Below are positions 1 through 64,000 of a stretch of 64,000 nucleotides of DNA, one piece after another. The stretch is from Patescibacteria group bacterium (GTDB lineage Bacteria > Patescibacteriota > Microgenomatia > UBA1400 > PJMF01), in contig JBMORQ010000027.1 in the NCBI GenBank assembly GCA_049322575.1, forward strand, positions 87,081 to 151,080. Direction: 5' to 3'. The position numbers and the translations under genes were made by a program. The notes below the pieces were generated by a model that saw nothing but the letters and a program-made list of their open reading frames with translations, had not been told where the DNA came from and searched no databases. Numbering within the stretch: the first letter of the stretch is position 1; every line of letters begins with the position of its first letter.

Positions 1-1641
1 GACGAGCAGGTTTCTGACGAATATTTACGCAAACTCAAAAAGCTCAAAGTCAGCCCCGAGATTGCAGAGAAGATCAAAAAAGAAATCAAGCGCCTCAAAC
101 AAATGTCTGTGGCCAATCCAGAAAGTGGCTATATCCGTTCTTGGTTAGACACAGTCTTTGATTTACCCTGGGGTATCGAGAAGGCCACAAACATTGAGAT
201 GGATTTTGCGGAAAAAACCCTGCGCATAAATCACTACGGCCTTGAAGAAATTAAAGATCGTATTCTGGAATTTATTGCTGTTCTTAAACTCAAACAAAAA
301 CAACAGGCCAAAAAACATCTATCCGTCAATCTGCCAACCATCCTTTGTTTCGCAGGTCCTCCTGGTGTCGGTAAGACCAGTTTAGGACGCTCAATAGCCG
401 ACGCTCTGGGCCGAGACTTTACAAAAATCTCATTGGGTGGAGTGCGCGACGAAGCCGAGATCCGAGGACATCGCCGTACCTATGTAGGTGCTATGACTGG
501 CCGGATTATTCGTGGCATCTCTCAGGTTAAATCATCCAATCCTGTCTTTATTCTGGACGAGATCGATAAGCTTGGTCAAGATTTCCGAGGTGACCCCTCA
601 TCTGCATTACTCGAGGTACTTGACCCAGAACAAAATCAGAAATTCGAGGACCACTATCTGGACATGCCTTTCGATCTTTCTAAAGTGCTTTTTATCACAA
701 CGGCCAACACTCTAGACACCATACCACCGGCCTTGAGAGACCGATTAGAAGTCATCCGTTTCTCTGGATATACCCCAGAAGAAAAACTCCACATCACAAA
801 AGAGCATCTCTGGGAAAAGGTCGTCCGGAACAACGGCCTTCAGGCAAAAAATCTCAAAATCTCTGACAACTTAATCGAAATGGTTATCCAAAGTTACACT
901 CGGGAAGCTGGCGTACGGGACCTGGAACGCAGTCTAAATAAGGTCGTTAGAAAACTGGCCAAACAAATCGTTGACGGATCAATTAAACCAAACTCGAGTG
1001 GCAATTTCAGCTTAACGGAAAAAATGATCGAAAAATACCTCGGTCCTGCCATCTATGACCACACCCTAACCGAAAAAACCAACCAGGTCGGACTGGCAAC
1101 GGGTTTAGCCTGGACGCAGATGGGCGGCGAGATCCTTTTCGTTGAGGTTGCTCTGACTCCTGGAAAAGGGGAAATCAGATTAACTGGAAAACTGGGTGAT
1201 GTGATGAAAGAATCTGCCCAAGCAGCTCTCACCTACATCAAAGCCAACACCAAGGAGATCGGCTTGAAACAAACCTCGCTAAACAAAACTGACGTTCACA
1301 TTCATATCCCCGAGGGAGCAATTCCCAAAGATGGGCCGTCTGCCGGTATCACCATGACTACCGCCCTAGTTTCTGCCTTTTTGAACTCTCCGGTTGACCG
1401 GACTGTGGCCATGACTGGCGAGGTCACTCTTAGGGGTAATGTTTTACCGATTGGTGGGCTGAAAGAAAAATCCATAGCTGCTTATAGAGCAGGCTGCAGG
1501 GTCATCATTTATCCGGAAAAAAACAAGCGGGATCTAATCAAGATACCTGCTTCAGTTAAGAAAAACGTTAAGTTTATCCCGGTGAAACATATGAGCGAGG
1601 TCTTAAAAATTGCCCTTATTCAAAAAACAAACAAGACCTAA
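1..1641 (+). CDS. lon: Lon protease, AAA+ ATPase and S16 peptidase domains. The gene is 5'-truncated by the window edge: the reading frame is open from nt 1, and the ORF track lists only 103..1641.
   Basis: Walker [10 protein letters not shown], Walker B ILDEIDKL, catalytic-Ser motif [13 protein letters not shown]. The frame runs open from position 1 ([20 protein letters not shown]..). Confidence 0.9.
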
Positions 1642-1707
1642 CAAAGCTACCATCACCCAAGACCGATACTCAACTTCAAGTCTGGTGTTTTTCCTGCTAA
1701 ACTACTT

Positions 1708-2688
1708 TTGATGAATAAAAAACTCATTGCTATCTTAACGGTCACTGCGCTTTTTATTGCCGTCATAATTGTTGGAATTTCAAATTCCGGAGGGGACAAC
1801 TTCCTTACCAATCTACTCAAACCCTTCAATAAATCTAGGGCTGGCCTACAGGTTATTACTAACGAAACCAACGTCTCGCTTTTTTTGAACGGTGAATATC
1901 TGGATAAAGCTCCATACATCAACAGGAATATTAAACCTGGTATATACACTTTACGGATTCAACCCGACGACACTACTCTCATACCATATGAGGCCCAGAT
2001 TCAGCTTAGCAAAGGGTTGTTAACGGTTGTTACCTGGAAACCTGGACAAACTGCAGAAATGAGCGGGGGAGTAATCTATGAACTTGAACCGTTACCCTCA
2101 AAAAAACAGGCTGAGGTTTCGTTCATCACCATACCTGATAACGCCATCATTACTTTTGACAATCAAGAGCAACAGTTCTCACCATTAACTCTGACAGACC
2201 TAGCAGCAGGACGCCATGAATACCAAGTCAGTCTGCCATCCTTCGAAACACAAAAACACACCATCAATATAGTTGCTGGACACAGGCTTAATGTCTCCAT
2301 AAAACTCGCCAAAAATAATAACGTTTATCCCTCGGCAACTCCTACTGAGCAACCATCAGATGACCAAGAATCCAGTCCCGCTGCAGAGATTACCGGCCCA
2401 AGTGATTTAAAAAGCCGCATCGGCACTAGCTCAGCAACAACTTCTGATATTCCAGCTAGCTATACTGGCCCGAGAATCCAGATCCTTTCAACAAAGTACT
2501 ATGATCACAGCAAAGAAGTACTTAAAGTTCGTGATTCAGCCAGTAGCTCCGGCAAGGAGTTGGGCTTTGCAGAAGTCGGTAAAGACTTCATTTACCTTGG
2601 AGAGTCTGACAACGGTTGGTATAAGATTGATTTCAACGGACAAGAGGGCTGGGTCAGCGCCCAATATAGTAAGTTACTTGGCGATTGA
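1708..2688 (+). CDS. Membrane-anchored protein with two PEGA-like domains and a C-terminal SH3b-like domain
   Basis: N-terminal TM helix (LIAILTVTALFIAVIIVGI). PEGA-like segments (NVSLFLNGEYLDKAPY..KPGIYTLRI and AIITFDNQ..AAGRHEYQV). C-terminal GWYKIDFNGQEGWV resembles SH3b. Confidence 0.55.
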   Translation: MMNKKLIAILTVTALFIAVIIVGISNSGGDNFLTNLLKPFNKSRAGLQVITNETNVSLFLNGEYLDKAPYINRNIKPGIYTLRIQPDDTTLIPYEAQIQLSKGLLTVVTWKPGQTAEMSGGVIYELEPLPSKKQAEVSFITIPDNAIITFDNQEQQFSPLTLTDLAAGRHEYQVSLPSFETQKHTINIVAGHRLNVSIKLAKNNNVYPSATPTEQPSDDQESSPAAEITGPSDLKSRIGTSSATTSDIPASYTGPRIQILSTKYYDHSKEVLKVRDSASSSGKELGFAEVGKDFIYLGESDNGWYKIDFNGQEGWVSAQYSKLLGD

Positions 2689-2788
2689 ATTGCATAGCTT
2701 GGAAAAGTTTGTCTCATTAGCAAAAGGGGGAGCAAAATGGCCTAGAGGACGAAAAGTCTTTGCTAGTTTGCTTGCAGTTCTGTCTGGA

Positions 2789-2948
2789 AGACTCATGGCG
2801 AAATAAAATCTTGTAGTGGAAAACTGCTTTCCATAAACGAGGGGTTATTGAGAGAGGTAGTAGCACAGCTACTTCAAGCAAGAAAAAAAACCTTTGCAGT
2901 ACTTAAAAGCAGTTTTGTAATAAAAATGCTATTTCACTACAAGTCTAG
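2789..2948. repeat. Long (~160 bp) copy A of a dispersed intergenic MITE-like repeat with imperfect terminal inverted repeats
   Basis: Left end aagactcatggcgaaata and right end ctatttcactacaagtcta are near reverse complements. The internal core gtagtagcacagctacttcaagcaagaaaaaaaacctttgcagtacttaaaagcagttttgtaataaaaatgc is shared with the copy at 10881-11044. Confidence 0.7.
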
Positions 2949-5029
2949 TTATGACCAAGTTTAATGATTATTGTTTGACCTTCTGAAAAGACTACATTAC
3001 CCAATTGAAGTAGCTTTTGTTCATCCAAATCGGCATATGCTTGGCGCTCTTTTTCACCAATAAAAATGTATTGCACCCAGTATTTTGCGATAATTTCCTG
3101 AGACAGCAGGCTTTCTGGCTCTTCGTAAACCACCCTAACTTGCTCAGCCCGCTCTCCAACCTCATCATAGCCGCCCCGCCACAACCATTCATGAACTCTC
3201 CAACCAACGATGGTCGGCAAGCCGGTGAAGACCGACACACGCTCATAGTCTGTATAACTGTCTCCCACAGCCTCCAAAACCACTGGCTGACCAACAATGT
3301 TTTCTCGCAACCAAACTATTGCCTTGTAGTCCGCGGGGTATTTTTCCTGTAACCATTTCAAACCATCAAGACCTTGGTAGTTCTGGAAATTATAGTAACC
3401 TTTGTATGAGTATTTTACGAAGGAGAAAATTGATACAAAAAGCACCATCATTATGCTTATTAAAACTGTACGCATCGCTATATCGAATTTATTCCGTTGC
3501 TGAATAAAACCAAAAAACCAAGCAACCACCAACGACATGAGTGTGAAGGCTTGAAAAGTTAATTTGAACATTGTGTTGGCTCTCGGATGATCGGTATATA
3601 TATCTTTAACAAAGATCAGCTCAGGTAGAAGCAGCAAAACTAGCGCCGCAATGGTCATAGACAATATGAACAAGAAAGTATGTGAAATTCTTTTCTTTCT
3701 GGCAGCAAGAAGCTCGCTAACCGCAAAGACACTTGCCAACAAACTCCCGATCACATGCCAACCCCAGAGAATCGCTAGTTCTCTCAACGTTGAGCCTTCC
3801 TCAACAAAACCCAAACCCTCAGAAATCGATTTGAAGTTCAGCCACCAAAAACAGGAAGTTACAACAATCGACACTAAAACCACCAAGGCAGCAAGAAGCA
3901 GTGATAGGAAAAACGACCGATCCAATAGCAAAAGGCAAACACTCACTACCACCAACAACAAGCCAAAGATAGCCATATCCCAAGCACTTGTCATCAGCAA
4001 AACACCCAGTAATATGCCAATTATTCCAGACAAATAGAGCGACCCTCGCTTGGTCAGAGCAACTTGCTGGCCCTTTTCATCGATCATGACTTTTAGCCAT
4101 AACCAAATCGTGGGAATAATCAGCAGAACAAACACCAAGCTCCAAACATGAGCATGTAAATCACTCACAACGAAACTGTACGCCGGGAACTCGTGAATGG
4201 TATGGTAAATAAACCGCGTCGCGTCAGGATACCAATATCCGTCCATAGGATTTTCTTGAGAAAGATTCTTAAAAAAATACCAAAATGTATGGGAGTTACC
4301 GGCAAAACCAACTAATAACGCAGCCACAATTCCCGCAACTATCGGAATGGTCAGAAGATGCTTGGTTTTGTTCTTTGCCATCGTATATGCTGTGAGATTT
4401 GCCACTAAACCACCGCTCTGCATCATGACCAGTCCCATCACCAATCCTAGAGCTAAATTGTATGCTCGGTCGATCCCAATGCCCCAAAAATTGAGCAAGA
4501 TCCCACCTAGGAAATGACCAAAAGTGTAGTAATTCATGGTTTCTCCGGCAAACCACATATCGAGAGCCGGCAGAGTAGGGGATTTAGAGTAACTCACCAT
4601 GAAACCGGCATCCATAAATTTTTCTAAATCAAGAATCTGAGGATTATAGCCACGAACTATGCTTAGAAAGAAAAAACCAAAAACAAACAAGAGTTCCTCA
4701 ACAAGAATTAGAGGAGCTTTTTCCTTGAGGAAAGCAAGAAGAGTTGGCCAGCTTGCTTTCAGTTTTAGGATTGATAGGCCTAGCAGCACACCAAGTAGCG
4801 ACCAAAGACCCATCTGTGAATTCACTGGCAACTTGAGGTGAGCGAGAAACCAAATAATCAACCCAACTACCAACCAACCAATCGATCGACCCCACGCCCA
4901 ACCACCGTCGACTAAGTGTTTCCTTCCCCACACCAACAACCAGGGCATAACAACGATCTGAAAAACTCCTGTCAGTAGATAGGCGTAAGCAATTGTAACT
5001 AGATCGTTGGCCAAGGTAGACTGAAACAC
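2945..5029 (-). CDS. Large polytopic membrane protein (DUF2298 / YYY-domain-like), possible GT-C-type glycosyltransferase
   Basis: 694 aa with more than 12 predicted TM helices. C-terminal soluble domain with Y-rich motif YSYKGYYNFQNYQG. Sits in a glycosylation gene neighbourhood. Confidence 0.5.
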   Translation of the reverse strand: MFQSTLANDLVTIAYAYLLTGVFQIVVMPWLLVWGRKHLVDGGWAWGRSIGWLVVGLIIWFLAHLKLPVNSQMGLWSLLGVLLGLSILKLKASWPTLLAFLKEKAPLILVEELLFVFGFFFLSIVRGYNPQILDLEKFMDAGFMVSYSKSPTLPALDMWFAGETMNYYTFGHFLGGILLNFWGIGIDRAYNLALGLVMGLVMMQSGGLVANLTAYTMAKNKTKHLLTIPIVAGIVAALLVGFAGNSHTFWYFFKNLSQENPMDGYWYPDATRFIYHTIHEFPAYSFVVSDLHAHVWSLVFVLLIIPTIWLWLKVMIDEKGQQVALTKRGSLYLSGIIGILLGVLLMTSAWDMAIFGLLLVVVSVCLLLLDRSFFLSLLLAALVVLVSIVVTSCFWWLNFKSISEGLGFVEEGSTLRELAILWGWHVIGSLLASVFAVSELLAARKKRISHTFLFILSMTIAALVLLLLPELIFVKDIYTDHPRANTMFKLTFQAFTLMSLVVAWFFGFIQQRNKFDIAMRTVLISIMMVLFVSIFSFVKYSYKGYYNFQNYQGLDGLKWLQEKYPADYKAIVWLRENIVGQPVVLEAVGDSYTDYERVSVFTGLPTIVGWRVHEWLWRGGYDEVGERAEQVRVVYEEPESLLSQEIIAKYWVQYIFIGEKERQAYADLDEQKLLQLGNVVFSEGQTIIIKLGHN

Positions 5030-5220
5030 GGTGTATTATTATAAATAAGACTAAGTGAAAATAAATGAGAAAAACCGCAACAGGAAAGGCAACTTAATGT
5101 CTTACCGGCTCCAAGACGCTGAAGCAGCCAAACTCTAAGAATAAATTGTTTAACAGCAGCTAAGCAGGAATACTAGTTCGCTCAAAATGATAAGAGTCCC
5201 GGCTAATTAACTGATCTTAT

Positions 5221-6009
5221 TTATCTTTTCTGCAAAACAAAAAAAACTGCCGCAGCTTCTGACTCATCAGATTGAGTTGATCTATTGTATTTTTCGATCA
5301 GTTTATGCATCGAGAAGAAAGAATACCATTTTTTGATAATCACCCATTGGCCAAAAAGTTTATATGTAACTAAACTTGGCAAAGAAAAAAAATGCAACAG
5401 CTCCATCAATCGTGAGCCATCTTTTGGTAAATACGTAACCACCTTTTTGACTCTAAAACCAACCTTCATAAACTTTTGCGACCATTGATCAACTGTCAAC
5501 AAATTGAAGTGTTGTTGCTTCTTCCTCAACCATCTTTTATATAAATCCCCAAAAATTGCCGATCCAAGCAGATTCTCTTCCCATTTATCTGTCATAACTG
5601 TTGTTAGAAAAATCGAATTTTTTTTCATGACTCTGTGAATTTCAGCAATCGAATAGTCTAAATCCGGTATATGTTCCAAAACGCTGTTAGAGATAACACC
5701 AGAAAAAGTATTGCTCTTAAAAGGAATCGTTTTTCCATCAAAAGAAACAGTTTTTTTGTAAACGTCTTGAACGCTTGCCTGATTAAGACGACTATCAAAC
5801 ACATCCAGACCAATATCCACTTTCTTTTTTCCAAAAACTTGCTTGGCAAAAAAACCATCTCCACATCCATAATCAAGAATCATTGGTTTAATTTCTGTCA
5901 GATGCCTACGCATTAACCAAACTTCAAAAGGACGAAGTAGTGAAAAAAACATCGGCCTATTCTCCAAGTAACTTAGCGTAGCCTCTAGCATTTCGCGAGC
6001 ATTACTCAT
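5221..6009 (-). CDS. Class I SAM-dependent methyltransferase (Methyltransf_11-like)
   Basis: Motif I ILDYGCGDGFF, followed by an acidic post-I residue (GLDVFD). Confidence 0.8.
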   Translation of the reverse strand: MSNAREMLEATLSYLENRPMFFSLLRPFEVWLMRRHLTEIKPMILDYGCGDGFFAKQVFGKKKVDIGLDVFDSRLNQASVQDVYKKTVSFDGKTIPFKSNTFSGVISNSVLEHIPDLDYSIAEIHRVMKKNSIFLTTVMTDKWEENLLGSAIFGDLYKRWLRKKQQHFNLLTVDQWSQKFMKVGFRVKKVVTYLPKDGSRLMELLHFFSLPSLVTYKLFGQWVIIKKWYSFFSMHKLIEKYNRSTQSDESEAAAVFFVLQKR

Positions 6010-7132
6010 TTAAAACCTTTTCGTAAAATTTGAAAACTTTTTGCGGATCAAAATCCTTGCTGTTTTCTCTAAATTTGTCTTGTGCAACAAAGCGGTGTTT
6101 ATTCTTCAAAATTTCTTGAATTGCATTTACTATTTCATCAATGCTCCTAGGTTTTACCAATCTACCCATTTGAAGTAGCTCAATCGGTTGTTTCACACCA
6201 GGCAAATCACTGGCAACCACTGGCGTTCCTGAGAGAATAGACTCAACTTGGACCATACCAAAAGCCTCTGTTTGATTAATTGAAGTGAGTGCCAATAAAT
6301 CGATCACACGATAAAAAGCACCCAATTTTCCACCATTGAGAGTCCCCAAGAAATGCACCTTAATTCCTGCATTTTTAATTAAGTTAATGATCTTTGAGTG
6401 ATATCTATCTTCACCAATTACCTCCATAGAGCTTGGTCCAGCAAACACTAGCTCAACATTTTTATCATTCAAATTGCTTACAGCTTTAATTAGGTATTCC
6501 AAGCCCTTTTCTTGAGCTATCCGACCAGCAAAACCAACCCATTTTTTGTTTTCTTTCTTTTTGGATAGCTCTCTAAAATATGTGGTGTTTATTTTTAATG
6601 ATTCAACTGGTGGTAAACACTGCACTGCTTTGTTTTTAAAAAAACTTTCCCACTTCATACTGAGAAAGTAATCCCAAGTATAAATTATGATTTTGTCTGT
6701 AAAAATCATCTGCAACCAGACTGATGTATTTATTACCAGGGCCGCTAGACGCAAAAAAATTGACTTGTCTAAGAAGACGCGACAATGAAAAATGCCGAAC
6801 AATTTTTTTTTGAAGAATTTTGCCAAAACTGCCAATACCAAACCCTCGGCATTTGGAAAATTGAGCAGAATTCTGTCAGCATATTGTGCATATTTCCAAA
6901 AATAATTTATTGATTGAAAGGAAATAAACCCTTTAGAAACCCTAAGGTTATAAGGCATGCGGATAACTTCAACACCATCAACAAACTCTGAATCTGGCAA
7001 ATGTGCAGAATGCTTGAAAGTCAGAACCGTCACTTCGTTTTTCTTTGCCAAATGATCAAGTATCTTTTTTGGATAGGTTGTAATTCCTGAAATGTAGGGG
7101 TAATAATATGTTGCGAAAAAGACAATCTTCAT
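6002..7132 (-). CDS. Glycosyltransferase family 4 (GT-B, retaining). The start is probably the internal Met MKIVFF at 7132 rather than the ORF-track start at 7180.
   Basis: EX7E-like motif FAGRIAQEKGLEYL...EAFGMVQVESILSGTPVVASDLPG. A start at 7132 abuts the upstream HAD stop (7134-7136). Confidence 0.8.
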   Translation of the reverse strand: MKIVFFATYYYPYISGITTYPKKILDHLAKKNEVTVLTFKHSAHLPDSEFVDGVEVIRMPYNLRVSKGFISFQSINYFWKYAQYADRILLNFPNAEGLVLAVLAKFFKKKLFGIFHCRVFLDKSIFLRLAALVINTSVWLQMIFTDKIIIYTWDYFLSMKWESFFKNKAVQCLPPVESLKINTTYFRELSKKKENKKWVGFAGRIAQEKGLEYLIKAVSNLNDKNVELVFAGPSSMEVIGEDRYHSKIINLIKNAGIKVHFLGTLNGGKLGAFYRVIDLLALTSINQTEAFGMVQVESILSGTPVVASDLPGVKQPIELLQMGRLVKPRSIDEIVNAIQEILKNKHRFVAQDKFRENSKDFDPQKVFKFYEKVLNE

Positions 7133-7133
7133 T

Positions 7134-7718
7134 TTATTTCTTGTGTGAATTATGGATGATTTTTTCCAAGGCATCTGCAACTGACATTAAACCAGGATGT
7201 TTATCCTCGTGTTTTTTATTTCGATCAAATAAATTAAAAATCCAGAAAATCCTTGCTTGGGTGTTGTTTTTCAAATGTTCAACTATGTCCCAGTTATCTT
7301 CAACGAAATGATCTAGATTTAGTTTCTTTATCATTTTCTCTTTAAAAAGATGAGGCTGTTCGTTTTTATCGTTGATGTATGTTGCTTTAAAAATTTGTTT
7401 AGCACCAATTTTTTTTAACCAAAAATCATAGTCATCTTTTAATTCAGCAAAACGACCAGTGATTAAATATAGCTCGACATTGTTGAGCTTGGCCAATTTC
7501 CGTAGCTTGCCCAGGCCCAACGCCGGAAAAACACTTGATTTATGTAAAAGTTGCCAAAAGAATGTCTGAATTCCAGCTTTTGGACGAAAAAACTGTAATC
7601 TCTTTCTTTTAATTAATCCCTTCTTCTTGAACTGCGAAATAATTGGACGTATCAGTCGCGCTGGGTTATACATAATCACACCATCAAAATCAAAACCAAT
7701 CTTTATTGTTCTTTTCAT
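7134..7718 (-). CDS. HAD-superfamily hydrolase (phosphatase-like)
   Basis: HAD motif I IGFDFDGVI, motif II LITGR, a conserved Lys, and C-terminal acidic motif VEDNWD. Confidence 0.6.
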   Translation of the reverse strand: MKRTIKIGFDFDGVIMYNPARLIRPIISQFKKKGLIKRKRLQFFRPKAGIQTFFWQLLHKSSVFPALGLGKLRKLAKLNNVELYLITGRFAELKDDYDFWLKKIGAKQIFKATYINDKNEQPHLFKEKMIKKLNLDHFVEDNWDIVEHLKNNTQARIFWIFNLFDRNKKHEDKHPGLMSVADALEKIIHNSHKK

Positions 7719-7730
7719 ACTATTGAAATC

Positions 7731-9419
7731 CTAACTACAGTTATTTTTCACATCATATACTACTTCACCGCTATCTGAAACGAAACTAGGCAAAAAGGTT
7801 TTTCGCAAAAGACTCTGACTCAAGTTAATGTTGGATGGTATCTCTCCTTGTCCGCTAACAAGATAAACGTAATCAATACCTTGTTGTTCTAAAAATTCAC
7901 AGACGTTCCTTTTATTAGTGTAAGTTGCAAAGATTGTCGATAGCTTTTTCCTTCTGTCTGAGTCGTTGTATCCCAAAGACCAAGCAAAATAACCATAATC
8001 TAAATATTGCTTTCTTCCGACCAAAGTAACCGGCGTATATAAATAGCTGTTGGTTACAAAAACACTATTTTTTGGAGTATTGTTCATAATCCAATTAGCA
8101 GTTTCGACCCGCTGATAATCGTTGATACGATATTTTTGATCGTTAATGATTGAAAAAGCGTCAACAACTCCAGAAAAAATCGTTAGCATAAAGATCAACG
8201 ACCCGAGTATCTTTAAAAGAAAACTCCCACGCAACATTTGAATAACAAAAGCAGCCATTCCTAAATTTAAAATAATGATGAAGAAGCTAACAAGTTTGTG
8301 GTTATTTATCAGGTCAGGGGATAACTGGATACAATTGGCAACAACAAAAAGAAAATAGGCCAGAAGCAGCAGTTTACGATAGTTTTTTGTAGCAAAGAAT
8401 AAAAAAAGTGGTAAAAAAATGAAATATAAACCTAGGTTAAAAAACCAATACCTAAGAATCGTCCAAATTCTTCCGTCAGCCGCCAAAAACCCGACCTTCC
8501 AAACCAAGTTTTGTTGAGAAGCTTCCGTTGAGGTCAGTACCACAACCAAAGATAACATCAGCGAAGCGAAATAAATAATCTTTACCCTTCTACCTAGCTG
8601 TTGACTGCGGTTCAACCAAAACCACCCAATTACAAAACAAAGCAATATCATCAGACCTGCTTGATGCAGTAGGGGCAAAACTCCGAAAACGACTGGAACG
8701 AGCAGGTAGTAAATCTTTTTAAACTTCTTTTCACCAATTACTACCATCTTGAGTAGCGGCCAAAAAGCTAACATGACCAAGCCATAACTCAGAGCAAGAT
8801 GACGCTGATTGGTATAAACATTCCAGTTCCAGAAGGCACTGACCAGCTTTCCATCCCATGGACCAAAACTGGCAAAAGTTGTTTGCGATGGTATAGACAT
8901 AAAAGCCTGCCAAGTCCAGCCAGTAACTCTGAAATACTCAACAAAGCTAAACGTGCCATTGAACAAAAAGAGAATTACAGCCAAGAACCCAATCTTACGT
9001 TTACCAAATAGCAGCAAACCATATTGATAAATCATCCACAACAAGAGAGTCATACCGATGATGCTCCAAAAGTTAACAGCAAAGGCAAAATCAAAACCAA
9101 GCTTCTCAACCATCGCTACTAACCAATAAAAAAAATAATGATAGCGTATCGGCTCTCCTGGGAACTGTGGATACTCTACAGGATAATTTTCTCCCACGGA
9201 AAAAGATCTAATCAATGGTAGATGTGCACCAAAATCACTAAACAATTTACTGGCAAGAATAATCTGATTGTCTTCATAAGCCAAAGTATGGCCCATTAAC
9301 CAATAACTAAAGGAAAAACAAACCAACAAAACAAATACATCTGCTATCACCATCAGATTCCGCGAAATAATCTTGCTAGTTTGATTAATTAAATTGATCT
9401 TCATTGACAATATGAGCAA
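7731..9419 (-). CDS. Polytopic membrane protein, putative GT-C fold glycosyltransferase (ArnT/PMT/YfhO-like)
   Basis: 562 aa with about 13 hydrophobic helices. Sits between the GT4, HAD and FAD-oxidoreductase genes. The family assignment is not proven from sequence alone. Confidence 0.45.
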   Translation of the reverse strand: MLILSMKINLINQTSKIISRNLMVIADVFVLLVCFSFSYWLMGHTLAYEDNQIILASKLFSDFGAHLPLIRSFSVGENYPVEYPQFPGEPIRYHYFFYWLVAMVEKLGFDFAFAVNFWSIIGMTLLLWMIYQYGLLLFGKRKIGFLAVILFLFNGTFSFVEYFRVTGWTWQAFMSIPSQTTFASFGPWDGKLVSAFWNWNVYTNQRHLALSYGLVMLAFWPLLKMVVIGEKKFKKIYYLLVPVVFGVLPLLHQAGLMILLCFVIGWFWLNRSQQLGRRVKIIYFASLMLSLVVVLTSTEASQQNLVWKVGFLAADGRIWTILRYWFFNLGLYFIFLPLFLFFATKNYRKLLLLAYFLFVVANCIQLSPDLINNHKLVSFFIIILNLGMAAFVIQMLRGSFLLKILGSLIFMLTIFSGVVDAFSIINDQKYRINDYQRVETANWIMNNTPKNSVFVTNSYLYTPVTLVGRKQYLDYGYFAWSLGYNDSDRRKKLSTIFATYTNKRNVCEFLEQQGIDYVYLVSGQGEIPSNINLSQSLLRKTFLPSFVSDSGEVVYDVKNNCS

Positions 9420-10662
9420 CCTCTTTTCCTAATCGAACAGCGTAGTTAATACCCCTGTCCCATGGGTAAATGTGTTGCATCGAAGCCCAATATAATCCCT
9501 TAATCGGTGTTCGAATAACCGGAACATTGCGACTGTGATTGGTATAGACAATTGGCTGCGCAAATGGCGCTTTGTTCAACCATACTTTATTAACAATTTT
9601 ACCAACACTTGGGTTAATCTTCTTCAAATACGGCAAATACTTTTTAAATAACTGTTCTTTTGATAATGAGAAATCCTTATCCGCCGACTCCAAATATTTG
9701 GCAACGTACAATAAATGTTTCTTATTATATTTGCTGGAATCAACCATCGAGGTATGTTCAACCAAAGCTAAAAATGGCCAACCTTCTTCATTGATGTTTA
9801 ACCAGTATGTGCCATCTTGGAAAAAGGGTTCGATTAATTGAAGTATTAGGGTTTGAGCAGCTAAAGAATCTAATTGATTGATCGATTTGGCAAATTTCGA
9901 TGGTAGATTTTTAACTAGGTTTGTCAGTAGTGTGGCCGGTCCGGTAACAATAACCCTGTCGAAAATTTTTCCACCAATCAGGAACATTCCTCGATCATTC
10001 TTTTCTATGGAATCAACTTCGAAAGCAAAATTCAGCTCGACTCCTTTTTTCTTTAATGCTGAACTTAACAATTCTGCCAGCCTAAGAAACCCACCCTGGA
10101 AGTAAGCCAAATTTTTTGTACGTGAAACAACCCGTGCCCAAAACCATGCCATATTGACAACCGATGAGTATTTGCCAAATTTACCAACAAATAATGGCTT
10201 CCACACCACTTTCCAAGCGCGAGAACCCATGGTTTTTTTTATGAATTCCTTAGCCGTCCACTTCTCAAGAAACTTTCCCCACGGAAACAAGACTAAAAAG
10301 AACAAAACAACGCCCATACGTAATCTATCCAGGATGCTTATCTTGGAGAACTTGAGTAGCGATGTGGCAGAATCTAAACGCCAGATTTGTCCATCGTACA
10401 AAGTAGACGTTTTGGTTTGATAAATATTGAGCCGCTCAGCGGCCCCCAGTTCTTTCATCAAGGAAATAACATCATGATCTGAGGTAAAGAGATGATGATA
10501 GTGGTTTTCCAAACTCCAATCCCATCTCTTTTCTTTAAAACCAGCTGCCAAACCACCAGCAAAGCTCTCTCTTTCAAAGAGCACAATGGAATGCCCCTCT
10601 TTCACAAGCTCCCAAGCTGCAGAGAGAGCTGTAAATCCTGCCCCAACAATTGCAATTGTCAT
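9385..10662 (-). CDS. NAD(P)/FAD-dependent oxidoreductase (amine-oxidase / phytoene-desaturase-like fold)
   Basis: N-terminal dinucleotide-binding fold IAIVGAGFTALSAAWELVKEGHSIVLFERESFAGG (GxGxxG...E...GG). Confidence 0.7.
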   Translation of the reverse strand: MTIAIVGAGFTALSAAWELVKEGHSIVLFERESFAGGLAAGFKEKRWDWSLENHYHHLFTSDHDVISLMKELGAAERLNIYQTKTSTLYDGQIWRLDSATSLLKFSKISILDRLRMGVVLFFLVLFPWGKFLEKWTAKEFIKKTMGSRAWKVVWKPLFVGKFGKYSSVVNMAWFWARVVSRTKNLAYFQGGFLRLAELLSSALKKKGVELNFAFEVDSIEKNDRGMFLIGGKIFDRVIVTGPATLLTNLVKNLPSKFAKSINQLDSLAAQTLILQLIEPFFQDGTYWLNINEEGWPFLALVEHTSMVDSSKYNKKHLLYVAKYLESADKDFSLSKEQLFKKYLPYLKKINPSVGKIVNKVWLNKAPFAQPIVYTNHSRNVPVIRTPIKGLYWASMQHIYPWDRGINYAVRLGKEVAHIVNEDQFN

Positions 10663-10880
10663 GTTTAGTTAAAAACTCTAGTAATTCTACTTATTAGATC
10701 TGACCGCTTATTGATATAACTACTCTATACAGCGATTCTTTCAATCGCTGTAGGGGTCAGATCATTAACAAAATGCTTACTTCACTCTACTTATAATTAA
10801 AATGAAGTCTAGTTAATGAATCCAATCATATCGTAATTTTTTATGATTTAAACACCTGACTCGTAAAAAAATCATTACAT

Positions 10881-11044
10881 TAGACTTACAGCGAAACAAA
10901 ATTTTGTAGTGAAAAACTGATTTTTTTGAACGAAAAGGGTTTTTTTGAGTGAAGTAGTAGCATAGCTACTTCAAGCAAGAAAAAAACCTTTGCAGTACTT
11001 AAAAGCAGTTTTGTAATAAAACTGTTATTTCGCTACAAGTCTAT
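10881..11044. repeat. Long copy B of the MITE-like repeat family
   Basis: Left TIR tagacttacagcgaaaca and right TIR ttatttcgctacaagtcta. The internal sequence is about 90% identical to copy A. Confidence 0.7.
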
Positions 11045-11089
11045 AACCACAAAGTTTCAGTTAACCAGAGTAGACCTCATTTGTTCTCA

Positions 11090-12385
11090 CTACCTCCAAA
11101 ACGAAAACGGCCAATAAATTGAGTTAGCCAAGGACGCCGACACCACACCACCGGTCCAATGTGGCCAATACAATAAAAACGTACATATGAGACCAACAAT
11201 TAGCAAACTGATAACTTTTTTTGATAGAAACTGATTAATCACCAGCGAGGTCAACATCAGCAAAAAGAGATTTGCTGGTAGAAAATGGTAATAAAAAATA
11301 ATTCTTGGAGAAAAAAACCATGGGCACCAGTTGAAAAAAAACAAAACTGCCAAATAGCAATAAAAGACTTTCTCTTGACGGTTGAACTTCTCTGGAAAAA
11401 ATCGAGAAAATACTTGCCACTTTCGGTAGGTGATTATTCTTTTGAGCTGCCAGAAAACTACACCAATAGTTAACACGACTAACACAGGATTTCCAAGTAA
11501 ATAAATATTTTGCACACTGCCTGCATTTACTTCACCTCTCCAAAACCAAACTGGCCGTAAGTTAAACAGCCACTGCCAAGGTTGCGATTGATATGCATGT
11601 AAACCATCGCGGTTGAACTGATAATTAATGATTTGCCGATGTAATTCAAAGAAATGATCGAAGTTTTTCTGCTGTAAGAGCATCGGTGTGTATGACAAAA
11701 CGTAAATAAAAACTGGAACCAGCGTTAAAGAGAAAACTAAATAGGGAAAGGACTCTCCAATCGTTCGTTTTCTAAGCTCTCTTATTACTTCGATTAATAA
11801 AACAGCCAAAATCACTAAAAGAGCAGACCATTTAGTCGCTAGGGCCAAACCTAAGAAAATTCCCGTCGCTAAAATCCTTTTTCTTGAAAACTTAAAACCA
11901 GAAAAATAAATCATCAAACTGATCAATGAAAAAAACATCAGGAAAATATCGTTCATAGCAATCCGCGACTCAACCAAGCTCAAACCATCAACTGCCACCA
12001 AAAACGATGCCAATAAGCCCGACCATCTCCTTTTTGTGAGTTTTCCAACCAACAATCCAGTTAGTAATATCACTCCGCAACCGAAAAAAGCTGAAAAAAA
12101 CCTCCAGCCAAAGGGATTATTACCAAAAATTAAAATAGAAACTGCTTGAAAATATTTAGCGAGAGGAGGATGCAGCCAATCGTGATTGCTTGTTCCATAA
12201 ATCTCAGAGTGCCACCATTCAAAAGCCCGTTCATCCCCCTGAGAAATTAATAGTGCAGCAGGGACGTGGTAAACCTCGTCGAAATACATCTCGTTAGGAT
12301 GGCTAAGGCGATAAAACCTAGATAGAACCACAAAGATCGCCAACAAAAACACCAAAATAAAAAAAATCCGGTTCGATTTATTCAT
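11090..12385 (-). CDS. GT39-family (PMT-like) phospholipid-carrier-dependent glycosyltransferase. The ORF-track start at 12397 is the alternative to 12385.
   Basis: Loop-1 motifs YFDEVYH and HPPLAKY typical of the protein O-mannosyltransferase / GT39 family. Multiple TM helices. Confidence 0.7.
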   Translation of the reverse strand: MNKSNRIFFILVFLLAIFVVLSRFYRLSHPNEMYFDEVYHVPAALLISQGDERAFEWWHSEIYGTSNHDWLHPPLAKYFQAVSILIFGNNPFGWRFFSAFFGCGVILLTGLLVGKLTKRRWSGLLASFLVAVDGLSLVESRIAMNDIFLMFFSLISLMIYFSGFKFSRKRILATGIFLGLALATKWSALLVILAVLLIEVIRELRKRTIGESFPYLVFSLTLVPVFIYVLSYTPMLLQQKNFDHFFELHRQIINYQFNRDGLHAYQSQPWQWLFNLRPVWFWRGEVNAGSVQNIYLLGNPVLVVLTIGVVFWQLKRIITYRKWQVFSRFFPEKFNRQEKVFYCYLAVLFFFNWCPWFFSPRIIFYYHFLPANLFLLMLTSLVINQFLSKKVISLLIVGLICTFLLYWPHWTGGVVSASLANSIYWPFSFWR

Positions 12386-13073
12386 TTTGCACAACACTGC
12401 GTCTAATCAATTCGGCAAAATTTGTCGCATCCAAGGACGCACCTCCCACCAAAACCCCTCGGGAAACTAGCAAATATTGGTTGACATTGTCTGCATTGAC
12501 ACTACCACCATAGATAAAATCTACTTCACCACACACTGCATACAAACGATCTTTAAAAGAGGTAACTTCAGAAATCGATGCGTTGTCACCAGAACCTATT
12601 GCTGACAACGGTTCATAGGCAACTACACACTCAGGTAATAGCTCTTTTTTTATTGCTCTAGACTGGGTCATTAAATATGGCTCATCCAGGCACAAGACTG
12701 GCTTAATGTTGGCCAAACACGCCATCTCAACTTTATTTGCGATCAGATGATCCGTCTCGAGAAAATAGCGCCGCCTTTCAGAATGACCCAATATGGCATA
12801 TTCAACCCTTAGACCGTGTAAATTACCAGCAGCTACTTCTCCGGTATAAGAACCGGTGGGCATGGGACTGAGATCCTGAACAGCTAATTTAATCGGCAAG
12901 GCCAACTCATCAATCTTTTGCCTTGCTATACTGAGTAAATTGAAAGGGGGAGCCACAACTACCTCAACCTGATCGACATCAAAATTGGCTAAACGCGCAA
13001 ACTTCTCAAACCAAGCTGAAGTAGAAACCTCATCTTTATTAGCCTTCCAGTTTCCGATAATGAGTTTTTTCAT
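12378..13073 (-). CDS. tpiA: Triosephosphate isomerase
   Basis: NWKAN near the N-terminus, active-site AYEPLSAIGSG (TIM signature), and GGSV near the C-terminus. Confidence 0.9.
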   Translation of the reverse strand: MKKLIIGNWKANKDEVSTSAWFEKFARLANFDVDQVEVVVAPPFNLLSIARQKIDELALPIKLAVQDLSPMPTGSYTGEVAAGNLHGLRVEYAILGHSERRRYFLETDHLIANKVEMACLANIKPVLCLDEPYLMTQSRAIKKELLPECVVAYEPLSAIGSGDNASISEVTSFKDRLYAVCGEVDFIYGGSVNADNVNQYLLVSRGVLVGGASLDATNFAELIRRSVVQNE

Positions 13074-13157
13074 AGGCCGACCGTCTTTGATTGACTGATA
13101 TCTTATCCTAACACGGAAACCGTGCTAGTATGAGGGGCTAAACGGAAAATAAGCCAA

Positions 13158-15089
13158 GTGCAAAACATACTAGAAAATCTCAACGATCAACAAAAGTTAG
13201 CCGTCACTCATAACTCTGGTCCGGCTGTGGTTTTAGCGGGAGCCGGTAGTGGCAAAACCAAGGTTCTAACTACCAGAGTTGCCTGGTTACTTGCAGAACA
13301 TAGTTGTTCACCTGAGAATATCCTTCTGGTTACTTTTACCAATAAAGCGGCCAAAGAAATGAATGACCGAGTTCTCAAGCTAACTGGACAGCAACTTAGC
13401 TTTTCCGGAACTTTCCACAGCCTCTCCGCAAGAATTTTGCGTCGCGAAGCACCGAGAGTTGGCTTGAGTCACAGTTTTTCTATCTATGATGCCAACGACC
13501 AATTAAGCTTGATCAAACAAATCTATAAACAATCTTCGTTTGATACCAAACGCTATAAACCTCAAGTTATCAAAAATATTATCTCCCAAGCGAAAAACGA
13601 AATGCTTAGCTGGCAAGAATATGAAAAACTTGCCTCAGATCACTTCCAGGAATTCACCGCTAAGGTCTATAAAATCTACGACCATCAGCTAAGGCTGCAA
13701 AACGCCGTTGATTTTGATGACCTATTACTACTAACTGTCCAAGTTTTAGAACGCAATAAAGACGTTTTGGAAAGATATCAAAGTCAGATTCATCACGTCC
13801 TGGTTGATGAGTATCAGGATACAAATAAAGCTCAATATCAGCTAACCAACCTACTGACAAAACCTCACGACAACTTATACGTGGTGGGCGATTTTTCTCA
13901 AAGCATCTACGCCTGGAGAGGAGCAGATTATCGCAATCTCTCCAACCTTAAAAATGACTTTCCAGATATGAGGGAGTATCGACTTGAGCAAAATTACCGC
14001 TCGACACAGACTATCCTCAGTGCTGCTAGCCAATTGATTGTTGGCAATACCACTCATCCTGTGTTGAATCTTTGGACAAACCAATCCAGCAACGATGACA
14101 AAATCACCGTCATTGAAGGAGAAGACGATCGCGATGAAGCCAATCAAGTGGCTGATCAAATTGAGTTGAATCACATCGGCTATCCCTATTCGGCTATGGC
14201 CATTCTGTATCGCACCAACGCTCAATCACGCGCTTTTGAAGAAGTCTTTGTCAGAAGAGGTATACCCTATCAAATAGTGGGTGGTACGAAATTCTACGAG
14301 AGAAAGGAAATCAAGGATCTTTTGGCATATCTAAGACTGGTAGTAAACCATCAAGATACAGTTAGTTTGGAAAGGGTGGAAAAGATCGGCAAACGCAAAC
14401 TTAACAGCTTCCTTACTTGGAAAGAGAAACAAAAAAACCTTGAGCAACAAACACCTTATCAAATTCTTGAAACAATTCTCAGTGTCACCAATTACAAAGA
14501 CATTTTTGACAAAAATGATCCCCAAGATGAGGCTCGGCTCGACAACATTGAAGAATTACTCAATGTAGCCCACCAATTTGATGACACAACAACTTTCCTA
14601 GAAAATGTAGCCCTAATTCAAGACGACCAAATGCTCGATGTAGAAAATGAGCGTCAGAACAATGGTGTGACTTTAATGAGTCTTCACTCAGCCAAAGGAT
14701 TGGAGTTCCCGGTGGTGTTTATCGTTGGTATGGAAGAGGGTTTGCTTCCCCACTCGCGCTCAATTTGGAACAAGGAAGAAACGGAAGAGGAGAGAAGGCT
14801 TTGTTACGTTGGCATCACTAGAGCCAAAGAAAAACTATATTTTTCTCATGCTCGTAAACGCTGGCAATATGGAAATGGTAACTACACCTCTCGTAGTCGT
14901 TTTATTAACGAAATATCAGATGATTTACTCTTGGATCCAAGCAATGGTAGTTGGTCCAAGTTGGGAGCGCGTTTTCCAACGAAAACAATCTCAATTTCTG
15001 CTAGCGGTCGTAGACTTGTCCCAGATGACGACACACTCGATGCTCTTCTCAATGATGAGCTTGATATCGAAACTTTTTTGCGGAGCTAA
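13158..15089 (+). CDS. uvrD: ATP-dependent DNA helicase UvrD/PcrA family (SF1)
   Basis: Walker A AGAGSGKTKVL, motif II VLVDEYQDTN, motif III GDFSQSIYAWRGA, and LEQNYRST. Confidence 0.9.
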   Translation: MQNILENLNDQQKLAVTHNSGPAVVLAGAGSGKTKVLTTRVAWLLAEHSCSPENILLVTFTNKAAKEMNDRVLKLTGQQLSFSGTFHSLSARILRREAPRVGLSHSFSIYDANDQLSLIKQIYKQSSFDTKRYKPQVIKNIISQAKNEMLSWQEYEKLASDHFQEFTAKVYKIYDHQLRLQNAVDFDDLLLLTVQVLERNKDVLERYQSQIHHVLVDEYQDTNKAQYQLTNLLTKPHDNLYVVGDFSQSIYAWRGADYRNLSNLKNDFPDMREYRLEQNYRSTQTILSAASQLIVGNTTHPVLNLWTNQSSNDDKITVIEGEDDRDEANQVADQIELNHIGYPYSAMAILYRTNAQSRAFEEVFVRRGIPYQIVGGTKFYERKEIKDLLAYLRLVVNHQDTVSLERVEKIGKRKLNSFLTWKEKQKNLEQQTPYQILETILSVTNYKDIFDKNDPQDEARLDNIEELLNVAHQFDDTTTFLENVALIQDDQMLDVENERQNNGVTLMSLHSAKGLEFPVVFIVGMEEGLLPHSRSIWNKEETEEERRLCYVGITRAKEKLYFSHARKRWQYGNGNYTSRSRFINEISDDLLLDPSNGSWSKLGARFPTKTISISASGRRLVPDDDTLDALLNDELDIETFLRS

Positions 15090-15090
15090 A

Positions 15091-15168
15091 TTAGACTTGT
15101 GGCGAAATAAAATTTCGTAGTACTTAAAAGCAGCTTTGTAATAAAAGCGCTATTTCGCTACAAGTCTA
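15091..15168. repeat. Short (78 bp) copy C of the MITE-like repeat, with near-perfect 18-bp terminal inverted repeats
   Basis: Left tagacttgtggcgaaata at 15092-15109. Right tatttcgctacaagtcta at 15150-15167 (17 of 18 complementary). Starts 2 nt after the uvrD stop. Confidence 0.75.
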
Positions 15169-15322
15169 GTGTACAAAACCAGCTAGCACCTCCGTTTTCC
15201 ACTGCGAAAGCCTCTTTAGCAGAAAATCCAACATTAAAAAAACCTTAAACTCTCCTAACTGCACCTTGGCGTAAACAAAAGACAAGTCTAGAATATCAGA
15301 AAAGTAAAATTCCGAGTCCAAA

Positions 15323-16354
15323 ATGCTTATTAGATCAATCCGAGAAGACGAAAAGCATCTTCATAATCGAGTTGTGGGCCATCCACTACAAACTTGGGAA
15401 TGGGGTGATTTCCGCAAAACTACTGGAACTAAAGTCGAAAGAGTTGGCTGTTTCAAGGATGGCGTAATTCAGCACGCTCTACAAGTTACTTTCCATCGAT
15501 TACCAATCCTAGACAAAACAGTTGGCTACTTCCCCAAAGGTTTCCTGCCTAACGAGAATCAAATTGCTGCTCTCAAGCAATTGGCAGAAAAACATAATGC
15601 TTTGTTCATTAAACTTGAGCCAAACGTCCCAAGTCCGGTTGGGGAGAGCGCCGACAACCAGATTATTAAAAAATTCTTAGCAGAAAACGATTGCGTACCA
15701 GGCAGGCCACTCTTCACAAAGTATAGCTTTATACTCGACCTCACACCTGATGAAGAGACGCTTTTTAGCAATCTTCAGAGTAAAACTCGGTATAACATCA
15801 GACTTGCCTCCAAGAAAGGAGTGCAGATCTTTGAAAACTCTACTGCCGAAGGCATGGAGGAGTATGTCAAAATTCTTGAGGAAACTACTAAGCGTCAGGG
15901 TTTCTATGCTCATTCACCAGAATATTTCCGCAAAATGTGGCAAAGTCTTAGTCCAACCGGCATGATAAGGATATTTCAGGCGATTTATCAAGGAGAAATC
16001 CTGGCCTCTTGGATAATGTTTGTCCACAACCAGACTCTTTATTATCCCTACGGTGCTTCGAGAAGCATTCATCGTGAGGTTATGGCGAGTAACTTGATGA
16101 TGTGGGAGATGATTCGTTTTGGCAAGGCCATGGGTTGTACCAGTTTCGACATGTGGGGTTCATTGGGACCAGATCCAGATCCCAAAGATCCATGGTACGG
16201 TTTCCATCGTTTTAAGCAAGGATACAATGGTGTTTTGGTGGAATTTATTGGCTCCTACGATTTGGTAGTCAACCAACCACTTTACCAAATCTTTAGAATT
16301 GCTGAGAATCTTCGCTGGACAATTTTGAAGATTGCAGCAAGATTTAGAAAATAA
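15323..16354 (+). CDS. FemAB-family peptidyltransferase (peptidoglycan interpeptide bridge formation, FemX-like)
   Basis: LQTWEWGDFRK near the N-terminus and YYPYGAS in the acyltransferase core, both matching FemX/FemAB patterns. Confidence 0.75.
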   Translation: MLIRSIREDEKHLHNRVVGHPLQTWEWGDFRKTTGTKVERVGCFKDGVIQHALQVTFHRLPILDKTVGYFPKGFLPNENQIAALKQLAEKHNALFIKLEPNVPSPVGESADNQIIKKFLAENDCVPGRPLFTKYSFILDLTPDEETLFSNLQSKTRYNIRLASKKGVQIFENSTAEGMEEYVKILEETTKRQGFYAHSPEYFRKMWQSLSPTGMIRIFQAIYQGEILASWIMFVHNQTLYYPYGASRSIHREVMASNLMMWEMIRFGKAMGCTSFDMWGSLGPDPDPKDPWYGFHRFKQGYNGVLVEFIGSYDLVVNQPLYQIFRIAENLRWTILKIAARFRK

Positions 16355-16355
16355 A

Positions 16356-16380
16356 AGTTGCCTCAGGGCAACTTTTTTTG
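16356..16380 (+). terminator. Rho-independent terminator after the FemAB-family gene
   Basis: Stem agttgcc, loop tcag, stem ggcaact, followed by ttttttt. Confidence 0.65.
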
Positions 16381-16449
16381 TATATCAAGTAAAAAAGTAG
16401 AAAAATGCCGAGGTGACTTTCACGTAGGCTTCGATATTGAAAGGAAAAA

Positions 16450-17190
16450 ATGCCCAATCGTCGTTACAAACGCATCATGTTGAAAGTCGGAGGCGAATCG
16501 CTCATAGGTGACCGAGAATACGGCATTGACCCATCAGCGGCTAAACAAGTAGCTGAAAAAATCAAAGCGATTTATATCAAAAACGTCCAAGTTGCCATTG
16601 TCATTGGCGGCGGTAACATTTTCCGAGGTCTCTCTGGTTCAGCTAATGGTATTGACCGAGCAACAGCCGATTACATGGGCATGCTTGCAACTGTTATGAA
16701 TGGCTTGGCCCTTCAAGACGCTCTTGAACAAATAAATGTACCTAGCCGTATTCAGTCGGCCCTGCAAATGCCAGCTGTTGCCGAGAGTTTTGTGCGTCGT
16801 CGTGCCATGCGACACATGGAAAAAGGACGCGTGGTAATTTTAGCAGCAGGCACAGGCGTACCATACGTCACAACCGACACCGGAGCAGCGTTGCATGCAC
16901 TCGAACTTCATTGCGATGTCCTGATGAAAGCAACCAAAGTTGATGGTATTTACGAAAAAGACCCAATGAAAGATCCAAAGGCTCGTAAGTTTAAAACCAT
17001 GAACTACAAACAAGCGATCGAGATGGAAGATGTCCAAGTTATGGACACGGCCGCTTTAGCCATGGCTCGAGATAACAACATGCCTTTACAAGTCTTCAAA
17101 CTTTTTGAGGGCGACAATCTCGAAAGAGCAGTTTCCGGTGAAGATGTTGGTACTTACGTCAGCAACGACGTTGAAACAGAACTGACCTAA
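16450..17190 (+). CDS. pyrH: UMP kinase
   Basis: MLKVGGESL, GGGNIFRG, DTAALAM. Confidence 0.9.
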   Translation: MPNRRYKRIMLKVGGESLIGDREYGIDPSAAKQVAEKIKAIYIKNVQVAIVIGGGNIFRGLSGSANGIDRATADYMGMLATVMNGLALQDALEQINVPSRIQSALQMPAVAESFVRRRAMRHMEKGRVVILAAGTGVPYVTTDTGAALHALELHCDVLMKATKVDGIYEKDPMKDPKARKFKTMNYKQAIEMEDVQVMDTAALAMARDNNMPLQVFKLFEGDNLERAVSGEDVGTYVSNDVETELT

Positions 17191-17320
17191 TTTACAACTG
17201 CATATTGTGCGGTCTAAGTCGAGTCGACTATACTGTTTTAGTCAAAATTTCGACGTCAACTTAGTAGGGAATCCCTTGCTGAGTTGGCTTTGTTGAGAAA
17301 GAATAAAAGAAAGCCTGCCT

Positions 17321-18877
17321 ATGAACACTCGAGTGAGATCAATGCTCATCAAATACGGCGTTCTGCCAACTGATGATCAAAAAAAAGCCGATCAAGTCGA
17401 TCAAGTCGATCAAGTCGAAAAATCTATTCCTGATGAACTTAGCTATTCTGAGCCCATGTCGGGCTCGCTGTCAGAACCACAACCAAATCAGTTAAACCCG
17501 ACCGCTGAGGATCGAGATCAACTTAGAGATCCTTTATCATCAAGTAATTCAACCGACAATGACGAGTCAGATCCTATAGACTCACTAAAAAGATATCTGG
17601 ATGAACTCCAAGCTCAAACCAGAGATTTGAACGATAAAAACAACAGCCAGGAGATAGCCCAAAAAGATCAAACAGACCCAGTTGGTGATAACGAGCAGCC
17701 AGAAGAAATCCTTGGCTATTCAACCTACCCCCGAGCGCTGGGGTATGACTATCCAAAAACCGAAACCGACACTGACTCAGCAGATAAAATGGTCACTAAC
17801 ACCACTGATCAGCGAGAAGAAGCCAACAACTCAACAACCAAAATTTTTGGCATCAACGGTTTTGGACGCATTGGACGCACTGCTTTACGTGCCTGGTGGC
17901 TGTTTTATCGAGATAAGTTTGAGCTAAAGCTTATTAATACCTCTGGTTCCATGAACTTAGCAGATTGGGTCCATCTAGTTAAGTATGACTCAAATTATGG
18001 ACCCTTCCAACAAGAGATCGAGATTTTCGAGCAACAAACAAAAGATGAAGTTTCGGACGAAAACCCTGTTTTAGGAACGATTAAACTCGATAATCACGAA
18101 ATTGTGGTTACTGCTCAGCGTGATCCAAAAAAAATCCCCTGGGGCAAATACCAAGTCGAAGTGGTCCTTGAATCCACTGGGGCCTTTACCTCTCGAGAAA
18201 AGGCCATGCAACATCTTGAGGGTGGTGCCGAAAAAGTCATCATCTCGGCTCCGTCAAAGGGAGAAGGCGTTAGCACTTCTGTTATTGGCGTCAACCAATT
18301 TGATCCAAGCAACCAGATTCTCTCCAATGCCTCCTGCACTACCAACTGTGTTGCACCAGTGACTCAAGTCATGGTTGAAAAATTTGGCGTTGAAAAAGCC
18401 ATGCTCTCGACCATTCATTCCTACACTGATGATCAGAACACCCAAGACAACTCACACAAAGATCTGCGACGAGCTCGAAGTGCAGCCGAGAATATTGTCC
18501 CTACCTCAACCGGTGCCGCTATCGCCACTACACAAATCATTCCTGAATTAGAGGGTGTCTTTGATGGTCTAGCAATGCGTGTTCCAACATCGACCGGATC
18601 ACTTTCTGATATGGTTTTTCTCACCAAAAGAGCCACAACCGTTGAGGAAGTCAATAAAGCCCTAATTGAGGCCTCAGAAAATCCTCGTTGGCAAGGAATT
18701 CTGGCTACCACCAACGACCCAATCGTCTCATCCGACATTATTGGCAGACGCGAATCGTCGATCGTTGATTTAGACCTAACAAGAGTCGTAGGTGGCAATT
18801 TAGTAAAAATTATCAGTTGGTACGATAACGAATGGGGATACTGCAACCGCTTGCTTGAACAAATCGCTAGAACTTAA
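17321..18877 (+). CDS. gap: Glyceraldehyde-3-phosphate dehydrogenase with an N-terminal extension of about 170 aa (acidic, low-complexity). The catalytic core starts near 17837.
   Basis: KIFGINGFGRIGR (NAD-binding) and ASCTTNCVAPV (active-site Cys). The extension contains a DQVDQVDQV triplet encoded by a 9-bp tandem repeat. Confidence 0.85.
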   Translation: MNTRVRSMLIKYGVLPTDDQKKADQVDQVDQVEKSIPDELSYSEPMSGSLSEPQPNQLNPTAEDRDQLRDPLSSSNSTDNDESDPIDSLKRYLDELQAQTRDLNDKNNSQEIAQKDQTDPVGDNEQPEEILGYSTYPRALGYDYPKTETDTDSADKMVTNTTDQREEANNSTTKIFGINGFGRIGRTALRAWWLFYRDKFELKLINTSGSMNLADWVHLVKYDSNYGPFQQEIEIFEQQTKDEVSDENPVLGTIKLDNHEIVVTAQRDPKKIPWGKYQVEVVLESTGAFTSREKAMQHLEGGAEKVIISAPSKGEGVSTSVIGVNQFDPSNQILSNASCTTNCVAPVTQVMVEKFGVEKAMLSTIHSYTDDQNTQDNSHKDLRRARSAAENIVPTSTGAAIATTQIIPELEGVFDGLAMRVPTSTGSLSDMVFLTKRATTVEEVNKALIEASENPRWQGILATTNDPIVSSDIIGRRESSIVDLDLTRVVGGNLVKIISWYDNEWGYCNRLLEQIART

Positions 18878-18939
18878 CTTTAAGGACTTGAGTCAAAAAT
18901 AGTGGATCTGCCTCTTGTGTTGTAGGATATAATTGTCAA

Positions 18940-19914
18940 ATGACAAAAACCAAAAATGACAAAGCCAACGAAAAAGATAATCAATCGCTCATCGCCCCTA
19001 ACAGCAAAGTTAACATTACCATTGAGGCCAATTTAGCGGAAAAAACCTACCAAAAAATCCTCAACCGCTTGTCGAAACAGGTAAAAATTCCAGGATTCCG
19101 TAAAGGTATTGTCCCAGGTTCTCTGGCCGAACAAGCTATCGGTCCAGCTAAGATTCTTGAGGAATCATTACGTCAACTGCTCCCGTCAGCATATACCGAA
19201 GCCATTAATAAGGAAAAAAAATCACCCCTTTCTTCTCCAGAATTTCATCCCATCAGCTTGGAAAAAGGCAAAGATTGGGTCATCGAGGCGCAGTTTGCCG
19301 AGAAACCGGAATTTAAGCTAGGAAACTATAAAAAAACCTCTCAAGAAGCCAGGAAAGAGGCTGAAAAAGAAATCAAGAAGATCTTAGCTGAGGCCGAAAA
19401 GGCTGAACAAGAAAAGCTCAAAACAGCAAAGAAAGCCAAGGGAGAAAAACCACAGGGTGCCGATCATCACGATCACTCCCATAAACCAAGTGAGGAACAA
19501 CTCAAAGAAATCCGCCTACAACATATTTTCCGCGCCTTGGCCACTACAATCAAGCCGACAATTCCTGAACTGCTAATTAGAGAAGAAGTACAGCGTGAAT
19601 TCCAAAATCTTCAAGACAGCCTTAAGCGCTTTAACCTTGAACTTGACTCTTATCTAGAAAATCGCAAGATAACTCAGGAACAACTAGCGAATGAGCTAGC
19701 TGCACAAGCTCTCGGCCGACTACAACTAGATTTCATTTTAGGGGCAATCGCCCTGGAAGCAAAAGTTGAGGCTACTGATGAGGAGATTAATCAACATATC
19801 AGCAAAATTGCCGATGAAAAACTTAGAGAGTCGATGAAAAAAGACCAACACTACCGCAGTCACATCAGAGCAATGGTAATACGCGATAAAGTTGTTACGC
19901 ATCTGCTTGACTAA
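18940..19914 (+). CDS. tig: Trigger factor, short form lacking a recognisable FKBP/PPIase domain
   Basis: Ribosome-binding signature VKIPGFRKGIVP (GFRxGxxP). Helical C-terminal domain. 324 aa, versus about 430 for canonical trigger factor. Confidence 0.7.
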   Translation: MTKTKNDKANEKDNQSLIAPNSKVNITIEANLAEKTYQKILNRLSKQVKIPGFRKGIVPGSLAEQAIGPAKILEESLRQLLPSAYTEAINKEKKSPLSSPEFHPISLEKGKDWVIEAQFAEKPEFKLGNYKKTSQEARKEAEKEIKKILAEAEKAEQEKLKTAKKAKGEKPQGADHHDHSHKPSEEQLKEIRLQHIFRALATTIKPTIPELLIREEVQREFQNLQDSLKRFNLELDSYLENRKITQEQLANELAAQALGRLQLDFILGAIALEAKVEATDEEINQHISKIADEKLRESMKKDQHYRSHIRAMVIRDKVVTHLLD

Positions 19915-19973
19915 AAATGCTATAATAGTCCTATAGTATAGGTAAAAACGTTTTTGCCTCTGCTTTTGTATCT

Positions 19974-20645
19974 ATGAACGGTTTAAACAGTCTCGGACCA
20001 GCTAAACCCAAACAAAATCATCAAAATACCGCCATCAACCCCTTTGCCCAAGCATTGGCAGAAACAGAGCGGCACTCTTCTGGTGGGGTCAATAATCAAA
20101 ACCGGAATCACGATCCACTCCAAGAGACCATGGCCCAAGCGGGTTCTTCCCTTGCCAACTTTAACCAGGCAAATCAGTTTGATAATTCTGAATTACTTGC
20201 CCAACAACAGAAAGAGATGGCAGACAAAGCCAAAAAGGAACAACTTCGCCGTAAACTCCACGAGCAAGTTAATCCAGTGGATCAAAAAGCTGTCTTTGAC
20301 GCCAGAGAAAAACAAGTTAAAGAAGAAATCGACAAAATCCGCCAAGAACTCAAGATGTTAGCTGTTGAAGTCTCAGAATTTCACCAAGAAATTGACTTAA
20401 GTTTAATGGCCCCTGTTTCTAATCCAGGTCAAGAAGGCAAGTACTACTTAAACTTTTTCCATCAGTTACGCGCCTTTATCATGCTTCTCCGCCAAAAAAT
20501 CCATAGCGCCCGCACCTGGGCCAAACAAATGAATCAAAAGAAAAAACGTAAAAAGGGTCCAGGAGCAATGTTTATGCCCGCCGAGACCAAAGCCGTCCAC
20601 GATAACATGCATCATGAACGTTCCAGCGCTCATAGCGGAAATTAG
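19974..20645 (+). CDS. Hypothetical coiled-coil protein. Gln/Asn-rich N-terminus and basic C-terminus.
   Basis: ORF only. A KEEIDKIRQELKMLAVEVSEF heptad-like segment. No motif I recognise. Confidence 0.45.
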   Translation: MNGLNSLGPAKPKQNHQNTAINPFAQALAETERHSSGGVNNQNRNHDPLQETMAQAGSSLANFNQANQFDNSELLAQQQKEMADKAKKEQLRRKLHEQVNPVDQKAVFDAREKQVKEEIDKIRQELKMLAVEVSEFHQEIDLSLMAPVSNPGQEGKYYLNFFHQLRAFIMLLRQKIHSARTWAKQMNQKKKRKKGPGAMFMPAETKAVHDNMHHERSSAHSGN

Positions 20646-20739
20646 ACTTGCTACAAAATTAAGTTTTGCGGTGAGATTTTGATTTTGCAACAGCAACTCA
20701 ACCAAGCTTTTGTTTTTTTGCCGTTAAGCCGTTTTTTTG

Positions 20740-20813
20740 TGAGCTCGAGGGGACTCGAACCTCTGACCTCTTCGATGTCAACGAAGCGCTCTAACCAACT
20801 GAGCTACGAGCTC
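20740..20813 (-). tRNA. tRNA-Val (anticodon GAC)
   Basis: Minus-strand read GAGCTCG-TA-GCTCAGTTGGTTAGAGC-GCTTCG-TTGACAT-CGAAG-AGGTC-AGAGGTTCGAGTCCCCT-CGAGCTC-A. It has a 7-bp acceptor stem, a GTTCGAGTC T-loop and anticodon-loop TTGACAT. CCA is not encoded. Confidence 0.85.
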
Positions 20814-20935
20814 GCTCACAAAGTGTAATTATACCAATTAATTCCAGTTATACAAAAGGCAATCCGAGTGTTATAATTCTGGTTCGTGCCTCACAGATAA
20901 CAGGGGAAACTCTATTAGTTTATCTCGGCCAATTA

Positions 20936-21508
20936 TTGTATAATACCGACTCACTAGTGATTAGAAAGAAACTTACAAAAAGACAACCAACCACCTTCGT
21001 CATAGCGAACCATCGTATTCGCTATCCCCAGGTTAGAGTTCTCGCCGAATCTGGAGAAATGGTTGGGATGATGTCACCCGCGGAGGCAATGCAGATTGCC
21101 ATGGATCAAGAAAAAGACTTGGTCTTAGTCACAGACAAATCGAATCCGCCAGTCTGCAAAATCATCGAAATCTCTAAGTTTAAGTACCAACTTAAACAAA
21201 AAGACGCCGAGAGTCGCAAAAACAGTCGTAATCAAGAGTTAAAAGAGGTTCGTTTCAGCCCATTCATGGGAGAAAATGACTTCGAGGCAAGAGCCAATAA
21301 GGTTATCGATTTTTTGAAAAAAGGTAACAAAGTTCGCTTAAGCTTAATGTTTAAAGGAAGACAGATAACCAAAAAAGAGTTTGGTTTTGAAATGTTCAAC
21401 AAGCTCTTTGCTAGAACCACGGATATCGCCATAGTCGAAATCGAACCAAAGTTATTAGGAAAAAAGTTACAAGCCCAGTTAGCACCAAGTAAAAAACAAA
21501 AAACCTAA
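20936..21508 (+). CDS. infC: Translation initiation factor IF-3. The true start may be a non-ATG codon nearby.
   Basis: VRVLAESGEMVGMMSPAEAMQIA..DLVLV N-domain and KVRLSLMFKGRQ C-domain. Followed by rpmI and rplT. Confidence 0.85.
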   Translation: MYNTDSLVIRKKLTKRQPTTFVIANHRIRYPQVRVLAESGEMVGMMSPAEAMQIAMDQEKDLVLVTDKSNPPVCKIIEISKFKYQLKQKDAESRKNSRNQELKEVRFSPFMGENDFEARANKVIDFLKKGNKVRLSLMFKGRQITKKEFGFEMFNKLFARTTDIAIVEIEPKLLGKKLQAQLAPSKKQKT

Positions 21509-21516
21509 TCGCAGAT

Positions 21517-21720
21517 ATGAAAAAAATTAAACAAAAAACCAGAAAAGGCGCTAGCAAAAGATTTAAAATTACCGGTACAGGTAAAGTCTTACGTCGCAGC
21601 CAAAACTCGCGACATTTGCAACGCAAAAAGTCAAAAAAAACTAAAAGAACCTACCGCATTCCTGTTGAAGTCAAAGGAAAGTGGGCAAAGAAGATTAAGC
21701 GCATGCTTGGTCTGGCTTAA
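21517..21720 (+). CDS. rpmI: 50S ribosomal protein L35
   Basis: MKKIKQKTRKGASKRFKITGTGKV. Confidence 0.9.
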   Translation: MKKIKQKTRKGASKRFKITGTGKVLRRSQNSRHLQRKKSKKTKRTYRIPVEVKGKWAKKIKRMLGLA

Positions 21721-21738
21721 TAAAAAGGAGAAAGATTT

Positions 21739-22092
21739 ATGTCACGTGCTAAGATTGGCGTCGTTCGCCATAAAAAACACGCTAAAGTTTTAAAACTAGC
21801 CAAAGGTTTTCGCGGTGCTAATAGTCGTTTGTACAAACGCGCTCACGAAGCAGTTTTACACTCTGGTCAGTATGCCTATATCGGCCGAAAGCTTCGCAAG
21901 AGAGATATGCGCAAACTCTGGATTATTCGCATTAATGCGGCTCTGAAAATGATTGATGAGAAATTACAATATTCTCGCTTCATCAATGCCATGAATAAAG
22001 CCAAGATCGCTTTAAATCGCAAAATGCTCTCAGAAATTGCTGTTCAAGATATGGACACTTTTAAGGCTATCGTTGATAAAGTTGCAAAATAA
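21739..22092 (+). CDS. rplT: 50S ribosomal protein L20
   Basis: MSRAKIGVVRHKKHAKVLKLAKGFRGA. Confidence 0.9.
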   Translation: MSRAKIGVVRHKKHAKVLKLAKGFRGANSRLYKRAHEAVLHSGQYAYIGRKLRKRDMRKLWIIRINAALKMIDEKLQYSRFINAMNKAKIALNRKMLSEIAVQDMDTFKAIVDKVAK

Positions 22093-22225
22093 AATTTTGC
22101 GATAAAAAATGCTTTCTTTGCAAGAAATCTATTAAAAGAAAATGCTCAATTCACAAAAATTTACCACCTTTTTCTTTTTTAGCCTTATTTAAGGCGGGTG
22201 GTTTTAGTATTTGAAACAGAACAAA

Positions 22226-22248
22226 CCCCGCCTCAAGGCGGGGTTTTT
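22226..22248 (+). terminator. Rho-independent terminator after the infC-rpmI-rplT operon
   Basis: ccccgcc-tcaa-ggcgggg followed by ttttt. Confidence 0.7.
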
Positions 22249-22318
22249 GTATTATTAATAGAAGAATGGTTGCTGTTACAATAATTAGATTGGTACAACC
22301 CCATTCAAGAAAGAGAAA

Positions 22319-23371
22319 ATGGCACAATTAGACTCAATAAAACAAGAAGTTGAAAATATTCTGGCAGTTTTTTCCCAGGACCAAAGTAGTGTTGTCGATA
22401 AAAAAACCAAATATCTAGGCAAGAAAGGATTGTTCAATCAACTAGCTAAAACAATCGGCTCGATACCAGCTGATGATCGCCCTCAAGCAGGTATTTTGCT
22501 CAACCAGCTTAAGACAACGCTGGAAAAACAGCTAAGTTCACAACAAAACTCTTCTTCAGAGCAATTTGTTGATCTAACTATCCCCGGAAAGAAACCAGAA
22601 GTTGGACACATGCACCCCGTCTCACAGGCCATGGAAGAAATCACTCATATTTTTGAGAAAATCGGATTTACTAGAGTTAGATATCCAGAAGTTGACTGGG
22701 ATTGGTATGTCTTTGAGGCACTAAACATGCCTAAAGACCACCCTGCGCGCGATGAATGGGAGACATTTTTTGTCGACGTACCAGAAAATGATCAAAGAGG
22801 CAAAGTAGTATTAACAACCCACACCTCAAATGGTCAGGTTAGGGAAATGGAAAGGCTAAAATCCCAACCACCCATCCGCATGATAAACATTGCACGCTGC
22901 TACAGACGACAACAAGACGCAACCCATACTCAAATGTTCCATCAGTTCGAGGGTTTGGTGGTGGATAAAGGCATTAATATTCAACATCTCAAAGGCACTT
23001 TAGATTATTTTGCACGCGAATTTTATGGTCCCGGCACAAAAAGCCGCATTCGCCCGTTCCACTTTCAGTTTACCGAGCCATCTTTCGAGGTGGATTTTAG
23101 TTGCCACATTTGTAGTGGTACTGGCAAAGTTGTTGATGATAACAATCAACAAACAAAATGTAAGTTCTGTAAATCCGGTTGGCACGAAGTGGGCGGAGCA
23201 GGTATGGTACATCCCAATGTCTTAAAGGCTGGCGGCATCGATCCAGAAGAGTACACTGGATTTGCTTTTGGTTGGGGAATTGAACGGACATATACCTTAA
23301 AGGAGGGTCTAAATATTGATGACATTCGTTTGCTTTATTCAGGAGATATGAGGTTTTTGGAACAATTTTAA
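22319..23371 (+). CDS. pheS: Phenylalanine--tRNA ligase alpha subunit
   Basis: FQFTEPSFEVD, a CxxC-x(n)-CxxC zinc knuckle, GWHEVGGAGMVHPNVL, and GFAFGWGIER. Confidence 0.9.
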   Translation: MAQLDSIKQEVENILAVFSQDQSSVVDKKTKYLGKKGLFNQLAKTIGSIPADDRPQAGILLNQLKTTLEKQLSSQQNSSSEQFVDLTIPGKKPEVGHMHPVSQAMEEITHIFEKIGFTRVRYPEVDWDWYVFEALNMPKDHPARDEWETFFVDVPENDQRGKVVLTTHTSNGQVREMERLKSQPPIRMINIARCYRRQQDATHTQMFHQFEGLVVDKGINIQHLKGTLDYFAREFYGPGTKSRIRPFHFQFTEPSFEVDFSCHICSGTGKVVDDNNQQTKCKFCKSGWHEVGGAGMVHPNVLKAGGIDPEEYTGFAFGWGIERTYTLKEGLNIDDIRLLYSGDMRFLEQF

Positions 23372-23412
23372 TTAATAAATATATCACTTCAATTAAACGA
23401 ACAAAGGAAAAA

Positions 23413-25407
23413 ATGAATATCTTAATCCCACACAAATGGCTCTTAGATCATTTAGAAACAAGTGCTTCGCCTCAAGAAATTCAACGAACGCTATCTTTGA
23501 GTGGACCTTCGGTTGAAAGAATCTACGAGCGCTTTGGAGATAGTGTTTATGATATTGAAGTCACAACCAACCGTGTCGACTCCATGAGCGTAAGAGGCAT
23601 CGCACGCGAGGCAGCCACAATACTCAAGCAATTTGGTATTGAGGCCTGTCTCAAACCGCTTGAATTGGAAGTGGGGAAAAATGCTAAACCACAGCAAGCA
23701 ACTTTACCATTGCCAAAAATCATCAATGACCCAAAACTTAACAAACGCACCACCTGCGTCATTTTGTCCAATATCAAAAGGACTCCAACTCCAGAATGGA
23801 TGGAACAAAAGCTGCAACAGGTCGATATTGGTGTCCATGATAGTGTGATCGATATCACAAACTATGTAACTCATGACTTAGGGCATCCCTGCCATGCCTT
23901 CGACTATGAAAAATTGATGGCAACAGGTGGAGTCATTAACATCGTACAAGCCAAAAAAGGCGAAAAATTCCAGACTTTAGATGGTCTAGAGTTTGAAACT
24001 GTTGGGGGCGAGGTCGTTTTTAAGAATGGTCGAGATGAAATAATTGATCTTCCTTCGATTAAAGGAACTGCTAATACTTCAATTGACCAAAGTACTCAAA
24101 ATGTACTTTTATTATTAGAATCAATTCAACCGAAATATGTTCGTTTTGCTAGCATGACTCATGCCATAAGAACCACAGCAGCTCAACTAATGGAAAAAGA
24201 CGTTGATCCCAATCTCGCCGAATTGGTTTTGCGTAAAGGAGTTGAACTCTATCAACAATTGTGTGAGGCAAAGATAGCAAGTGAAATCTATGACGATTTT
24301 CCGATGCCACGTAACCCCCGGACGATCGTCACACCGATTAAAAAGGTTTCTTCTTACCTTGGTATTGAATTAGAAAACACAATCATCAAGCAGATTCTCG
24401 AAGATTTAGGATGCAAGGTAGAAATTTCTCAGGATAGCATAATGGTCACGCCACCAAGTTTCCGCAACGACCTTGAAATACCTGCGGACATTGTTGAAGA
24501 AATCGCCAGAATTTACGGTTATCACAAGCTTCCAAGTCTGCTTATGCCAACAGCGATTCCTTTAGAAAAGCCAGCTGAAACAAATTTCGTTGTGGAAGAT
24601 AAAATTAAACATTTCTTGGCTGCAATCGGCTGGCAGGAAATTTACAGTTACTCAATGGTGTCAGAAGAATTGGCCATGAAATCTGGACAAAGCCCGAAAG
24701 ACCACTTAAAACTATCCAATCCTCTGACAGATGATCGTGTCTATCTGCGGCGCTCACTTGCTCCATCGCTTATTGAGATCATAGAACAAAATTCTCAAAG
24801 AAAAGTCATGTCTGTTTTCGAATTGGCAAAAATCTATCAACCAGTCACTGGCAAATTACCAATAGAGAGAATGATGCTAACCTTAGTATCCAATAAAAAC
24901 TACTTATCCGTAAAAGGAGACTTTGAAGCACTTTTAGATCAATTCTTTGTTAGAGAGTACAAATTTTCATTGGTCGAAAATCAATCAGAAAATCAAGCCG
25001 AACTAACAGTAATAAATCCAGCTGGTCAACAGACACAAGTAGCTGTTATCGAAATGCGAAACGGATACACGATAATCGATGTTGATCTACTTCAATTAAT
25101 TAAAGTGGCAAAAAAACATCCGAATTATCAACAAATCCCAAAGACTTCCAGTACAATTGAAGAGCTAACTTTTACTGATGTACGGTCAAATATTGGTGAT
25201 TTAATTAATCAAATTAAAGAAACAAACCGACTGGTAAAATCTGTCAAATATCTTGGATCATATAAGGAAAATCACAGCTTTGCCATTGAATATTGGGATC
25301 AAAAACATACACTCACTGCAGAAGAGGTTAGCCCGGTAAGAAAAGAAATCGTTGCCAGACTAAGCGGCAATAACCAGGCAAGGTTAGTTGGCAAGCTGGC
25401 TGATTAG
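23413..25407 (+). CDS. pheT: Phenylalanine--tRNA ligase beta subunit (short form, 664 aa)
   Basis: Immediately downstream of pheS. B3/B4 and B5-like regions. A C-terminal FDX-like anticodon-binding segment (SVKYLGSYKENHSFAIEYW). Confidence 0.8.
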   Translation: MNILIPHKWLLDHLETSASPQEIQRTLSLSGPSVERIYERFGDSVYDIEVTTNRVDSMSVRGIAREAATILKQFGIEACLKPLELEVGKNAKPQQATLPLPKIINDPKLNKRTTCVILSNIKRTPTPEWMEQKLQQVDIGVHDSVIDITNYVTHDLGHPCHAFDYEKLMATGGVINIVQAKKGEKFQTLDGLEFETVGGEVVFKNGRDEIIDLPSIKGTANTSIDQSTQNVLLLLESIQPKYVRFASMTHAIRTTAAQLMEKDVDPNLAELVLRKGVELYQQLCEAKIASEIYDDFPMPRNPRTIVTPIKKVSSYLGIELENTIIKQILEDLGCKVEISQDSIMVTPPSFRNDLEIPADIVEEIARIYGYHKLPSLLMPTAIPLEKPAETNFVVEDKIKHFLAAIGWQEIYSYSMVSEELAMKSGQSPKDHLKLSNPLTDDRVYLRRSLAPSLIEIIEQNSQRKVMSVFELAKIYQPVTGKLPIERMMLTLVSNKNYLSVKGDFEALLDQFFVREYKFSLVENQSENQAELTVINPAGQQTQVAVIEMRNGYTIIDVDLLQLIKVAKKHPNYQQIPKTSSTIEELTFTDVRSNIGDLINQIKETNRLVKSVKYLGSYKENHSFAIEYWDQKHTLTAEEVSPVRKEIVARLSGNNQARLVGKLAD

Positions 25408-25408
25408 A

Positions 25409-26743
25409 ATGCCTAAGGAATTAAATCTCTGTAAAGTGATGTCCAAAAGAAAAGTGATAAAAGGAGAGACCACAAAATCGAAAACATCTGAAATTGTTTT
25501 TAATTGGTTTATAGTAGCAATCGTTTTTGTTATCCCCGTCAATCTTTTTAAAAAGTATTTACTTGATGATTCGTATATTACTGGCCTGCTTGTTGATTAT
25601 CTGATTCCTAAAATATATCTTGCTGATATTCTGGTTGTCCCACTAATCATTGCTAGTTTTGTTACACAGAGATATCAATATTGGCAAATTATTTCAAGAC
25701 ACTTTAATTGGCTAAAGTGGTTAATTCTAATTGTACTAATCATTGCTCTGCGGCAGTTTTTTGTCGACAAACCAATGGCTGCTTTTTATCAGTTTTACAA
25801 ACTAATTGAGTTTTCATTATTGTCGCTGGTGATTTGGCACAACCGAAAAATCATTAAACTGCAACTAGTTTTTCAGTCATTGTTCTTAAGTATCCTTTTC
25901 CAATCTGCTATCGCAATTTTCCAGTTTATTGCCCAGCATCAGCTTATCGGCTTTGTTCCGCTTGGAGAGCCAGATTATGGTAACTCATTGCTTCTCTCCA
26001 AAATAAGCATTTTTGGTCGTTACCTTATCTCTCCATATGGCACAACCAGTCATCCCAATGTCTTAGCAGGAATGGTGGTTGTATATTTTCTCATAGCTAT
26101 ATTTCTAATAAATAAAAAATCAGCTAATATTCAAAGAATCCAGATTGGCGTGATGATGTTATTGACATTAGTCGTTATCGTGCTCACTCAATCATTTTCT
26201 GCTGGTTTATCACTCTTTCTCGGGTTGTTTACTTTTTCTTTCCACAAAACCTTTCAGGTTATTGCCAAAGAAATCCCTGACCAAACCAAGCTTATGTTTT
26301 CCAAAAAAAGTCTGTTTGTTGTGGCAATTTTCGCAATGGTCGTCTTGCCACTGCTTGTACATTTCTTTGCGCATAAATTTCCAAAAAATTATTCATTGAC
26401 CAGAAGAGATTTGCTTAATTCCTCCGCCTTGATGATGATAATGGATCAACCCTTGTTTGGACAAGGTATCAATCAGTTCACTGTGCAGCTGGAGCATTTC
26501 GCCAAGTCAAAAGAGGTTATCCGCTTTATCCAACCCGCCCATCACACTCTTTTATTGTTTATCAGTGAAACCGGATTGATTGGAATAGCACTTGTCTTGA
26601 TAGTCCTGCCAAGACTTAACCACAGACAATTACTTTGGCTGCTCATTCTCTCGCCAATCCTGTTATTTGACCATTATTTCTACAGCCAACAGATTGGCTT
26701 GGGCATGATCGCCTTAAGCATACCACTGATCAAAAACGGGTAA
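25409..26743 (+). CDS. O-antigen ligase / Wzy_C-like polytopic membrane protein. The ORF-track start at 25388 overlaps pheT, so a start at 25409 or 25439 is more likely.
   Basis: About 12 TM helices with a large periplasmic loop near the C-terminus (Wzy_C-like arrangement). The assignment rests on topology and pattern only. Confidence 0.5.
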   Translation: MPKELNLCKVMSKRKVIKGETTKSKTSEIVFNWFIVAIVFVIPVNLFKKYLLDDSYITGLLVDYLIPKIYLADILVVPLIIASFVTQRYQYWQIISRHFNWLKWLILIVLIIALRQFFVDKPMAAFYQFYKLIEFSLLSLVIWHNRKIIKLQLVFQSLFLSILFQSAIAIFQFIAQHQLIGFVPLGEPDYGNSLLLSKISIFGRYLISPYGTTSHPNVLAGMVVVYFLIAIFLINKKSANIQRIQIGVMMLLTLVVIVLTQSFSAGLSLFLGLFTFSFHKTFQVIAKEIPDQTKLMFSKKSLFVVAIFAMVVLPLLVHFFAHKFPKNYSLTRRDLLNSSALMMIMDQPLFGQGINQFTVQLEHFAKSKEVIRFIQPAHHTLLLFISETGLIGIALVLIVLPRLNHRQLLWLLILSPILLFDHYFYSQQIGLGMIALSIPLIKNG

Positions 26744-26779
26744 ACTTTTCTCGAATCTGATTTGCAAAAAAAGGATTTG

Positions 26780-29749
26780 TTACGTCCCAGGTGCCCCTGT
26801 GGGGATAGGTGTAACCGTCGGAGAGGGTGGAGCAGGGGTGGGACTTGGAGGAACTGCTGTCGGCGCCGCTGTCGGAGCAACTGTAGGTGCAACGGTGGGA
26901 ACAGCTGTTGGCACTGGAGTAGCAGTCGGTTCTGGCTTTTTCCAATCTTGACCACCTGTACCGATCTTAACAGTGTTGCTGGTGGCCTCTTTGCCATTTC
27001 TTGACTTGGCTTTTGCGTATAGCTCGTGTTGTCCCGAAGACAGGTGTACTTTTCCTCGATAGGAGTATGAGTTAACAATTTCCCTAAGACTGCCATCGAT
27101 CCATAGCTCAATCTTTTCAATGCCCTCGTCACTTCCAGCATCGATATGAACTTCAATATCTTCCTCGCTGTAAACCTTCTCGTTCTCCGGACGTGAGAGT
27201 CTAACAGTGACGTCTCCGCTCTCACCACAGTACTCAGTGGGATATTTAAATCGGCCATCATCCTGAGAGTTGATCCAGTTCATTATGCCTTCCTGCCAAC
27301 GGTTTTTGCCATCAGTGCTAACAGGATCGTTTTCCTGCATGACAATAATCTCTTTTTCCTCGAAGTCTCCAGCAGCCACTCTGGCCTCATTAGCTAGCTT
27401 GTTTTCGCCTCGGCAGACTTTGGCTTTGATATGAATCGGATCTGGGGGTGGAGGCAGCGTCCCCTTGATAACATAATCTTTGCGACTAGGAAATTCATCA
27501 TGCTTAAGATAACCAGAAATCGAATCTACCTCGACCTCTTCCACGCCCTCGGGAACTTTCCATTCAGGAGCTTCATATCCTTTTTCCAAGGCAGCCATGA
27601 TAATTTTGCGCCAAATTGGAGATGCGCCGGTTACGCCTGAAGCTACGCGACTCATCTCGCTGTTATCATTATTGCCCACCCAAACACCAACCATAACTTT
27701 CTGACTCCAACCGATGGTCCAGTTATCGCGCTGATCATTGGTTGTACCTGTCTTGACGGCAATAGGCTTGCCCGTGTTCAAGAGAGAGTTGGCGCCAAAA
27801 GCCAACAACCGAGCATTATTGTCCGATAGAATATGGTTGATCAAAAAAGCTTCTTCCTCAGAGAAGACCCTTGCTCCTGCTACAGGCTTATGCTCATAAA
27901 GTAAGTTGCCCTCTGAATCCGTGACTTTGAGAATAGAAACAGGCTCTACCTTCAGGCCGCCATTGGCAAAGCTACTGTATGCCGAAACGGTATCGATCAG
28001 ATGCACTTCAGCTCCACCAAGGGTAACAGCCAATCCAAAACGTTTGAGGTTGGCCTCGGTCGGCTCGAGTGTCTTAAAACCCATGTCGTTAGCCAGTTGT
28101 AAGAAGTTGGGCACCCCAACAATTGCCAACGACTTGACAGCCGGAATATTTAGAGAGCTACCCAAACTATTGCGCAAGTTGACCGGACCACGGAACTTGC
28201 CATCATAGTTTTTTGGTTCATATTTGTCAGCGTCATCATGAGGAGCAAAAGTAGTTGGCACATCAGCCAACATGGTCGCCGGAGTGTATCCCATACGAAT
28301 CATCGCTAGATAGGTTACTGGTTTGATCGATGAACCTGGTTGGCGTAAACCGTCAACTGCCACATTGTATTGACCATCGATGTCCTCAGCAAAGTAGTCT
28401 TTGCTTCCGACCATACTAATAATTTCTCCCGTTTCTGGGTTCAAGACCATTGCTGAACCGTTGGAGATTTTATACTTCTCAACAGCCTCGATCTCTTCAG
28501 CAACAATTTGCTGGGCTTGTTGTTGCAACTCAAGATCAAGCGTGGTTGTCACCGATAGGCCACCTTTTTCCACCAAATCCTCACCAAACATTTCACTCAA
28601 CTGATCTTTGACATAAAAGACAAAATGTGGTGACTTAATTTCAACGGCAGTCTTTTCAAAAGTTAAAGTCTCAACTTGGCCCATTGCTTCTTCATAGGCT
28701 AGGTCTGTGATATACCCATCTTCCTTCATGCGCATCAAAACGCCTCGGGTGCGCATTTTCCAGAGTGGTTCACCCTCTGCATCTTTTTTACCAGAGTAGG
28801 GAGAGTAGGCACTTGGGCGCTGTGGTAAACCTGCTAGGAACGCCGACTCCACAAGATTCAAATCAGAAACTGATTTATTAAAGTAGATCTCAGCAGCTGT
28901 GCCAATACCCCAAGCGGTACCGCCATATGGGGCCTCGTTGAGGTACATCTCCAAAATTTGCTCCTTGGTAAAAGTGCGCTCGATCTGAATCGATATTACC
29001 AATTCCTTAAACTTCCTGGAAAAGGTCTTCTCATTTGAGAGGAAGACATTTTTTACCAATTGTTGAGTCAAGGTTGAACCTCCAACTACCCGATGACGAA
29101 AGATGATATTGTACGGAATGCGCACGATGGTCATGAAATCAAAACCACCATGTTTGTAAAAGTCTTTGTCTTCGATAGCCACTACAGCATTTTTGAGGTT
29201 TTCTGGCAGTTGACCATAGGAAACTGGATTGCGACGCTCCTCGTTAAAAAGATCATAAAGCAACACACCATTGCGATCGTAAATTTTTGTGCTAAAACCT
29301 GCTCTCCTAACTACTTGACCTGGCTTAGGAAGATCTTTGGAATAATAGGCAAATAAGGCAAAAAAAGCCACAATCCCTGCTAGCACAGCTAGGAACAAAA
29401 CCACAGCTACCCAACGCAGAATTTTCAGACGCAGAATGCGTTTCTGTCCAGGACTCATCTGCTGATAGTTATTGAACCGACTACGAAGTCGAGAACGACC
29501 GCGACGGAAAAACATAAGGCTTCTTTTTAACTCCAGCCAATTTTGGCTGGAAGCATAATGACGAAAGATCGTCTTCAATTTTAGCCAATTTTGTCGTAAA
29601 AAAGATAACATCGATTTTGTAATTGTAACAGAGTTGATGAGAGGAGGGAAAGATGACTGAAAAGGGACTAAAAAGGGGGATTTTCTATTTTGCGGCAACA
29701 GATGACTGAAATGGAGCTCTGTTACTAAGCAGCAAACCACCTGCAACAT
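26780..29749 (-). CDS. Class A penicillin-binding protein (PBP1A-type transglycosylase/transpeptidase) with a C-terminal Ig-like domain and a Pro/Thr-rich tail. The true start is possibly an internal Met.
   Basis: GT51 motifs EDKDFYKHGG and RHRVVGGSTLTQQL. Transpeptidase SXXK (GSSIKP), SLN and KTGTT. C-terminal ...APTVAPTAAPTAVPPSPTPAPPSPT. Confidence 0.85.
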   Translation of the reverse strand: MLQVVCCLVTELHFSHLLPQNRKSPFLVPFQSSFPPLINSVTITKSMLSFLRQNWLKLKTIFRHYASSQNWLELKRSLMFFRRGRSRLRSRFNNYQQMSPGQKRILRLKILRWVAVVLFLAVLAGIVAFFALFAYYSKDLPKPGQVVRRAGFSTKIYDRNGVLLYDLFNEERRNPVSYGQLPENLKNAVVAIEDKDFYKHGGFDFMTIVRIPYNIIFRHRVVGGSTLTQQLVKNVFLSNEKTFSRKFKELVISIQIERTFTKEQILEMYLNEAPYGGTAWGIGTAAEIYFNKSVSDLNLVESAFLAGLPQRPSAYSPYSGKKDAEGEPLWKMRTRGVLMRMKEDGYITDLAYEEAMGQVETLTFEKTAVEIKSPHFVFYVKDQLSEMFGEDLVEKGGLSVTTTLDLELQQQAQQIVAEEIEAVEKYKISNGSAMVLNPETGEIISMVGSKDYFAEDIDGQYNVAVDGLRQPGSSIKPVTYLAMIRMGYTPATMLADVPTTFAPHDDADKYEPKNYDGKFRGPVNLRNSLGSSLNIPAVKSLAIVGVPNFLQLANDMGFKTLEPTEANLKRFGLAVTLGGAEVHLIDTVSAYSSFANGGLKVEPVSILKVTDSEGNLLYEHKPVAGARVFSEEEAFLINHILSDNNARLLAFGANSLLNTGKPIAVKTGTTNDQRDNWTIGWSQKVMVGVWVGNNDNSEMSRVASGVTGASPIWRKIIMAALEKGYEAPEWKVPEGVEEVEVDSISGYLKHDEFPSRKDYVIKGTLPPPPDPIHIKAKVCRGENKLANEARVAAGDFEEKEIIVMQENDPVSTDGKNRWQEGIMNWINSQDDGRFKYPTEYCGESGDVTVRLSRPENEKVYSEEDIEVHIDAGSDEGIEKIELWIDGSLREIVNSYSYRGKVHLSSGQHELYAKAKSRNGKEATSNTVKIGTGGQDWKKPEPTATPVPTAVPTVAPTVAPTAAPTAVPPSPTPAPPSPTVTPIPTGAPGT

Positions 29750-30274
29750 AGATTTCGCGCGAAAAATGTTTTTGTGAGAGAGGATAATTTTCAGCCAAGC
29801 AGTAGTGTGTCTACAGGGACAAGAAATAATTTTTGCACTGCCAGAAAAACTCTAGTGTTAGACGATATTAGGCAAAAAGATCTAGACTTTATTCACCAAC
29901 ATCACCATGTCCAACACCTGACTCTTCTGCCTCCGCTCCTCCGTCATTCAGCGATTCTGCTTCCGAAACTGCACTCAAGATCATTAAGACAAGTTCTAGA
30001 CAACCCTCCTCTGGTAAGCATTCGAATGCACCTGACCCTTCCGGACTATTGTCTGACATATTACCTTTTCTTAAAAGATTGGCTATTGGCCGTCTTTTGT
30101 ATGTAATTGATGTGGAATTATACCAAGAGATAGTTCTCATCTCAAGTAATAACCATGTAGACCATTTAATCTATCATCTGTCAAATCCATTTGAGTGAAA
30201 TAGCTTCAAGCAAGCAATAAAATATTATTCTTTCCATACATCAATAAAAGCCTTGATGTACAATAAGCCTCATC

Positions 30275-31561
30275 ATGTCAAACTCTTCAACCACTCACAC
30301 AGCCATTCATCCAAGCAATCATTCCAACCCCGTTGCCGAATCGACCCAACCAATCACAAAGCATCACCTTGATACCAACCCCCAGATCATTAGCCAAGTC
30401 TTAACTCGTGGTGTAACCGAGGTTTTACCAGACAAAGAAAACTTAGCCAAACTCATGACTCAGCGTCCAATCAAGCTCTATCTAGGTATTGATCCAACAG
30501 GCTCAACATTACACCTTGGCCACGCTGTGGTTCTGCGTAAGCTTCAGCAGTTTGCTGATCTAGGCCATCACGTCATCCTCTTGATTGGCAGTGGCACGGT
30601 CAAGATTGGTGATCCGACTGGTCGCGATGCCAGCCGTCCCATGTTAACAGACGAACAAATCGAGACAAATTTTCAATCATGGCAAACTCAAGCCAGCAAG
30701 ATCATTGATTTTAGTAAGATCGAGATCTTGCGCAACGGTGACTGGTTAGACAAGCTTACCTTCCCCGAAATGGTTAAGCTCCTGGCTAAAACTACCATTC
30801 AGCAGCTCATGGAGCGTGACATGTTTCAAGAGCGTCTCAAGAATAATCTGCCAATTCACGGCCACGAATTAATTTATCCACTCATTCAAGGCTATGACTC
30901 TGTGGTGATGAACGTTGATCTGGAAATCGGTGGCAATGACCAAACTTTCAACATGATGATGGGTCGTAACTTGCAGAAAATTTACAACAACCATGAAAAA
31001 TGGGTTTTAACCACACCTCTCATAAATGGTACCGATGGTCGGAAGATGAGCAAAAGTTTCAATAATTTTGTCGGTTTGACCGAAAGTCCTAAGGACATTT
31101 ACGGCAAACTAATGCGCCTGGCTGACGAAATGATAGTTGAGTACTTCTCAATTCTAACCGATGTTCCCAACTTAGAAATTGAAGCCATGGAAACAGCGAT
31201 GAAAAGCGGCGCAAACCCAATGGAATTCAAAAAGAAGCTTGCTTTTACCATCACAGAGTGGCTATGTGGCACAGAACAAGCAGAGCAAGCCGAAGCAATG
31301 TTTGCTCAAACCTTCCAACAAAGACAAATCCCCATTGAGATACCCAAAATCCAAGTTGGAACAACTGAAGTCGTTTTCCAATTAGTCAAAAAATGTTTGG
31401 TTAACGAAAGTTCAAGCAACGTCCACCGGTTAATCGATCAAGGAGCTGTTCAACTATTACCTCAAGAACAAAAATTGACTGACCCTAACCAAATCATTAC
31501 TATCAAAAACCACCAGGTTGTTAAAATTGGCAAGAGAAACTTTTTTGAACTAATTCCATAG
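30275..31561 (+). CDS. tyrS: Tyrosine--tRNA ligase
   Basis: HIGH motif TLHLGH, KMSKS motif KMSKS, and a C-terminal S4-like domain. Confidence 0.85.
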   Translation: MSNSSTTHTAIHPSNHSNPVAESTQPITKHHLDTNPQIISQVLTRGVTEVLPDKENLAKLMTQRPIKLYLGIDPTGSTLHLGHAVVLRKLQQFADLGHHVILLIGSGTVKIGDPTGRDASRPMLTDEQIETNFQSWQTQASKIIDFSKIEILRNGDWLDKLTFPEMVKLLAKTTIQQLMERDMFQERLKNNLPIHGHELIYPLIQGYDSVVMNVDLEIGGNDQTFNMMMGRNLQKIYNNHEKWVLTTPLINGTDGRKMSKSFNNFVGLTESPKDIYGKLMRLADEMIVEYFSILTDVPNLEIEAMETAMKSGANPMEFKKKLAFTITEWLCGTEQAEQAEAMFAQTFQQRQIPIEIPKIQVGTTEVVFQLVKKCLVNESSSNVHRLIDQGAVQLLPQEQKLTDPNQIITIKNHQVVKIGKRNFFELIP

Positions 31562-31568
31562 GAGAAAT

Positions 31569-31664
31569 ATGACTAAGCGTCAACGCCAAATCGTGATTAA
31601 AGTTTTCGCTATAACTGCCATTCTTGGTATGGTTTTGGGCAGCATCATGAGTATATTCTTGTGA
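31569..31664 (+). CDS. Candidate small (31 aa) single-TM membrane protein
   Basis: ggaga SD-like sequence 4 nt upstream of the ATG. MTKRQRQIVIKVFAITAILGMVLGSIMSIFL. Not in the ORF track because it is shorter than 60 aa. Confidence 0.25.
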   Translation: MTKRQRQIVIKVFAITAILGMVLGSIMSIFL

Positions 31665-31695
31665 TCATAAAAATTACAAAGCATCAGCAGCAGAA

Positions 31696-33756
31696 ATGTA
31701 TCAATTTAATGACCCATTAATTAAGGTGAGGGGAATTGGCGCCAGTCTTGGTCAACAATTTGCTAACAATGGTCTCAATGATGTTAAGGATCTGCTTGGT
31801 TATCTTCCCATACGTTATGAGGACCTTTCCCAGCTTAAAAAAATTGCTCAACTAGAAACAAATCAGGCTGCAACCCTCACCGCTAAGGTCGTTTCTTCGA
31901 GTCTGCAGTACAAGGGTCGCAATTCCATTTTGCGAGCAAAAATTGCTGATGAATCAGGCCAACTCAGCTGCATCTGGTTTAACAACCCCCATCTAAAAGA
32001 CAAATTAGTAACAGGAAAGGAGCTACATTTTTCTGGCAAACTCAATGACAGGGGCTTTTTTGCTCAACCCAGGGTAGAGGAATGTGGTGGTCAAACCATC
32101 CACACTGGTCGACTCGTCCCCATCTATTCCACCAGGCTTGGCATACTTCAAGGCAAACTAAGACGTATCTTAAAAGAAATCATCGACAATCTTGAGGAAA
32201 GTCCTGATAGCAAACAAGAACCAATCAGTCAATTTACTGGCTTTCCACCAATTACCTGGAGTCTTCAACAGCTGCATTTTCCAGATTCGGTTGACAATAT
32301 TGAAAGGTCTCAACGTCGCTTAGCATTGGACGAGCTACTCTCGCTGATCACTAAGTCAAGGAAGATAAAAAACAGTTGGGATAAACTGCATCGGTCAAAA
32401 GCTATTTTAACTCAAGATATTCCAAATGATCTGCCCTTTGAACTAACCAGCGCTCAAAAAAAAGCAATTAGCCAGATTGAGGCCGACCTCAAACAAACAA
32501 CAGCCATGAATCGATTGTTAATTGGCGATGTCGGCTCAGGCAAGACGATTGTCGCTGGGATAGCCGCCAACGACGTGATCAAAAGTGGTGGCAACGTAGT
32601 TCTGATAGCCCCAACTCAAATCCTAGCCGAACAACATCAACAATCGCTGATGAATATTTTTCCTGATTTATCAATCAAATTACTGACAGCACAAAATTCA
32701 AAAAAATTTGCTCTTGAGAGTAAGGCTTGTTTCTACATCGGTACGCACGCACTACTCAACAAATTAACCAGCATCGAACCATGGCTGGTGATTTTTGACG
32801 AACAACACCGATTTGGCGTGATGCAGCGCTCAGTTGAAGAACCAAAACCTGAGGCAAACGCCAGTCAGCTTAGCTCAACATTAGCACTAGCAGACAACAA
32901 AAATCCATCATCATTTTCTCCTCATCTTCTGACTATGACCGCCACCCCCATACCCCGCAGCCTAATGTTAACCGTCTTCTCCCATCTTAAACTGAGTACA
33001 CTCGACGAACTACCGGTAGGACGAATTCCAGCAAAAACTTGGGTGGTACCAAATAAGAAACGAGATAATGCTTGGAAATGGCTAGCCCAAGAACTAATAA
33101 ATAGGAAACAACAGGGCATCGTGGTCTGTCCGTTTATCGACCCTTCATTTAAAGAATCGCTTGAGAATGTCGCTGCGGCTAGTGACATTTTCGAACAAAT
33201 AAAGTCACAGTTGTCTTTAATCCAGCCAAAATTGCGCCTTGCTCTGTTACACAGCAAACTACCAAACAAGAGTAAAGACAAAATCGTTACTGATCTGTTT
33301 GCACAAAAGATTGACCTGCTGATTACTACTCCGATTGTCGAGGTTGGTGTTGATCTGCCCAAAGCCAGCTTTATGGTAATAGAGTCAGCCGAGCGTTTTG
33401 GTATGGCCAGTTTACATCAATTGAGAGGGCGAGTCGGCCGAGCAGGACAAGAGAGTTTTTGTTTACTCTTTACTAATTCTTCCTCCAAAGAAACCCTTGC
33501 GCGGTTGAAGCTTTTTAGTGAAGAGACCAATGGTCAAAAACTGGCTGAGTACGACTTAAAGAACCGCGGAGCGGGAGATCTTTTTGGCACTGACCAGCAT
33601 GGCTTCGACAGCTTAAGATTTGCCAGCTGGACAGATTTTGAATTAATCAAAACTGCTCGTGATTTACATCAGCAAATTGAGGAAGAAAAAATTACTTGGC
33701 AACCATTTTTTGGTACCATAGAAACTACTGAGGAAAAAGCTGTCGCAGCCAATTAG
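31696..33756 (+). CDS. recG: ATP-dependent DNA helicase RecG
   Basis: Wedge/OB N-terminus. GDVGSGKTIVA, DEQHRFGV, QLRGRVGRAGQESFC. Confidence 0.9.
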   Translation: MYQFNDPLIKVRGIGASLGQQFANNGLNDVKDLLGYLPIRYEDLSQLKKIAQLETNQAATLTAKVVSSSLQYKGRNSILRAKIADESGQLSCIWFNNPHLKDKLVTGKELHFSGKLNDRGFFAQPRVEECGGQTIHTGRLVPIYSTRLGILQGKLRRILKEIIDNLEESPDSKQEPISQFTGFPPITWSLQQLHFPDSVDNIERSQRRLALDELLSLITKSRKIKNSWDKLHRSKAILTQDIPNDLPFELTSAQKKAISQIEADLKQTTAMNRLLIGDVGSGKTIVAGIAANDVIKSGGNVVLIAPTQILAEQHQQSLMNIFPDLSIKLLTAQNSKKFALESKACFYIGTHALLNKLTSIEPWLVIFDEQHRFGVMQRSVEEPKPEANASQLSSTLALADNKNPSSFSPHLLTMTATPIPRSLMLTVFSHLKLSTLDELPVGRIPAKTWVVPNKKRDNAWKWLAQELINRKQQGIVVCPFIDPSFKESLENVAAASDIFEQIKSQLSLIQPKLRLALLHSKLPNKSKDKIVTDLFAQKIDLLITTPIVEVGVDLPKASFMVIESAERFGMASLHQLRGRVGRAGQESFCLLFTNSSSKETLARLKLFSEETNGQKLAEYDLKNRGAGDLFGTDQHGFDSLRFASWTDFELIKTARDLHQQIEEEKITWQPFFGTIETTEEKAVAAN

Positions 33757-33804
33757 AAAAGACTTACTGATGAAATTTTAATTACCAAAAAAAAACTATT
33801 TGCC

Positions 33805-35244
33805 ATGATTAAAACCTACAAACAAGCAGAAAAATATCTAGAGAAATTCATCCCTTTCATCGTCAATCATAAAATTAACGAATCAAGCAAAGATGCTAAT
33901 TATTTACTTGAACGTATGAGATATCTGCTAAACTTGCTCGACAACCCTCAAAAAAAATTCCCTTCAGTCATCGTAAGTGGCACTTCCGGAAAAGGCTCAA
34001 CTAGCTACTTGATAGCTCAGATGTTGGCCACGGCTGGATACCGCACCGGACTAACAATTTCACCTCATCTACAAAAAGCTACCGAGAGAATCCAGATCAA
34101 CCAACAGTCGTCCAAACTATCACCAATTTCAGACGATGATTTTCTTGATCTTCTAAATCTGGTCGCTCCGGTGATAAAAAACATGGAAAAATCAATGTAT
34201 GGACCTCCTTCTTACTTTGAACTTCTCATGGCCCTGGCCTTGGAAACCTTTGCGCTTCGAAAAGTCGATATTGCTGTGGTTGAGGTTGGCATCGAGGGCA
34301 AGTATGATGCTACCAATATCATTGATCCCCTTATCTTCACTCTAACAAATATTTCCTTAGACCACACAGCAATTTTGGGTGAAACCGAAGAAGAAATTGC
34401 CGATGAAGCAACTTTTCGGCTTAACTACATAGATCAAAACACAAAAATGGTCACAACTGTGATATCTGGAGTCAAAAAGCCCACCGTGATAAAAATTCTT
34501 GATGAACGGTCAAAGAAACTTGGTATGCCCTTAAAATTACTGGGAAAAGATTATTCTTATGAGATTGAAAACAGCCAGTCCTTCCAGGGAGTGCGATTTT
34601 ACTTCAATTCTCTCAAAGACCGATTGATTGAAAATCGAGAAGTTTTTAGCCTAGCGTTGAAGGGCGAGTTCCAGGCGGAAAATGCCACTAACGCCATCGC
34701 AACTGTCAGGCAACTTGCAGACTATGGTTTTAGGGTAACCAACAAAGACATTAATCAAACCCTTCTGACTACAAAAATCCCAGGAAGATTTGAGTTAACG
34801 CCCTTATCTGTTTCAGGTTCGCCACTTGACCTAATCATGGATGGCGCTCATAACCCAGCTAAAATGCATGCTTTTTTACATTCACTTGGGAAAAACTATC
34901 CAAATCACCGCAAGATTTTTGTCGTAGCCTTCAAAAAAGGCAAGGACGCAGCCGATATGATCAGACAGTTATGCTCGGTGGCGGACGAAATCATTTTTAC
35001 CCAGTTCGTCTCTGCCATGGACTGGGGCAGAAATATGTCGATGACGCTGGCAGAAATCAAAAACCAGGTTGCTGCAGTCGATCACAAAGAGATCAAGATC
35101 AGTTATCGCCTCAACGTTAAGAAGGCATTCTCGTTCGCTACCCAAGCCGCCGAAAAAAGACAGGAGGCAAACCGCCCGAGCATAATCATTGCCACCGGTT
35201 CCTTGTATCTGGTAGGAGAAGTTAGAGAATACTTAAATTTGTGA
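33805..35244 (+). CDS. folC: Folylpolyglutamate synthase / dihydrofolate synthase (Mur-ligase family)
   Basis: P-loop VSGTSGKGSTSYL and a Mur ligase central and C-terminal domain pattern. The TGA stop overlaps the GTG start of the next gene. Confidence 0.7.
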   Translation: MIKTYKQAEKYLEKFIPFIVNHKINESSKDANYLLERMRYLLNLLDNPQKKFPSVIVSGTSGKGSTSYLIAQMLATAGYRTGLTISPHLQKATERIQINQQSSKLSPISDDDFLDLLNLVAPVIKNMEKSMYGPPSYFELLMALALETFALRKVDIAVVEVGIEGKYDATNIIDPLIFTLTNISLDHTAILGETEEEIADEATFRLNYIDQNTKMVTTVISGVKKPTVIKILDERSKKLGMPLKLLGKDYSYEIENSQSFQGVRFYFNSLKDRLIENREVFSLALKGEFQAENATNAIATVRQLADYGFRVTNKDINQTLLTTKIPGRFELTPLSVSGSPLDLIMDGAHNPAKMHAFLHSLGKNYPNHRKIFVVAFKKGKDAADMIRQLCSVADEIIFTQFVSAMDWGRNMSMTLAEIKNQVAAVDHKEIKISYRLNVKKAFSFATQAAEKRQEANRPSIIIATGSLYLVGEVREYLNL

Positions 35245-36122
35245 AGCCAAAGATACCGGAGTCACAAATAAAAATACATTCCAACCTTGCTCAACGCCAC
35301 AGAAAGCTCTATTATTATTTCGTGCACAAAAAACATGCCCAATCTGGACAAATTGGTTTGGTTGTCTTGCTGGTGATGGTCGTTATCTTGACAGTGGGCT
35401 TGTCAATGGCTTCCAGAACAACCCAACAGGCTGAGACTTCCATCCAGCAAGAAACTGCCACCAGAGTCTTTAATGCTGCTGAGTACGGCATAGAAGAAGC
35501 CCTATCTCGCATCTATGAAGCCGAAGAAGCTGGACAAACCGTCAACGACTCGACTTTCAATTTATCGTTGGAAAATAGTCTCTCTAACATTGCCGCAACA
35601 ATTGACTCCGACTCAGAACTTGAAATTCATCTAGAGGAAGGAGCAACATCGGAGATCAACCTCTCGGGAAACGCTGGTAGCTTGACAATCTACTGGTCAC
35701 GATCTGGAACAACCGGTTGTACCTTGCTCAGCAATACAGCAGCCCTACTTTTGTCAGTTTATTCAGACAATTCAGGAACTATTACCGCCCAGCATTATGC
35801 AGTTGACGGTTGCAACACTGCTCGAGGAAACAGCTTCCAGAATCCGGTCGGTTCAGCCTCGTTAGCTAACTATGTTTTTAGCCATCGACTAGACCTCGCA
35901 GCCAATAGCGTTCAACTGAGAATCAGACCTCTTTACGCTGGAACAGATATTGTTGTCCAAGGAATACCAATTTCAAGAGCTCAATACAATATTGTCTCCC
36001 GTGCTCAAAGTAGCCAAGGAGATAACGAGACTAAAGCTATTGAAGTCAGGAGAACATTACCCTCCGCGCCTTCGTTTATGGACTATGCCTTAGTCAGCGG
36101 AACCAGTATAAGTAAGGAATAA
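35241..36122 (+). CDS. PilX-like pilus assembly protein / minor pseudopilin-like protein with an N-terminal TM anchor (GTG start)
   Basis: N-terminal QSGQIGLVVLLVMVVILTVGLSMASRT resembles the PilX_N domain. First gene of the pilX-pilM-pilN-pilO block. Confidence 0.5.
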   Translation: MKPKIPESQIKIHSNLAQRHRKLYYYFVHKKHAQSGQIGLVVLLVMVVILTVGLSMASRTTQQAETSIQQETATRVFNAAEYGIEEALSRIYEAEEAGQTVNDSTFNLSLENSLSNIAATIDSDSELEIHLEEGATSEINLSGNAGSLTIYWSRSGTTGCTLLSNTAALLLSVYSDNSGTITAQHYAVDGCNTARGNSFQNPVGSASLANYVFSHRLDLAANSVQLRIRPLYAGTDIVVQGIPISRAQYNIVSRAQSSQGDNETKAIEVRRTLPSAPSFMDYALVSGTSISKE

Positions 36123-36138
36123 ACAAGAAAAAACCACT

Positions 36139-37146
36139 ATGCCTGCCCTAGCCATCGACATCGGTACTTACAGTGTAAAAGCAGTTGCTGGTAAACCTGG
36201 CAAGAATCCCATAATCTCTCGATCGATTGAGTCCTTCAATAAGCTAGGTATTGCCGTGCCAACCGATGATGCTCACATGGAATCGATGATCGAGATGATT
36301 GGCAATATGGTTAGTGATAATAAACTAGTTTTAAACGATGTGCGACTGAGTCTACCAGAAAGCGTTGTCTCGACTAAACTCATCTCGATTCCCAACTTAT
36401 CAGACGCTGAACTTGCCTCAGCTATTGACTGGCAAGCAGAACAACACATCCCAATTCCTAAAGAGGAACTGGCTCTGGAATATAAGGTCATTTTCCGCCC
36501 AGCCAGACAGGATAAACAAACACCAATGCGTGTGTTGCTAGTTGGTACCAGAAAAACCGTGGTTGAAAGATACACTGAGTTGTTCATCAACCTTGGCGTA
36601 GAACCAACAATTTTAGAAACTCAGACACTCTCTTTACTACGCAACCTGCAAATGACCCCGGAAGAACCCACCACCTTGGTTGCTCACCTTGGAGCTTCCA
36701 CCATGAACATGGCAATTTTCCATCAAGGAGAACTACAATTTGTCTCAACCTACCCAGCCGGTGGTCACCTCTTGACTAAGGCACTGCAACAAATTATCGG
36801 TCTCGATATCGAACAAGCTGAAGAATACAAACGCAGCTACGGTTTAAATCCAGACCAATTCGAGGGCAAGGTCAGAAATGCATTGTTACCAACAACCCAA
36901 AGTTTTATTGGCGAGATGCAAAAAGCGACCAACTATTTTTCCACACAAAGACCAAAAGAAGCAGTGCGGAGAATTGTAATGTCTGGTGGTACTTCCCAAT
37001 TACCCGGCCTTGTCGAGCACGTAGCTTCAACATTTGGCCTAGAGGTGCTCCTGGCAGCCCCGTTTGCCTCAGCTAAAGGAGAAGTGCCAACTAGTAATCA
37101 GCAAGCCATGGCCGTCTGCATGGGCTTGATAATGAGAGAGAACTAG
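36139..37146 (+). CDS. pilM: Type IV pilus assembly protein PilM (actin-like ATPase fold)
   Basis: LAIDIGTYSVKAVAG N-terminus. Followed by PilN- and PilO-like genes. Confidence 0.85.
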   Translation: MPALAIDIGTYSVKAVAGKPGKNPIISRSIESFNKLGIAVPTDDAHMESMIEMIGNMVSDNKLVLNDVRLSLPESVVSTKLISIPNLSDAELASAIDWQAEQHIPIPKEELALEYKVIFRPARQDKQTPMRVLLVGTRKTVVERYTELFINLGVEPTILETQTLSLLRNLQMTPEEPTTLVAHLGASTMNMAIFHQGELQFVSTYPAGGHLLTKALQQIIGLDIEQAEEYKRSYGLNPDQFEGKVRNALLPTTQSFIGEMQKATNYFSTQRPKEAVRRIVMSGGTSQLPGLVEHVASTFGLEVLLAAPFASAKGEVPTSNQQAMAVCMGLIMREN

Positions 37147-37197
37147 GCGCCACCGCAGACCATAGACACAGCCAACATTGGTTTACAGAACATCAAT

Positions 37198-37782
37198 ATG
37201 CAAGAGATTAACTTCGTCAGCAAACGCCGACGAGCCTTAACCAAGATCGAAAAGAAAGACCATAAGCTCAATGATATTGCCATGGTCTTTTTCTCGATCT
37301 GTTTGGGCATCTTCATCGTCCTGATGGTGATTAGAGCTTTCTTTGCCTTTCAGTTGAACAAAACAGCCCAAAAACAGAAAGAAATCCGTCAAACCATCGC
37401 TCAAGGCGAGGATGTTGAAGTGGCTTTCTTAATTTTCGCCAACAAGCTCAAGGCAATTGAGGAAATTTTCAGCAATAGGAGCGACAAGCAGAGAGCAATC
37501 GATTTTTTCTCTACTTTGTTCGGTTCTGATGTATTCATCGGAGCTATGAACTTCAAAGAAGGCGCCGAGGTACTTTCATTGCAATACAATAGTAAGAATA
37601 TTTTTAGTCTAGAGGAGATTTTTACTATACTCGAATCGGAACAAGTACAAAATACTTTTTCCTCAGTAAATAAGAGCAACTTGTCGAGAAAAGATGATGG
37701 CGAGTACTCGTTCACAATCACTGTGGCGCTCAAGAAGGAGGGTCAACCGCTGGCCACCTCAAGCGCCCTGATAAAAAAGTAA
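37198..37782 (+). CDS. pilN: Type IV pilus assembly protein PilN-like (single N-terminal TM plus coiled coil)
   Basis: Position after pilM, a topology of short cytoplasmic N-terminus then TM then periplasmic domain, and the size (194 aa). Confidence 0.6.
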   Translation: MQEINFVSKRRRALTKIEKKDHKLNDIAMVFFSICLGIFIVLMVIRAFFAFQLNKTAQKQKEIRQTIAQGEDVEVAFLIFANKLKAIEEIFSNRSDKQRAIDFFSTLFGSDVFIGAMNFKEGAEVLSLQYNSKNIFSLEEIFTILESEQVQNTFSSVNKSNLSRKDDGEYSFTITVALKKEGQPLATSSALIKK

Positions 37783-37784
37783 AG

Positions 37785-38558
37785 ATGTTTGTAAAAGAGA
37801 AAAAATTTAACTGGCGTTTGTTTATCACCACGAGAAAAAGTTTCTTGATGGCAATGGCTTTTTTTGCTAGCGGGGCTGCGATTCTATTTTTTGCGGCTTA
37901 TCCCCAAATTGGCGAGATAACTGCAAATTATCGCAAGCTACAGAAAGAAAACAGCTATTTGGACAAACTCACCAAGAAGGCGGTTGAACTTGAACAAGTT
38001 AAAACTATGCCAGAGTTCATGCAAGCGGAAAAAGTCAGCGAAGTCTTGCCGTCTCATAAACCCTTACTCGAAGTTTTAACGCAACTTAACCAAGCAGCTC
38101 AGACCAATCAAGTTATCATCTCTGAGCTTAAGGTTTCTCCAGGGGAAATTGCTACCGACAGCACTCAAATAGACAACAAAAGCAAATCAGGCAAAACATA
38201 TAACATCTTAGATCTCGAGCTGGTTGCGGTCGGTCAACTCGAGAACGTCGAGAAATTCATGTCAACAATCGAGAAATTTTCTCCCATTACGACCATCACT
38301 GACCTCTCACTCTCGAGATCAATTATTGCACGTTCTGGTGCGGTCCAAACCAAGGCCGAACTTAAAATTAGTTCGCATTTCTTCACTCAATCAATCTCAA
38401 CTACAATTGAAAACCCTTTACCCAAGATAGGCCAAAAAGAAGGTGAGACCTTTCTTAAGATCCAGGAATATACTCCGCCTGAAATTGAAAAACAGACCGA
38501 AATTATGGGTGGAGAAGAGGGCTTCTTTGACGTGGGCAAAATTGAGGTTGACAACTAA
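37785..38558 (+). CDS. pilO: Type IV pilus assembly protein PilO-like
   Basis: Single TM (FLMAMAFFASGAAILFFAAY), a coiled-coil segment, and the position after pilN. Confidence 0.55.
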   Translation: MFVKEKKFNWRLFITTRKSFLMAMAFFASGAAILFFAAYPQIGEITANYRKLQKENSYLDKLTKKAVELEQVKTMPEFMQAEKVSEVLPSHKPLLEVLTQLNQAAQTNQVIISELKVSPGEIATDSTQIDNKSKSGKTYNILDLELVAVGQLENVEKFMSTIEKFSPITTITDLSLSRSIIARSGAVQTKAELKISSHFFTQSISTTIENPLPKIGQKEGETFLKIQEYTPPEIEKQTEIMGGEEGFFDVGKIEVDN

Positions 38559-38640
38559 CTCATATCGCGCAAGGTTAAATTTTCCCGTGAAAATTAGATT
38601 TTCAACAAACTGGGTTTTTAGCCAAGTAGCAACATGACAG

Positions 38641-38713
38641 TTTTAGCGTGAAAACAACCGTAATGTACTAAAAAGCAGTTTTGTAATAAAAATGTGATTT
38701 CGCTACAAGTCTA
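38641..38713. repeat. 5'-truncated copy D of the MITE-like repeat (right TIR present)
   Basis: ...gtactaaaaagcagttttgtaataaaaatgtgatttcgctacaagtcta, sitting between the convergent pilO and KH-protein genes. Confidence 0.6.
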
Positions 38714-38728
38714 ATAGAGACTACAAAC

Positions 38729-38959
38729 TTATTCTTCCACAACCAAACGACCCCTAATGCCATCCTTGATCATCTTGACCTGAATGATCTTTCTTAGGGC
38801 CTTGATGACTCTACCACCACGACCAATCACGCGACCCATATCCTCAGGATTAACCTTGACTGAATAGGTATGACCTTCCTCATCTTGAGTTTCGGTCACC
38901 ACTACATCTTCAGGGTGGGAGACTAAATGAACCAGCAGGAATTCGATTAAAGTTTTCAT
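38729..38959 (-). CDS. KH-domain RNA-binding protein (YlqC/UPF0109 family)
   Basis: GRVIGRGGRVIKALR (GXXG KH loop). Located downstream of rpsP, as in many bacteria. Confidence 0.8.
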   Translation of the reverse strand: MKTLIEFLLVHLVSHPEDVVVTETQDEEGHTYSVKVNPEDMGRVIGRGGRVIKALRKIIQVKMIKDGIRGRLVVEE

Positions 38960-38960
38960 T

Positions 38961-39395
38961 TTACTCTTGAGAGGTTTCAGTAGCTTCTGATTTAGTTTCA
39001 GCTTCGGCTGTCACAGCTGGAGCTTCGGCTTCGGCGGTGGATGATTCTGCGGCTGGCTCGGCAGCGGCCTGTTTCTCTTCAGCCTCAGCTTGCTTGGCGG
39101 CTTCTAATTTGGCCTTAGCCTTTTTAGAAAGCTTAGCCTTTTTGGCGGCAAATGGCTTACCGGATTTATATCTCTCAGCCAAAGAGGCGACTGTCTCGGT
39201 GGGAACGGCACCCTTCTTCACCCAAGCGTCGTACTCTTCCATCTTGAAGGTCAAGACCTTAGGCTGGCTTGTTGGACTATATCGACCAACTAAAGCAACA
39301 TACTTACCATCACGTTTGTCTTTGGCCTCATTAACCACGATACGATACTCGGGTTGATGAGTTTTGCCATAGCGAGCTAATTTGATTTTCAACAT
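38961..39395 (-). CDS. rpsP: 30S ribosomal protein S16 with an Ala/Glu/Lys-rich C-terminal tail
   Basis: MLKIKLARYGKTHQPEYRIVV. Confidence 0.9.
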   Translation of the reverse strand: MLKIKLARYGKTHQPEYRIVVNEAKDKRDGKYVALVGRYSPTSQPKVLTFKMEEYDAWVKKGAVPTETVASLAERYKSGKPFAAKKAKLSKKAKAKLEAAKQAEAEEKQAAAEPAAESSTAEAEAPAVTAEAETKSEATETSQE

Positions 39396-39467
39396 AGGCG
39401 TAGATTGTAAACTGAAGTTTACTTTTTCTCAAGCGGAAAACTCAAAAAAAGATAAAGGCAAAAAAGG

Positions 39468-40136
39468 CTAATTTTCGTACTTTTCTAAAGCCTTGGCTGC
39501 TGCCACCTGCTGAGCTGCTTGTTTGCTTTTGCCTGTGCCCAGACCAGCCACCTGCCCATCGATTATGACTTCAACGGTGAACTCCTTCTCGTGATCGGGT
39601 CCAACCTCCTTAACTACGTTATAAGTTGGGGTTGTTAAACCCCGAGCCTGGACCTCTTCTTGTAACAAACTCTTGCTGTCCTTATAGAGGCGTTTTTGCT
39701 TGATCTCCTCAAATTTGGGAAAGAGATGCTGGTCGAGAAACACCTCAACTACGTCTAAACCCTGGTCAAGATAAATCGCCCCGATCACCGCCTCAAGCGC
39801 ATCGGCCAACAACCCCTCGTTTTCTCGGCCACCGGTGGCTTCTTCGCCATGACTCATAAAAAGCTTCTGACCCAGCCCCAAGTCTCGGGCCACCTCAGCC
39901 AAAGTTGTCGTCTTGACTAATGCACTGCGATAGGACGTCAAGACACCTTCTTGCTCACTGGGAAAAAGATGATAAAGATACTTTGTGGTTACTAACTCTA
40001 AGACTGCGTCACCCAAAAACTCCAGGCGCTCATTTGACTCGTGCGAGGTGGTACCAGAATCTGGTTCGTTAAGAGAACTACGATGAGATAGGGCAGTGTC
40101 GAGCAGCTTTGGGTTGTTAAAAGACGGCAGCATCAA
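39468..40136 (-). CDS. rnc: Ribonuclease III
   Basis: RNase III signature ERLEFLGDAVLEL and a C-terminal dsRBD (GxGxSKxxAxxxAA). Confidence 0.9.
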   Translation of the reverse strand: MMLPSFNNPKLLDTALSHRSSLNEPDSGTTSHESNERLEFLGDAVLELVTTKYLYHLFPSEQEGVLTSYRSALVKTTTLAEVARDLGLGQKLFMSHGEEATGGRENEGLLADALEAVIGAIYLDQGLDVVEVFLDQHLFPKFEEIKQKRLYKDSKSLLQEEVQARGLTTPTYNVVKEVGPDHEKEFTVEVIIDGQVAGLGTGKSKQAAQQVAAAKALEKYEN

Positions 40137-40405
40137 CCAAGTTCCAGTTCGTTATCAATTAATTTTGCCAACTCTATAACAGTCTCGCCGGCGTCGGTTA
40201 GTTCGTTTAGCGAGTCTTCGTAATCAAGTGAGACTGAAAATTCATCATCGATTTTGCGCAAAAGCCTAGAAAAGTCCTCATCGAGATTAAAACCCAAGTC
40301 CTCCTCCAGGTGGGAATCTAAGTGAATCTCTGAAGCATCGTTACCTGTCATCTCGGACAAGACTTCGCGCAAACGTTCAAATGACTTAGGAACTGGTTTA
40401 TTCAT
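40133..40405 (-). CDS. Acyl-carrier-protein-like small acidic protein. The conserved phosphopantetheine-attachment Ser is replaced (DLGFNLDE instead of DLGADSLD).
   Basis: Aligns by eye to the ACP helix II-III region (EEDLGFNLDEDFSRLL..IDDEF). Sits next to rnc, where acpP is in many bacteria. Confidence 0.45.
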   Translation of the reverse strand: MNKPVPKSFERLREVLSEMTGNDASEIHLDSHLEEDLGFNLDEDFSRLLRKIDDEFSVSLDYEDSLNELTDAGETVIELAKLIDNELELG

Positions 40406-40460
40406 ATTTTTCCTGTATTCGTATTTACTAAGTTACAAAGATATAGATGTTATTTAGTGG

Positions 40461-40904
40461 CTATTCGTCAGAGACTTGACCATTGTTATCCTGATGTTTG
40501 GTATTTTGTTCAACGTTCACCAAAATCTTGCCCAGAACACCGTTAACAAACTTAGGCGACGATTCTGTGCCAAACTCCTTGGCTAGCTCAACTGCCTCGT
40601 TGATCAATACCTTGATCGGTGTTTTCTTATGTTTTGATTCAAACATGACCAAACGTAGGATCGCAAGATCCACTTTGTTGATCTCGGATAAAGGTCGCTC
40701 GGTGGCCACCTCCTGAATTTGGCGATCTAACTCCTCAGTCTCGGTGAAAATCTCCTCGACTTCCTTGGTAATCTCTGGGTCGGTGACATACTGCTCACCT
40801 TGATTGGTGAAATCTCGAGAGAAAACCGCCTGCATCAGTTCGATGCGACGCTGATGGCGAGGATCTTCTGCTTGAGGCGACTGTGGTTGATTGTTGTCCG
40901 TCAT
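40461..40904 (-). CDS. nusB: Transcription antitermination factor NusB
   Basis: RRIELMQAVF, AILRLVMFE, FVNGVLGKI. Confidence 0.8.
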   Translation of the reverse strand: MTDNNQPQSPQAEDPRHQRRIELMQAVFSRDFTNQGEQYVTDPEITKEVEEIFTETEELDRQIQEVATERPLSEINKVDLAILRLVMFESKHKKTPIKVLINEAVELAKEFGTESSPKFVNGVLGKILVNVEQNTKHQDNNGQVSDE

Positions 40905-41107
40905 ATTTTATAGATAATTAACTAGGCCGTTACTTTTAACTGTCTATCAATTTTGCTCAGTGATTTACCTAGCGTCCCATACATACGAAATAAGTGTTGT
41001 TAGCCTAAAACAGATTACTCAAGCTGACAAGGGGAACAAAGGACTTGTATACCAACTAAAACAACTTGTCGTAAAAAGACCTTTAAAAGCTCACGTCAAA
41101 GATGAAA

Positions 41108-41284
41108 TTATTTCTTCTCGGCTTTGATCTCTAAACCCACAGCCTTCAGGATGGTGCTGACCAAACCCTTTTTATGGTTTGGAACGACCGAAATCTTGGC
41201 GTCTTTCTTAATGCTTGGCAAATTGCCCTTGCGACGCTTGCCACGCTCAACGCTGGTGATTTTATTTTTTGGTAGTGCTGACAT
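41108..41284 (-). CDS. rpmF: Putative 50S ribosomal protein L32 (58 aa). Not in the ORF track.
   Basis: Minus-strand ORF MSALPKNKITSVERGKRRKGNLPSIKK... has an L32-like PK.K.S..R..RR N-terminal pattern. The assignment is tentative. Confidence 0.4.
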   Translation of the reverse strand: MSALPKNKITSVERGKRRKGNLPSIKKDAKISVVPNHKKGLVSTILKAVGLEIKAEKK

Positions 41285-41543
41285 ATTTGTTGGCTTGAGT
41301 CGGAGTTTTTGTTGGACTTTGTGGAACGACGATAGGCAACTGCCCTGATATCGATCCCTACCTCAACAAAAAGCCAGACCCAAACACTTCCTTCTCACGC
41401 TACTTACTAATTTTTATCTTGCCCTTGCTGGTCTTTAATTACTAACAAAGACGCCGACTATTATACACGGATATTGAGCAGATTGAGGGGGGAATGCGGA
41501 GTGGAATGCGAGGCTAGCACTTGTGAGACCAATTTACTGAACT

Positions 41544-41630
41544 TGAGAGCAAGAACGGGGAAGGTAATACAGAGGTAAATTGAGAGCAAGAACGGGGAAG
41601 GTAATACAGAGGTAAATTGAGAGCAAGCTC
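41544..41630. repeat. 37-bp direct tandem repeat (2.3 copies) in a 615-bp intergenic region
   Basis: tgagagcaagaacggggaaggtaatacagaggtaaat occurs twice, followed by the partial copy tgagagcaagctc. Confidence 0.85.
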
Positions 41631-42196
41631 ATAATTAATGCATCTATGCTGAGAACACTTATGACACTCGTATGTATAGTTGATTTTATTGAGATATGAT
41701 ACTATTAACCAGTCTTATAAAGACATCATATACTAGCTTGCGGCCAAGGTCATATCTGGCGGTAAGTTTAAAATTGCTAAGTCAATCAGGCTGAGTTCTC
41801 TCTTGAACTTTGTCGCTAACAGCCTGGTGGTATGTAAGTGGTGTGTATATGAATGTCTTATAAGAGTGAGTATAATGACGTTGCCTTCGAAACAAGTGGG
41901 TGAAAGTGTATTCTATGAACAGTGAGATTCAAAAAAAAGAAGCATTGAAACAAAGGCTCGAGTCCATCTCCGAGCAACTTGACCTTAAATACCAGCCCCT
42001 TGAACAATTCATTGCCCAGCTTGATAGCGAAAGCAGAATTCCTCTTGCGATCGGCATACAACTTGCAAAATCATTCGAATCAGCTCTTGCCCTACTTAAC
42101 CCTGAAGATATTAAACTCATTGCACAAGTAGTTGATAAGGCTTTCTCAGTTTCAAGAAAAATAGAGGATATTCAACTCTTCTTGCAAACCCTAGAA

Positions 42197-43984
42197 ATGC
42201 CTAGATTGAATACTGCCAAGGCAATTGCCAGTTTGATCCTGTTGGTTTCATTCTTAAGCGGCTGTTTGAGCCCTGGCGCTTCGGCTCAGGAAAACCCAAC
42301 CAACACCAACGGGCCAAGAGTTACTGAGACAGCACAAGTGCAGATGCCAACTGAAACTAACGTGGATCCAACTGGTACAAATAGCGATCCAACCGCTGAC
42401 AACCCGACTGTACCGGTGAGCCCGGAGGCAGCGGCGACTGGTACAAACTCACCCACTGAGACAGCCTCCCCCACATTTACAGTAGCTCCAATAGAGGTCG
42501 GTCCTCTTCCAACCGAGGTAACAGGTCCGGAAAACCTATCTGTAGCTAGACTTGCTGTCACATATACAGGACTATCAAATCTATGGGGTGGAAATAAAGA
42601 GGCTCTTGAGAAGGAAAAATTATCAATATGTCTTCCCATTTATAAGGAAGTGGCCTTGGAAATTAAGGGAAGCGAATACATTAACAACTATTACATTACG
42701 GATTGCAGGGGCGACGGTGCTCCCATGTTTGTAAATAGTGAAGGTCAAGAGATTGATGCTAAAAGTTATTTTGCTCTCTACCATGACATAGACATCAGCA
42801 AAGTTGGCAATATCATTCCCGTAACCGATATCAATCAGATTAATCTTGGCATAGATGATAGACTAACAGTTTTTCTTACTAATTCAGAACCAGTTACTTA
42901 TAGAGGCATCGACGGTATTGGAAATCCTCTCAGACTCGTACCAAATCGCGGAAAAGATGCTGGAACAATCCCTGAATTTTATATTGTTGATGCATTAGTT
43001 AGAGTCGATGGCATAGCTGCAGATGGCTCTATCTTTCGAACTGATCTTCTTCGCTGCCAATATGACGCAACCCGCAACGTAGCCCCAGTTGTAGTCGTAA
43101 TTGACGGACAAAACCGTTTTGGGAAAATTGATCAGTCAACGGGTGAAATCACTGCTTATTACGCAAACGGTGTGTGGGTTGACATCGCATACGAGGATAC
43201 TGAACCAACACAGGTAGCTGCTGTGCCAACGCAAACTAAAATATCAGCAACTGAAACTTCAGGTGCAATGCATATTGATATGGCAACAGCTGGCAATATG
43301 ACCACACTAACTTGGGGGGAGGGGTTAAACCTTAACATGCAAACTCTTCCTGGAGTTGAGATTGGACCTGGACCAAAAGCTAACATGCAACCCATAAAAG
43401 GTCATGAAGGACTTTATTCCGTTTGGGGAAATTATGGAAAAGAGTTTCACTTTACAAAAGACCCATTAACATTTAACTACGTTGACGAACAAGGAAGAAA
43501 TATCACAGCTATAATTTTTGAACTAGCGGAAACAACATTTAAAGATATTGATAAAAAATCTCAAGAATCATATGTTTCTACTCAGTTACTTGCTTATGAT
43601 GAAGATGGATATGTTACAAGATTAATTCTTTTAGCACAGGGAATAGATTTAGATAATTATCCTGCCGTTAATAATTTAACTTCAAAAGAAGAAAGAATGA
43701 AAGCTATTAATGGACTAATAAAATCGCTTAGTTCAATAAACTATTCTACAAGCACTAGGAGAACGGGGTTGGGAGAAGACTTCGAATACCACCCCAATGA
43801 TCCAGAACGTTTCATGGAATTTGTTGTTAGCAACAGTAAAATTCAGAAGGCAATCACCAACATACTGACTTCTGGAGCCGGTGGTTTGGGAGATAATAAT
43901 CTAGAACTAATCAAACAAGCTATTGAAGCAGGAATACTTATCCCGAGCAATGAGTTGGAAGGCCAAGTCTTGAATATAAAATAA
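42197..43984 (+). CDS. Surface lipoprotein of unknown function. The lipobox start at 42197 is preferred; the ORF track extends in frame to 41900.
   Basis: MPRLNTAKAIASLILLVSFLSGC has a signal peptide plus LSGC lipobox, followed by a Thr/Pro/Asn-rich linker and a domain of about 480 aa with no motif I recognise. Confidence 0.6.
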   Translation: MPRLNTAKAIASLILLVSFLSGCLSPGASAQENPTNTNGPRVTETAQVQMPTETNVDPTGTNSDPTADNPTVPVSPEAAATGTNSPTETASPTFTVAPIEVGPLPTEVTGPENLSVARLAVTYTGLSNLWGGNKEALEKEKLSICLPIYKEVALEIKGSEYINNYYITDCRGDGAPMFVNSEGQEIDAKSYFALYHDIDISKVGNIIPVTDINQINLGIDDRLTVFLTNSEPVTYRGIDGIGNPLRLVPNRGKDAGTIPEFYIVDALVRVDGIAADGSIFRTDLLRCQYDATRNVAPVVVVIDGQNRFGKIDQSTGEITAYYANGVWVDIAYEDTEPTQVAAVPTQTKISATETSGAMHIDMATAGNMTTLTWGEGLNLNMQTLPGVEIGPGPKANMQPIKGHEGLYSVWGNYGKEFHFTKDPLTFNYVDEQGRNITAIIFELAETTFKDIDKKSQESYVSTQLLAYDEDGYVTRLILLAQGIDLDNYPAVNNLTSKEERMKAINGLIKSLSSINYSTSTRRTGLGEDFEYHPNDPERFMEFVVSNSKIQKAITNILTSGAGGLGDNNLELIKQAIEAGILIPSNELEGQVLNIK

Positions 43985-44059
43985 TGACGAATCTTAACAA
44001 CAAAGAGACACAGCAACTAGGTACTGGATTAAGAAATAAAAATATGCATAATTAATTGC

Positions 44060-44737
44060 ATGAATCGAACAAGGTTCTTCGTTGTAATATTGTTTGTCTC
44101 GTTATTGATTACTTCCTCTGTTGTCATTTTAAAAATTCTAAATAGACGAAGCACTGGTTACCCTCAAAAAAACCAGCAGTCTTTGGATTTCAGGTTATCT
44201 GATTACAATAAAAAAACTATTGTTGATCAGAGAGGTGATATTTTTATTTCAACAATAGCTTTTACCGGGATTGAAGAGCTAATGATGCCAGTAGATATTG
44301 GATCTGCGGAGATTCCAATCGTTTACAAAGGATATATTTCCTCTGGAGAAACAAAACGAGTAATTCAGATAGCAGCCGTTGTAAGAAGTAAGAGTGATTC
44401 CCAGAAACACTTCTACTGTGTTATTGGCATATCATGCACGGAAACAACCAGCTGGTCTAGCGCAGTTGATTCTAATATATTGAAACGTCTGTTCAAAATG
44501 GCGGCAAAGAACGATTCAACAAAACAGCTACCAGAATCAAGCGGATTATTACACCTTCAGTTGGGTATACCATCTAATCAATATACCGAGACTCAAACAA
44601 TAATACCCCTGTCACAATATTTATTAGAAATATATTCAAAAGATGATTTTAACAATTTCTATCAAAAACAGGATTATTCATATATCGAAAAACAGGGAAT
44701 AATAATCCCTATTTCTATAGCTTTTGAAAAGATTTAG
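44060..44737 (+). CDS. Hypothetical membrane-anchored protein (N-terminal TM), AT-rich gene
   Basis: MNRTRFFVVILFVSLLITSSVVIL TM anchor. Its stop codon abuts the ATG of the downstream gene (tagatg). Confidence 0.5.
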   Translation: MNRTRFFVVILFVSLLITSSVVILKILNRRSTGYPQKNQQSLDFRLSDYNKKTIVDQRGDIFISTIAFTGIEELMMPVDIGSAEIPIVYKGYISSGETKRVIQIAAVVRSKSDSQKHFYCVIGISCTETTSWSSAVDSNILKRLFKMAAKNDSTKQLPESSGLLHLQLGIPSNQYTETQTIIPLSQYLLEIYSKDDFNNFYQKQDYSYIEKQGIIIPISIAFEKI

Positions 44738-47509
44738 ATGAGAACAAAATATATTATTTTTTTGACTTTCCTATTTTTATATTTTTTCTGTTTTTACAAA
44801 GACGTAACTGCTGATGCAAGGTGTGGGATTGGTTCGTATTGTTCAGATAGCACCGGCGGTGAAGTAGTTACACAATGTTTTTGGAATGGTGCTTACTGTG
44901 AAAATTATAGATGGCACTGGGAGGCTGCAGATTGTAGCGGTAGCCCTACTTGCTATGATAGTGATTTTCCAAGCGGAGAATGTCCCGGATTACCTCCCTC
45001 AGGCACAAGTAAAGTCTATAGCTGTCCAATTGGAAATGGGGAAAATGATCATTTATGCGCAGGTTGTGACCCTTATGCTGTAGTAGACCTTGACGCACAA
45101 ACTCCAGAATCTAACTTCTGTACTGTTGGAGCTTATACCGATGTATGTAGTTGTCTTCCACAAAATGTCTCATGCGGTCCGCCCACAGGAAATGGCATGT
45201 GGTGCTGCCTCGCCGACGACGTCACCCCCACCCCCGGTGGTGGTGGCGGGCCAGGACCCACCACCCCTCCAGCTGCTCCCAACGATCCAATCGGTTATCA
45301 CGATGCCGTCAACTGTAACGGAGAGCAGATCTGGGGTTGGGCCTGTGACCCAGACAACTACAACGCGACTTTGCAGATCGACATTTACATAGACGGCAAT
45401 TATGTACCGCCAACCATCGCAAATCTCAATCGTCCAGACATTGCTGGTGTTTGTGGCGGTACCACTAACCACGGTTTCACTTACACCATCCCAGAGCAAT
45501 ACCGCGATGGTAACTGTCATTCGGTTCAGGCTTATGCACTCAACGCTTCTGGCACCCCAGGCAACAATTTTGGCTTAACTAACTCACCTAGAACTCTCTG
45601 CGGTTGTTATACCAACAAGAGTTGTACCATCAGCTTGTCTGGATCTAATCAGATAGTCTATAGTGGTTCACAAGTTGGCCCTGTTTTCCAGGTTGTTGCT
45701 TCTTCCGCCGAAACATATGACACATCGCATCTCTATATCATGCGTGATACCAACTCAGTGATCAGCCCAGCGCCGCTGTATTCAATAGATTCTGATCCAT
45801 ATCAAACCATGTCAACCGTTGTTGGTGGTTTGTACTACTATTACAACTCTCCTGTTTGTCACCCAAGTTTTGGCAATGCTTGCTCCTTTGGCGTCACTCT
45901 CAGCAGCCTGCCACCTGGCCGCTATGCCGCCTTTTGTGACGTCAGTGATAGTACAAACGGCAGCGACAGCTGTTCAGGTAATCCAAACTGTACCTTCAAC
46001 TCTTCAAGTTATCTCAGTCTCAGCTGTACCGGTTTCCGCGACTGTTCAAACAGTGACTGGACGACTTTTACCGTTGTCACACCATCTCCGAGTCCCACGC
46101 CAACTCCAACACCCAGTGCTTCGCCTACACCCAGCTCCACACCCACCCCAACTCCTACGCCGGCGATCCAAGGTTTCTTCTATGAGGAAACTGGCAGTAC
46201 TTTTATGGGTTCGGTTATTTGCTCAGATTTAAGTGGCATAACTCCTGCCCCGGTAGCACTTAGTAACTCAGTCGGTGGCATTTCAGCACATCGCACCAGT
46301 CCGGCAGGGGATTATGCTGGAGTGATTAGTAGTGATCGATTTAGCATCAATACTCCAGATAGTTCAGCTAACAACTATTCAGTTACTCTTGATCTCAATG
46401 GGCAAACTGATCCGTCCAACACCTGGGTCTGTTCTTGTCCACAAACTGTTGGCGGGGATCCTTTCGTTTGCCAATATCATGATGATATTCTCGGAATAGG
46501 TGGTAACCAGAAAAATGTGCCCTTTTTCTTAACAAACTACAACCTCAGCAACATCAGCTGGTGGCAAGTTGCTGGTGGCAACACTTATGCCCGTAATGTG
46601 ATTCGTTCACAAGTTCCATACGATATATGCAACCCAGAAAGTACTTGCTATGCCGGCCTGATGGCTGGTCTGCCTTGGAATAATAGCATTAGCAATACTG
46701 CTGGTTTCCCTCTGGTAGGCCAGGGTGGATCAATCATCACCAGCGATGACGGCACAAATTACATTCATGCGCCAGGATCAAGAAACCTAGCCGAACAGGG
46801 TAGAGGAATCGGCATTAGCTTGCCAAGAGAGGATTATGCTTATTTCTACGAACGGTTTGGTGCATCGGCTACACCATTAGGGGGTACTAATCCCAATAAA
46901 CCAGCCTCTGGTAGCTACATCACTAGTGGTTCAATTACTATCAACGAAACTAATTCTTGGTCTGTCTCCAGTGGCGAATCAATCGTTGTTTTCGTCAACG
47001 GCAACTTAACCATTGACTCCGCCTCAGCCGACACTAGGCTTACCCAAGTGGCCACGGGCGGTTATCTGGCATTTATCGTCGCCGGGAATATTACGATTGG
47101 TGATAGAGTTGGTTACTCAGATCCTCTGACTGATGCCACCCAACCAACCAATACCAATCTCGAGGGTGTGTTTATTGCCGACGGCACGATTACCGTTGCC
47201 AGTGATAACAATGCAACCACCATCGACAACAAATTTATTGCAGCTGGTACATTTGTAGGCTGGGGAGGTGTTAACCTTCAGCGTACTTATGAAGATGGCA
47301 GTTTAGGTGCGGCTAATAATAATCTGAGTCCGACCGAAACCTTTATTTTCCGCCCAGATCTGGTTGTCAACACTCCTGCATCAATGCGCTCGGCCCAATT
47401 CACCTGGCAAGAAATTAACCCCAGCTTTAACACCTTTGAGAGCCAGCCTCCTGTGGTCACCCCTACCGAGGAAGACCACATCGGTCCACCGGGCGGAAAT
47501 GTCATCTAG
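44738..47509 (+). CDS. Large (923 aa) Cys-rich secreted protein, a candidate pilus-associated adhesin. It has a signal peptide, Cys-rich N-terminal modules, a PT linker and a beta-helix-like C-terminal region.
   Basis: Signal peptide MRTKYIIFLTFLFLYFFCFY. More than 40 Cys in the first 600 aa. Linker TPSPSPTPTPTPSASPTPSSTPTPTPTP. Repetitive segment GNLTIDSASADTRL..GNITIGDRVG. Its 3' end overlaps the next pilin ORF. Confidence 0.6.
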   Translation: MRTKYIIFLTFLFLYFFCFYKDVTADARCGIGSYCSDSTGGEVVTQCFWNGAYCENYRWHWEAADCSGSPTCYDSDFPSGECPGLPPSGTSKVYSCPIGNGENDHLCAGCDPYAVVDLDAQTPESNFCTVGAYTDVCSCLPQNVSCGPPTGNGMWCCLADDVTPTPGGGGGPGPTTPPAAPNDPIGYHDAVNCNGEQIWGWACDPDNYNATLQIDIYIDGNYVPPTIANLNRPDIAGVCGGTTNHGFTYTIPEQYRDGNCHSVQAYALNASGTPGNNFGLTNSPRTLCGCYTNKSCTISLSGSNQIVYSGSQVGPVFQVVASSAETYDTSHLYIMRDTNSVISPAPLYSIDSDPYQTMSTVVGGLYYYYNSPVCHPSFGNACSFGVTLSSLPPGRYAAFCDVSDSTNGSDSCSGNPNCTFNSSSYLSLSCTGFRDCSNSDWTTFTVVTPSPSPTPTPTPSASPTPSSTPTPTPTPAIQGFFYEETGSTFMGSVICSDLSGITPAPVALSNSVGGISAHRTSPAGDYAGVISSDRFSINTPDSSANNYSVTLDLNGQTDPSNTWVCSCPQTVGGDPFVCQYHDDILGIGGNQKNVPFFLTNYNLSNISWWQVAGGNTYARNVIRSQVPYDICNPESTCYAGLMAGLPWNNSISNTAGFPLVGQGGSIITSDDGTNYIHAPGSRNLAEQGRGIGISLPREDYAYFYERFGASATPLGGTNPNKPASGSYITSGSITINETNSWSVSSGESIVVFVNGNLTIDSASADTRLTQVATGGYLAFIVAGNITIGDRVGYSDPLTDATQPTNTNLEGVFIADGTITVASDNNATTIDNKFIAAGTFVGWGGVNLQRTYEDGSLGAANNNLSPTETFIFRPDLVVNTPASMRSAQFTWQEINPSFNTFESQPPVVTPTEEDHIGPPGGNVI

Positions 47510-47549
47510 CCTCGGCGCGTCGTATCGTTTGGCAAAAGTCAACTTAACC

Positions 47550-48116
47550 ATGATCCAACAACAAAAGCAAACCAATCTATCTCTGCATGGCCACCAAATA
47601 AAAACGGCGAATCAAGCGGGATTTACGGTGATTGAGCTCTTGATCGTTACTCTACTTTCAGTAATGTTGATGATGGCTGTGTCGACGGTTTTCATGACCT
47701 TCATGCTTAATAGCGCAAAACTGAGCATCGAACAATCAATCAAGGCCGAGGGTAGCCACACAGTTGACCAAATTGCCACAATTCTACGTAATGCCAGAAC
47801 CATAGAAAGCTGCACCACTGACATGGTCTCCGTAGTAGTTAGAGATGTTGACGACCAACAACTCCAGATCTACACAACTCCATCCTTGAACGGAGAACAT
47901 CGTATTGCTGTCCGTAACTTAACCACCAACACCACTAAGAATTTCACCTCAGCCGACAACACCATCACTCCAAGTTTGAGGTTTAACTGCTTTTCAGATG
48001 ACAACTCAACCTTTGTTAGCTATAGCTTTGGCCTGAAACGCGGCCCTGGTATAGAACCAGATCGCGATACCGCTATAATCAATTTTTCCGGCAGTGTCGA
48101 AATGAGAAATTTATAA
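47550..48116 (+). CDS. Type IV pilin-like protein (prepilin-type N-terminal cleavage/methylation domain). Alternative starts are at 47499 and 47364.
   Basis: ANQAG|FTVIELLIVTLLSVM class III signal. Confidence 0.7.
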   Translation: MIQQQKQTNLSLHGHQIKTANQAGFTVIELLIVTLLSVMLMMAVSTVFMTFMLNSAKLSIEQSIKAEGSHTVDQIATILRNARTIESCTTDMVSVVVRDVDDQQLQIYTTPSLNGEHRIAVRNLTTNTTKNFTSADNTITPSLRFNCFSDDNSTFVSYSFGLKRGPGIEPDRDTAIINFSGSVEMRNL

Positions 48117-48134
48117 TGTCAGTTAGCAAGAAAC

Positions 48135-48641
48135 CTATTGCCACTTTTTAAATTGTTGAACAGCACTCACTTGGTGTTCGAGACTACCCTCACCAGGCCA
48201 GTAAACATTGACCTCTACTTCCAAATAATCAGCGCCTTTGGTCACCGTGGCCTCACGACTGAATGCAACTCCGGAGTTTGCAATGGTCAGGCCGTAACTT
48301 GAACACTCTCCCAGAGAATATTTGCTAAACCCATCAGCGTAATCCGGCAAAGTATTGAAACAATAGACTCCTGAGTTAAGTTGAAGGTAAAACTCATCCC
48401 AGCCAAGCAAAGCTTTTTCACGCCTGAAGACCTCTAGTAACTTCTGAGCTTGTTGAGTTGCCAGCTCTCGGTATTTCGACTCAGCGTTAGTCTTAACCGA
48501 ATAGCTCAAGGCAGCGGCAATCGCTGTTAGAGTTGCTCCAATGATGGCCGTAGCGATTAATATCTCAACTAGGGTCGAACCGAGCTGGGAGAAGCGAAGC
48601 GCCATGGTTTTCGTTGATTTATTTGATGTTTGTTGATTCAT
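48135..48641 (-). CDS. Type IV pilin-like / pseudopilin protein
   Basis: SQLG|STLVEILIATAIIGATL prepilin-like N-terminus. Confidence 0.65.
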   Translation of the reverse strand: MNQQTSNKSTKTMALRFSQLGSTLVEILIATAIIGATLTAIAAALSYSVKTNAESKYRELATQQAQKLLEVFRREKALLGWDEFYLQLNSGVYCFNTLPDYADGFSKYSLGECSSYGLTIANSGVAFSREATVTKGADYLEVEVNVYWPGEGSLEHQVSAVQQFKKWQ

Positions 48642-48669
48642 AACTTGATTTTACTGACTTTTGCCCAAA

Positions 48670-49182
48670 TTAGTTCCAAGACCCCTCTGTCATACTTCCA
48701 CCTCTATCGACCTGAAAACTATATGACAAACCGCTATAGGTGACAGTGATATCAGTGTTGACCGAGCCGGTTACGCCTCCGTCAAGCACAAGGAAACTGA
48801 GGGTTAGGTTTGTGGGATCAACACTGTAGCCATTCGTTGAAAACTCAACTATCTGAGTTGGACCATTTCCTCCGGTACAAACGGGTGTAATACATAGCTG
48901 TGCTTCACCGCAAGTTAAGGTGTTATGAACAACCTGGTAACTGGCTAATTGGCCGTTACAGCCGGAAGGAATCTCGCCGGCTCGTGCTTTGCTCTGTGCT
49001 AATAAAAAGCCTGTTTTAAGCTGCCGAACTGTCTCTAAAACGGTCTGACGGTTGTTAAAGCTCATGTAACTGGCCACACCAATTCCAACCATTAAAAGCA
49101 TGATCCCAACACTCACCAATAACTCAATTAATGTGAAACCTAAGGTATTTGTGCTCTGGCAGGCCTGGTGCTTTTTCTGCAT
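48670..49182 (-). CDS. Type IV pilin-like protein
   Basis: TNTLG|FTLIELLVSVGIMLL. Confidence 0.75.
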   Translation of the reverse strand: MQKKHQACQSTNTLGFTLIELLVSVGIMLLMVGIGVASYMSFNNRQTVLETVRQLKTGFLLAQSKARAGEIPSGCNGQLASYQVVHNTLTCGEAQLCITPVCTGGNGPTQIVEFSTNGYSVDPTNLTLSFLVLDGGVTGSVNTDITVTYSGLSYSFQVDRGGSMTEGSWN

Positions 49183-49237
49183 CTACATTCATGATAAACG
49201 AAAAAACTTGAGTTGTCTTGACAACAATCAACTTGCT

Positions 49238-49630
49238 CTAGAGATTGGTCACACAATATTCTTCAGCGGTTGACTCCAAGGTAGCACAGACTGAGAAAGT
49301 GGTACCAGCAGATGAGTACTCATATACTCCGTCCTTAGGATCGGCAATATTTGTATCACTAAGGTAATCACGAATGTCTTCAAGCATGGAACTAAAGCTA
49401 CTTCCGACGGGATAACTACCTTGGTCAGCTCGGTACATCGTTAGAGCTTGACGTACTGATTCTAGGTCTGTCTTACGCTTGGCATCTCTGCTGGTGATGC
49501 CTGCATTGCGATAACTAACCATACCGACAGCCGTTAGCACGATCATGATCGTGGCCACGACCAACAATTCAATCATGGTGAAGCCTGCCTGGCGAGTGGT
49601 TATTCGATCTTTTAAGCTATTCTTTGACAT
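49238..49630 (-). CDS. Type IV pilin. The start is taken at MSKNSLK (49630) rather than the ORF-track start at 49720.
   Basis: TRQAG|FTMIELLVVATIMIVL. Choosing 49630 removes the overlap with the upstream pilin gene. Confidence 0.75.
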   Translation of the reverse strand: MSKNSLKDRITTRQAGFTMIELLVVATIMIVLTAVGMVSYRNAGITSRDAKRKTDLESVRQALTMYRADQGSYPVGSSFSSMLEDIRDYLSDTNIADPKDGVYEYSSAGTTFSVCATLESTAEEYCVTNL

Positions 49631-49640
49631 AAACACCTCT

Positions 49641-50063
49641 CTATTGCAGGCTCTGCAGACAGTAGTATGTACCAGAACCAAATGAGCAAGTACCATTGGC
49701 CTGAGGAACATTGTTAGCATTTCCTGCGGTCGTGTCCTCTAGCTCGGCGCAGACACAATATGAGTCGGAGTCAGCCACACAACCATATGTGCCGGTCTTT
49801 GGATCAACAGGCACCACATTGCCGGGGAAGTCACCTCCAGCATACATGGTGTCACAGGCTGCGTAACTGCCTTCGTGGGAGGCATAATACTGCTCAAAGC
49901 CATCTTGAATCGCCTTGATATCACCGCGTCGACGGGCATCCCGACCCTTGCGTTGGGCCGTAGAAAAAGCCACACTGCCAATAATAATCAAAATACCAAT
50001 AATCGAAATCACCACAAGTAACTCGAGTAAAGTGAAGCCTTTTTGACTGCGTTTTTTGATCAT
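49641..50063 (-). CDS. Type IV pilin (PilA-like)
   Basis: MIKKRSQKG|FTLLELLVVISIIGIL with a 9-aa leader. Confidence 0.8.
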   Translation of the reverse strand: MIKKRSQKGFTLLELLVVISIIGILIIIGSVAFSTAQRKGRDARRRGDIKAIQDGFEQYYASHEGSYAACDTMYAGGDFPGNVVPVDPKTGTYGCVADSDSYCVCAELEDTTAGNANNVPQANGTCSFGSGTYYCLQSLQ

Positions 50064-50080
50064 GGAACTCCTTTAAGGGC

Positions 50081-51097
50081 CTAATTTGTCACGGTTATAT
50101 TAACCTTTGCCAAGACATTGCTTGCTGAGGTGGTACCTCGAGCGTTTTTGGCTTCAATAACGGTCTGGTAATTGCAACTTGGACCTCCACAAGTATAAAC
50201 ATGCTCGGCGCTACCCTGCAAGTCGGTAAACTGGGCTTGCTGACCGTCACCATAATAAAGCGTGATAGTAGTGCCACCTTTCACTTCAACTTTTGAGTCA
50301 GCTGACATAAAACTTTCCAAAAATGTCAGCATTGTGTAAATCACACCATCCATGCCGTTGAGCTGCTGTCCAAGATCTTCGCTAGTTTGATTGTCACTCG
50401 CCATGTATGAAAAAGTCACCAATTCGCCAGAGTGAACAGTTAGATTACGTGTTCTTGTGTCAAAAAAAGGATTAGTGTTAAAAGACAGAACCACTGGCCT
50501 CGACAAGCAACTTTGATAACAAGACTTTGGACAATCTGTCACGCCCAATAACTGATCACCATCTCCCAGCTCAAAGTCATCCATGCAACACTGAAAACCA
50601 AAACCTCCACAACTGGCGGTTGGCCCTGGCGGAATGGTAGACTCAAGGCTATCTCCATACACAGATTTTATTTGCTTTCCCTCAACTATGACCATTGCTT
50701 TTCTACCTAAAACTGAAAGCGTAACACCACTTAACTCACTGTCCCAAATAATGCCTGATTTACCAGGTTCTTTTTTGATGAAAGGCTTGAGTTTGACCGT
50801 CTCGATCTCAATCGGACTGAGCCGATACTGACTGCAAATCGCCTCGATGACGTATTCATTATCAGATATGAAACGCAACTGAAAACTCACCAAATCGTCA
50901 TCGGCTGATGAGCCACCCATCAACAAGCATTCGTTGACATAGGAGCCATTGTTTTCAACTAACTTAATCCTGTTTAAGCCCTGCTTTACTTGATTTACAC
51001 CGATAAAGAGCATTACCTCGCGCATCACTAACGAAATTACTATTCCAAACAAAGTCAGAGTCACAAAGAAACTAAAGAAGAATCTTAAGATACGCAT
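50081..51097 (-). CDS. Membrane-anchored protein of unknown function, inside the pilin operon. Cys-containing extracytoplasmic domain.
   Basis: N-terminal TM (FFFSFFVTLTLFGIVISLV). Cys cluster SCGGFGFQCCMDDF..DCPKSCYQSC. Lies between pilD and the pilin genes. Confidence 0.5.
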   Translation of the reverse strand: MRILRFFFSFFVTLTLFGIVISLVMREVMLFIGVNQVKQGLNRIKLVENNGSYVNECLLMGGSSADDDLVSFQLRFISDNEYVIEAICSQYRLSPIEIETVKLKPFIKKEPGKSGIIWDSELSGVTLSVLGRKAMVIVEGKQIKSVYGDSLESTIPPGPTASCGGFGFQCCMDDFELGDGDQLLGVTDCPKSCYQSCLSRPVVLSFNTNPFFDTRTRNLTVHSGELVTFSYMASDNQTSEDLGQQLNGMDGVIYTMLTFLESFMSADSKVEVKGGTTITLYYGDGQQAQFTDLQGSAEHVYTCGGPSCNYQTVIEAKNARGTTSASNVLAKVNITVTN

Positions 51098-51208
51098 ATC
51101 AAGATCATAGACTTATAAAAATAAGTATATCTTAAATTTTGCTTAAACATCTAGGGGTAATGCTAGAGTAACTGATACACATGAATAGTGTTTTCTTGAG
51201 AGATAAAG

Positions 51209-51267
51209 ACTTTTGTGGCACTCTATGCCAGTTTTGTCATAAAAGTGTTGTTTCACTTCAAGTCTAT
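51209..51267. repeat. Degenerate copy E of the MITE-like repeat
   Basis: agacttttgtggca...cagttttgtcataaaagtgttgtttcacttcaagtcta. Confidence 0.4.
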
Positions 51268-51311
51268 TGTGCTACAAAGCTTGTGTCTGTAGCAAAAGCC
51301 AAAAATGAAAC

Positions 51312-52133
51312 TCATACTGAGATTAGGTGCATATACCAATCCCAAATCTGATTTCCCCAAAGTAAAGCAATCGTCGTGCTTATAACTAAAAAGGGTCCAA
51401 AAGGCACCACCTGACCAAGTTTTTTCTTTTTTAGAACTAACAACACAACTCCCACCAGTCCTCCCAACAGAAATGATAGAAAAATCGCCACTAAGATTTT
51501 TGGCCAGCCCAGAATTAAGGCCAAGGGAACAGCTAGCTTCACGTCGCCAAATCCAAAACCCTTACCCTTGGTGAAAAACCACAAAGAGTAGAAAAATGCT
51601 ACTAAGCCAACCATACAAAAAACAGCAATTGCTAAATCCTCAAACCTCATCACCCCCAATATCACCAAAGCAAAGCGATAGAGTAGGGTGATAAACGTCA
51701 GCAAACCCACAGCTAGATCAGGAATTATATAGTACTTGAGGTCAGCCACCAGAATCACCAACAAGAGAATTGCCACGATTAGCCAAAAGAAGGGCTGTAC
51801 AAGATGCAGTGGTTGAGTTGTTAAACGGAAAAACAACGAGCCAGCCCAAAACCACCAGACAAACAAAGAACCGGTTAATAACTCTACTACCGGATGGATG
51901 ATGCCTATCGGTGCACGACAATTTCTACAACGCCCAGCCAGTACTAAAAAAGAAACTAAGGGAATATTGTCGAACCAAGCAATTTGTTTTTGGCATTTTT
52001 CGCATTTTGAGCGACCCGCTACCCACGACTCACCCTCAACCGTACGGTAAACAAAAACATTTAAAAAACTGCCTATTGAAGCACCTAAAAAAAATAAAAA
52101 ACCACTAACCAACAAAAACACTGGATCAAACAT
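51312..52133 (-). CDS. pilD: Prepilin peptidase (A24 family, PilD/TadV-type) with an N-terminal zinc-binding CxxC...CxxC
   Basis: CEKCQKQIAWFDNIPLVSFLVLAGRCRNCRAPI followed by multi-TM peptidase A24 core helices. Confidence 0.85.
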   Translation of the reverse strand: MFDPVFLLVSGFLFFLGASIGSFLNVFVYRTVEGESWVAGRSKCEKCQKQIAWFDNIPLVSFLVLAGRCRNCRAPIGIIHPVVELLTGSLFVWWFWAGSLFFRLTTQPLHLVQPFFWLIVAILLLVILVADLKYYIIPDLAVGLLTFITLLYRFALVILGVMRFEDLAIAVFCMVGLVAFFYSLWFFTKGKGFGFGDVKLAVPLALILGWPKILVAIFLSFLLGGLVGVVLLVLKKKKLGQVVPFGPFLVISTTIALLWGNQIWDWYMHLISV

Positions 52134-52258
52134 AAACTTAGTATATTAGACTTTAAAGTAAATACAAACAAGCGGTTGAGTTTTTTTTAAGAATCGGCAA
52201 AAAACTAGAGAAAACCTAAGGACAAAGCTGCTCAACCAAAAGCTTAACAAACAAAAAA

Positions 52259-52279
52259 CCCCGCCGAAGCGGGGTTTTA
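52259..52279 (-). terminator. Rho-independent terminator downstream of the major-pilin gene (bidirectional hairpin)
   Basis: ccccgc-cgaa-gcgggg flanked by A-run and T-run. On the minus strand it reads aaaaccccgcttcggcggggtttttt. Confidence 0.65.
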
Positions 52280-52298
52280 TCAACAAATTTTAAAACTT

Positions 52299-52904
52299 TT
52301 ATGGCAAGCAGATCATTTCTGTTGTCCAGTCAGCTACAGCTGGAGCTGTGTAATCAGCGCCATCAACACAGGCACCTGCCGGCAAACTGGCATTTGTACC
52401 ACAAGCCTTCATCGCCTCAAGTTTGAACTGATTTGAGGATGGGGTGAAGCAAACCGAGATATCACCGTCTTCTGGCTTAATTAGATTCAACACGTTATTA
52501 GCACTCGTGCCATTTAACTGATCGATAAATGATTGCTTTACTTCTTCGGTGTCAGCAAGTAACTGCAACCATGTTGGCTCTGTTGAGTCTCCGCCAATCG
52601 TACAATATCCATTTACAATGGTAAGACAAGTTGCGCTGCCGTCAAAAGGGTAAAGGGTAGCAGGCAAATTATCCTCTCCTTGATTCCATGGATACTCCTC
52701 CTGAATTGCATAGTAACGATCGATAGCATTGAGCAACTGGGCAGCGTTAGAACGAAGCCTGGTGTCACGACCCTTGTTAATTTGTTCGATTGGGTTAATC
52801 GAAGCCAAAACAGCCACGGCTAAAACACCAATCACGGCAATAACCACCAGAAGCTCAATCATGGTAAAACCAGCTGACCTTCTGAGGTGAGATAGTAATT
52901 TCAT
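52299..52904 (-). CDS. pilA: Type IV pilin, candidate major pilin. The start is taken at MKLLSH (52904), downstream of a strong SD, rather than the ORF-track start at 52919.
   Basis: MKLLSHLRRSAG|FTMIELLVVIAVIGVLAVAV. Has its own terminator and a 280-bp upstream intergenic region. Confidence 0.8.
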   Translation of the reverse strand: MKLLSHLRRSAGFTMIELLVVIAVIGVLAVAVLASINPIEQINKGRDTRLRSNAAQLLNAIDRYYAIQEEYPWNQGEDNLPATLYPFDGSATCLTIVNGYCTIGGDSTEPTWLQLLADTEEVKQSFIDQLNGTSANNVLNLIKPEDGDISVCFTPSSNQFKLEAMKACGTNASLPAGACVDGADYTAPAVADWTTEMICLP

Positions 52905-52910
52905 ATATTC

Positions 52911-52918
52911 CTCCTCCA
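52911..52918 (-). promoter_or_regulatory. Shine-Dalgarno sequence (GGAGGAGG) of the major pilin gene
   Basis: Minus-strand read gttGGAGGAGGaatatATGaaattacta. The ORF-track start codon ATG at 52919 lies inside this SD. Confidence 0.55.
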
Positions 52919-53200
52919 ACTTTTTCTGTTTACACTTTACACTACTTCCACAACTCGACGCAAGAGTTTATTTTGCCTTCAGTTTTGTCCTAAATTTGGA
53001 TAGTCTTCTCTCGAAATAAAAATTACTGGTAAAAAACTAATTTCGACAGTGCAAAGATGATCCTGGCATGACAAAAACTATTTTTATTCAATAGACTTGC
53101 TGTGGAATAAGATTTTGAATAGAAAAAAATACTACGCAGAAAGTCTGATTTTTACAGCAAGTAGTTGAACAAAAAAAACAAACCGGGCAGTAAAAGAGCC

Positions 53201-54403
53201 CTAGAATTGCGAAGTTAAATTGTAGATCGGCATAATAATGGCGATCACAATCATTCCTACACCAACACCCAAGACAATCATAATCATAGGCTCCAAGGCT
53301 GTTGTTAGGTTTTTGATAGCGTGCTCACTTTCTGATTCAAAATATGCTGAGAGTTTAAGCAAAATGTCGGTCAGTTTACCTGTTTCCTCACCCACAGCCA
53401 CCATCTGATTGAGAATAGATGGGAAAATTTCATGGCGTGCTATCGCCTGCGATAAAGCGACACCCTTCTCAACTCGCTTAGCTGATTCCTTGATAGCCTC
53501 ACGGTAGGTAACGCTCGTCATGGCCTCACCAACTACCTCCAATGCCTCAAGCAATGAAACACCGGCTCCAAGTAGCAGGGCCAGGGTACGGGAGAACTCC
53601 GTCAAAATGATCTTGGTGCGAACAGATCCATAGATCGGTACTTTTCCCAACCAACCATCAATGATCCGATCTCCGACCTCGGTCTTTTTCCAACTGCGCA
53701 GTGCCGAGAAACCTAGCACACCCAAACCAATAAAAACATACCAATAAGTGGACATTACATTTGAAACAGAGATAAGAATTTGGGTGGGAAGTGGCAAATC
53801 AGCTCCAAAATCTTTGTACATCGCCGTTAGCTGGGGAACGACAAAAACCATCATTACAAATGCCACTGCAACCATTGCCAAGACAATTATTACTGGATAA
53901 ATCAAAGCTCCCTTGGTTTTTTCACGAAACTCCTTGTCTTTCTCCATGGTATCTGCTAAACGTTGCAAAACTCCATCCAACATACCTCCAACTTCACCAG
54001 CCCTTACCAGTTGAATATAAACGCGAGAGAACGTTCCATTGGCCTTCTCCAGAGCTGTAGAAAAAGTACCTCCACCCTCGATTTCTTTTAGGAGATTTCC
54101 AATCAAGCGCCCCATCTCAGTTGTGCTTTGTTCTTCAAGAATCGACAGAGCTGTTGCCAAGGGAAGACCAGCATTTATCATGGTTGCTAGCTGACGAGTA
54201 AAGTTCACCAAATCACCATGCTTGATACCGCCTAGGATACTTTTCAAACCAAGAAAGCTCTCCTCACCAAGTGGCTTGACACTAATCACTAGTAAGTGGC
54301 GCTCCCCTAAAACGGCTGCTGCCTGGGATTGGGAAGAGGCCTCGACTTTTCCCTTAATCGGCTCTCCCAATTCATTTTTGGCGGTATATTTAAAAATTGG
54401 CAT
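53201..54403 (-). CDS. pilC: Type IV pilus platform protein PilC (GspF family)
   Basis: 400 aa. Two GspF-like repeats and 3 TM segments. Sits adjacent to pilT and pilB. Confidence 0.85.
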   Translation of the reverse strand: MPIFKYTAKNELGEPIKGKVEASSQSQAAAVLGERHLLVISVKPLGEESFLGLKSILGGIKHGDLVNFTRQLATMINAGLPLATALSILEEQSTTEMGRLIGNLLKEIEGGGTFSTALEKANGTFSRVYIQLVRAGEVGGMLDGVLQRLADTMEKDKEFREKTKGALIYPVIIVLAMVAVAFVMMVFVVPQLTAMYKDFGADLPLPTQILISVSNVMSTYWYVFIGLGVLGFSALRSWKKTEVGDRIIDGWLGKVPIYGSVRTKIILTEFSRTLALLLGAGVSLLEALEVVGEAMTSVTYREAIKESAKRVEKGVALSQAIARHEIFPSILNQMVAVGEETGKLTDILLKLSAYFESESEHAIKNLTTALEPMIMIVLGVGVGMIVIAIIMPIYNLTSQF

Positions 54404-54433
54404 ATTTTTTTACCTTCGTTAACCAACCCGTTG

Positions 54434-55489
54434 CTAACCACCGAGCAAACGATGCATCTCCTCGGGTCGGAACGATTTAGCAATTGCTGTGTCCTTGGTA
54501 ATTATTCCTTGTTGAACCAATTGCATGAGGTGGTTCTCGATCAGCATCATGCCTCCCACAGCTGACGTCTGGATCACATTGTCAATCTGGTGGGCCTTGG
54601 CTTCTCGGATCAAATTGCGAATGGCGCTATTGGCCACCATAATTTCAAACGCCGCAAAACGCCCTCCGTCCACTCTTGAAACCAGACGCTGAGACACAAC
54701 CATCTTGATCGTGCCAGCCAACTGTTGACGGATCTGTCCTTGCTGATTGGCTGGAAAAACATCGATCATACGATCGATTGTCTGAGCGGCAGTAGCCGTA
54801 TGCAGAGTGGCAAAAACCAAATGACCAGTTTCGGCGATAGTAATAGCCGAGGCAATGGTTTCGTAGTCACGCATTTCACCAACCAAAACCACGTCTGGGT
54901 CCTCCCGCAAAACCGAGCGCAGAGAAATATCCCAGCTATTGGTGTCTTGATTTATCTCACGTTGTGAAATAACGCTTTGTTTGGGTGTGTAAACAAACTC
55001 TATTGGATCCTCGATAGTTACAATGTGGTCAGGGCGGGTGGCATTAATTTCATCGATAACCGCTGCCAGAGTTGTTGATTTGCCTTCTCCCGTGGGACCA
55101 GTGACCAAGATTAGACCTTGATTGAACTGACTGACCTGATGAAAGATCGGCGGCAAACTCAACTCATCAATACTTTTAATGCGTGCAGGAATCAAGCGCA
55201 AAGCAGCCGAAAGATGACCCTTGGCGTGATAGACATTGACGCGGAAACGACCTTGATCGCTAAATTGATAACCAAAATCCAGTTCCTTGTTCACTTTTAC
55301 GTAATCACGCTGGTTCTGAGACATGAGTGGAAAAATCAAGGCTTTGGCACCCTCATCATCAAGAGGGGTCATGCCTTCAACAGCAGCCAAACGACCATCG
55401 ATACGAATCATGGGTGGACTGCCAACCACGATGTGTAGATCTGAGCCTCCTTGAATTACTAGCATTTGTAAAATGTCTTGAATTTCCAT
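54434..55489 (-). CDS. pilT: Twitching-motility retraction ATPase PilT
   Basis: LVTGPTGEGKSTTLAAVIDEIN Walker A, Asp box, and AIRNLIRE. Confidence 0.9.
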   Translation of the reverse strand: MEIQDILQMLVIQGGSDLHIVVGSPPMIRIDGRLAAVEGMTPLDDEGAKALIFPLMSQNQRDYVKVNKELDFGYQFSDQGRFRVNVYHAKGHLSAALRLIPARIKSIDELSLPPIFHQVSQFNQGLILVTGPTGEGKSTTLAAVIDEINATRPDHIVTIEDPIEFVYTPKQSVISQREINQDTNSWDISLRSVLREDPDVVLVGEMRDYETIASAITIAETGHLVFATLHTATAAQTIDRMIDVFPANQQGQIRQQLAGTIKMVVSQRLVSRVDGGRFAAFEIMVANSAIRNLIREAKAHQIDNVIQTSAVGGMMLIENHLMQLVQQGIITKDTAIAKSFRPEEMHRLLGG

Positions 55490-55490
55490 A

Positions 55491-57683
55491 TTAAACCTCC
55501 GCCACTCTCTTAACCTCCTCGATGGTAGTTAGACCATCAAGTGCCTTGATATAACCGTCTTGCTTCATAAAAAGCATACCATTTTTTACTGCCACTTTCT
55601 CGAGGTCGCCCGCAGGGCGTCGTTCCATAATTAAATGACTGATTTCCTCAGTAATTTTCATGACCTCGTAAATACCAATACGTCCCTTGTATTCCGGTTC
55701 AGTGTGAGGACGATCCTCCTTTGGCCTAAAAAGGGTTATCTCATCAGGTTTTTTGTTATGTTGCTTACACCAACTATCAAATTTTTCTCCTAAGACTTGT
55801 TTAACATCGTTTATCACTGCCTCGTCTGGCTTATATTCCTCGCGATAATCCTGATTGATTTTTCTCACCACACGCTGAGCCATAGCTAAAGTCATTGATG
55901 ATGCAAGCAAAAAGGGCTCAGCTCCCATATCGAGTAAACGAGGCAAAGCACCGGCTGCAGAGTTGGTGTGCAGGGTAGAGAACACTAAATGCCCTGTTAA
56001 AGATGCCTGGATAGCAAGCTCAGCAGTTTCACTATCACGAATCTCTCCAACCATGATGATGTTGGGATCCTGACGCAAGAAAGAACGTAAACCGTTGGCA
56101 AAAGTCAGACCAGCCTGAGGATTAATTTGCACTTGGTTAACACCTGGCACCTGATACTCAACCGGATCCTCAAGAGTCATGATGTTGACCTTGGCGGTAT
56201 TGATAATGTGTAACACAGAATATAAGGTAGTCGTCTTACCTGAACCGGTTGGACCTGTGACCAAGACAATTCCATGCGGAACTTTTATGGCTTCCCGTAA
56301 GTCTCGTAAAGCCATGCCGGTTAGGCCAAGTTCTTCCAAGGTAGGGGCAGCTACGTCTTTTTTAAGCAACCGCATCACGACTTTTTCACCATGAATGGTG
56401 GGTAGGGTAGAGACACGCAAATCAACTTCTTGGTTATCACTCGCGTAGTTAAAGCGTCCATCTTGAGGGATACGTTTTTCATCAATCTTGAGGTTGGTTA
56501 AAATCTTAATACGAGAAACCACCGCGTCATGGACCGTCTTTGGCAAGATCAGACGCTCAGTTAAAATGCCATCGATGCGATAGCGCACCCTAGTGCGACC
56601 AATCAATGGCTCAATATGAACATCCGAAGCCCTGGATCGCATCGCAAAATCCAAAATCGTCTCTACAATGCGGTTAATTGGGGCAGCTCTAACTACGCCT
56701 CCAGATAACTCAGATAGATCTTGTTGCTGGCGACGACGCTCAATTTCTTGAGGTGCTTCTTGCAAAGCTTGGGTAACTTCAGATGAGAGATTCTGTGAAT
56801 AGCGCTCAGCAATTACTCGGTCTAGCTCTGAGGGCATAGCATAGAAGGGAATGATCTCGCAACCAGTTTTTTGACGAATAAAATCAATCGCCACCAAATC
56901 CATGGGGTTTTCCATGGCGACATTGAGGCTATTGTTCTGCTTATCCCAAGCAAAAGGGAAAAGTTTGTAACGCCTGGCTACGCTTTCATCGACCTTATTA
57001 ATCGCCTCAGGCGACATACCCGTTTCAGAAATTTTAATGTAGGGTATGTTATAGATTTCAGCCTTCGCCTTAGTGATTGTCTCCTCACTGACCTGCTGCT
57101 GATCTCGAAGGATATCCTCGATTGCTTTGCCGGTGCTTAAATGTTCTTGGTTGATTTTTACAACGTCTGCCTGGCTAAGTAAGTTCTTTTCGAGCAATAC
57201 CTCAACGACAGTTTTCTGACCCACAGTGTTGCTCTGTCCGTCCGAGTCAGAAGCCACCTTGGGGTTAGTTGGAGACGATGTACTAACCAAATTGCCTACC
57301 TCTGATTGACCTGGGTTCTGACTTGAATCTGCTGATGTCTGACTGGATTGGTCAACGATTACCACAGGCGCATCCGCACTTGCCCCGGCCGACTCCAACT
57401 GAGTAGCAATATTTTCTGAAAGACTCTCAACTTCCTCTGGAGATATTGATTGGTTACCTGCCGCCATATCCAACCCCAGACCAAGACCCTGACTTGATTG
57501 AGGTAGCTGATTAGATTCTGTAGAACCAGTAACACTAATCTGCTCTGAAAATTCCGAACCAGAGGGATCCGAGACCGAAGAACTCATCGAAGGAGCTAAA
57601 ACAGATGAAACAACATTTCCTCCCATAGATGGAGGACTAATCGGAGGCACCTTGACTGGTGAGTTTTGGACAGGCTCAGTCAT
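55491..57683 (-). CDS. pilB: Type IV pilus assembly ATPase PilB (GspE family) with an N-terminal Ser-rich disordered extension of about 170 aa. The start is uncertain; the ORF track gives 57743.
   Basis: GIVLVTGPTGSGKTTTLYS Walker A. T2SSE_N-like LLEKNLLSQADVVKI. The N-terminus SPPSMGGNVVSSVLAPSMSSSVSDPSGS... is low-complexity. Confidence 0.85.
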   Translation of the reverse strand: MTEPVQNSPVKVPPISPPSMGGNVVSSVLAPSMSSSVSDPSGSEFSEQISVTGSTESNQLPQSSQGLGLGLDMAAGNQSISPEEVESLSENIATQLESAGASADAPVVIVDQSSQTSADSSQNPGQSEVGNLVSTSSPTNPKVASDSDGQSNTVGQKTVVEVLLEKNLLSQADVVKINQEHLSTGKAIEDILRDQQQVSEETITKAKAEIYNIPYIKISETGMSPEAINKVDESVARRYKLFPFAWDKQNNSLNVAMENPMDLVAIDFIRQKTGCEIIPFYAMPSELDRVIAERYSQNLSSEVTQALQEAPQEIERRRQQQDLSELSGGVVRAAPINRIVETILDFAMRSRASDVHIEPLIGRTRVRYRIDGILTERLILPKTVHDAVVSRIKILTNLKIDEKRIPQDGRFNYASDNQEVDLRVSTLPTIHGEKVVMRLLKKDVAAPTLEELGLTGMALRDLREAIKVPHGIVLVTGPTGSGKTTTLYSVLHIINTAKVNIMTLEDPVEYQVPGVNQVQINPQAGLTFANGLRSFLRQDPNIIMVGEIRDSETAELAIQASLTGHLVFSTLHTNSAAGALPRLLDMGAEPFLLASSMTLAMAQRVVRKINQDYREEYKPDEAVINDVKQVLGEKFDSWCKQHNKKPDEITLFRPKEDRPHTEPEYKGRIGIYEVMKITEEISHLIMERRPAGDLEKVAVKNGMLFMKQDGYIKALDGLTTIEEVKRVAEV

Positions 57684-57733
57684 CACTAAAGCTCTACAAA
57701 GACAAACAAGCCAAGAAAAGCTTGTTCGGCTAA

Positions 57734-57786
57734 CTCGTAGCAAAATCTTATCTTGAAATAGTTCTGTTTATTCGCTACAAGTCTAA
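57734..57786. repeat. Degenerate copy F of the MITE-like repeat in the pilB/holB divergent spacer
   Basis: ...gaaatagttctgtttattcgctacaagtctaataat. Confidence 0.4.
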
Positions 57787-57839
57787 TAATATTATCAATA
57801 TAATGACATACCCCTAGCCCAAAAAAAAGTCCAAAACTC

Positions 57840-58619
57840 ATGGTGAAAGTACCGCAAAAACCCAAACAAGAATCACTATTGCTAGAGTGTCACAATGATG
57901 ACGACCATTTTCTGTACGCCGGCCGCTTTTTGGTTGAGACATACGGCCCAACTTGGCAGAGCCACAACAACCCCAATCTCGATTGGATCAACCAGGAAAA
58001 CGACTCACTAAAAATAGACCAAATCAGAGCAATGTCAAAGCAACTAGCTTTTGGTACAGGACAACATCGTGTCACCATCATTCTTTATGCAGATAAAGCA
58101 ACCTTAGCTGCACAAAATGCTTTGCTTAAAATCCTAGAAGAACCACCGAGGCTTACAACGATCCTGTTAACTTTCAGTCAAATTAACAAGTTACTGCCAA
58201 CTGTCATCTCTCGTTGCCGGTTAATAAGAAAATCCAGTACCGGAATTGATCGATCACAAATAATTGAGAATCTGCAACAAGACAACACTAATGCTTCTGG
58301 CCATCTCACTGAACTAACAATTTTGTCTTTTATTGAAAAATTATTCGACAAACAGCCACCGAGTTACGGCGAGACAATTGCCTTTGTTGAAGAACAATTG
58401 AAGGAAAAAGAGCTATCCTCTGATGCCTTACAGGAATTGCAAAAAGCACTTGAAAAACAAAAAATCTTACCCGGCAATGCCAACAGATTACATCAATATG
58501 CCAAAATTCAACAAAAAGCTCTAAACTGTCTGACAATGCTGGGTCAGAATGTCAACGCAAAATTAGCTCTGGAACATTTTTTGTTCAGTTGCAAGAAAAT
58601 TGCTCAAGAAAGCCCATGA
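57840..58619 (+). CDS. holB: DNA polymerase III delta-prime subunit (clamp-loader, degenerate AAA+)
   Basis: AQNALLKILEEPP...LLPTVISRC. No Walker A P-loop. 259 aa. Confidence 0.65.
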   Translation: MVKVPQKPKQESLLLECHNDDDHFLYAGRFLVETYGPTWQSHNNPNLDWINQENDSLKIDQIRAMSKQLAFGTGQHRVTIILYADKATLAAQNALLKILEEPPRLTTILLTFSQINKLLPTVISRCRLIRKSSTGIDRSQIIENLQQDNTNASGHLTELTILSFIEKLFDKQPPSYGETIAFVEEQLKEKELSSDALQELQKALEKQKILPGNANRLHQYAKIQQKALNCLTMLGQNVNAKLALEHFLFSCKKIAQESP

Positions 58620-58709
58620 AATCTATTAAAAACGGTCTTTAACGAACTTGCCTAACCAAAATGATGTTTGAAATTGACTCTTAAGTGTGATACAAAGAAT
58701 CTCTTAATT

Positions 58710-61481
58710 ATGTCAGACACAACCCAAAATTCCTATAAAGCCAGCCACATTAAGGTCCTGGAAGGCCTAGAGCCCGTCCGCAAGAGGCCTGGAATGTATA
58801 TCGGTTCGACCGATAGCAAAGGCCTACATCACCTAGCGAAAGAAATTCTCGACAACGCTGTGGACGAAGCCATCGCAGGATTTGGCAAAAACATTCAACT
58901 TTTCCGTAGCAACACCACCGAGGCCGAACAAAAACTGGCCAATAACCCTGATCTTGGCGACGAGGTAATCACCGTAGTTGATAACGGTCGTGGTATACCG
59001 GTCGAAATGCACGAATCAGGCGTTTCTGCCCTCGAGGTGGTCATGACAAAACTTCACGCTGGAGGTAAGTTTGAAGAAACCGCCTACCAAGCATCTGGAG
59101 GTCTTCATGGCGTGGGTTCGTCTGCCGTTAATGCTTTGTCTGCACTAATGCAAGTTGTTGTTAAACGCGACAGTAGATACTACTACCAGTGGTATAGCAA
59201 AGGTGTTCCGGGACAAAAAGTCAGTGAAATTACTCTCGAAGAGGTTAAACAAATTTTTCCTGATCAATTAAGTAGCTTCACCAGCTATCAAACCGGTACC
59301 ATCGTTAAATTTATTCCCGACAAAACCATCTTTTCCACCACCACCTTTGGTCACAACACCTTAGTTCAAATCATCAAAGATCGTGCCTACCTGATGGCCG
59401 GTATTTATTTTGAACTCAATGACCTAATTGCCGGAGTTAATAAGCACTATTACTTCGAGGGTGGTATTCGCTCCTTGGTTGAACACCTCAACATGAGCAA
59501 AAAAGCGCTGCATGATGTTTTCTATGTCTCTGGAGTTTGGCAAGACGAAACAACTCATAAAAAAATCGGGGTTGAGGCTGCCTTGCAATACAACGATAGC
59601 TACAACGAAAAAGTTGAAAGCTATGTCAACGTTATCAACACCCCGGACGGCGGCACCCACGTTAATGGTTTTCGCACTGCATTAGGACGTGTTTTGCGCG
59701 ACTACGCTGAAAAAAACGGTTTGCTCAAGGAAAAGGAATCATTTGTTGCCGACGACTTGCGTGAAGGTTTAACAGCCGTGGTTTTTGTTAAAATGCCGGC
59801 CAACGACCTGCAGTTTGAATCTCAAACCAAGTCCAAACTCAACAACGCCGAGGCTCAAACCGCAGTTTATCAAATCTTCAAAGATAATTTTGTGACTTTT
59901 TTGGAAGAAAACCCCAAAGTCGGCCGCGAGATTGTAGGCAAAATCATGCTCTCAGCTCGCGCTCGCATGGCTGCTCGCGCTGCCAAGGATGCCGTCATCC
60001 GCAAGGGTTTACTCGAGGGCAACTCTCTGCCAGGAAAGTTAGCAGATTGTCAAAGCCACGAGGCCGCCGAGTCGGAGATTTATATTGTTGAGGGAGATAG
60101 TGCTGGTGGCTGTTTCTCTGGTGACACTAAAGTTGCATTGGCTGACGGTAGAAATCTAAGTTTCCTTGAAATAATTTCTGAACAAAATCAAGGTAAAAAA
60201 CATTTTTGCTACACCATTCGCAGAGACGGAAAAATTGGATTAGCTCCAGTTATCAATCCACGTCAAACAAAGGCTAGCGCAACTGTCATCAAATTAACCC
60301 TAGATTCTGGTGAAACAATTGTCTGCACCCCAGACCACAGATTCATGCTCCGAACTGGCAAATACTGCAGAGCTGACAAGCTTACAACCCAAGATTCAAT
60401 CATGCCTTTGTATAAAAAAATATCAGATAGGAAACAGAAGGGCATAACGATTGATGGTTATGAAATGGTTTGGGATCCTAAATCAAACCAATGGCTTTTC
60501 ACTCATAAACTAGCACAATGGACAAGTGAATTCAGACAAAAAAGGAAAGAGACTTTGGGAAACACATACTTCCACAAAACGCTCTCCTGTATGAAAAATT
60601 TTGTCCAAGACAGTGGCTTGATTGATCTAGCCGCATATGCCGAACACCGACGATCTGTTAATGATAAAACCCTCCTTAAATTTGAAACTTTCACACAAAA
60701 ATATTTTGGTGGTGATCAAATTTCTTCTCTAGAGGTCATAGCAAATTATAATCACAAAATTGTTAAAGTCGAAAAACTATCGGAAAAAATTCCAGTTTAC
60801 GATATCGAAGTTCCTGGATCACACAATTTTGCTTTGTCTTCTGGAGTATTTGTTCACAATAGTGCCAAGCAAGGCCGCGACCGCCGTTTTCAAGCCATTT
60901 TCCCATTGCGTGGCAAAATCCTTAACACCGAGCGGGCCAGAATCGACAAAGTGGTGGCCTTCGAGGAACTCAAAAATCTCGTGATCGCTCTGGGCGCCGG
61001 TATTGGCGACACTTTTGATGCTGGTAAATTACGCTACCATCGCATTATTCTCATGAACGATGCTGATGTTGATGGCGAACACATCACCACTCTTGGCCTG
61101 ACTTTCTTCTTCCGCCATCTGCCCGCTATCGTCGAGCAAGGCTATCTTTACGTTGCCATGCCACCACTTTACAAAGTCACCCACAACAAAAAAGACAACT
61201 ATGTCTACACCGAAGAGGAAAAAGATGCTGCGGTCGCCGAGATCCAGAAGACATCACCCAACGCCAAAATTGAACTTCAGCGTTACAAAGGTTTGGGTGA
61301 GATGAACCCTGAGCAACTCTGGGAAACAACCATGAACCCTAAAACTCGAACCCTTAAAAAGGTAACTATCGCGGATGCCGCTAATGCTGATCGCACTTTC
61401 TCTGTTCTGATGGGGGACGAGGTTGCGCCACGCAAAAAGTTTATTCAAAGTCATGCCCAGTTAGCTGACTTGGATATTTAG
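58710..61481 (+). CDS. gyrB: DNA gyrase subunit B interrupted by an in-frame 250-aa intein. The start is taken at MSDTTQN (58710); the ORF track gives 58668.
   Basis: LEGLEPVRKRPGMYIG. The GHKL ATPase. TOPRIM motif EGDSAGG split from SAKQGRDRRFQAI by the intein. C-terminal QRYKGLGEMNPEQLWETTM. Confidence 0.9.
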   Translation: MSDTTQNSYKASHIKVLEGLEPVRKRPGMYIGSTDSKGLHHLAKEILDNAVDEAIAGFGKNIQLFRSNTTEAEQKLANNPDLGDEVITVVDNGRGIPVEMHESGVSALEVVMTKLHAGGKFEETAYQASGGLHGVGSSAVNALSALMQVVVKRDSRYYYQWYSKGVPGQKVSEITLEEVKQIFPDQLSSFTSYQTGTIVKFIPDKTIFSTTTFGHNTLVQIIKDRAYLMAGIYFELNDLIAGVNKHYYFEGGIRSLVEHLNMSKKALHDVFYVSGVWQDETTHKKIGVEAALQYNDSYNEKVESYVNVINTPDGGTHVNGFRTALGRVLRDYAEKNGLLKEKESFVADDLREGLTAVVFVKMPANDLQFESQTKSKLNNAEAQTAVYQIFKDNFVTFLEENPKVGREIVGKIMLSARARMAARAAKDAVIRKGLLEGNSLPGKLADCQSHEAAESEIYIVEGDSAGGCFSGDTKVALADGRNLSFLEIISEQNQGKKHFCYTIRRDGKIGLAPVINPRQTKASATVIKLTLDSGETIVCTPDHRFMLRTGKYCRADKLTTQDSIMPLYKKISDRKQKGITIDGYEMVWDPKSNQWLFTHKLAQWTSEFRQKRKETLGNTYFHKTLSCMKNFVQDSGLIDLAAYAEHRRSVNDKTLLKFETFTQKYFGGDQISSLEVIANYNHKIVKVEKLSEKIPVYDIEVPGSHNFALSSGVFVHNSAKQGRDRRFQAIFPLRGKILNTERARIDKVVAFEELKNLVIALGAGIGDTFDAGKLRYHRIILMNDADVDGEHITTLGLTFFFRHLPAIVEQGYLYVAMPPLYKVTHNKKDNYVYTEEEKDAAVAEIQKTSPNAKIELQRYKGLGEMNPEQLWETTMNPKTRTLKKVTIADAANADRTFSVLMGDEVAPRKKFIQSHAQLADLDI
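60111..60860 (+). mobile_element. Intein (250 aa) inserted in the GyrB TOPRIM motif EGDSAGG|SAKQGRDR
   Basis: N-terminal Cys (CFSGDTKVAL, block A). Block B TPDHRF. Block F/G YDIEVPGSHNFALSSGVFVHN. Ends His-Asn with a +1 Ser. No clear LAGLIDADG motifs in the central region of about 130 aa. Confidence 0.8.
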
Positions 61482-61521
61482 ACGATCATAAAAATCTGAG
61501 GAAGCCAAAAAGAAAGGAACT

Positions 61522-62469
61522 ATGTCAACCACTTACGTTCTTGGACACAAAAAACCTGATACTGATTCTGTGGCCGCTGCTATGGCTCTGACACATTTAT
61601 ATCAAAATCGCCCATGTTTTGGCTACTCCAACCCCGTAGCGGCTATCGCCGATCCGCTTAATCCCGAAACCAGTTTTTTGTTTGAAAAATTTGGCTTAAC
61701 AGCTCCCAAACTCATCACAGCAGCCGATATTCAAGCCGACGATCAAATCGTACTTGTCGATCACAACGAGGCCTCCCAGCGTCTGGATGGTCTTAACCCC
61801 GATCAAATTGTCGAGATTGTTGATCACCACAAGGCTAATCTCAACTTGAGCAATCCCATTTTCATGACTTTCAAGACTTGGGGTTCTTCTTGCACCATCA
61901 TTTATTACCTGATGAAACAACAAGACTTAACACCTGAGAAAAATTTGGCATCTTTGATGCTAGCGGCAATTTTGTCTGACACAGTCGGTTTTAGAGGTCC
62001 AACCTGCACCGACAAGGATAAGGAAATTGGCCTGGAGCTGGCAAAAATTGCCGGAATTGACGATATCGACGCACTTGCCCTAGAAGTTTTGAAGGCTAAA
62101 TCAGACGTTTCTAAACTTTCTGACCTCGAAATCGTACGCAACGACTACAAAGTTTTTGAGTTTGCACAACCAACTTTTATTGACCAGCTCGAAACCGTCG
62201 AACAAGAAAAGGTCCTGACAGAGAAAAAAGCCTCGCTCTTGCAAGCCATGCAACAAGTCAAAGACGAAGAAAAAGTCAGTTTGCTTTTTGTGGCAATCAG
62301 CGACACCCTTAAACTCAACACCAAATTGTTAATTCTTGGTGAGAGTGAGCGCCAAGTGGCAGAGAAGGCCTTTGGCGGTCAAACACAAGACAATGTTTTA
62401 GATATTGGCTCAAGAATGTCACGTAAAAAGGAAATTGCACCAGCAATTGAGAAAGCATTGGCTGCCTAA
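61522..62469 (+). CDS. ppaC: Manganese-dependent inorganic pyrophosphatase (family II, DHH-DHHA2)
   Basis: [21 protein letters not shown] motif IVDHHK, and [13 protein letters not shown]. Confidence 0.8.
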
Positions 62470-62501
62470 CTTTAGCATGCCAAAAAATCAGTAAGAAAAA
62501 T

Positions 62502-64000
62502 ATGTCCGACCAAGACCCAAAAAACCAACCAGAAAAAATCGAGATCGTCGATCTTGAACAAGAACAACGAAAATTTGAAGAAACTGAGGCAGAGTCGGTT
62601 AATGACGATCTTAATGATGATTCCCTCATTGGGACAGTCACCGATTCAAAGTTTGGCAAACTGAAACACATTTCGATCGTCGAGGAAATGGAAAAATCTT
62701 ACCTCGACTATGCCATGAGCGTCATCGTAGCTCGTGCCTTACCTGATGTGAGAGATGGTTTAAAGCCGGTCCACCGTCGTATTCTTTTTTCGATGTTTCG
62801 TAGCGGTATTCATCACAACAGTGCTTACAAAAAATCCGCTCGTATTGTCGGTGATGTTTTAGGTAAGTACCATCCTCATGGTGATTCGTCCGTCTACATG
62901 GCTTTGGTGCGCTTGGCCCAAGACTTTAGCATGCGCTATCCTCTGATTGACGGCCAGGGAAACTTTGGTTCAATTGATGGGGACAGCCCTGCAGCCATGC
63001 GTTACACCGAGGCACGTCTAGCAAAAATTTCTCAAGAACTTTTGGCTGATATTAACAAAAAAACCGTCAAACACGTCGACAACTTTGACGGCTCTCTCCA
63101 GGAACCAGCCGTTCTCCCAACCCGTTTGCCAAATCTCTTGCTGATGGGCTCAGAAGGCATTGCTGTGGGTATGGCTACCAAAATCCCACCTCACAATTTA
63201 ACGGAAGTCTCAAATGCCATCATCGAAATGATCCAAAAGGGTAGAGCAGAGGTTGAAACCAAGCTTGTCTTCCCACCAGCCGAGGTTGCCGGCAAAGAAA
63301 AAATTACCAACCCAGAGCTAATTGACTTTGTGATTAAAACAGAAGCCGCAACACTTGCAGGTAAATTCGAGAGTGACATTACTTTCGATGAGATCATGAC
63401 CCACATCAACGGTCCGGACTTTCCTACAGCCGGCATTATTTATGACTTTAACGCCATTAAACAAGCTTATCAACTTGGTCGTGGCAGGATCGTCATCCGG
63501 GCCAAGACCTCAATCGAGGAATCCGGCAAAGGCTACCAAATTGTAGTGACCGAACTTCCTTACCAAGTCAACAAAGCCAAATTACTCATGAAAATTGCCG
63601 ACTTGGTCAAAGATAAGAAAATTATCGGCATCAAAAATTTACGCGATGACTCGGACCGCAAGGGTATGCAGGTAACCATCGAGCTTAAACGCGATGCCCG
63701 ACCCAAAGTCATTCTCAACAAACTTTTTAAGTACTCAGATCTGCAAACGACCTTCTCTCTCAATATTGTTGCTCTAAACAGCGAGGGCACCCCTCAGCTG
63801 ATGAACATCCGTCAGATCCTCAAGGAGTATATTCTTCACCGTCAGTTGGTTATCGTCAGACGTAGCCAGTTTGATCTCGGGGAAGCCCGTGATCGCGCCC
63901 ATATCCTAGAAGGCTTGCTGATCGCCTTGGCTAACCTCGATGAAGTAATTGAGACCATTCGCCGCTCACCAGACACCCAAACCGCTCACGATGCTTTAAT
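62502..64000 (+). CDS. gyrA: DNA gyrase subunit A (3'-truncated by the window edge)
   Basis: [32 protein letters not shown]. The active-site region [10 protein letters not shown]. The frame is open to position 64000. Confidence 0.9.

Follow-up and report, generated by a model that had tools for sequence, protein, structure and literature searches.

Patescibacteria (CPR) genomes are small and are usually held to be poor in mobile DNA. Against this background, a 64-kb stretch of one such genome (64,000 nucleotides, hereafter the window) raises the question of what the short, related sequences are that recur between its genes. The initial annotation had surmised a CPR-type host, and the DNA does come from a Patescibacteria MAG, NCBI listing the exact UvrD protein under a 'Patescibacteria group bacterium'; it had also proposed that the repeats form a family of non-autonomous transposable elements bounded by terminal inverted repeats, with a terminator, an RNA stability element or a small RNA as the alternative. 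Our analysis supports the first reading. The repeats are very probably short units without coding capacity that derive from, or hitch-hike on, an insertion sequence (IS) of the IS5 superfamily. Elements of this kind are ordinary; what is unusual is the host, a bacterium with a tiny genome.

The family is recognisable by its ends. Within the 64-kb window the end motif TATTTCGCTACAAGTCTA or its reverse complement, at no more than 3 mismatches, is matched 8 times against 0.05 expected by chance, and none of 100 shuffled sequences reached that number. Six of these matches are right ends on the + strand (at 2930, 11026, 15151, 38696, 51249 and 57768) and two are left ends on the - strand (10881 and 15092). 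In all, the window holds a MITE family of eight elements, A to H, of 54-163 bp and without coding capacity, amounting to about 1 copy per 8 kb or roughly 1% of the stretch. A right half of 64 nt is common to five copies (nhmmer E-values 1e-17 to 1e-19), identity among copies is 75-88%, and the left ends of several have decayed. Pairing between the two arms reaches 18/18 in C (with one G-T), 15/18 in B, 14/18 in A and 13/18 in H, and has decayed in D, E, F and G. The genes between the copies are housekeeping genes, namely UvrD, TIM, PheT, RecG, PBP1, GyrB and pilus genes.

Two copies are of the long form. Copy A (160 bp, 2788..2947, + strand) has a left end, AAGACTCATGGCGAAATA, that agrees with the IS consensus described below at 14/18 positions and a right end that agrees at 17/18; copy B (163 bp, 10881..11043, +) agrees at 15/18 on the left and 18/18 on the right. 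The best preserved copy is C, a short form of 77 bp (15092..15168, +) which begins 2 bp after the stop codon of UvrD/PcrA and which, compared with A and B, is missing about 85 bp between the short direct repeats GTAGT and GCAGT. Copy D, likewise a short form (78 bp, 38636..38713, +), lies between convergent genes, one PilO-like and one encoding a KhpA-type KH-domain protein (38727-38959, - strand); its right end matches at 17/18 and its left end has decayed to 11/18. The diverged copy E (60 bp, 51207..51266, +) retains a right end at 15/18 and the left end AAGACTTTTGTGGCA. Copy F (54 bp, 57732..57785, +), in the divergent spacer that separates the gene for DNA polymerase III delta' from that for the pilus ATPase (start called at 57683), has a right end at 16/18 and a left end decayed to TAACTCGTAGCAAAAT. 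The remaining two, neither of them assigned a strand, share a variant subfamily. G (about 58 bp, 20643..20700) adjoins tRNA-Val and has a clear left end, TAGACTTGCTACAAAATT, and a strongly decayed right end that matches the consensus at only 7/18, making the right boundary tentative. In H (about 74 bp, 53092..53165) the left arm ACTTGCTGT finds an exact pairing partner, ACAGCAAGT, on the right side (DNA fold z -2.9).

The initial annotation had listed six of these copies, A to F, and all are present where it placed them, with sequences correctly quoted. The left-end mismatches that it counted for A (3), B (4) and C (0) were right on recount, and its estimate of about 90% identity between A and B is a fair one (87% over 159 aligned columns). 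D, E and F, which it took to be simply truncated, each keep a recognisable, decayed left end. Of the two stretches that it offered as possible remnants, both are degenerate elements; H looks complete, with ends on both sides, and G retains a right end that is tentative. Because of the revised bounds of D to H, the two size classes that it described give way to a series of 163, 160, 78, 77, 74, 60, 58 and 54 bp. That all copies are intergenic is true with two nuances. The element-terminal TAG/CTA serves as the stop codon of a DUF5660 gene (20643-20645, at G) and of a DUF2298 gene (2945-2947, - strand, at A), and an open reading frame at 2501-2806 overlaps the left end of A; the latter matches no Pfam family and runs into a real PEGA/SH3 gene, and is probably spurious for that reason.

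Nor are the copies unique to the window, a point that the initial annotation had left to be checked. At least two or three further copies follow in this genome about 3.5 kb beyond the window, which a contig from the same sample overruns by 3.6 kb before ending within a cluster of three more left ends. Copies of this kind disrupt assembly from short reads; in the source sample, two contigs have their ends inside copies. A Logan contig of that sample starts within B. A search for the exact record of a Lon-like protein, for leftward extension of the genome, returned none.

If the family is mobile, what moves it? The initial annotation had called for a search for a cognate transposase. None belonging to the IS family described here is encoded in the 64-kb window (tblastn, best E 1.4); metagenome contigs, however, contain IS of 1,005-1,012 bp, both ends of which are the same 18-bp inverted repeat as that of the copies (TAGACTTGTAGCGAAATA, 0-2 mismatches) and which code for a 301-aa transposase with HTH_Tnp_4 and DDE_Tnp_4 domains, of the IS5 superfamily. 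The IS on contig L005 (1,012 bp, 9188-10199) has the ends TAGACTTGTAGCATAATA and TATTTCGCTACAAGTCTA and a 301-aa ORF matching the Pfam families DDE_Tnp_4 (2e-26), HTH_Tnp_4 (2.4e-07) and DDE_Tnp_1 (5.3e-06). The IS copies on L007 and L008 encode transposases 73-86% identical and have kept their ends at 16-17/18. Across L005, L007, L008 and L017, all from samples other than this genome, the 18-bp ends of the window copies recur at 15-18/18 together with a DDE_Tnp_4 transposase. A more distant relative of about 1 kb resides on plasmid pNPUN02 of Nostoc punctiforme PCC 73102 (NC_010632.1, 224881-225885); its transposase is 41% identical, and its ends, TAGACTTGTCGGGAAATA, are nearly the same and complementary over 26 nt.

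The transposase family itself is large, comprising 2,902 proteins at E<=1e-10, most of which are encoded on contigs some 1 kb long, the pattern to be expected when a multicopy IS breaks an assembly. In 12 transposase sequences, down to 41% identity, residues D137, D212 and E256 never vary; they lie within the typical motifs DGxER, DxGF and RVxxExA. We assign the family to IS5 at superfamily level only, because the L005-type transposase, though related to IS5 equivalogs, scores 84.5 bits against the curated NCBIfam model transpos_IS5_4, below its cut-off of 140. RefSeq calls the cyanobacterial homologues 'transposase family protein' only, and the annotated plasmids that we checked for an IS name carry generic 'transposase' labels.

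Similarity between these IS and the window copies is confined to the terminal 26 bp, which is the usual relation of a MITE to a possible source of its transposase. The common ends could also arise in another way, if each copy were the scar of a full-length IS deleted in place instead of a short unit that had multiplied. Several copies are indeed very short (54-60 bp) with one end decayed, as such scars might be. Yet the interior of the IS resembles neither the 64-nt right half found in five copies nor the 160 bp common to A and B, and independent deletions of an IS would not leave an identical interior that is not IS sequence. The short unit itself was thus copied, and we regard scarring in place as very improbable.

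That short, non-coding passengers travel with these ends is also suggested by DNA outside this genome. Scans of genome collections and metagenomes with the end-based pattern AAAA-N5-ATTTCRCTACAAGTCTA hit only 2 loci in genomes and 3 in metagenomes, yielding the IS and two foreign MITEs of 162 bp (L001, 3131-3292) and 181 bp (L002, 7814-7994), which have the same ends and a different interior and sit in two unrelated MAGs. The interior of the window MITE was found nowhere else, a weak negative drawn from these end-pattern scans and from the sole interior-specific pattern, a 20-mer run against viral contigs. The end 18-mer gave two isolated matches in viral contigs, with no transposase and no second end at <=4 mismatches; one of these lies in GC-rich, coding-looking sequence, and the other is a possible tiny element.

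The flanks of the copies are consistent with insertion at a preferred dinucleotide. In the window TA flanks the GAC...GTC termini at 6/8 left and 6/8 right ends, as it does at the majority of IS ends, and no direct repeat longer than TA occurs at the element borders. Because the dinucleotide is always TA, it might equally form the two outermost positions of the repeat; the flanks fit a putative TA target duplication without proving it. An empty site did not come to light on either side. For the MITE, homologues of the flanking UvrD are at most 62% identical, and the exact protein occurs on one other contig only, from the same sample. For the IS, 4/4 contigs with the gene neighbouring the L005 copy hold an IS end or stop short, and a 73% homologue of that gene is not syntenic. 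With TA inseparable from the repeat and no empty site, transposition into these sites is something that we infer.

The same palindromic structure that marks a transposon end can fold, and the copies could instead be functional RNA or DNA hairpins, such as terminators, mRNA-stabilizing 3' stem-loops or small RNAs, that were spread or conserved for that function. Long hairpins well clear of shuffled controls form in B (z -5.8), C (z -7.6) and, more weakly, A (z -2.8). Over its whole length B makes up a long, if imperfect, palindrome whose middle holds a 9-bp hairpin (RNA fold -50.9 kcal/mol). Most copies, moreover, lie directly after stop codons or in convergent spacers, and co-option of MITEs is known in other bacteria (PMC3184786; general knowledge). 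Against this, folding in D, F and G is no better than in shuffles, and the arm mismatches in A and B are uncompensated, so that the copies behave as decaying DNA and not as a maintained structure. A scan for terminator and promoter consensus over 1-20 kb, the range that contains A, B and C, put neither a promoter nor a terminator-like site (stem followed by T-run) on these copies, and the bases after their right ends (gttatg, taacca and gtgtac, respectively) form no U-tracts. At gathering threshold, Rfam recognized only tRNA-Val in the whole window; at E<=1, B and C drew only sub-threshold matches to miRNA precursors, of 16-25 bits against thresholds of 60-101 (E 0.01-1). Orientation bears on the matter too, because it is constant whatever the direction of the flanking genes, and the copies cannot then all be 3' structures of the gene upstream. 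A hairpin function would also leave the identity of the ends with IS ends unaccounted for. Thus, without U-tracts or an Rfam family and with the hairpin lost in three copies, the elements are not primarily terminators or small RNAs, and we consider it improbable that they are primarily functional hairpins.

All orientable copies point the same way: the five with the shared interior are on the + strand, F is probably so, and the two or three outside the window are also +. GC skew is uniformly negative along the copy-bearing stretch. A single orientation is also seen in attC arrays and in some REP clusters, and palindromes that lie between genes, vary in length and keep their ends conserved might be read as REP/BIME-like palindromes mobilized by a RAYT (an IS200/IS605-type Y1 transposase) or as recombination sites such as integron attC. 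Neither reading retains more than a minimal probability, and both were rejected on sequence and gene content: the ends are those of a DDE_Tnp_4 IS, the GTTRRRY core is absent from the ends of A, B and C, no Y1 transposase or integrase is present among the ORFs examined, and the genes between the copies are housekeeping genes, not cassettes. The co-orientation lies outside what a simple cut-and-paste model predicts and is unexplained. One might speculate that it is not due to chance and reflects replication-coupled, strand-specific insertion of the DDE/IS5-type MITE or, in a reduced CPR genome, selection for one orientation relative to the replication fork, with the TAG...CTA ends perhaps being repeatedly recruited as stops. 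We hold this to be unlikely; if true, such co-orientation and stop-codon behavior would be unreported for the transposon superfamily, in what would be the first described MITE family in Patescibacteria.

Returning to the elements as IS derivatives, a mechanism can be proposed from the sequences. The 18-bp terminal inverted repeat TAGACTTGT(A/G)GCGAAATA would be the recognition site of the IS transposase, with the N-terminal HTH_Tnp_4 acting as its DNA-binding domain and DDE_Tnp_4 as its catalytic domain. The protein would be supplied in trans by a full-length IS, located elsewhere in the genome or formerly present; having bound the two ends, it would cut the element out and reinsert it at a TA dinucleotide, which may be duplicated as the target and is abundant in AT-rich spacers and in TAA and TAG stop codons. 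It is probably a member of this transposase family that moved the copies. The long form of about 160 bp would represent a nearly fully palindromic fold-back element, from which the shorter forms (54-78 bp) may have arisen by internal deletion, in C between GTAGT and GCAGT. As copies differ by 12-25% and several are without one end, the family appears to be old and most copies may be immobile, which would make it inactive at present.

A MITE density of about 1 copy per 8 kb implies a burst of transposon activity in at least this lineage. The copies can donate stop codons to adjoining genes, and are usable as a lineage-specific marker. Furthermore, elements in Patescibacteria, on cyanobacterial plasmids, in a Gammaproteobacteria-labelled MAG and in a MAG of Firmicutes are connected through the 18-bp end with a single IS5-like transposase family, which is widespread and poorly annotated. 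Our survey of the literature on MITEs or IS5 in Patescibacteria/CPR returned nothing relevant.

Otherwise the finding fits textbook MITE biology. The nearest counterparts are the IS5-superfamily IS with DDE_Tnp_4/HTH_Tnp_4 transposases, including that of pNPUN02, which have the same 18-bp inverted repeat and TA flanks; the window elements differ in being 54-163 bp long and non-coding, with only the terminal 26 bp in common. Transposases of this type are the bacterial relatives of eukaryotic PIF/Harbinger, and it is PIF/Harbinger transposases that mobilize the Tourist-like MITEs of plants. The parallel with mPing/Pong extends to a transposase of the DDE_Tnp_4 superfamily, to short elements that share terminal sequence only, and probably to a TA-containing, AT-rich target. 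It has its bounds, in that Harbinger makes 3-bp TWA duplications and employs a second, Myb-like protein, whereas here the flanks agree on TA only and the IS has a single ORF.

Among bacterial MITEs, the Nezha elements of Anabaena and Nostoc measure 130-170 bp and have ends in common with ISNpu3 of N. punctiforme, and the Correia elements of Neisseria occur in two size classes through internal deletion (PMC3184786, PMC6382973). A tie between the pNPUN02 IS and ISNpu3/Nezha is a lead and not a result. Empty and filled sites can be compared for Nezha and MITEAba12, whereas the window family is known from filled sites alone; unlike Nezha, Correia and MITEAba12, it also has an interior unrelated to anything retrieved and a Patescibacteria MAG as host. 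In other respects it resembles all three, being small, non-coding, intergenic and bounded by terminal inverted repeats, with stable hairpins, several length classes and ends that match an IS from another organism (PMC3184786, PMC6382973).

The right-end motif TATTTCGCTACAAGTCTA occurs eight times in the window (both strands, up to three mismatches) against 0.05 matches in dinucleotide-preserving shuffles, none of 100 of which reached eight. This confirms the family of repeats described in the initial annotation, and all the sequences quoted there were found in place when the window was re-read. Six of the matches are right ends on the forward strand (2930, 11026, 15151, 38696, 51249 and 57768) and two are left ends, read as the reverse complement (10881 and 15092). 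A repeat finder revealed a right half of 64 nt common to copies A-E (75-100% identity to the reference copy) and a left end of 28 nt common to five places, namely A, B, C and the presumed remnants at 20639 and 53088. Against an nhmmer profile built from this 64-nt half, A-E scored at E-values of 1e-17 to 1e-19, and the window yielded no other strong copy. The eight copies form a series of lengths: B 163, A 160, D 78, C 77, H 74, E 60, G 58 and F 54 bp.

Copies A (2788-2947) and B (10881-11043) represent the long form; aligned over 159 columns, they show 87% identity. In B, the left 65 nt and the reverse-complemented right 64 nt are similar far past the 18-bp ends, and a 9-bp hairpin lies at the center; the long form is therefore an almost complete fold-back, with an RNA minimum free energy for B of -50.9 kcal/mol (z -5.8). 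The ends are best in copy C (15092-15168, 77 bp), where they pair at 18 of 18 positions, one as G-T. This copy can be aligned to A and B either side of an 85-bp segment specific to these two, bordered by GTAGT and GCAGT, and the alignment is compatible with an origin of the short form by deletion between these short direct repeats. Copies D, E and F are more than bare right ends: each has a decayed but recognizable left end. Copy H (53092-53165, 74 bp; DNA fold z -2.9) carries its own variant of the ends, left ACTTGCTGT being exactly complementary to right ACAGCAAGT. Copy G (20643-20700) has the variant left end seen in H; its right boundary is tentative, since the end found there agrees with the consensus at no more than 7 of 18 positions.

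Scanning genome and metagenome collections with the pattern AAAA-N5-ATTTCRCTACAAGTCTA gave few matches. One of these, on metagenome contig Ga0359897_10155, bounds on the right an element of 1,012 bp (9188-10199) with left end TAGACTTGTAGCATAATA and a single open reading frame of 301 residues, which matches the Pfam families DDE_Tnp_4 (2e-26), HTH_Tnp_4 (2.4e-07) and DDE_Tnp_1; its match to NCBIfam IS5 model 4 fell under the cut-off. A database search returned 2,902 homologues of this transposase at E<=1e-10, most of them on contigs of about 1 kb, as is expected from a multicopy insertion sequence (IS) that fragments assemblies. Two homologue contigs (transposases 86% and 73% identical) bear ends that agree with these at 16-17 of 18 positions, in elements of 1,011 and 1,007 bp. 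Across a 12-member transposase alignment D137, D212 and E256 are invariant, lying in the motifs DGxER, DxGF and RVxxExA..KRY; these are the usual IS5/Harbinger catalytic signature, by which we assign the putative triad. Beside the IS on Ga0359897_10155, a gene at 8479-9102 (-) encodes 207 residues, compared with 250-260 in homologues (identity up to 76%; distant ones have NlpC/P60), and its 5' end may have been removed by the IS.

The sequence common to the IS and the window copies is limited to the terminal 26 bp. The same ends also bound MITE-like elements with unrelated interiors, one of 162 bp (L001, 3131-3292) in a MAG labelled Gammaproteobacteria and one of 181 bp (L002, 7814-7994) in a Defluviitaleaceae MAG. 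Independent decay in place of full IS copies does not account for the common interior of the window copies, which is absent from the IS; attC and REP/RAYT readings do not agree with the end sequence or the gene content. The main proposal of the initial annotation, a family of non-autonomous transposable elements, is supported, given that an IS with the same ends encodes a DDE_Tnp_4 transposase. Separately, an IMG/VR contig (UViG_2846165226_000002) holds at 4343-4390 an exact left end, TAGACTTGTAGCGAAATA, followed about 14 nt on by TATATTTCCTACAATTTATA, a weak right-end match; the pair may mark a tiny member of the family carried by a viral contig, unless it arose by chance.

All copies are intergenic, as originally described, in convergent (A, D, G), tandem (B, C, E, H) or divergent (F) spacers. 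The terminal TAG of G is the stop codon (20643-20645) of a DUF5660 gene (19974-20645, +), whose Pfam match extends to the last residue of the protein, and the terminal CTA of A is the stop codon (2945-2947) of a DUF2298 gene (2945-5029, -). This pattern is what insertion events at the TA within stop codons would leave. TA borders the GAC...GTC core at 6 of 8 left ends and 6 of 8 right ends in the window, as well as at the majority of IS ends; its invariance allows two readings, a target duplication of 2 bp or the repeat's own outer bases. No trace of the IS transposase was detected in the 64-kb window (tblastn, best E 1.4). Empty sites were not found for the MITEs, for which there are no close relatives (nearest UvrD/PcrA homologues 59-62% identical), or for the IS, where all four contigs with the neighboring gene have an IS end or stop short of the IS. 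Movement of the elements within the Patescibacteria genome thus stays an inference.

The reading of the copies as transcription terminators is not supported: none of the sites called in a scan of 1-20 kb falls on A, B or C, and the bases 3' of the right end are not T-rich. Nor is a known RNA family, Rfam giving no match at the gathering threshold and, when relaxed, only sub-threshold matches to microRNA-precursor hairpins. A maintained structure is likewise not supported, for shuffled sequences fold as well as D, F and G do, and mismatches in the arms of A and B are uncompensated; the hairpin decays in the manner of neutral DNA. Orientation, too, argues against a functional hairpin, being independent of the direction of neighboring genes. 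Secondary co-option of individual copies is possible. The interior lies in the + orientation in A-E, probably in F, and in two or three copies just past the window. If six to eight copies are taken as orientable, the two-sided chance that all agree is about 0.03 to 0.008; the two or three beyond the window adjoin one another and are maybe non-independent. Chance, replication-linked insertion bias or selection could account for it; all sixteen 4-kb bins of the window show negative GC skew.

The outside copies lie on a Logan contig of the source sample (run SRR32167786) that spans the window from 41598 and continues 3.6 kb past its end. It breaks off shortly after a PKD-domain gene has reached its stop codon, within a cluster made up of three left ends in succession. 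This cluster (15964-16089, equivalent to window 67485-67610, about 3.5 kb past the end) contains TAGACTTATAGTGGGAT, TAGACTTCCTGCAAAAT... and TAGACTTGCAGCGAAGTA... within 130 bp; the last two run into the long-form interior TTTGTAGTGAAAAACTGATTT, and the contig stops in the last. The arrangement suggests nested or tandem insertions. A second contig from this run starts within copy B. The family thus extends beyond the window and acts as an assembly repeat.

The initial annotation correctly guessed a CPR host: the UvrD/PcrA of the window has an exact protein match in NCBI from a 'Patescibacteria group bacterium' MAG (190-kb contig), and several of the next best homologues (59-62% identity) are named Candidatus Pacebacteria. 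Genes around the copies are ordinary (Lon-like protease, DUF2298, PMT, TIM, UvrD, FemAB, PheT, PBP1, RecG, a type IV pilus cluster, GyrB/GyrA). The pilus cluster (48135-57683, -) encodes a prepilin peptidase, N_methyl pilin, T2SSF and two T2SSE ATPases, one with an MshEN domain, and E, H and F occupy its spacers. The GyrB gene (58668-61481, +) is split by an intein that separates its GyrB domain from its Toprim domain (Pfam Intein_splicing, residues 507-731), and is followed by a DHH-family gene and then GyrA. A 37-nt unit, AACTTGAGAGCAAGAACGGGGAAGGTAATACAGAGGT, stands twice in tandem at 41540-41613 (97% identity), and a source-sample contig begins within it at about 41598. It lies upstream of two large open reading frames, 41900-43984 (+, 694 residues) and 44738-47509 (+, 923 residues), which, with 7731-9419 (-, 562 residues) and 50081-51097 (-, 338 residues), gave no hit in Pfam at E<=0.001 (0.01 for 50081-51097).

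Taken together, sequence comparison supports our view of the repeat as a MITE family, old and partly decayed in a Patescibacteria genome, that shares its ends with a widespread, poorly annotated insertion sequence of the IS5 superfamily (DDE_Tnp_4). Within the literature searched, no relevant paper mentioned MITEs together with Patescibacteria, and none dealt with IS5 in Patescibacteria/CPR; the host gives some added interest to a MITE family whose biology is standard. The nearest annotated relatives of the transposase, at 38-44% identity, are encoded on cyanobacterial plasmids under the name 'transposase family protein'; the one on Nostoc punctiforme pNPUN02 belongs to an element of 1,005 bp whose 26-nt inverted repeats start TAGACTTGTCGGGAAATA.

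Follow-up and report, generated by a model that had tools for sequence, protein, structure and literature searches.

Introduction

Type IV pili (T4P) are nearly universal in Patescibacteria, and the few cultivated members depend on them to attach to the host bacterium (PMC11623550). The window considered here, meaning the whole 64-kb stretch of DNA that was analysed, is a Patescibacteria T4P superlocus, and among its genes is one for a large, cysteine-rich secreted protein of 923 aa. What is such a protein doing in a pilus locus? An earlier note on this DNA saw in it a candidate novel pilus-tip adhesin module, which a dedicated minor pilin would deliver or display. Our analysis supports the adhesin-module interpretation. 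On balance, the 923-aa protein is probably a non-pilin, Sec-exported component of the T4P tip, and we infer both its position there and its role in adhesion.

Gene layout of the locus

The T4P system encoded at this locus is complete, with genes for PilB, PilT, PilC, PilD, PilM, a PilO-like protein and six pilins, all of which carry E5 (Table 1). On the plus strand, the three genes described earlier were all found, as ORFs at 44060–44737 (225 aa), 44738–47509 (923 aa) and 47364–48116 (TTG to stop). The TAG that ends the first (44735–44737) directly precedes the ATG that begins the second (44738–44740), and the reported gap of 18 bp does separate the stop of the plus-strand pilin gene (48116) from the end of the convergent minus-strand gene (48135). 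No terminator was found between the three genes, and neither the promoter nor the terminator scan gave any enrichment over shuffled sequences, so co-transcription of the three is plausible. Whether the pilin ORF overlaps the 923-aa gene, as had been stated, depends on the start codon. With the start at 47499, as in the NCBI model (P0209), the overlap is 11 nt; with ATG 47550, the pilin gene begins 40 nt after the 923-aa stop and there is none. Among the minus-strand genes, the GspG-type pilin ORF 49238–49720 probably starts at an internal Met near 49630.

Table 1. Coordinates of features in the window (nt) and in the 923-aa protein (aa)
Feature	Position	Strand	Remarks
Small bitopic protein, 225 aa	44060..44737	+	One N-terminal transmembrane helix, aa ~6-27
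Secreted multidomain protein, 923 aa	44738..47509	+	Candidate T4P tip plug and adhesin
Sec-type signal peptide, aa 1-25	44738..44812	+	Predicted cleavage VTA↓DA
Variable Cys-rich N-terminal region	44813..46075	+	
N-terminal module 1	aa 26-160		16 Cys
Gly/Pro linker of N-terminal region	aa 163-184		
N-terminal module of ~105 aa	aa 183-290		6 Cys; common to unrelated surface proteins
N-terminal module 3	aa 294-446		8 Cys; also in some family members
Pro/Thr/Ser linker, 28 residues, aa 448-475	46079..46162	+	
Beta-sandwich domain, aa ~475-600	46160..46537	+	Transthyretin/SdrD-B-like
Conserved C-terminal family domain, aa 605-895	46550..47422	+	HMM envelope
Pro-rich tail, 28 aa	47423..47506	+	Beyond usual family C-terminus
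GspJ/PilW-type core minor pilin, 188 aa from ATG 47550	47550..48116	+	Alternative start 47499 (205 aa)
PilV/GspI-like minor pilin, 168 aa	48135..48641	-	TIGR02523 PilV 6.5e-7; HpsB 1.6e-5
GspH/FimU-like minor pilin, 170 aa	48670..49182	-	PRK10506 2.2e-7; GspH 1.4e-6
Two small GspG-type pilins	49238..50063	-	ORFs 49238-49720 and 49641-50063
Remaining T4P operon	50081..57743	-	Pfam; gene-by-gene orthology with locus L003
Conserved 338-aa membrane protein	within 50081..57743	-	Part of T4P operon
Prepilin peptidase PilD	51312-52133	-	
206-aa pilin	52299-52919	-	
PilC	53201-54403	-	
PilT	54434-55489	-	
PilB	55491-57743	-	

The 923-aa protein has a Sec-type leader and cysteine-rich N-terminal modules

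The NCBI model of this gene (P0001) starts at Met154 and encodes 770 aa, omitting Cys-rich module 1 and the signal peptide before it. The architecture of homologs supports the full 923-aa ORF, and we correct the public gene model on that basis. By inspection, the N-terminus (MRTKYIIFLTFLFLYFFCFYKDVTA↓DA) is Sec-like, as claimed earlier and as in every homolog inspected; cleavage would fall at the predicted site listed in Table 1. A hydrophobic leader of similar kind begins each of the 31 locus-encoded homologs. The prepilin motif G↓FxxxE is absent from the signal peptide, and none of the full-domain family members has a motif of this kind within its first 45 aa (0/168). In the AF2 model, the N-terminal helix is confined to aa 2–20.

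Cysteines number 37 in the whole protein and 36 once the signal peptide is set aside, rather than the more than 40 given before. They lie mainly in the three N-terminal modules (Table 1), with 4 more at aa 475–600 and 2 in the C-terminal domain. The Cys-rich string quoted in the earlier note maps to aa 28–74, and the Pro/Thr linker (TPSPSPTPTPTPSASPTPSSTPTPTPTP) has exactly the stated length of 28 residues. AF2 confidence for the N-terminal region is low (pLDDT mostly <50).

A conserved C-terminal domain with a predicted beta-solenoid

The core of the C-terminal domain (aa ~690–860, nt 46805–47317) is predicted to form a triangular beta-solenoid of the ice-binding-protein type, with pLDDT >90 over aa 700–850. 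The repeats behind the earlier impression of a beta-helix are present, with GxxTI/NxTI at aa 731, 755, 783, 816 and 825. A Foldseek search matched it to FfIBP (E 7e-4). When the predicted domain was compared with the PDB, ice-binding-protein-type folds came first and the Thermus pilus-tip subunit ComZ was next-best; the T4P-linked adhesin tapirin was also among the structural matches. Pfam and NCBIfam searches of the 923-aa protein yielded no significant match, and PDB sequence and profile searches yielded no match. The earlier note had recognised no catalytic motif; none of these sequence searches assigned an enzyme family.

The last ~290 residues define a family, for which a profile found 4,007 cluster representatives, clusters being counted at 50% identity. 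Sequence comparison thus marks this domain as the signature of a very large, unnamed Patescibacteria family. Among 168 full-domain members, the domain forms the extreme C-terminus, and the regions N-terminal to it are variable, ranging from 62 to 1318 aa. Cys density in these members is 5.5 per 100 aa in the N-regions, and the C-domain has none. N-regions change faster than C-domains: for the same pairs of proteins, the identities of C-domain and N-region were 96 and 82%, 85 and 53%, 82 and 49%, and 76 and 36%. Lectin-type domains (F5/8 type C, Big_2) are found among the N-terminal modules of relatives. The domain closes with W-Q-E-I-N-P in the window protein, and a conserved Trp sits exactly 6 residues from the C-terminus in 133/167 family members. 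A tail of more than 10 aa was seen in 3 distinct family proteins, one of which is the window protein. In Saccharibacteria, the family gave one weak match only (L041, 26% identity over ~160 aa).

Part of this domain is already represented in Pfam as DUF7305 (PF23981). Of 62 family members, 24 match it at E < 0.01, the strongest at 7e-9 and 36 bits, and the matched stretch spans the solenoid turns. Two relatives, P0020 (29.5 bits) and P0030 (36.3 bits), exceed the 27-bit gathering threshold of DUF7305, whereas most matching members score below it, and the window protein gave no match at E ≤ 0.1. We found no mention of DUF7305 in the literature searched. The novelty claimed in the earlier note is reduced by this overlap and also by precedent, since tip subunits that bear a solenoid (ComZ, cyanobacterial PilX) are an established concept, as are tip adhesins that are not pilins (PilY1).

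The adjacent gene encodes a core minor pilin

The pilin that follows carries the processing motif QAG↓FTVIELL, preceded by a 24-aa leader when ATG 47550 is used, and it matches N_methyl at 19 bits. Its status as a prepilin was borne out by conservation, G-1, F+1 and E+5 (G24, F25, E29) being invariant in alignments of 15 (A5) and 24 (A7) orthologs. Of the two outcomes that the earlier note named as refuting its reading, assignment to an enzyme family unrelated to adhesion and failure of this ORF as a prepilin, neither was obtained. A Cys88–Cys147 pair is likewise retained in orthologs. Across 15 orthologs, NCBIfam searches matched HpsC in 14, the PpdB-type PRK10557 in 12 and ComGF in 10, with all hits falling far below the curated cut-offs (gspJ, ComGF, PpdB, HpsC; for example, 18.7 versus 120 bits for PRK10557). 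The AF2 model is a lollipop (pLDDT 88) with a GspJ-type globular fold; its best matches are GspJ-class minor pseudopilins, and Thermus TTHA1219 is the top structural match. The pilin belongs to the GspJ/PilW type and to the core of the minor-pilin priming complex; it is not the dedicated delivery pilin first proposed.

Synteny ties this pilin to the solenoid family. Of 41 related loci, 30 have an ortholog beside the family gene; in most cases it begins 0–130 bp past that gene on the same strand. Orthologs of the PilV-like and GspH-like pilins were found in 28 and 26 loci, respectively. In about three quarters of the 41 loci, the family gene and a GspJ-type pilin gene converge on a PilV/GspH-like operon. 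No pilin was found nearby in 10/41 (L001, L002, L009, L021, L032, L034, L035, L038, L039, L041); some of these loci are short contigs. A simple pattern scan revealed no GspK/PilX-like cap pilin lacking E5, either in the cluster of the 64-kb window or in the related loci.

Upstream of the solenoid gene, at least 20 of 31 loci have a small N-anchored ORF in the equivalent position, separated from that gene by -14 to +9 nt, and 13–15 of these ORFs form one sequence family. The 225-aa protein of the window has no detectable kinship with that family (E 1.3; hhalign probability 7.6%) and, judged by sequence, is a positional analog only. The small membrane-anchored protein is probably a dedicated accessory factor.

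A model for the pilus tip

How might such a protein reach the tip? It would be exported by Sec, with removal of its signal peptide. The conserved C-terminal module, comprising the beta-sandwich, the ice-binding-protein-type triangular beta-solenoid and a terminal W-x-E-x-x-P segment, would then dock onto the globular heads of a minor-pilin priming complex. The members of this complex would be the GspJ/PilW-type pilin encoded alongside and two pilins from the convergent operon, one PilV/GspI-like and one GspH/FimU-like. By docking there, the 923-aa protein would hold the distal position taken elsewhere by GspK/PilX/ComZ or PilY1. Both the docking and the position are suggested by the fold, by synteny and by the apparent lack of a GspK-type pilin. 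Having no pilin alpha-1 helix, the 923-aa protein would need to attach non-covalently, as PilY1 does. As PilB polymerises the major pilin below, the complex would be carried out at the fibre tip. The disulfide-rich, linker-separated and fast-diverging N-terminal modules would project outward and bind a target, most likely a host-cell surface.

More tentatively, and as a reading that we regard as possible but would not yet favour, many Patescibacteria may have replaced the GspK/PilX cap with a helix-less, Sec-exported solenoid protein that plugs the tip non-covalently, carries hypervariable disulfide-rich receptor modules and has a dedicated small membrane-anchored partner encoded upstream. If this were true, tandem and dispersed paralogs would be interchangeable tips, and the solenoid family would be the main determinant of which hosts episymbionts can attach to. 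The family couples a conserved, pilus-linked anchor domain to a fast-evolving, modular, disulfide-rich outer part, and is a concrete, testable candidate for host specificity in Microgenomates/Paceibacteria-type lineages.

Alternative explanations

Among other readings, the one that survives best, unlikely as we consider it, places the 923-aa protein outside the fibre. It would be an adhesin or host-interaction protein, either on the cell surface or released, that shares its regulation with the pilus genes. The upstream membrane-anchored protein might tether it to the envelope, and the two, small anchored protein and solenoid protein, are indeed still paired in loci without pilin genes (L032, L035, L038). 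The 10 loci without pilin linkage and the lack of a pilin helix also fit this explanation, as does the general occurrence of big Cys-rich extracellular proteins in CPR genomes (PMC4736985). However, it leaves unexplained why the tip subunits ComZ and PilX share precisely that part of the protein which is most conserved, why the gene lies directly 5' of a GspJ-type pilin gene in most loci, across clades down to 27% identity, and why the cluster apparently lacks a cap pilin.

Alternatively, the protein could sit at the tip but serve, like ComZ, as a DNA receptor for competence rather than as a host adhesin. We find this improbable, as the DNA-binding lysines of ComZ lie between its pilin domain and its solenoid (PMC6561018), and the 923-aa protein has no such pilin domain. 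Hypervariable disulfide-rich modules, and the lectin-type domains of relatives, also suit variable surface ligands better than DNA.

It is more improbable again that the pilus machinery works in a type II-like way, for secretion or for crossing the wall, and that the protein is cargo released by it. The Sec signal peptide fits such cargo, as do the pseudopilin-like neighbours (GspH-, GspI- and GspJ-like), and T2SS substrates are sometimes encoded beside their system, but the cluster includes the retraction ATPase PilT, typical of true pili, no secretin is encoded in the 64-kb window, and a conserved domain in common with tip subunits is not normal for substrates. To our knowledge, moreover, Patescibacteria have no outer membrane.

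Finally, an enzymatic beta-helix (a polysaccharide lyase or hydrolase) directed against the host envelope, or a true ice-binding protein, is very hard to credit, given that Pfam, NCBIfam and PDB sequence searches point to no enzyme family, that the positions invariant across the family hold mainly Gly, Pro, Trp and hydrophobic residues, with a single Arg and no conserved acidic or His cluster, and that the fold occurs widely among adhesins and is present in ComZ, with no ice-related role there (PMC6561018).

Comparison with known systems

A tip adhesin of the kind proposed here has several partial counterparts. In the Saccharibacteria, PilX1 and PilX2 of Nanosynbacter lyticus TM7x are large T4P-locus proteins with accessory domains and without a predicted PilD signal peptide; they have been proposed as host-binding tip adhesins, and deletion of pilX2 impairs host binding (PMC11623550). 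They differ from the window protein in being described as lollipop pilin folds with a C-terminal jelly-roll or beta-propeller, where the window protein has a predicted solenoid and no evident pilin fold. The IBP-1/DUF3494 ice-binding proteins share the predicted fold of the C-terminal domain but no sequence similarity (12–16% identity in alignments, no Pfam match), and the gene studied here lies in a pilus locus, a context other than cold adaptation. The Caldicellulosiruptor tapirins, which bind cellulose, are a far weaker structural match and have another architecture.

PilY1/PilC of proteobacterial type IVa pili is, like the window protein, a non-pilin with a Sec signal peptide (by inspection here) encoded among minor-pilin genes. 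Its conserved C-terminal domain is thought to dock on minor pilins, and its variable N-terminal region serves in adhesion or sensing. The C-terminal domains nevertheless differ, since the seven-bladed beta-propeller of PilY1/PilC (PF05567) finds no match in the window protein, whose C-terminal fold is predicted to be a beta-solenoid.

ComZ of Thermus thermophilus (PDB 6QVI) and the cyanobacterial PilX/HpsA-type proteins are encoded, like the window protein, beside GspI/GspJ-like minor pilins. An ice-binding-protein-like solenoid is carried by ComZ and all cyanobacterial PilX, and has been proposed as a tip cap or plug that replaces PilY1 (PMC6561018; bioRxiv 10.64898/2026.02.12.705559); the window protein is predicted to have the same triangular beta-solenoid. 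PDB profile searches gave no similarity to ComZ/PilX at the sequence level, and the link, drawn from a predicted structure, would hold at the level of fold only. ComZ and PilX are pilin-like: a hydrophobic alpha-1 helix forms their N-terminus, and their solenoid interrupts a GspK-like pilin fold between its final two strands. In contrast, the window protein has a Sec signal peptide, no detectable pilin helix and a C-terminal solenoid preceded by ~580 residues of Cys-rich modules and linkers. The idea of the solenoid as a tip plug, developed in Thermus and cyanobacteria, would thereby extend to a third architecture, in which the solenoid lies outside any pilin.

Gene models and the type IV pilus locus

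The three plus-strand ORFs that the earlier note had joined into one operon are all present, and the stop codon of the first (TAG, 44735–44737) directly abuts the ATG of the second (44738), as described there. The overlap it reported between the pilin-like ORF and the 923-aa gene depends on the start codon: ATG 47499, chosen by NCBI (P0209, 205 aa), gives an overlap of 11 nt, and ATG 47550, which yields a 24-aa leader, gives none. As claimed, 18 bp separate the plus-strand pilin stop (48116) from the minus-strand gene end (48135). NCBI's model of the 923-aa gene (P0001, 770 aa) starts at the internal Met154 and leaves out the signal peptide as well as the first Cys-rich module. All inspected homologs begin with a leader resembling a signal peptide and continue into Cys-rich sequence, which makes the full ORF, with the N-terminus MRTKYIIFLTFLFLYFFCFYKDVTA|DARCG, the preferable model. 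Scans of the region for promoters and terminators were uninformative.

Features of the window
Feature	Position	Strand	Remark
PilM and PilO-like protein			~7 kb upstream
694-aa ORF	41900–43984	+	
225-aa ORF	44060–44737	+	
923-aa ORF	44738–47509	+	
Segment omitted from P0001	44738–45199	+	signal peptide and first Cys-rich module
~105-aa module	45284–45607	+	aa 183–290 of the 923-aa protein
W-x-E-x-x-P end	47402–47422	+	923-aa protein
28-aa Pro-rich tail	47423–47506	+	923-aa protein
Pilin-like ORF (188-aa pilin)	stop at 48116	+	
PilV/GspI-like pilin	48135–48641	-	convergent operon facing the three plus-strand genes
GspH/FimU-like pilin	48670–49182	-	convergent operon
Two small GspG-type pilins	49238–49720 and 49641–50063	-	convergent operon
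Conserved 338-aa protein	50081–51097	-	convergent operon, between pilins and prepilin peptidase
Prepilin peptidase, 206-aa pilin, PilC, PilT, PilB		-	remainder of convergent operon
GyrB	58668–61481	+	937 aa

The window is a type IV pilus (T4P) superlocus. In keeping with the reading of the adjoining ORF as a prepilin, G-1, F+1 and E+5 are kept in its orthologs, as is a Cys pair. The 188-aa pilin gave weak HMM matches to the HpsC, PpdB-type, ComGF and GspJ classes, and its AlphaFold2 model (pLDDT 88) is a classical lollipop. On these matches, the predicted fold and the kept processing site, we therefore class it as a GspJ/PilW-type core minor pilin. Within the tip complexes of T2SS and T4P, it is this class that touches the cap subunit. 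All six pilin-like genes of the window have Glu5, and no E5-less GspK/PilX-type pilin was found in the window cluster.

The listed coordinates give the two small pilin ORFs an 80-nt overlap, which disappears if the downstream ORF begins, as is probable, at an internal Met near 49630 (MSKNSLKDRITTRQAG|FTMIE). In the 338-aa protein, an N-terminal transmembrane helix is accompanied by a Cys-rich stretch (CGGFGFQCC...CPKSCYQSC). It matched nothing in Pfam or NCBIfam, but its orthologs hold this position in 28 of the 41 related loci, and it seems to be a conserved part of this Patescibacteria T4P cluster that has so far gone undescribed. The GyrB gene bears an intein (Pfam Intein_splicing, aa 507–731) between DNA_gyraseB and Toprim.

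Variable Cys-rich modules joined to a conserved C-terminal domain

Much of the earlier description of the 923-aa protein holds: the Cys-rich string quoted then lies at aa 28–74, the Pro/Thr linker is indeed 28 residues long (aa 448–475), and GxxTI-type repeats occur at aa 731–825. The Cys count, put at more than 40, is 37; 30 of these fall in three modules (aa 26–446) and none in the solenoid core. A ~105-aa module of the protein (GYHD..C....WGWA.D...), for which Pfam has no model, is also found in large surface proteins unrelated to it (DUF11-repeat, LamG/RHS, PA14, beta-helix), at 33–42% identity and in some cases as several copies.

Full-length searches with the 923-aa protein returned few relatives, and the part common to these is its last ~290 residues. 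A profile of this segment matched 56 proteins in a word-indexed database and, by exhaustive search, 4,007 cluster representatives, 846 of them below 1e-30. Among 168 full-domain members, the protein's C-terminus coincides with the end of the domain (median tail 0), and a W-x-E-x-x-P motif places its conserved Trp exactly six residues before the free C-terminus in 133 of 167. Such an ending recalls a docking or sorting signal. The 923-aa protein departs from this family rule by its 28-aa Pro-rich tail.

The N-terminal regions of members range from 62 to 1318 aa, and a prepilin motif was never present in those of the 168 full-domain proteins. Cys density is 5.5 per 100 aa in these regions, against a C-domain median of zero; F5/8 type C, Big_2 or SdrD-B domains are present in some relatives. 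When both parts were compared in one and the same pair of proteins, divergence proved much faster for the N-region (C/N identities of 96/82, 85/53, 82/49 and 76/36%). The Pfam family DUF7305 weakly matched 24 of 62 family members and did not match the 923-aa protein.

Conservation of the locus

The same gene arrangement surrounds a 27% identical homolog of the 923-aa protein (P0010, 1411 aa) in locus L003, with gene-by-gene orthologs of the pilin, the PilV-like and GspH-like pilins, two further small pilins, the 338-aa protein and the 206-aa pilin, and with a prepilin peptidase in the same position. A scan of one genome per species, with an alignment of closer family members as query, gave 38 further loci, nearly all apparently from Patescibacteria as judged by content. 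Orthologs of the 188-aa pilin are found in 30 of the 41 loci (L001–L041), mostly starting 0–130 bp past the family gene on the same strand; PilV-like and GspH-like pilins are found in 28 and 26, respectively. In one clade (L004–L008, L011–L013) the pilin lies ~1.4 kb downstream of the family gene; an intervening paralog is seen in L004, with L005–L008 and L011–L013 known from the spacing alone. The tandem solenoid-family paralogs of L004 (7011–8888, 625 aa; 8895–10223, 442 aa) precede a GspJ-type pilin, and the 442-aa protein consists of a signal peptide, a beta-sandwich and the C-domain, nothing more. Their arrangement suggests alternative or stacked tip proteins.

No pilin is nearby in 10 of the 41 loci, some of which are short contigs; L032, L035 and L038, and also L001, L002 and L021, are pilin-free settings of family members. 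In L032, L035 and L038, a small membrane-anchored ORF still overlaps the start of the solenoid gene; conservation is thus tighter for this pair of genes than for their link to the pilin.

Such a small N-anchored ORF abuts or overlaps the solenoid gene start in at least 20 of 31 loci, pilin-less ones included, and 13–15 of them group into a single sequence family. For the 225-aa protein, none of the 41 loci yielded a relative by sequence, and tblastn, BLASTP, HMM, jackhmmer and hhalign comparisons revealed no relationship to the small anchored upstream family of other loci. Its candidacy as the missing helix of a pilin (a split version of ComZ, the Thermus tip minor pilin) was rejected as unsupported, as it has neither Gly-1 nor Glu5; a long alpha-1 helix is also unlikely, given the Pro/Gly-rich sequence directly after the transmembrane helix. 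Two genes upstream of the solenoid gene, most loci have a 500–770-aa ORF, with homology visible within subclades only; the 694-aa protein of the window showed no significant similarity to its positional counterparts. Upstream ORFs thus keep their position despite sequence divergence, and the operon of the earlier note is part of a positionally conserved cassette, the two upstream members of which evolve beyond recognition. Within the 694-aa ORF, an internal Met is followed by a classic lipoprotein signal (MPRLNTAKAIASLILLVSFLSGC) and a linker rich in Pro and Thr; the true product is probably a lipoprotein of ~590 aa.

Predicted structure and proposed role

An AlphaFold2 model of the 923-aa protein, built from a 62-sequence alignment, is confident in the C-terminal part only (pLDDT >90, aa ~700–850). 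The beta-sandwich at aa ~475–600 reaches pLDDT 70–88, and the Cys-rich N-terminal half is modeled with low confidence. PDB sequence searches with family profiles returned nothing, and the relation to ComZ and PilX is hence at the fold level only.

The best-supported reading, and in our judgment a reasonably probable one, is that the 923-aa protein works in the manner of PilY1 with a domain of the ComZ/PilX kind. Of this mechanism, the analysis showed how the family is built and folded, the class of the pilin, the synteny and the unequal rates at which the regions evolve. Sec would export the protein, presumably with cleavage of its signal peptide; the conserved C-terminal module would bind the heads of a GspJ/GspI/GspH-like priming complex and take the cap position; pilus extension would move the protein outward to a tip location; and the variable disulfide-rich modules would bind the target.

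The pilin-less loci favor another reading, which we consider unlikely: an envelope adhesin whose sole tie to the pilus is co-regulation. A DNA receptor of the ComZ kind is improbable. We give slightly less credence again to a secreted cargo of the pilus machinery. An enzyme or ice-binding protein is least likely of all: the 923-aa protein had no significant match in Pfam, NCBIfam or PDB sequences, an enzyme family was looked for there and none was assigned, and the enzyme reading of the beta-helix was rejected for want of a family match and of conserved catalytic-type residues.

In the literature searched, we found no mention of DUF7305, or of a solenoid in a Patescibacteria pilus context, and no description of the combination seen here: a helix-less Sec protein with a solenoid at its C-terminus and hypervariable Cys-rich modules at its N-terminus, a small anchored partner that recurs, and a family this large in Patescibacteria. 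Already known are non-pilin tip adhesins (PilY1) and solenoid-bearing tip pilins (ComZ, cyanobacterial PilX). Saccharibacteria add large proteins, lacking a PilD-type signal, that are proposed to sit at the tip (PMC11623550). ComZ, the solenoid of which is reported to have FfIBP as its closest relative, is also reported to bind a neighbouring pilin and to be able to fit only at the pilus tip (PMC6561018). All cyanobacterial PilX are reported to carry the same ice-binding-protein-like solenoid as ComZ, and in cyanobacteria this solenoid has been proposed as a tip plug in place of PilY1 (2026 preprint, bioRxiv 10.64898/2026.02.12.705559).

Follow-up and report, generated by a model that had tools for sequence, protein, structure and literature searches.

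A Patescibacteria GyrB intein, predicted to splice, that very probably lost its HNH endonuclease core by a single deletion

The Ssp GyrB intein of Synechocystis sp. PCC 6803 is 435 residues long and belongs to a family known since 1997. An HNH-family homing endonuclease is said to have been first recognised in this intein by Dalgaard et al. in that year, in NAR 25:4626. Its C-intein consists of GVFVHN followed by Ser (PMC2794532), and the intein splices efficiently after deletion of the endonuclease domain (PMC3620165). The homing-cycle model for such elements includes stages of degeneration and deletion (PMC8966425, PMC4760082), and natural mini-inteins and inteins with degenerate endonucleases are read as products of these stages (PMC8966425). 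When bacterial phyla known to have GyrB inteins were listed in 2015, Patescibacteria were not among them (PMC4760082), and our literature search for inteins in Patescibacteria found nothing.

The window analysed here, a 64,000-nucleotide stretch of a Patescibacteria genome, contains on its forward strand an open reading frame (58710-61481) of 923 codons, stop-free throughout, whose translation is that of gyrB. Pfam HATPase_c and DNA_gyraseB match the N-extein, and the TIGR01059 gyrB profile matches residues 9-923 with all 639 profile positions covered. The gene is interrupted by an in-frame insertion of 250 codons inside the GyrB TOPRIM domain, between EGDSAGG and SAKQGRDRRF; the initial annotation had placed this 750-nt insertion at 60111-60860, and its coordinates proved to be exact to the base. 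The N-extein ends in ...YIVEGDSAGG, the C-extein begins with SAKQGRDRRFQAIFPLRGKI, and the inserted sequence itself runs from CFSGDTKVALADG to SSGVFVHN. Because residues 718-806 match positions 13-86 of the Pfam Toprim profile, TOPRIM resumes directly after the insertion; DNA_gyraseB_C follows at residues 852-913. Removal of the insertion restores an uninterrupted host protein of 673 aa. Aligned with GyrB from a relative whose site is empty (locus L002), this protein shows no gap across the junction; identity is 73% overall, and 20/20 aa and 50/60 nt are identical around the junction. The seamless motif that the initial annotation proposed to look for in the extein-joined GyrB was recovered. 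Extein identity between the window GyrB and its empty-site relatives was 73-78%. The features are listed in Table 1.

Table 1. Positions of the gyrB exteins, the intein and its parts in the window
Feature	Coordinates	Strand	Content and basis
gyrB N-extein, 467 aa	58710..60110	+	ATPase domain, transducer domain and start of TOPRIM; terminus ...EIYIVEGDSAGG
Whole intein, 250 aa, class 1 (Cys1 ... His-Asn / Ser+1)	60111..60860	+	Translation, Pfam and TIGR profiles, AlphaFold2, Foldseek
N-terminal splicing region, aa 1-99	60111..60407	+	Block A Cys1, block B T73-P-D-H76; TIGR01445 aa 1-79; pLDDT 90-98
N-terminal HNH-domain remnant, aa 100-135 (...GITIDGYEMVWDPKSNQWLFTHKLA)	60408..60515	+	Alignment to full-size inteins; the catalytic core that comes next in full-size forms is absent
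Deletion junction, A135-Q136-W137	60513..60521	+	185 residues absent, equal to P0123 intein residues 136-320
C-terminal endonuclease-region remnant, aa 136-210 (QWTSEFRQKRKETLGNTYFHKTL...DKTLLKFETFTQKYFGGDQISSLEVIANYNH)	60516..60740	+	Aligned with the final ~75 residues of the endonuclease region in full-size inteins; predicted helical
C-terminal splicing region, aa 211-250	60741..60860	+	Block F VYD231...H238NFAL, block G GVFVH249N250; TIGR01443 aa 228-250
gyrB C-extein, 206 aa and stop	60861..61481	+	Ser+1 nucleophile first: SAKQGRDRRFQAIFPLRGK...; remainder of TOPRIM and GyrB C-terminal domain

The insertion contains intein blocks A, B, F and G and is followed by Ser+1. In an alignment of 44 related inteins, C1, T73, P74, H76, D231, H238, H249 and N250 are invariant, and the SAKQ context at +1 is common to all 43 intein-bearing relatives; the Cys start, the TxxH block (TPDH) and the HN end before Ser+1 that had been picked out initially are all present. 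A profile search of the 250-aa insert, suggested at the same time, placed all intein profiles above their curated cut-offs: Pfam Intein_splicing (PF14890) scored 71.3 bits (cut-off 35.8; E = 1e-19), TIGR01445 intein_Nterm 46.1 (cut-off 24.5) and TIGR01443 intein_Cterm 29.7 (cut-off 15.6). These profiles, the predicted fold and the seamless extein junction agree with the original reading of the insertion as a canonical intein placed in the TOPRIM motif of GyrB. Residue 228, one residue before the VYD of block F, is Pro only in the window intein and Asp in 42 of the 43 relatives; this D228P difference could alter folding or splicing rate. We conclude that the window gyrB carries a genuine intein that is probably still self-splicing, and we infer autocatalytic splicing from the intact residues and the essential host motif.

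The AlphaFold2 model of the window intein has a mean pLDDT of 86, with values above 90 in the HINT parts. The best Foldseek matches of this model were the DnaE, DnaB, RecA and NrdJ-1 mini-inteins (TM-scores, normalised to target, of 0.75-0.84; E down to 5e-9), and the HINT fold recognised here is accordingly that of a predicted structure. Helices are predicted at residues 153-162, 173-183, 191-199 and 203-211. Model confidence is lowest just downstream of the deletion junction, with means of 65 for residues 131-140 and 47 for residues 141-150, and residues 144-151 lie below 50.

The survey of related proteins covered the 120 best GyrB relatives, mostly from Patescibacteria. With the window's own protein excluded, 43 of the 120 carry an intein at the same site, with 53-67% identity to the window intein. 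The check for empty or occupied sites in related genomes proposed in the initial annotation found both kinds, and the occupied sites hold full-size inteins, intermediates and minis. That annotation had also called an intact intein in a reduced genome notable; given its frequency among the best relatives, this was overstated, and "intact" applies to the splicing part and not to mobility, which is predicted to be broken. Inteins of 421-436 residues are found in 26 relatives, those of the close Patescibacteria relatives being 434-436 residues long. Six minis measure 139-160 residues, and 11 other intermediate deletions have boundaries that are all different. Of the 12 inteins of intermediate size, the window's included, 9 keep the central region that in the window intein comprises ~110 residues. 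In one pair of relatives (P0128 and P0138) the exteins are identical at 677/677 positions, whereas the inteins are 434 and 209 residues long; at another locus (L082) a related intein is broken by frameshifts.

The full-size Patescibacteria inteins (for example P0123, P0128 and P0130) contain an HNH endonuclease together with a region of helical repeats. PHROG HNH endonuclease families matched all 10 full-size inteins scanned, with a best E of 3.3e-11, and Pfam HNH_3 matched 8 of the 10 below its cut-off (best 2.9e-4). The positions HH-D-F-K-NNNP-N...H..LH are invariant in full-size inteins, and in the model of one relative (P0001) a beta-beta-alpha element lies at the HNH motif (pLDDT 84-92). 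Foldseek with the same model listed HINT matches only, and a sequence search of the PDB with a profile of the endonuclease region gave only chance-level matches (E at least 0.26). Profiles, motif and predicted secondary structure point to an HNH endonuclease in the parent inteins.

The window intein aligns with the full-size inteins from end to end, minus exactly one block, and this missing block contains every HNH residue. Because the core HH..DF.K.NNNP.N...H..LH is absent, the window intein is a derivative of the Ssp GyrB family rather than a bifunctional member of it. No LAGLIDADG, HNH or GIY-YIG profile in Pfam or PHROGs matched the central region, in agreement with the lack of such motifs reported initially; no LAGLIDADG or Hom_end profile matched the window intein at E<=1, and the C-terminal remnant (aa 136-210) matched no family. 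The centre aligns to an HNH-type region, not to that of a LAGLIDADG-type intein. Three explanations had been offered for it earlier, of which degeneration was borne out, in the form of an HNH remnant left by the 185-residue deletion, and an unusual endonuclease and a plain linker were not. An out-of-frame endonuclease inside the intein, as reported in a recent dnaX intein preprint, was considered and rejected: the open reading frames at 60263-60445 (-), 60503-60694 (-) and 60760-60984 (+) had no Pfam match.

The N-terminal HNH remnant (~36 residues) has 63% identity to full-size relatives. The remnants have diverged no further than the corresponding segments have among full-size inteins (0.42 compared with 0.44, and 0.63 compared with 0.60); free decay is not apparent, a pattern that either a recent deletion or continuing constraint could produce. 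The breakpoint is ambiguous within the codons of the junction, because each of the two flanks of the missing block ends in [D/Q]-W in full-size inteins. The closest intein found has ~67% identity to the window intein. Because no relative exceeds that level, we can only infer the full-size ancestor of the window lineage, and the DNA-level breakpoint and any junction microhomology are beyond reconstruction. With 250 residues, ~110 of them endonuclease remnant, the window intein falls outside the mini-inteins (~130-200 residues with a short linker); it is structurally intermediate and resembles a mini-intein in function.

GC content is 37.2% in the intein and 47.4% in the exteins, and GC3 is 0.30 and 0.50, respectively. 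The GC3 of the intein is below that of all 31 long open reading frames of the window (0.32-0.47), and 12% of the window's 750-nt tiles are equally AT-rich; the low GC is only suggestive of a foreign origin. Within the window there is no second intein of the Ssp GyrB family, the gyrA intein site is empty, and the neighbours of gyrB are ordinary housekeeping genes.

These results are very probably explained by a class-1 intein of the Ssp GyrB family, located in TOPRIM between EGDSAGG and SAKQ, that lost its HNH core by one 185-residue deletion and is predicted to splice. In splicing, Cys1 would undergo an N-S acyl shift, Ser+1 would attack the thioester and Asn250 would cyclise, joining ...SAGG to SAKQ... 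to give a normal 673-residue GyrB. We take the direction of change to have been deletion from a large ancestor, presumably a bifunctional intein of 434-436 residues with a nested HNH homing endonuclease. That endonuclease would have cut empty gyrB alleles, repair of which copied the element in. A single in-frame deletion would then have removed the whole catalytic core together with most of the helical repeat region. Because the core is deleted, nuclease activity is predicted to be lost and the intein to be no longer able to home. It would persist because its loss or damage would kill an essential gene, and the boundaries of the deletion would be clean because only in-frame, splicing-preserving deletions can survive. 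The window intein has reached the point in the homing cycle at which the endonuclease is lost, an ordinary phase of a long-known selfish element.

The remaining ~110 central residues could be viewed differently, as a functional but unrecognised homing endonuclease or DNA-targeting domain that keeps the intein mobile. Their predicted folded helices (pLDDT 70-94) and their retention in most intermediate-size inteins, with no unusual divergence, would be consistent with such a domain; however, the region matches the two flanks of the HNH region residue by residue, the catalytic residues all lie in the missing 185, and six minis do without the region entirely. As neither nuclease profiles in Pfam or PHROGs nor the three out-of-frame reading frames gave a match, we consider continued mobility highly improbable. 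An unlikely alternative is that the remnant has been selected, either as a scaffold for HINT splicing (HINT-HEN mutualism) or as a module that binds DNA or senses redox state and so makes the maturation of GyrB conditional. Mutualism between HEN scaffold and HINT is documented in other inteins (PMC8966425), and conditional splicing is known for DnaB inteins (PMC6195587). The C-terminal helical block is kept in most independent deletion derivatives, and the remnant has diverged only as much as the same segments have among full-size inteins. On the other hand, the natural minis found at this site (139-160 residues) have no such block, an Ssp GyrB mini-intein engineered to lack the endonuclease domain splices efficiently (PMC3620165), and retention may reflect the position and recency of tolerated deletions. 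If selection were true, the GyrB inteins of Patescibacteria would in part have been domesticated as regulators, for instance of the timing of active gyrase B release, and would not be purely selfish relics.

It is also very doubtful that the insertion is a dead relic unable to splice, or that it arose as an artefact of assembly, in which case the gene as written would give no active gyrase product. The unique D228P beside block F, the frameshifted intein at the related locus and the origin of the sequence from metagenome assemblies only could be taken in this way. Against this, the 923-codon frame is open and all catalytic splicing residues are intact. The insertion interrupts a catalytic motif, TOPRIM, in an essential enzyme, where a non-splicing copy should be lethal barring a second gyrB, and none is present in the window. 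An identical protein occurs in two assemblies, a 190 kb NCBI MAG contig and a 26 kb Logan contig, from samples that are possibly not independent.

The window intein matters mainly for how the gene is annotated. The identical protein is listed by NCBI simply as "ATP-binding protein"; the proper label would be intein-containing DNA gyrase subunit B, and the mature product would have 673 residues. NCBI already uses that label for some relatives, among them P0130 from Candidatus Pacebacteria. The wider value lies in the surrounding family: the Patescibacteria GyrB relatives show, at a single site, the homing cycle in all its stages and form a compact natural dataset for examining how homing endonucleases vanish and which deletions the HINT domain tolerates. 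The family could also guide mini or split designs of the widely used Ssp GyrB intein.

The full-size Patescibacteria GyrB inteins share the insertion site and block order of the window intein and have 61-62% intein identity to it over shared columns, but they keep the HNH core and repeat region (residues 136-320). Fragments of cyanobacterial GyrB (Planktothrix, Pseudanabaena) have 50-54% identity to the window intein. With its TOPRIM ...SAGG/SAKQ... site and HINT homology, the window intein adds a member to the Ssp GyrB family, which is itself long known. It has the same host protein as the Ssp GyrB intein and an identical six-residue C-intein, GVFVHN before S; the Ssp N-extein junction presumably corresponds to the window site. 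The sequence comparison with the Ssp GyrB intein covered the published C-intein; in length, the full-size Patescibacteria relatives (434-436 residues) are close to its 435. Unlike the Ssp GyrB intein, the window intein has a Patescibacteria host, and a natural deletion has taken 185 residues from it, the HNH core among them, and left ~110 residues of the endonuclease flanks. The Mxe GyrA intein, the Ssp DnaB mini-intein and PhoVMA likewise combine a splicing-competent HINT fold (predicted for the window intein) with no working endonuclease. In PhoVMA, however, a LAGLIDADG domain was inactivated by point degeneration, whereas the window intein belongs to an HNH lineage and underwent one large deletion; and the minis have ~140-200 residues, compared with an intermediate 250 here.

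Translation of gyrB gave one uninterrupted frame of 923 codons (see the table of coordinates). A script located the insertion within it at exactly the bounds proposed in the initial annotation, whose quoted motifs were also correct; the flanks read ...EIYIVEGDSAGG on the N-extein side and SAKQGRDRRFQAIFPLRGKI... on the C-extein side. The precursor covered profile positions 1-639 of the gyrB equivalog TIGR01059. Its Pfam Toprim match restarted at residue 718, profile position 13, and thus the intein divides the TOPRIM domain close to the domain start. In the closest genome match (L002) GyrB has 671 residues and the intein site is empty. Alignment of the joined exteins to this protein showed 73% identity (492/673 residues) and was free of gaps across the splice junction, around which 20/20 residues and 50/60 nucleotides were identical; joining the exteins, as had been suggested as a check, restored the TOPRIM motif.

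Coordinates of the gyrB intein and of other features in the window and in related loci
Feature	Positions	Strand	Description
gyrB precursor	58710-61481	+	host gene of the intein
Intein	60111-60860	+	250 residues; first CFSGDTKVALADG, last SSGVFVHN
Substitution D228P	60792-60794	+	directly precedes block-F VYD
gyrA	62502-64000	+	continues past the window end; intein site beside the active-site region empty (DGQGNFG/...)
Large ORF	41915-43984	+	689 aa
Large ORF	44738-47509	+	923 aa
gyrB of a Nanoarchaeota relative (L009)	1501-5232		1244 aa; both GyrB sites occupied by inteins
gyrB of a related locus (L082)	2024-5293		on a 1.7-Mb contig; full-size intein of the same family; called as two ORFs

Two records contain the identical 923-residue protein: a Logan assembly of SRR32167786 and an NCBI MAG with the label Patescibacteria group bacterium, whose annotation calls it simply "ATP-binding protein". 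The gyrB neighborhood is ordinary housekeeping, with genes for a PilB-type ATPase, DNA polymerase III delta', a DHH/DHHA2 phosphoesterase, and gyrA, and farther away PheT, a class A penicillin-binding protein, and RecG. Neither of the two large ORFs had a Pfam match at E<=1e-5; the longer equals the GyrB precursor in length by chance, had no intein match, and is unrelated to inteins.

The identification as an intein was borne out by all three intein profiles, each exceeding its curated cut-off: Pfam Intein_splicing (71.3 bits, E=1e-19; cut-off 35.8), TIGR01445 for the N-terminal splicing region (46.1; cut-off 24.5), and TIGR01443 for the C-terminal splicing region (29.7; cut-off 15.6). Residues C1, T73, P74, H76, D231, H238, N239, H249, and N250 were invariant in 44/44 aligned sequences. 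Of the columns conserved in at least 90% of sequences, the window intein departed from the consensus in just three (L97I, A243S, and D228P). D228P was seen in none of the 43 relatives, 42 of which have Asp, and lies where the AlphaFold2 model is highly confident (10-residue block mean 97). That model had a mean pLDDT of 86, with the HINT parts above 90. A Foldseek search with it matched the solved mini-inteins Ssp and Npu DnaE, Ssp DnaB, Mtu RecA, and NrdJ-1 (E down to 5e-9; TM-scores normalized to target 0.75-0.84). Because the enzyme is essential, its catalytic TOPRIM motif is broken by the insertion, and the frame is open, we infer that the window intein splices.

Full-length relatives were gathered using the whole precursor as query, and the intein was cut out of each. 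Among the best 120 matches, 43 besides the window's own protein were occupied at the same site, a proportion inflated by the presence of the intein in the query; SAKQ directly followed the intein in all 43. The remaining relatives had an empty site and about 670 residues. Some Patescibacteria relatives are already named "intein-containing DNA gyrase subunit B" by NCBI. The inteins were full-size in 26 relatives (421-436 residues, most 434-436), intermediate in 11 (181-404 residues), and mini in six (139-160 residues). In the full-size intein of L082 the reading frame passes through all three frames near the start of the HNH region, which could reflect long-read errors or a real pseudogene.

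In a MAFFT alignment the window intein matched the full-size form end to end except for one missing block, corresponding to residues 136-320 (185 residues) of the intein in P0123, a full-size relative. In full-size inteins this block starts at ...LADW/YNRW and ends at ...KKQW/TPEF, and the window intein reads LAQWTSEF. Because the flanks are alike, [D/Q]-W closing both, the breakpoint is ambiguous within A135-W137. The pLDDT fell below 50 at residues 144-151, directly downstream of the junction, and residues 153-211 of the remnant were predicted to be helical (pLDDT 70-94).

When only the intein was used as query, the matches included GyrB fragments with a clear HNH-like motif in the center, such as HCHHVDFNKLNNNPTNIRRL..EDHLGLH in P0001. 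PHROG families annotated as HNH endonuclease matched 10/10 of the full-size endonuclease regions scanned (best phrog_7545, E=3.3e-11; also phrog_21964 and phrog_15471), and Pfam HNH_3 matched 8/10, below the family cut-off. Positions H57, H58, D60, F61, K63, N65-N67, P68, N70, H79, L82, and H83 of alignment A2 were invariant. The AlphaFold2 model of P0001 had a strand-strand-helix at 160-195 (pLDDT 84-92). No solved structure anchored the HNH fold: the Foldseek matches listed for this model were all HINT domains, and a profile search of PDB sequences with the endonuclease region gave only chance-level matches. Neither the whole window intein nor its central 125 residues had an HNH match in Pfam or PHROGs, in keeping with the initial reading that the center lacks an obvious HNH motif. 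Judged by profiles, motif, and predicted secondary structure, the block lost from the window intein is the HNH endonuclease. Of the descriptions first offered for the center, a degenerate or unusual homing domain or linker, "degenerate" fits, in that the window intein is probably a splicing-competent, endonuclease-dead deletion derivative of an HNH-type GyrB intein.

Identity between the window and full-size inteins was 0.63 in the N-remnant (residues 100-135) and 0.42 in the C-remnant (136-210), compared with 0.60 and 0.44 among the full-size inteins themselves. Since the similarity of the remnant to full-size inteins matches that among the latter, either the deletion would be recent or the remnant would be under continuing constraint. 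The C-terminal helical block was kept in 9/12 intermediate forms, the window's included, and was absent from 6/6 minis.

We propose that the endonuclease would have been lost from a larger intein by in-frame deletion, a process that the relatives appear to display directly. In an essential gene the only survivors would be in-frame deletions that spare splicing, which would account for the clean boundaries. These boundaries differed in every intermediate relative, indicating independent losses. Among Patescibacteria GyrB proteins, the exteins of P0128 (434-residue intein) and P0138 (209) were identical at 677/677 residues and their inteins had one difference among shared positions; those of P0123 (434) and P0129 (257) were 97% identical. 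From these pairs, endonuclease loss appears to be a polymorphism within one population. The size series is in line with the homing-cycle model, specifically with its stages of degeneration and deletion (PMC8966425; PMC4760082). The window intein has 37.2% GC and a GC3 of 0.30, versus 47.4% and 0.50 for the exteins; the 31 long ORFs in the window all had higher GC3 (0.32-0.47), but among tiles of 750 nt from across the window 12% were equally AT-rich. This composition is compatible with an origin that is foreign or under different constraint, without proving it.

Related inteins were found at other sites. The gyrA site that is empty in the window is occupied by this family elsewhere, as in P0053 from a Micrarchaeota archaeon. 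A second GyrB site follows the TOPRIM ...MTDAD motif; P0010 has an intein there and an empty EGDSAGG/SAKQ site. Together with the doubly occupied L009, this suggests site switching inside one host gene. Inteins in dCTP deaminase genes (P0085, P0088, P0090, P0091, and others) aligned with all 250 residues of the window intein (30-32% identity), and NF052663, an NCBIfam model of an intein-containing RtcB-family protein, covered the window intein in its entirety (E=9e-39); thus, the same lineage has colonized several unrelated host genes. In IMG/VR viral contigs (loci L084-L163), 107 stretches encode related inteins (26-55% identity), several with an HNH-like core ...HH...K.NN.P...EH..H; these lie in phage genes whose exteins read ...DHP..G/C...HN/SKD. 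The family may be carried by phages.

The Ssp GyrB intein of Synechocystis, a standard tool, is 435 residues long, and Dalgaard et al. reportedly recognized an HNH endonuclease in it in 1997. The window intein lacks this feature of Ssp GyrB-type bifunctional inteins, that part being deleted, yet is larger than a true mini-intein. Its C-terminus is identical to the 6-residue Ssp GyrB C-intein, GVFVHN, then Ser (PMC2794532), and the Ssp GyrB intein splices efficiently with its endonuclease domain removed (PMC3620165). A 2015 survey listed GyrB among intein hosts, with 33 bacterial cases from Actinobacteria, Chloroflexi, Cyanobacteria, and Proteobacteria (PMC4760082). The window intein is a new allele of this known GyrB intein family; of more use is the series of Patescibacteria alleles around it, as data on how endonucleases are lost.
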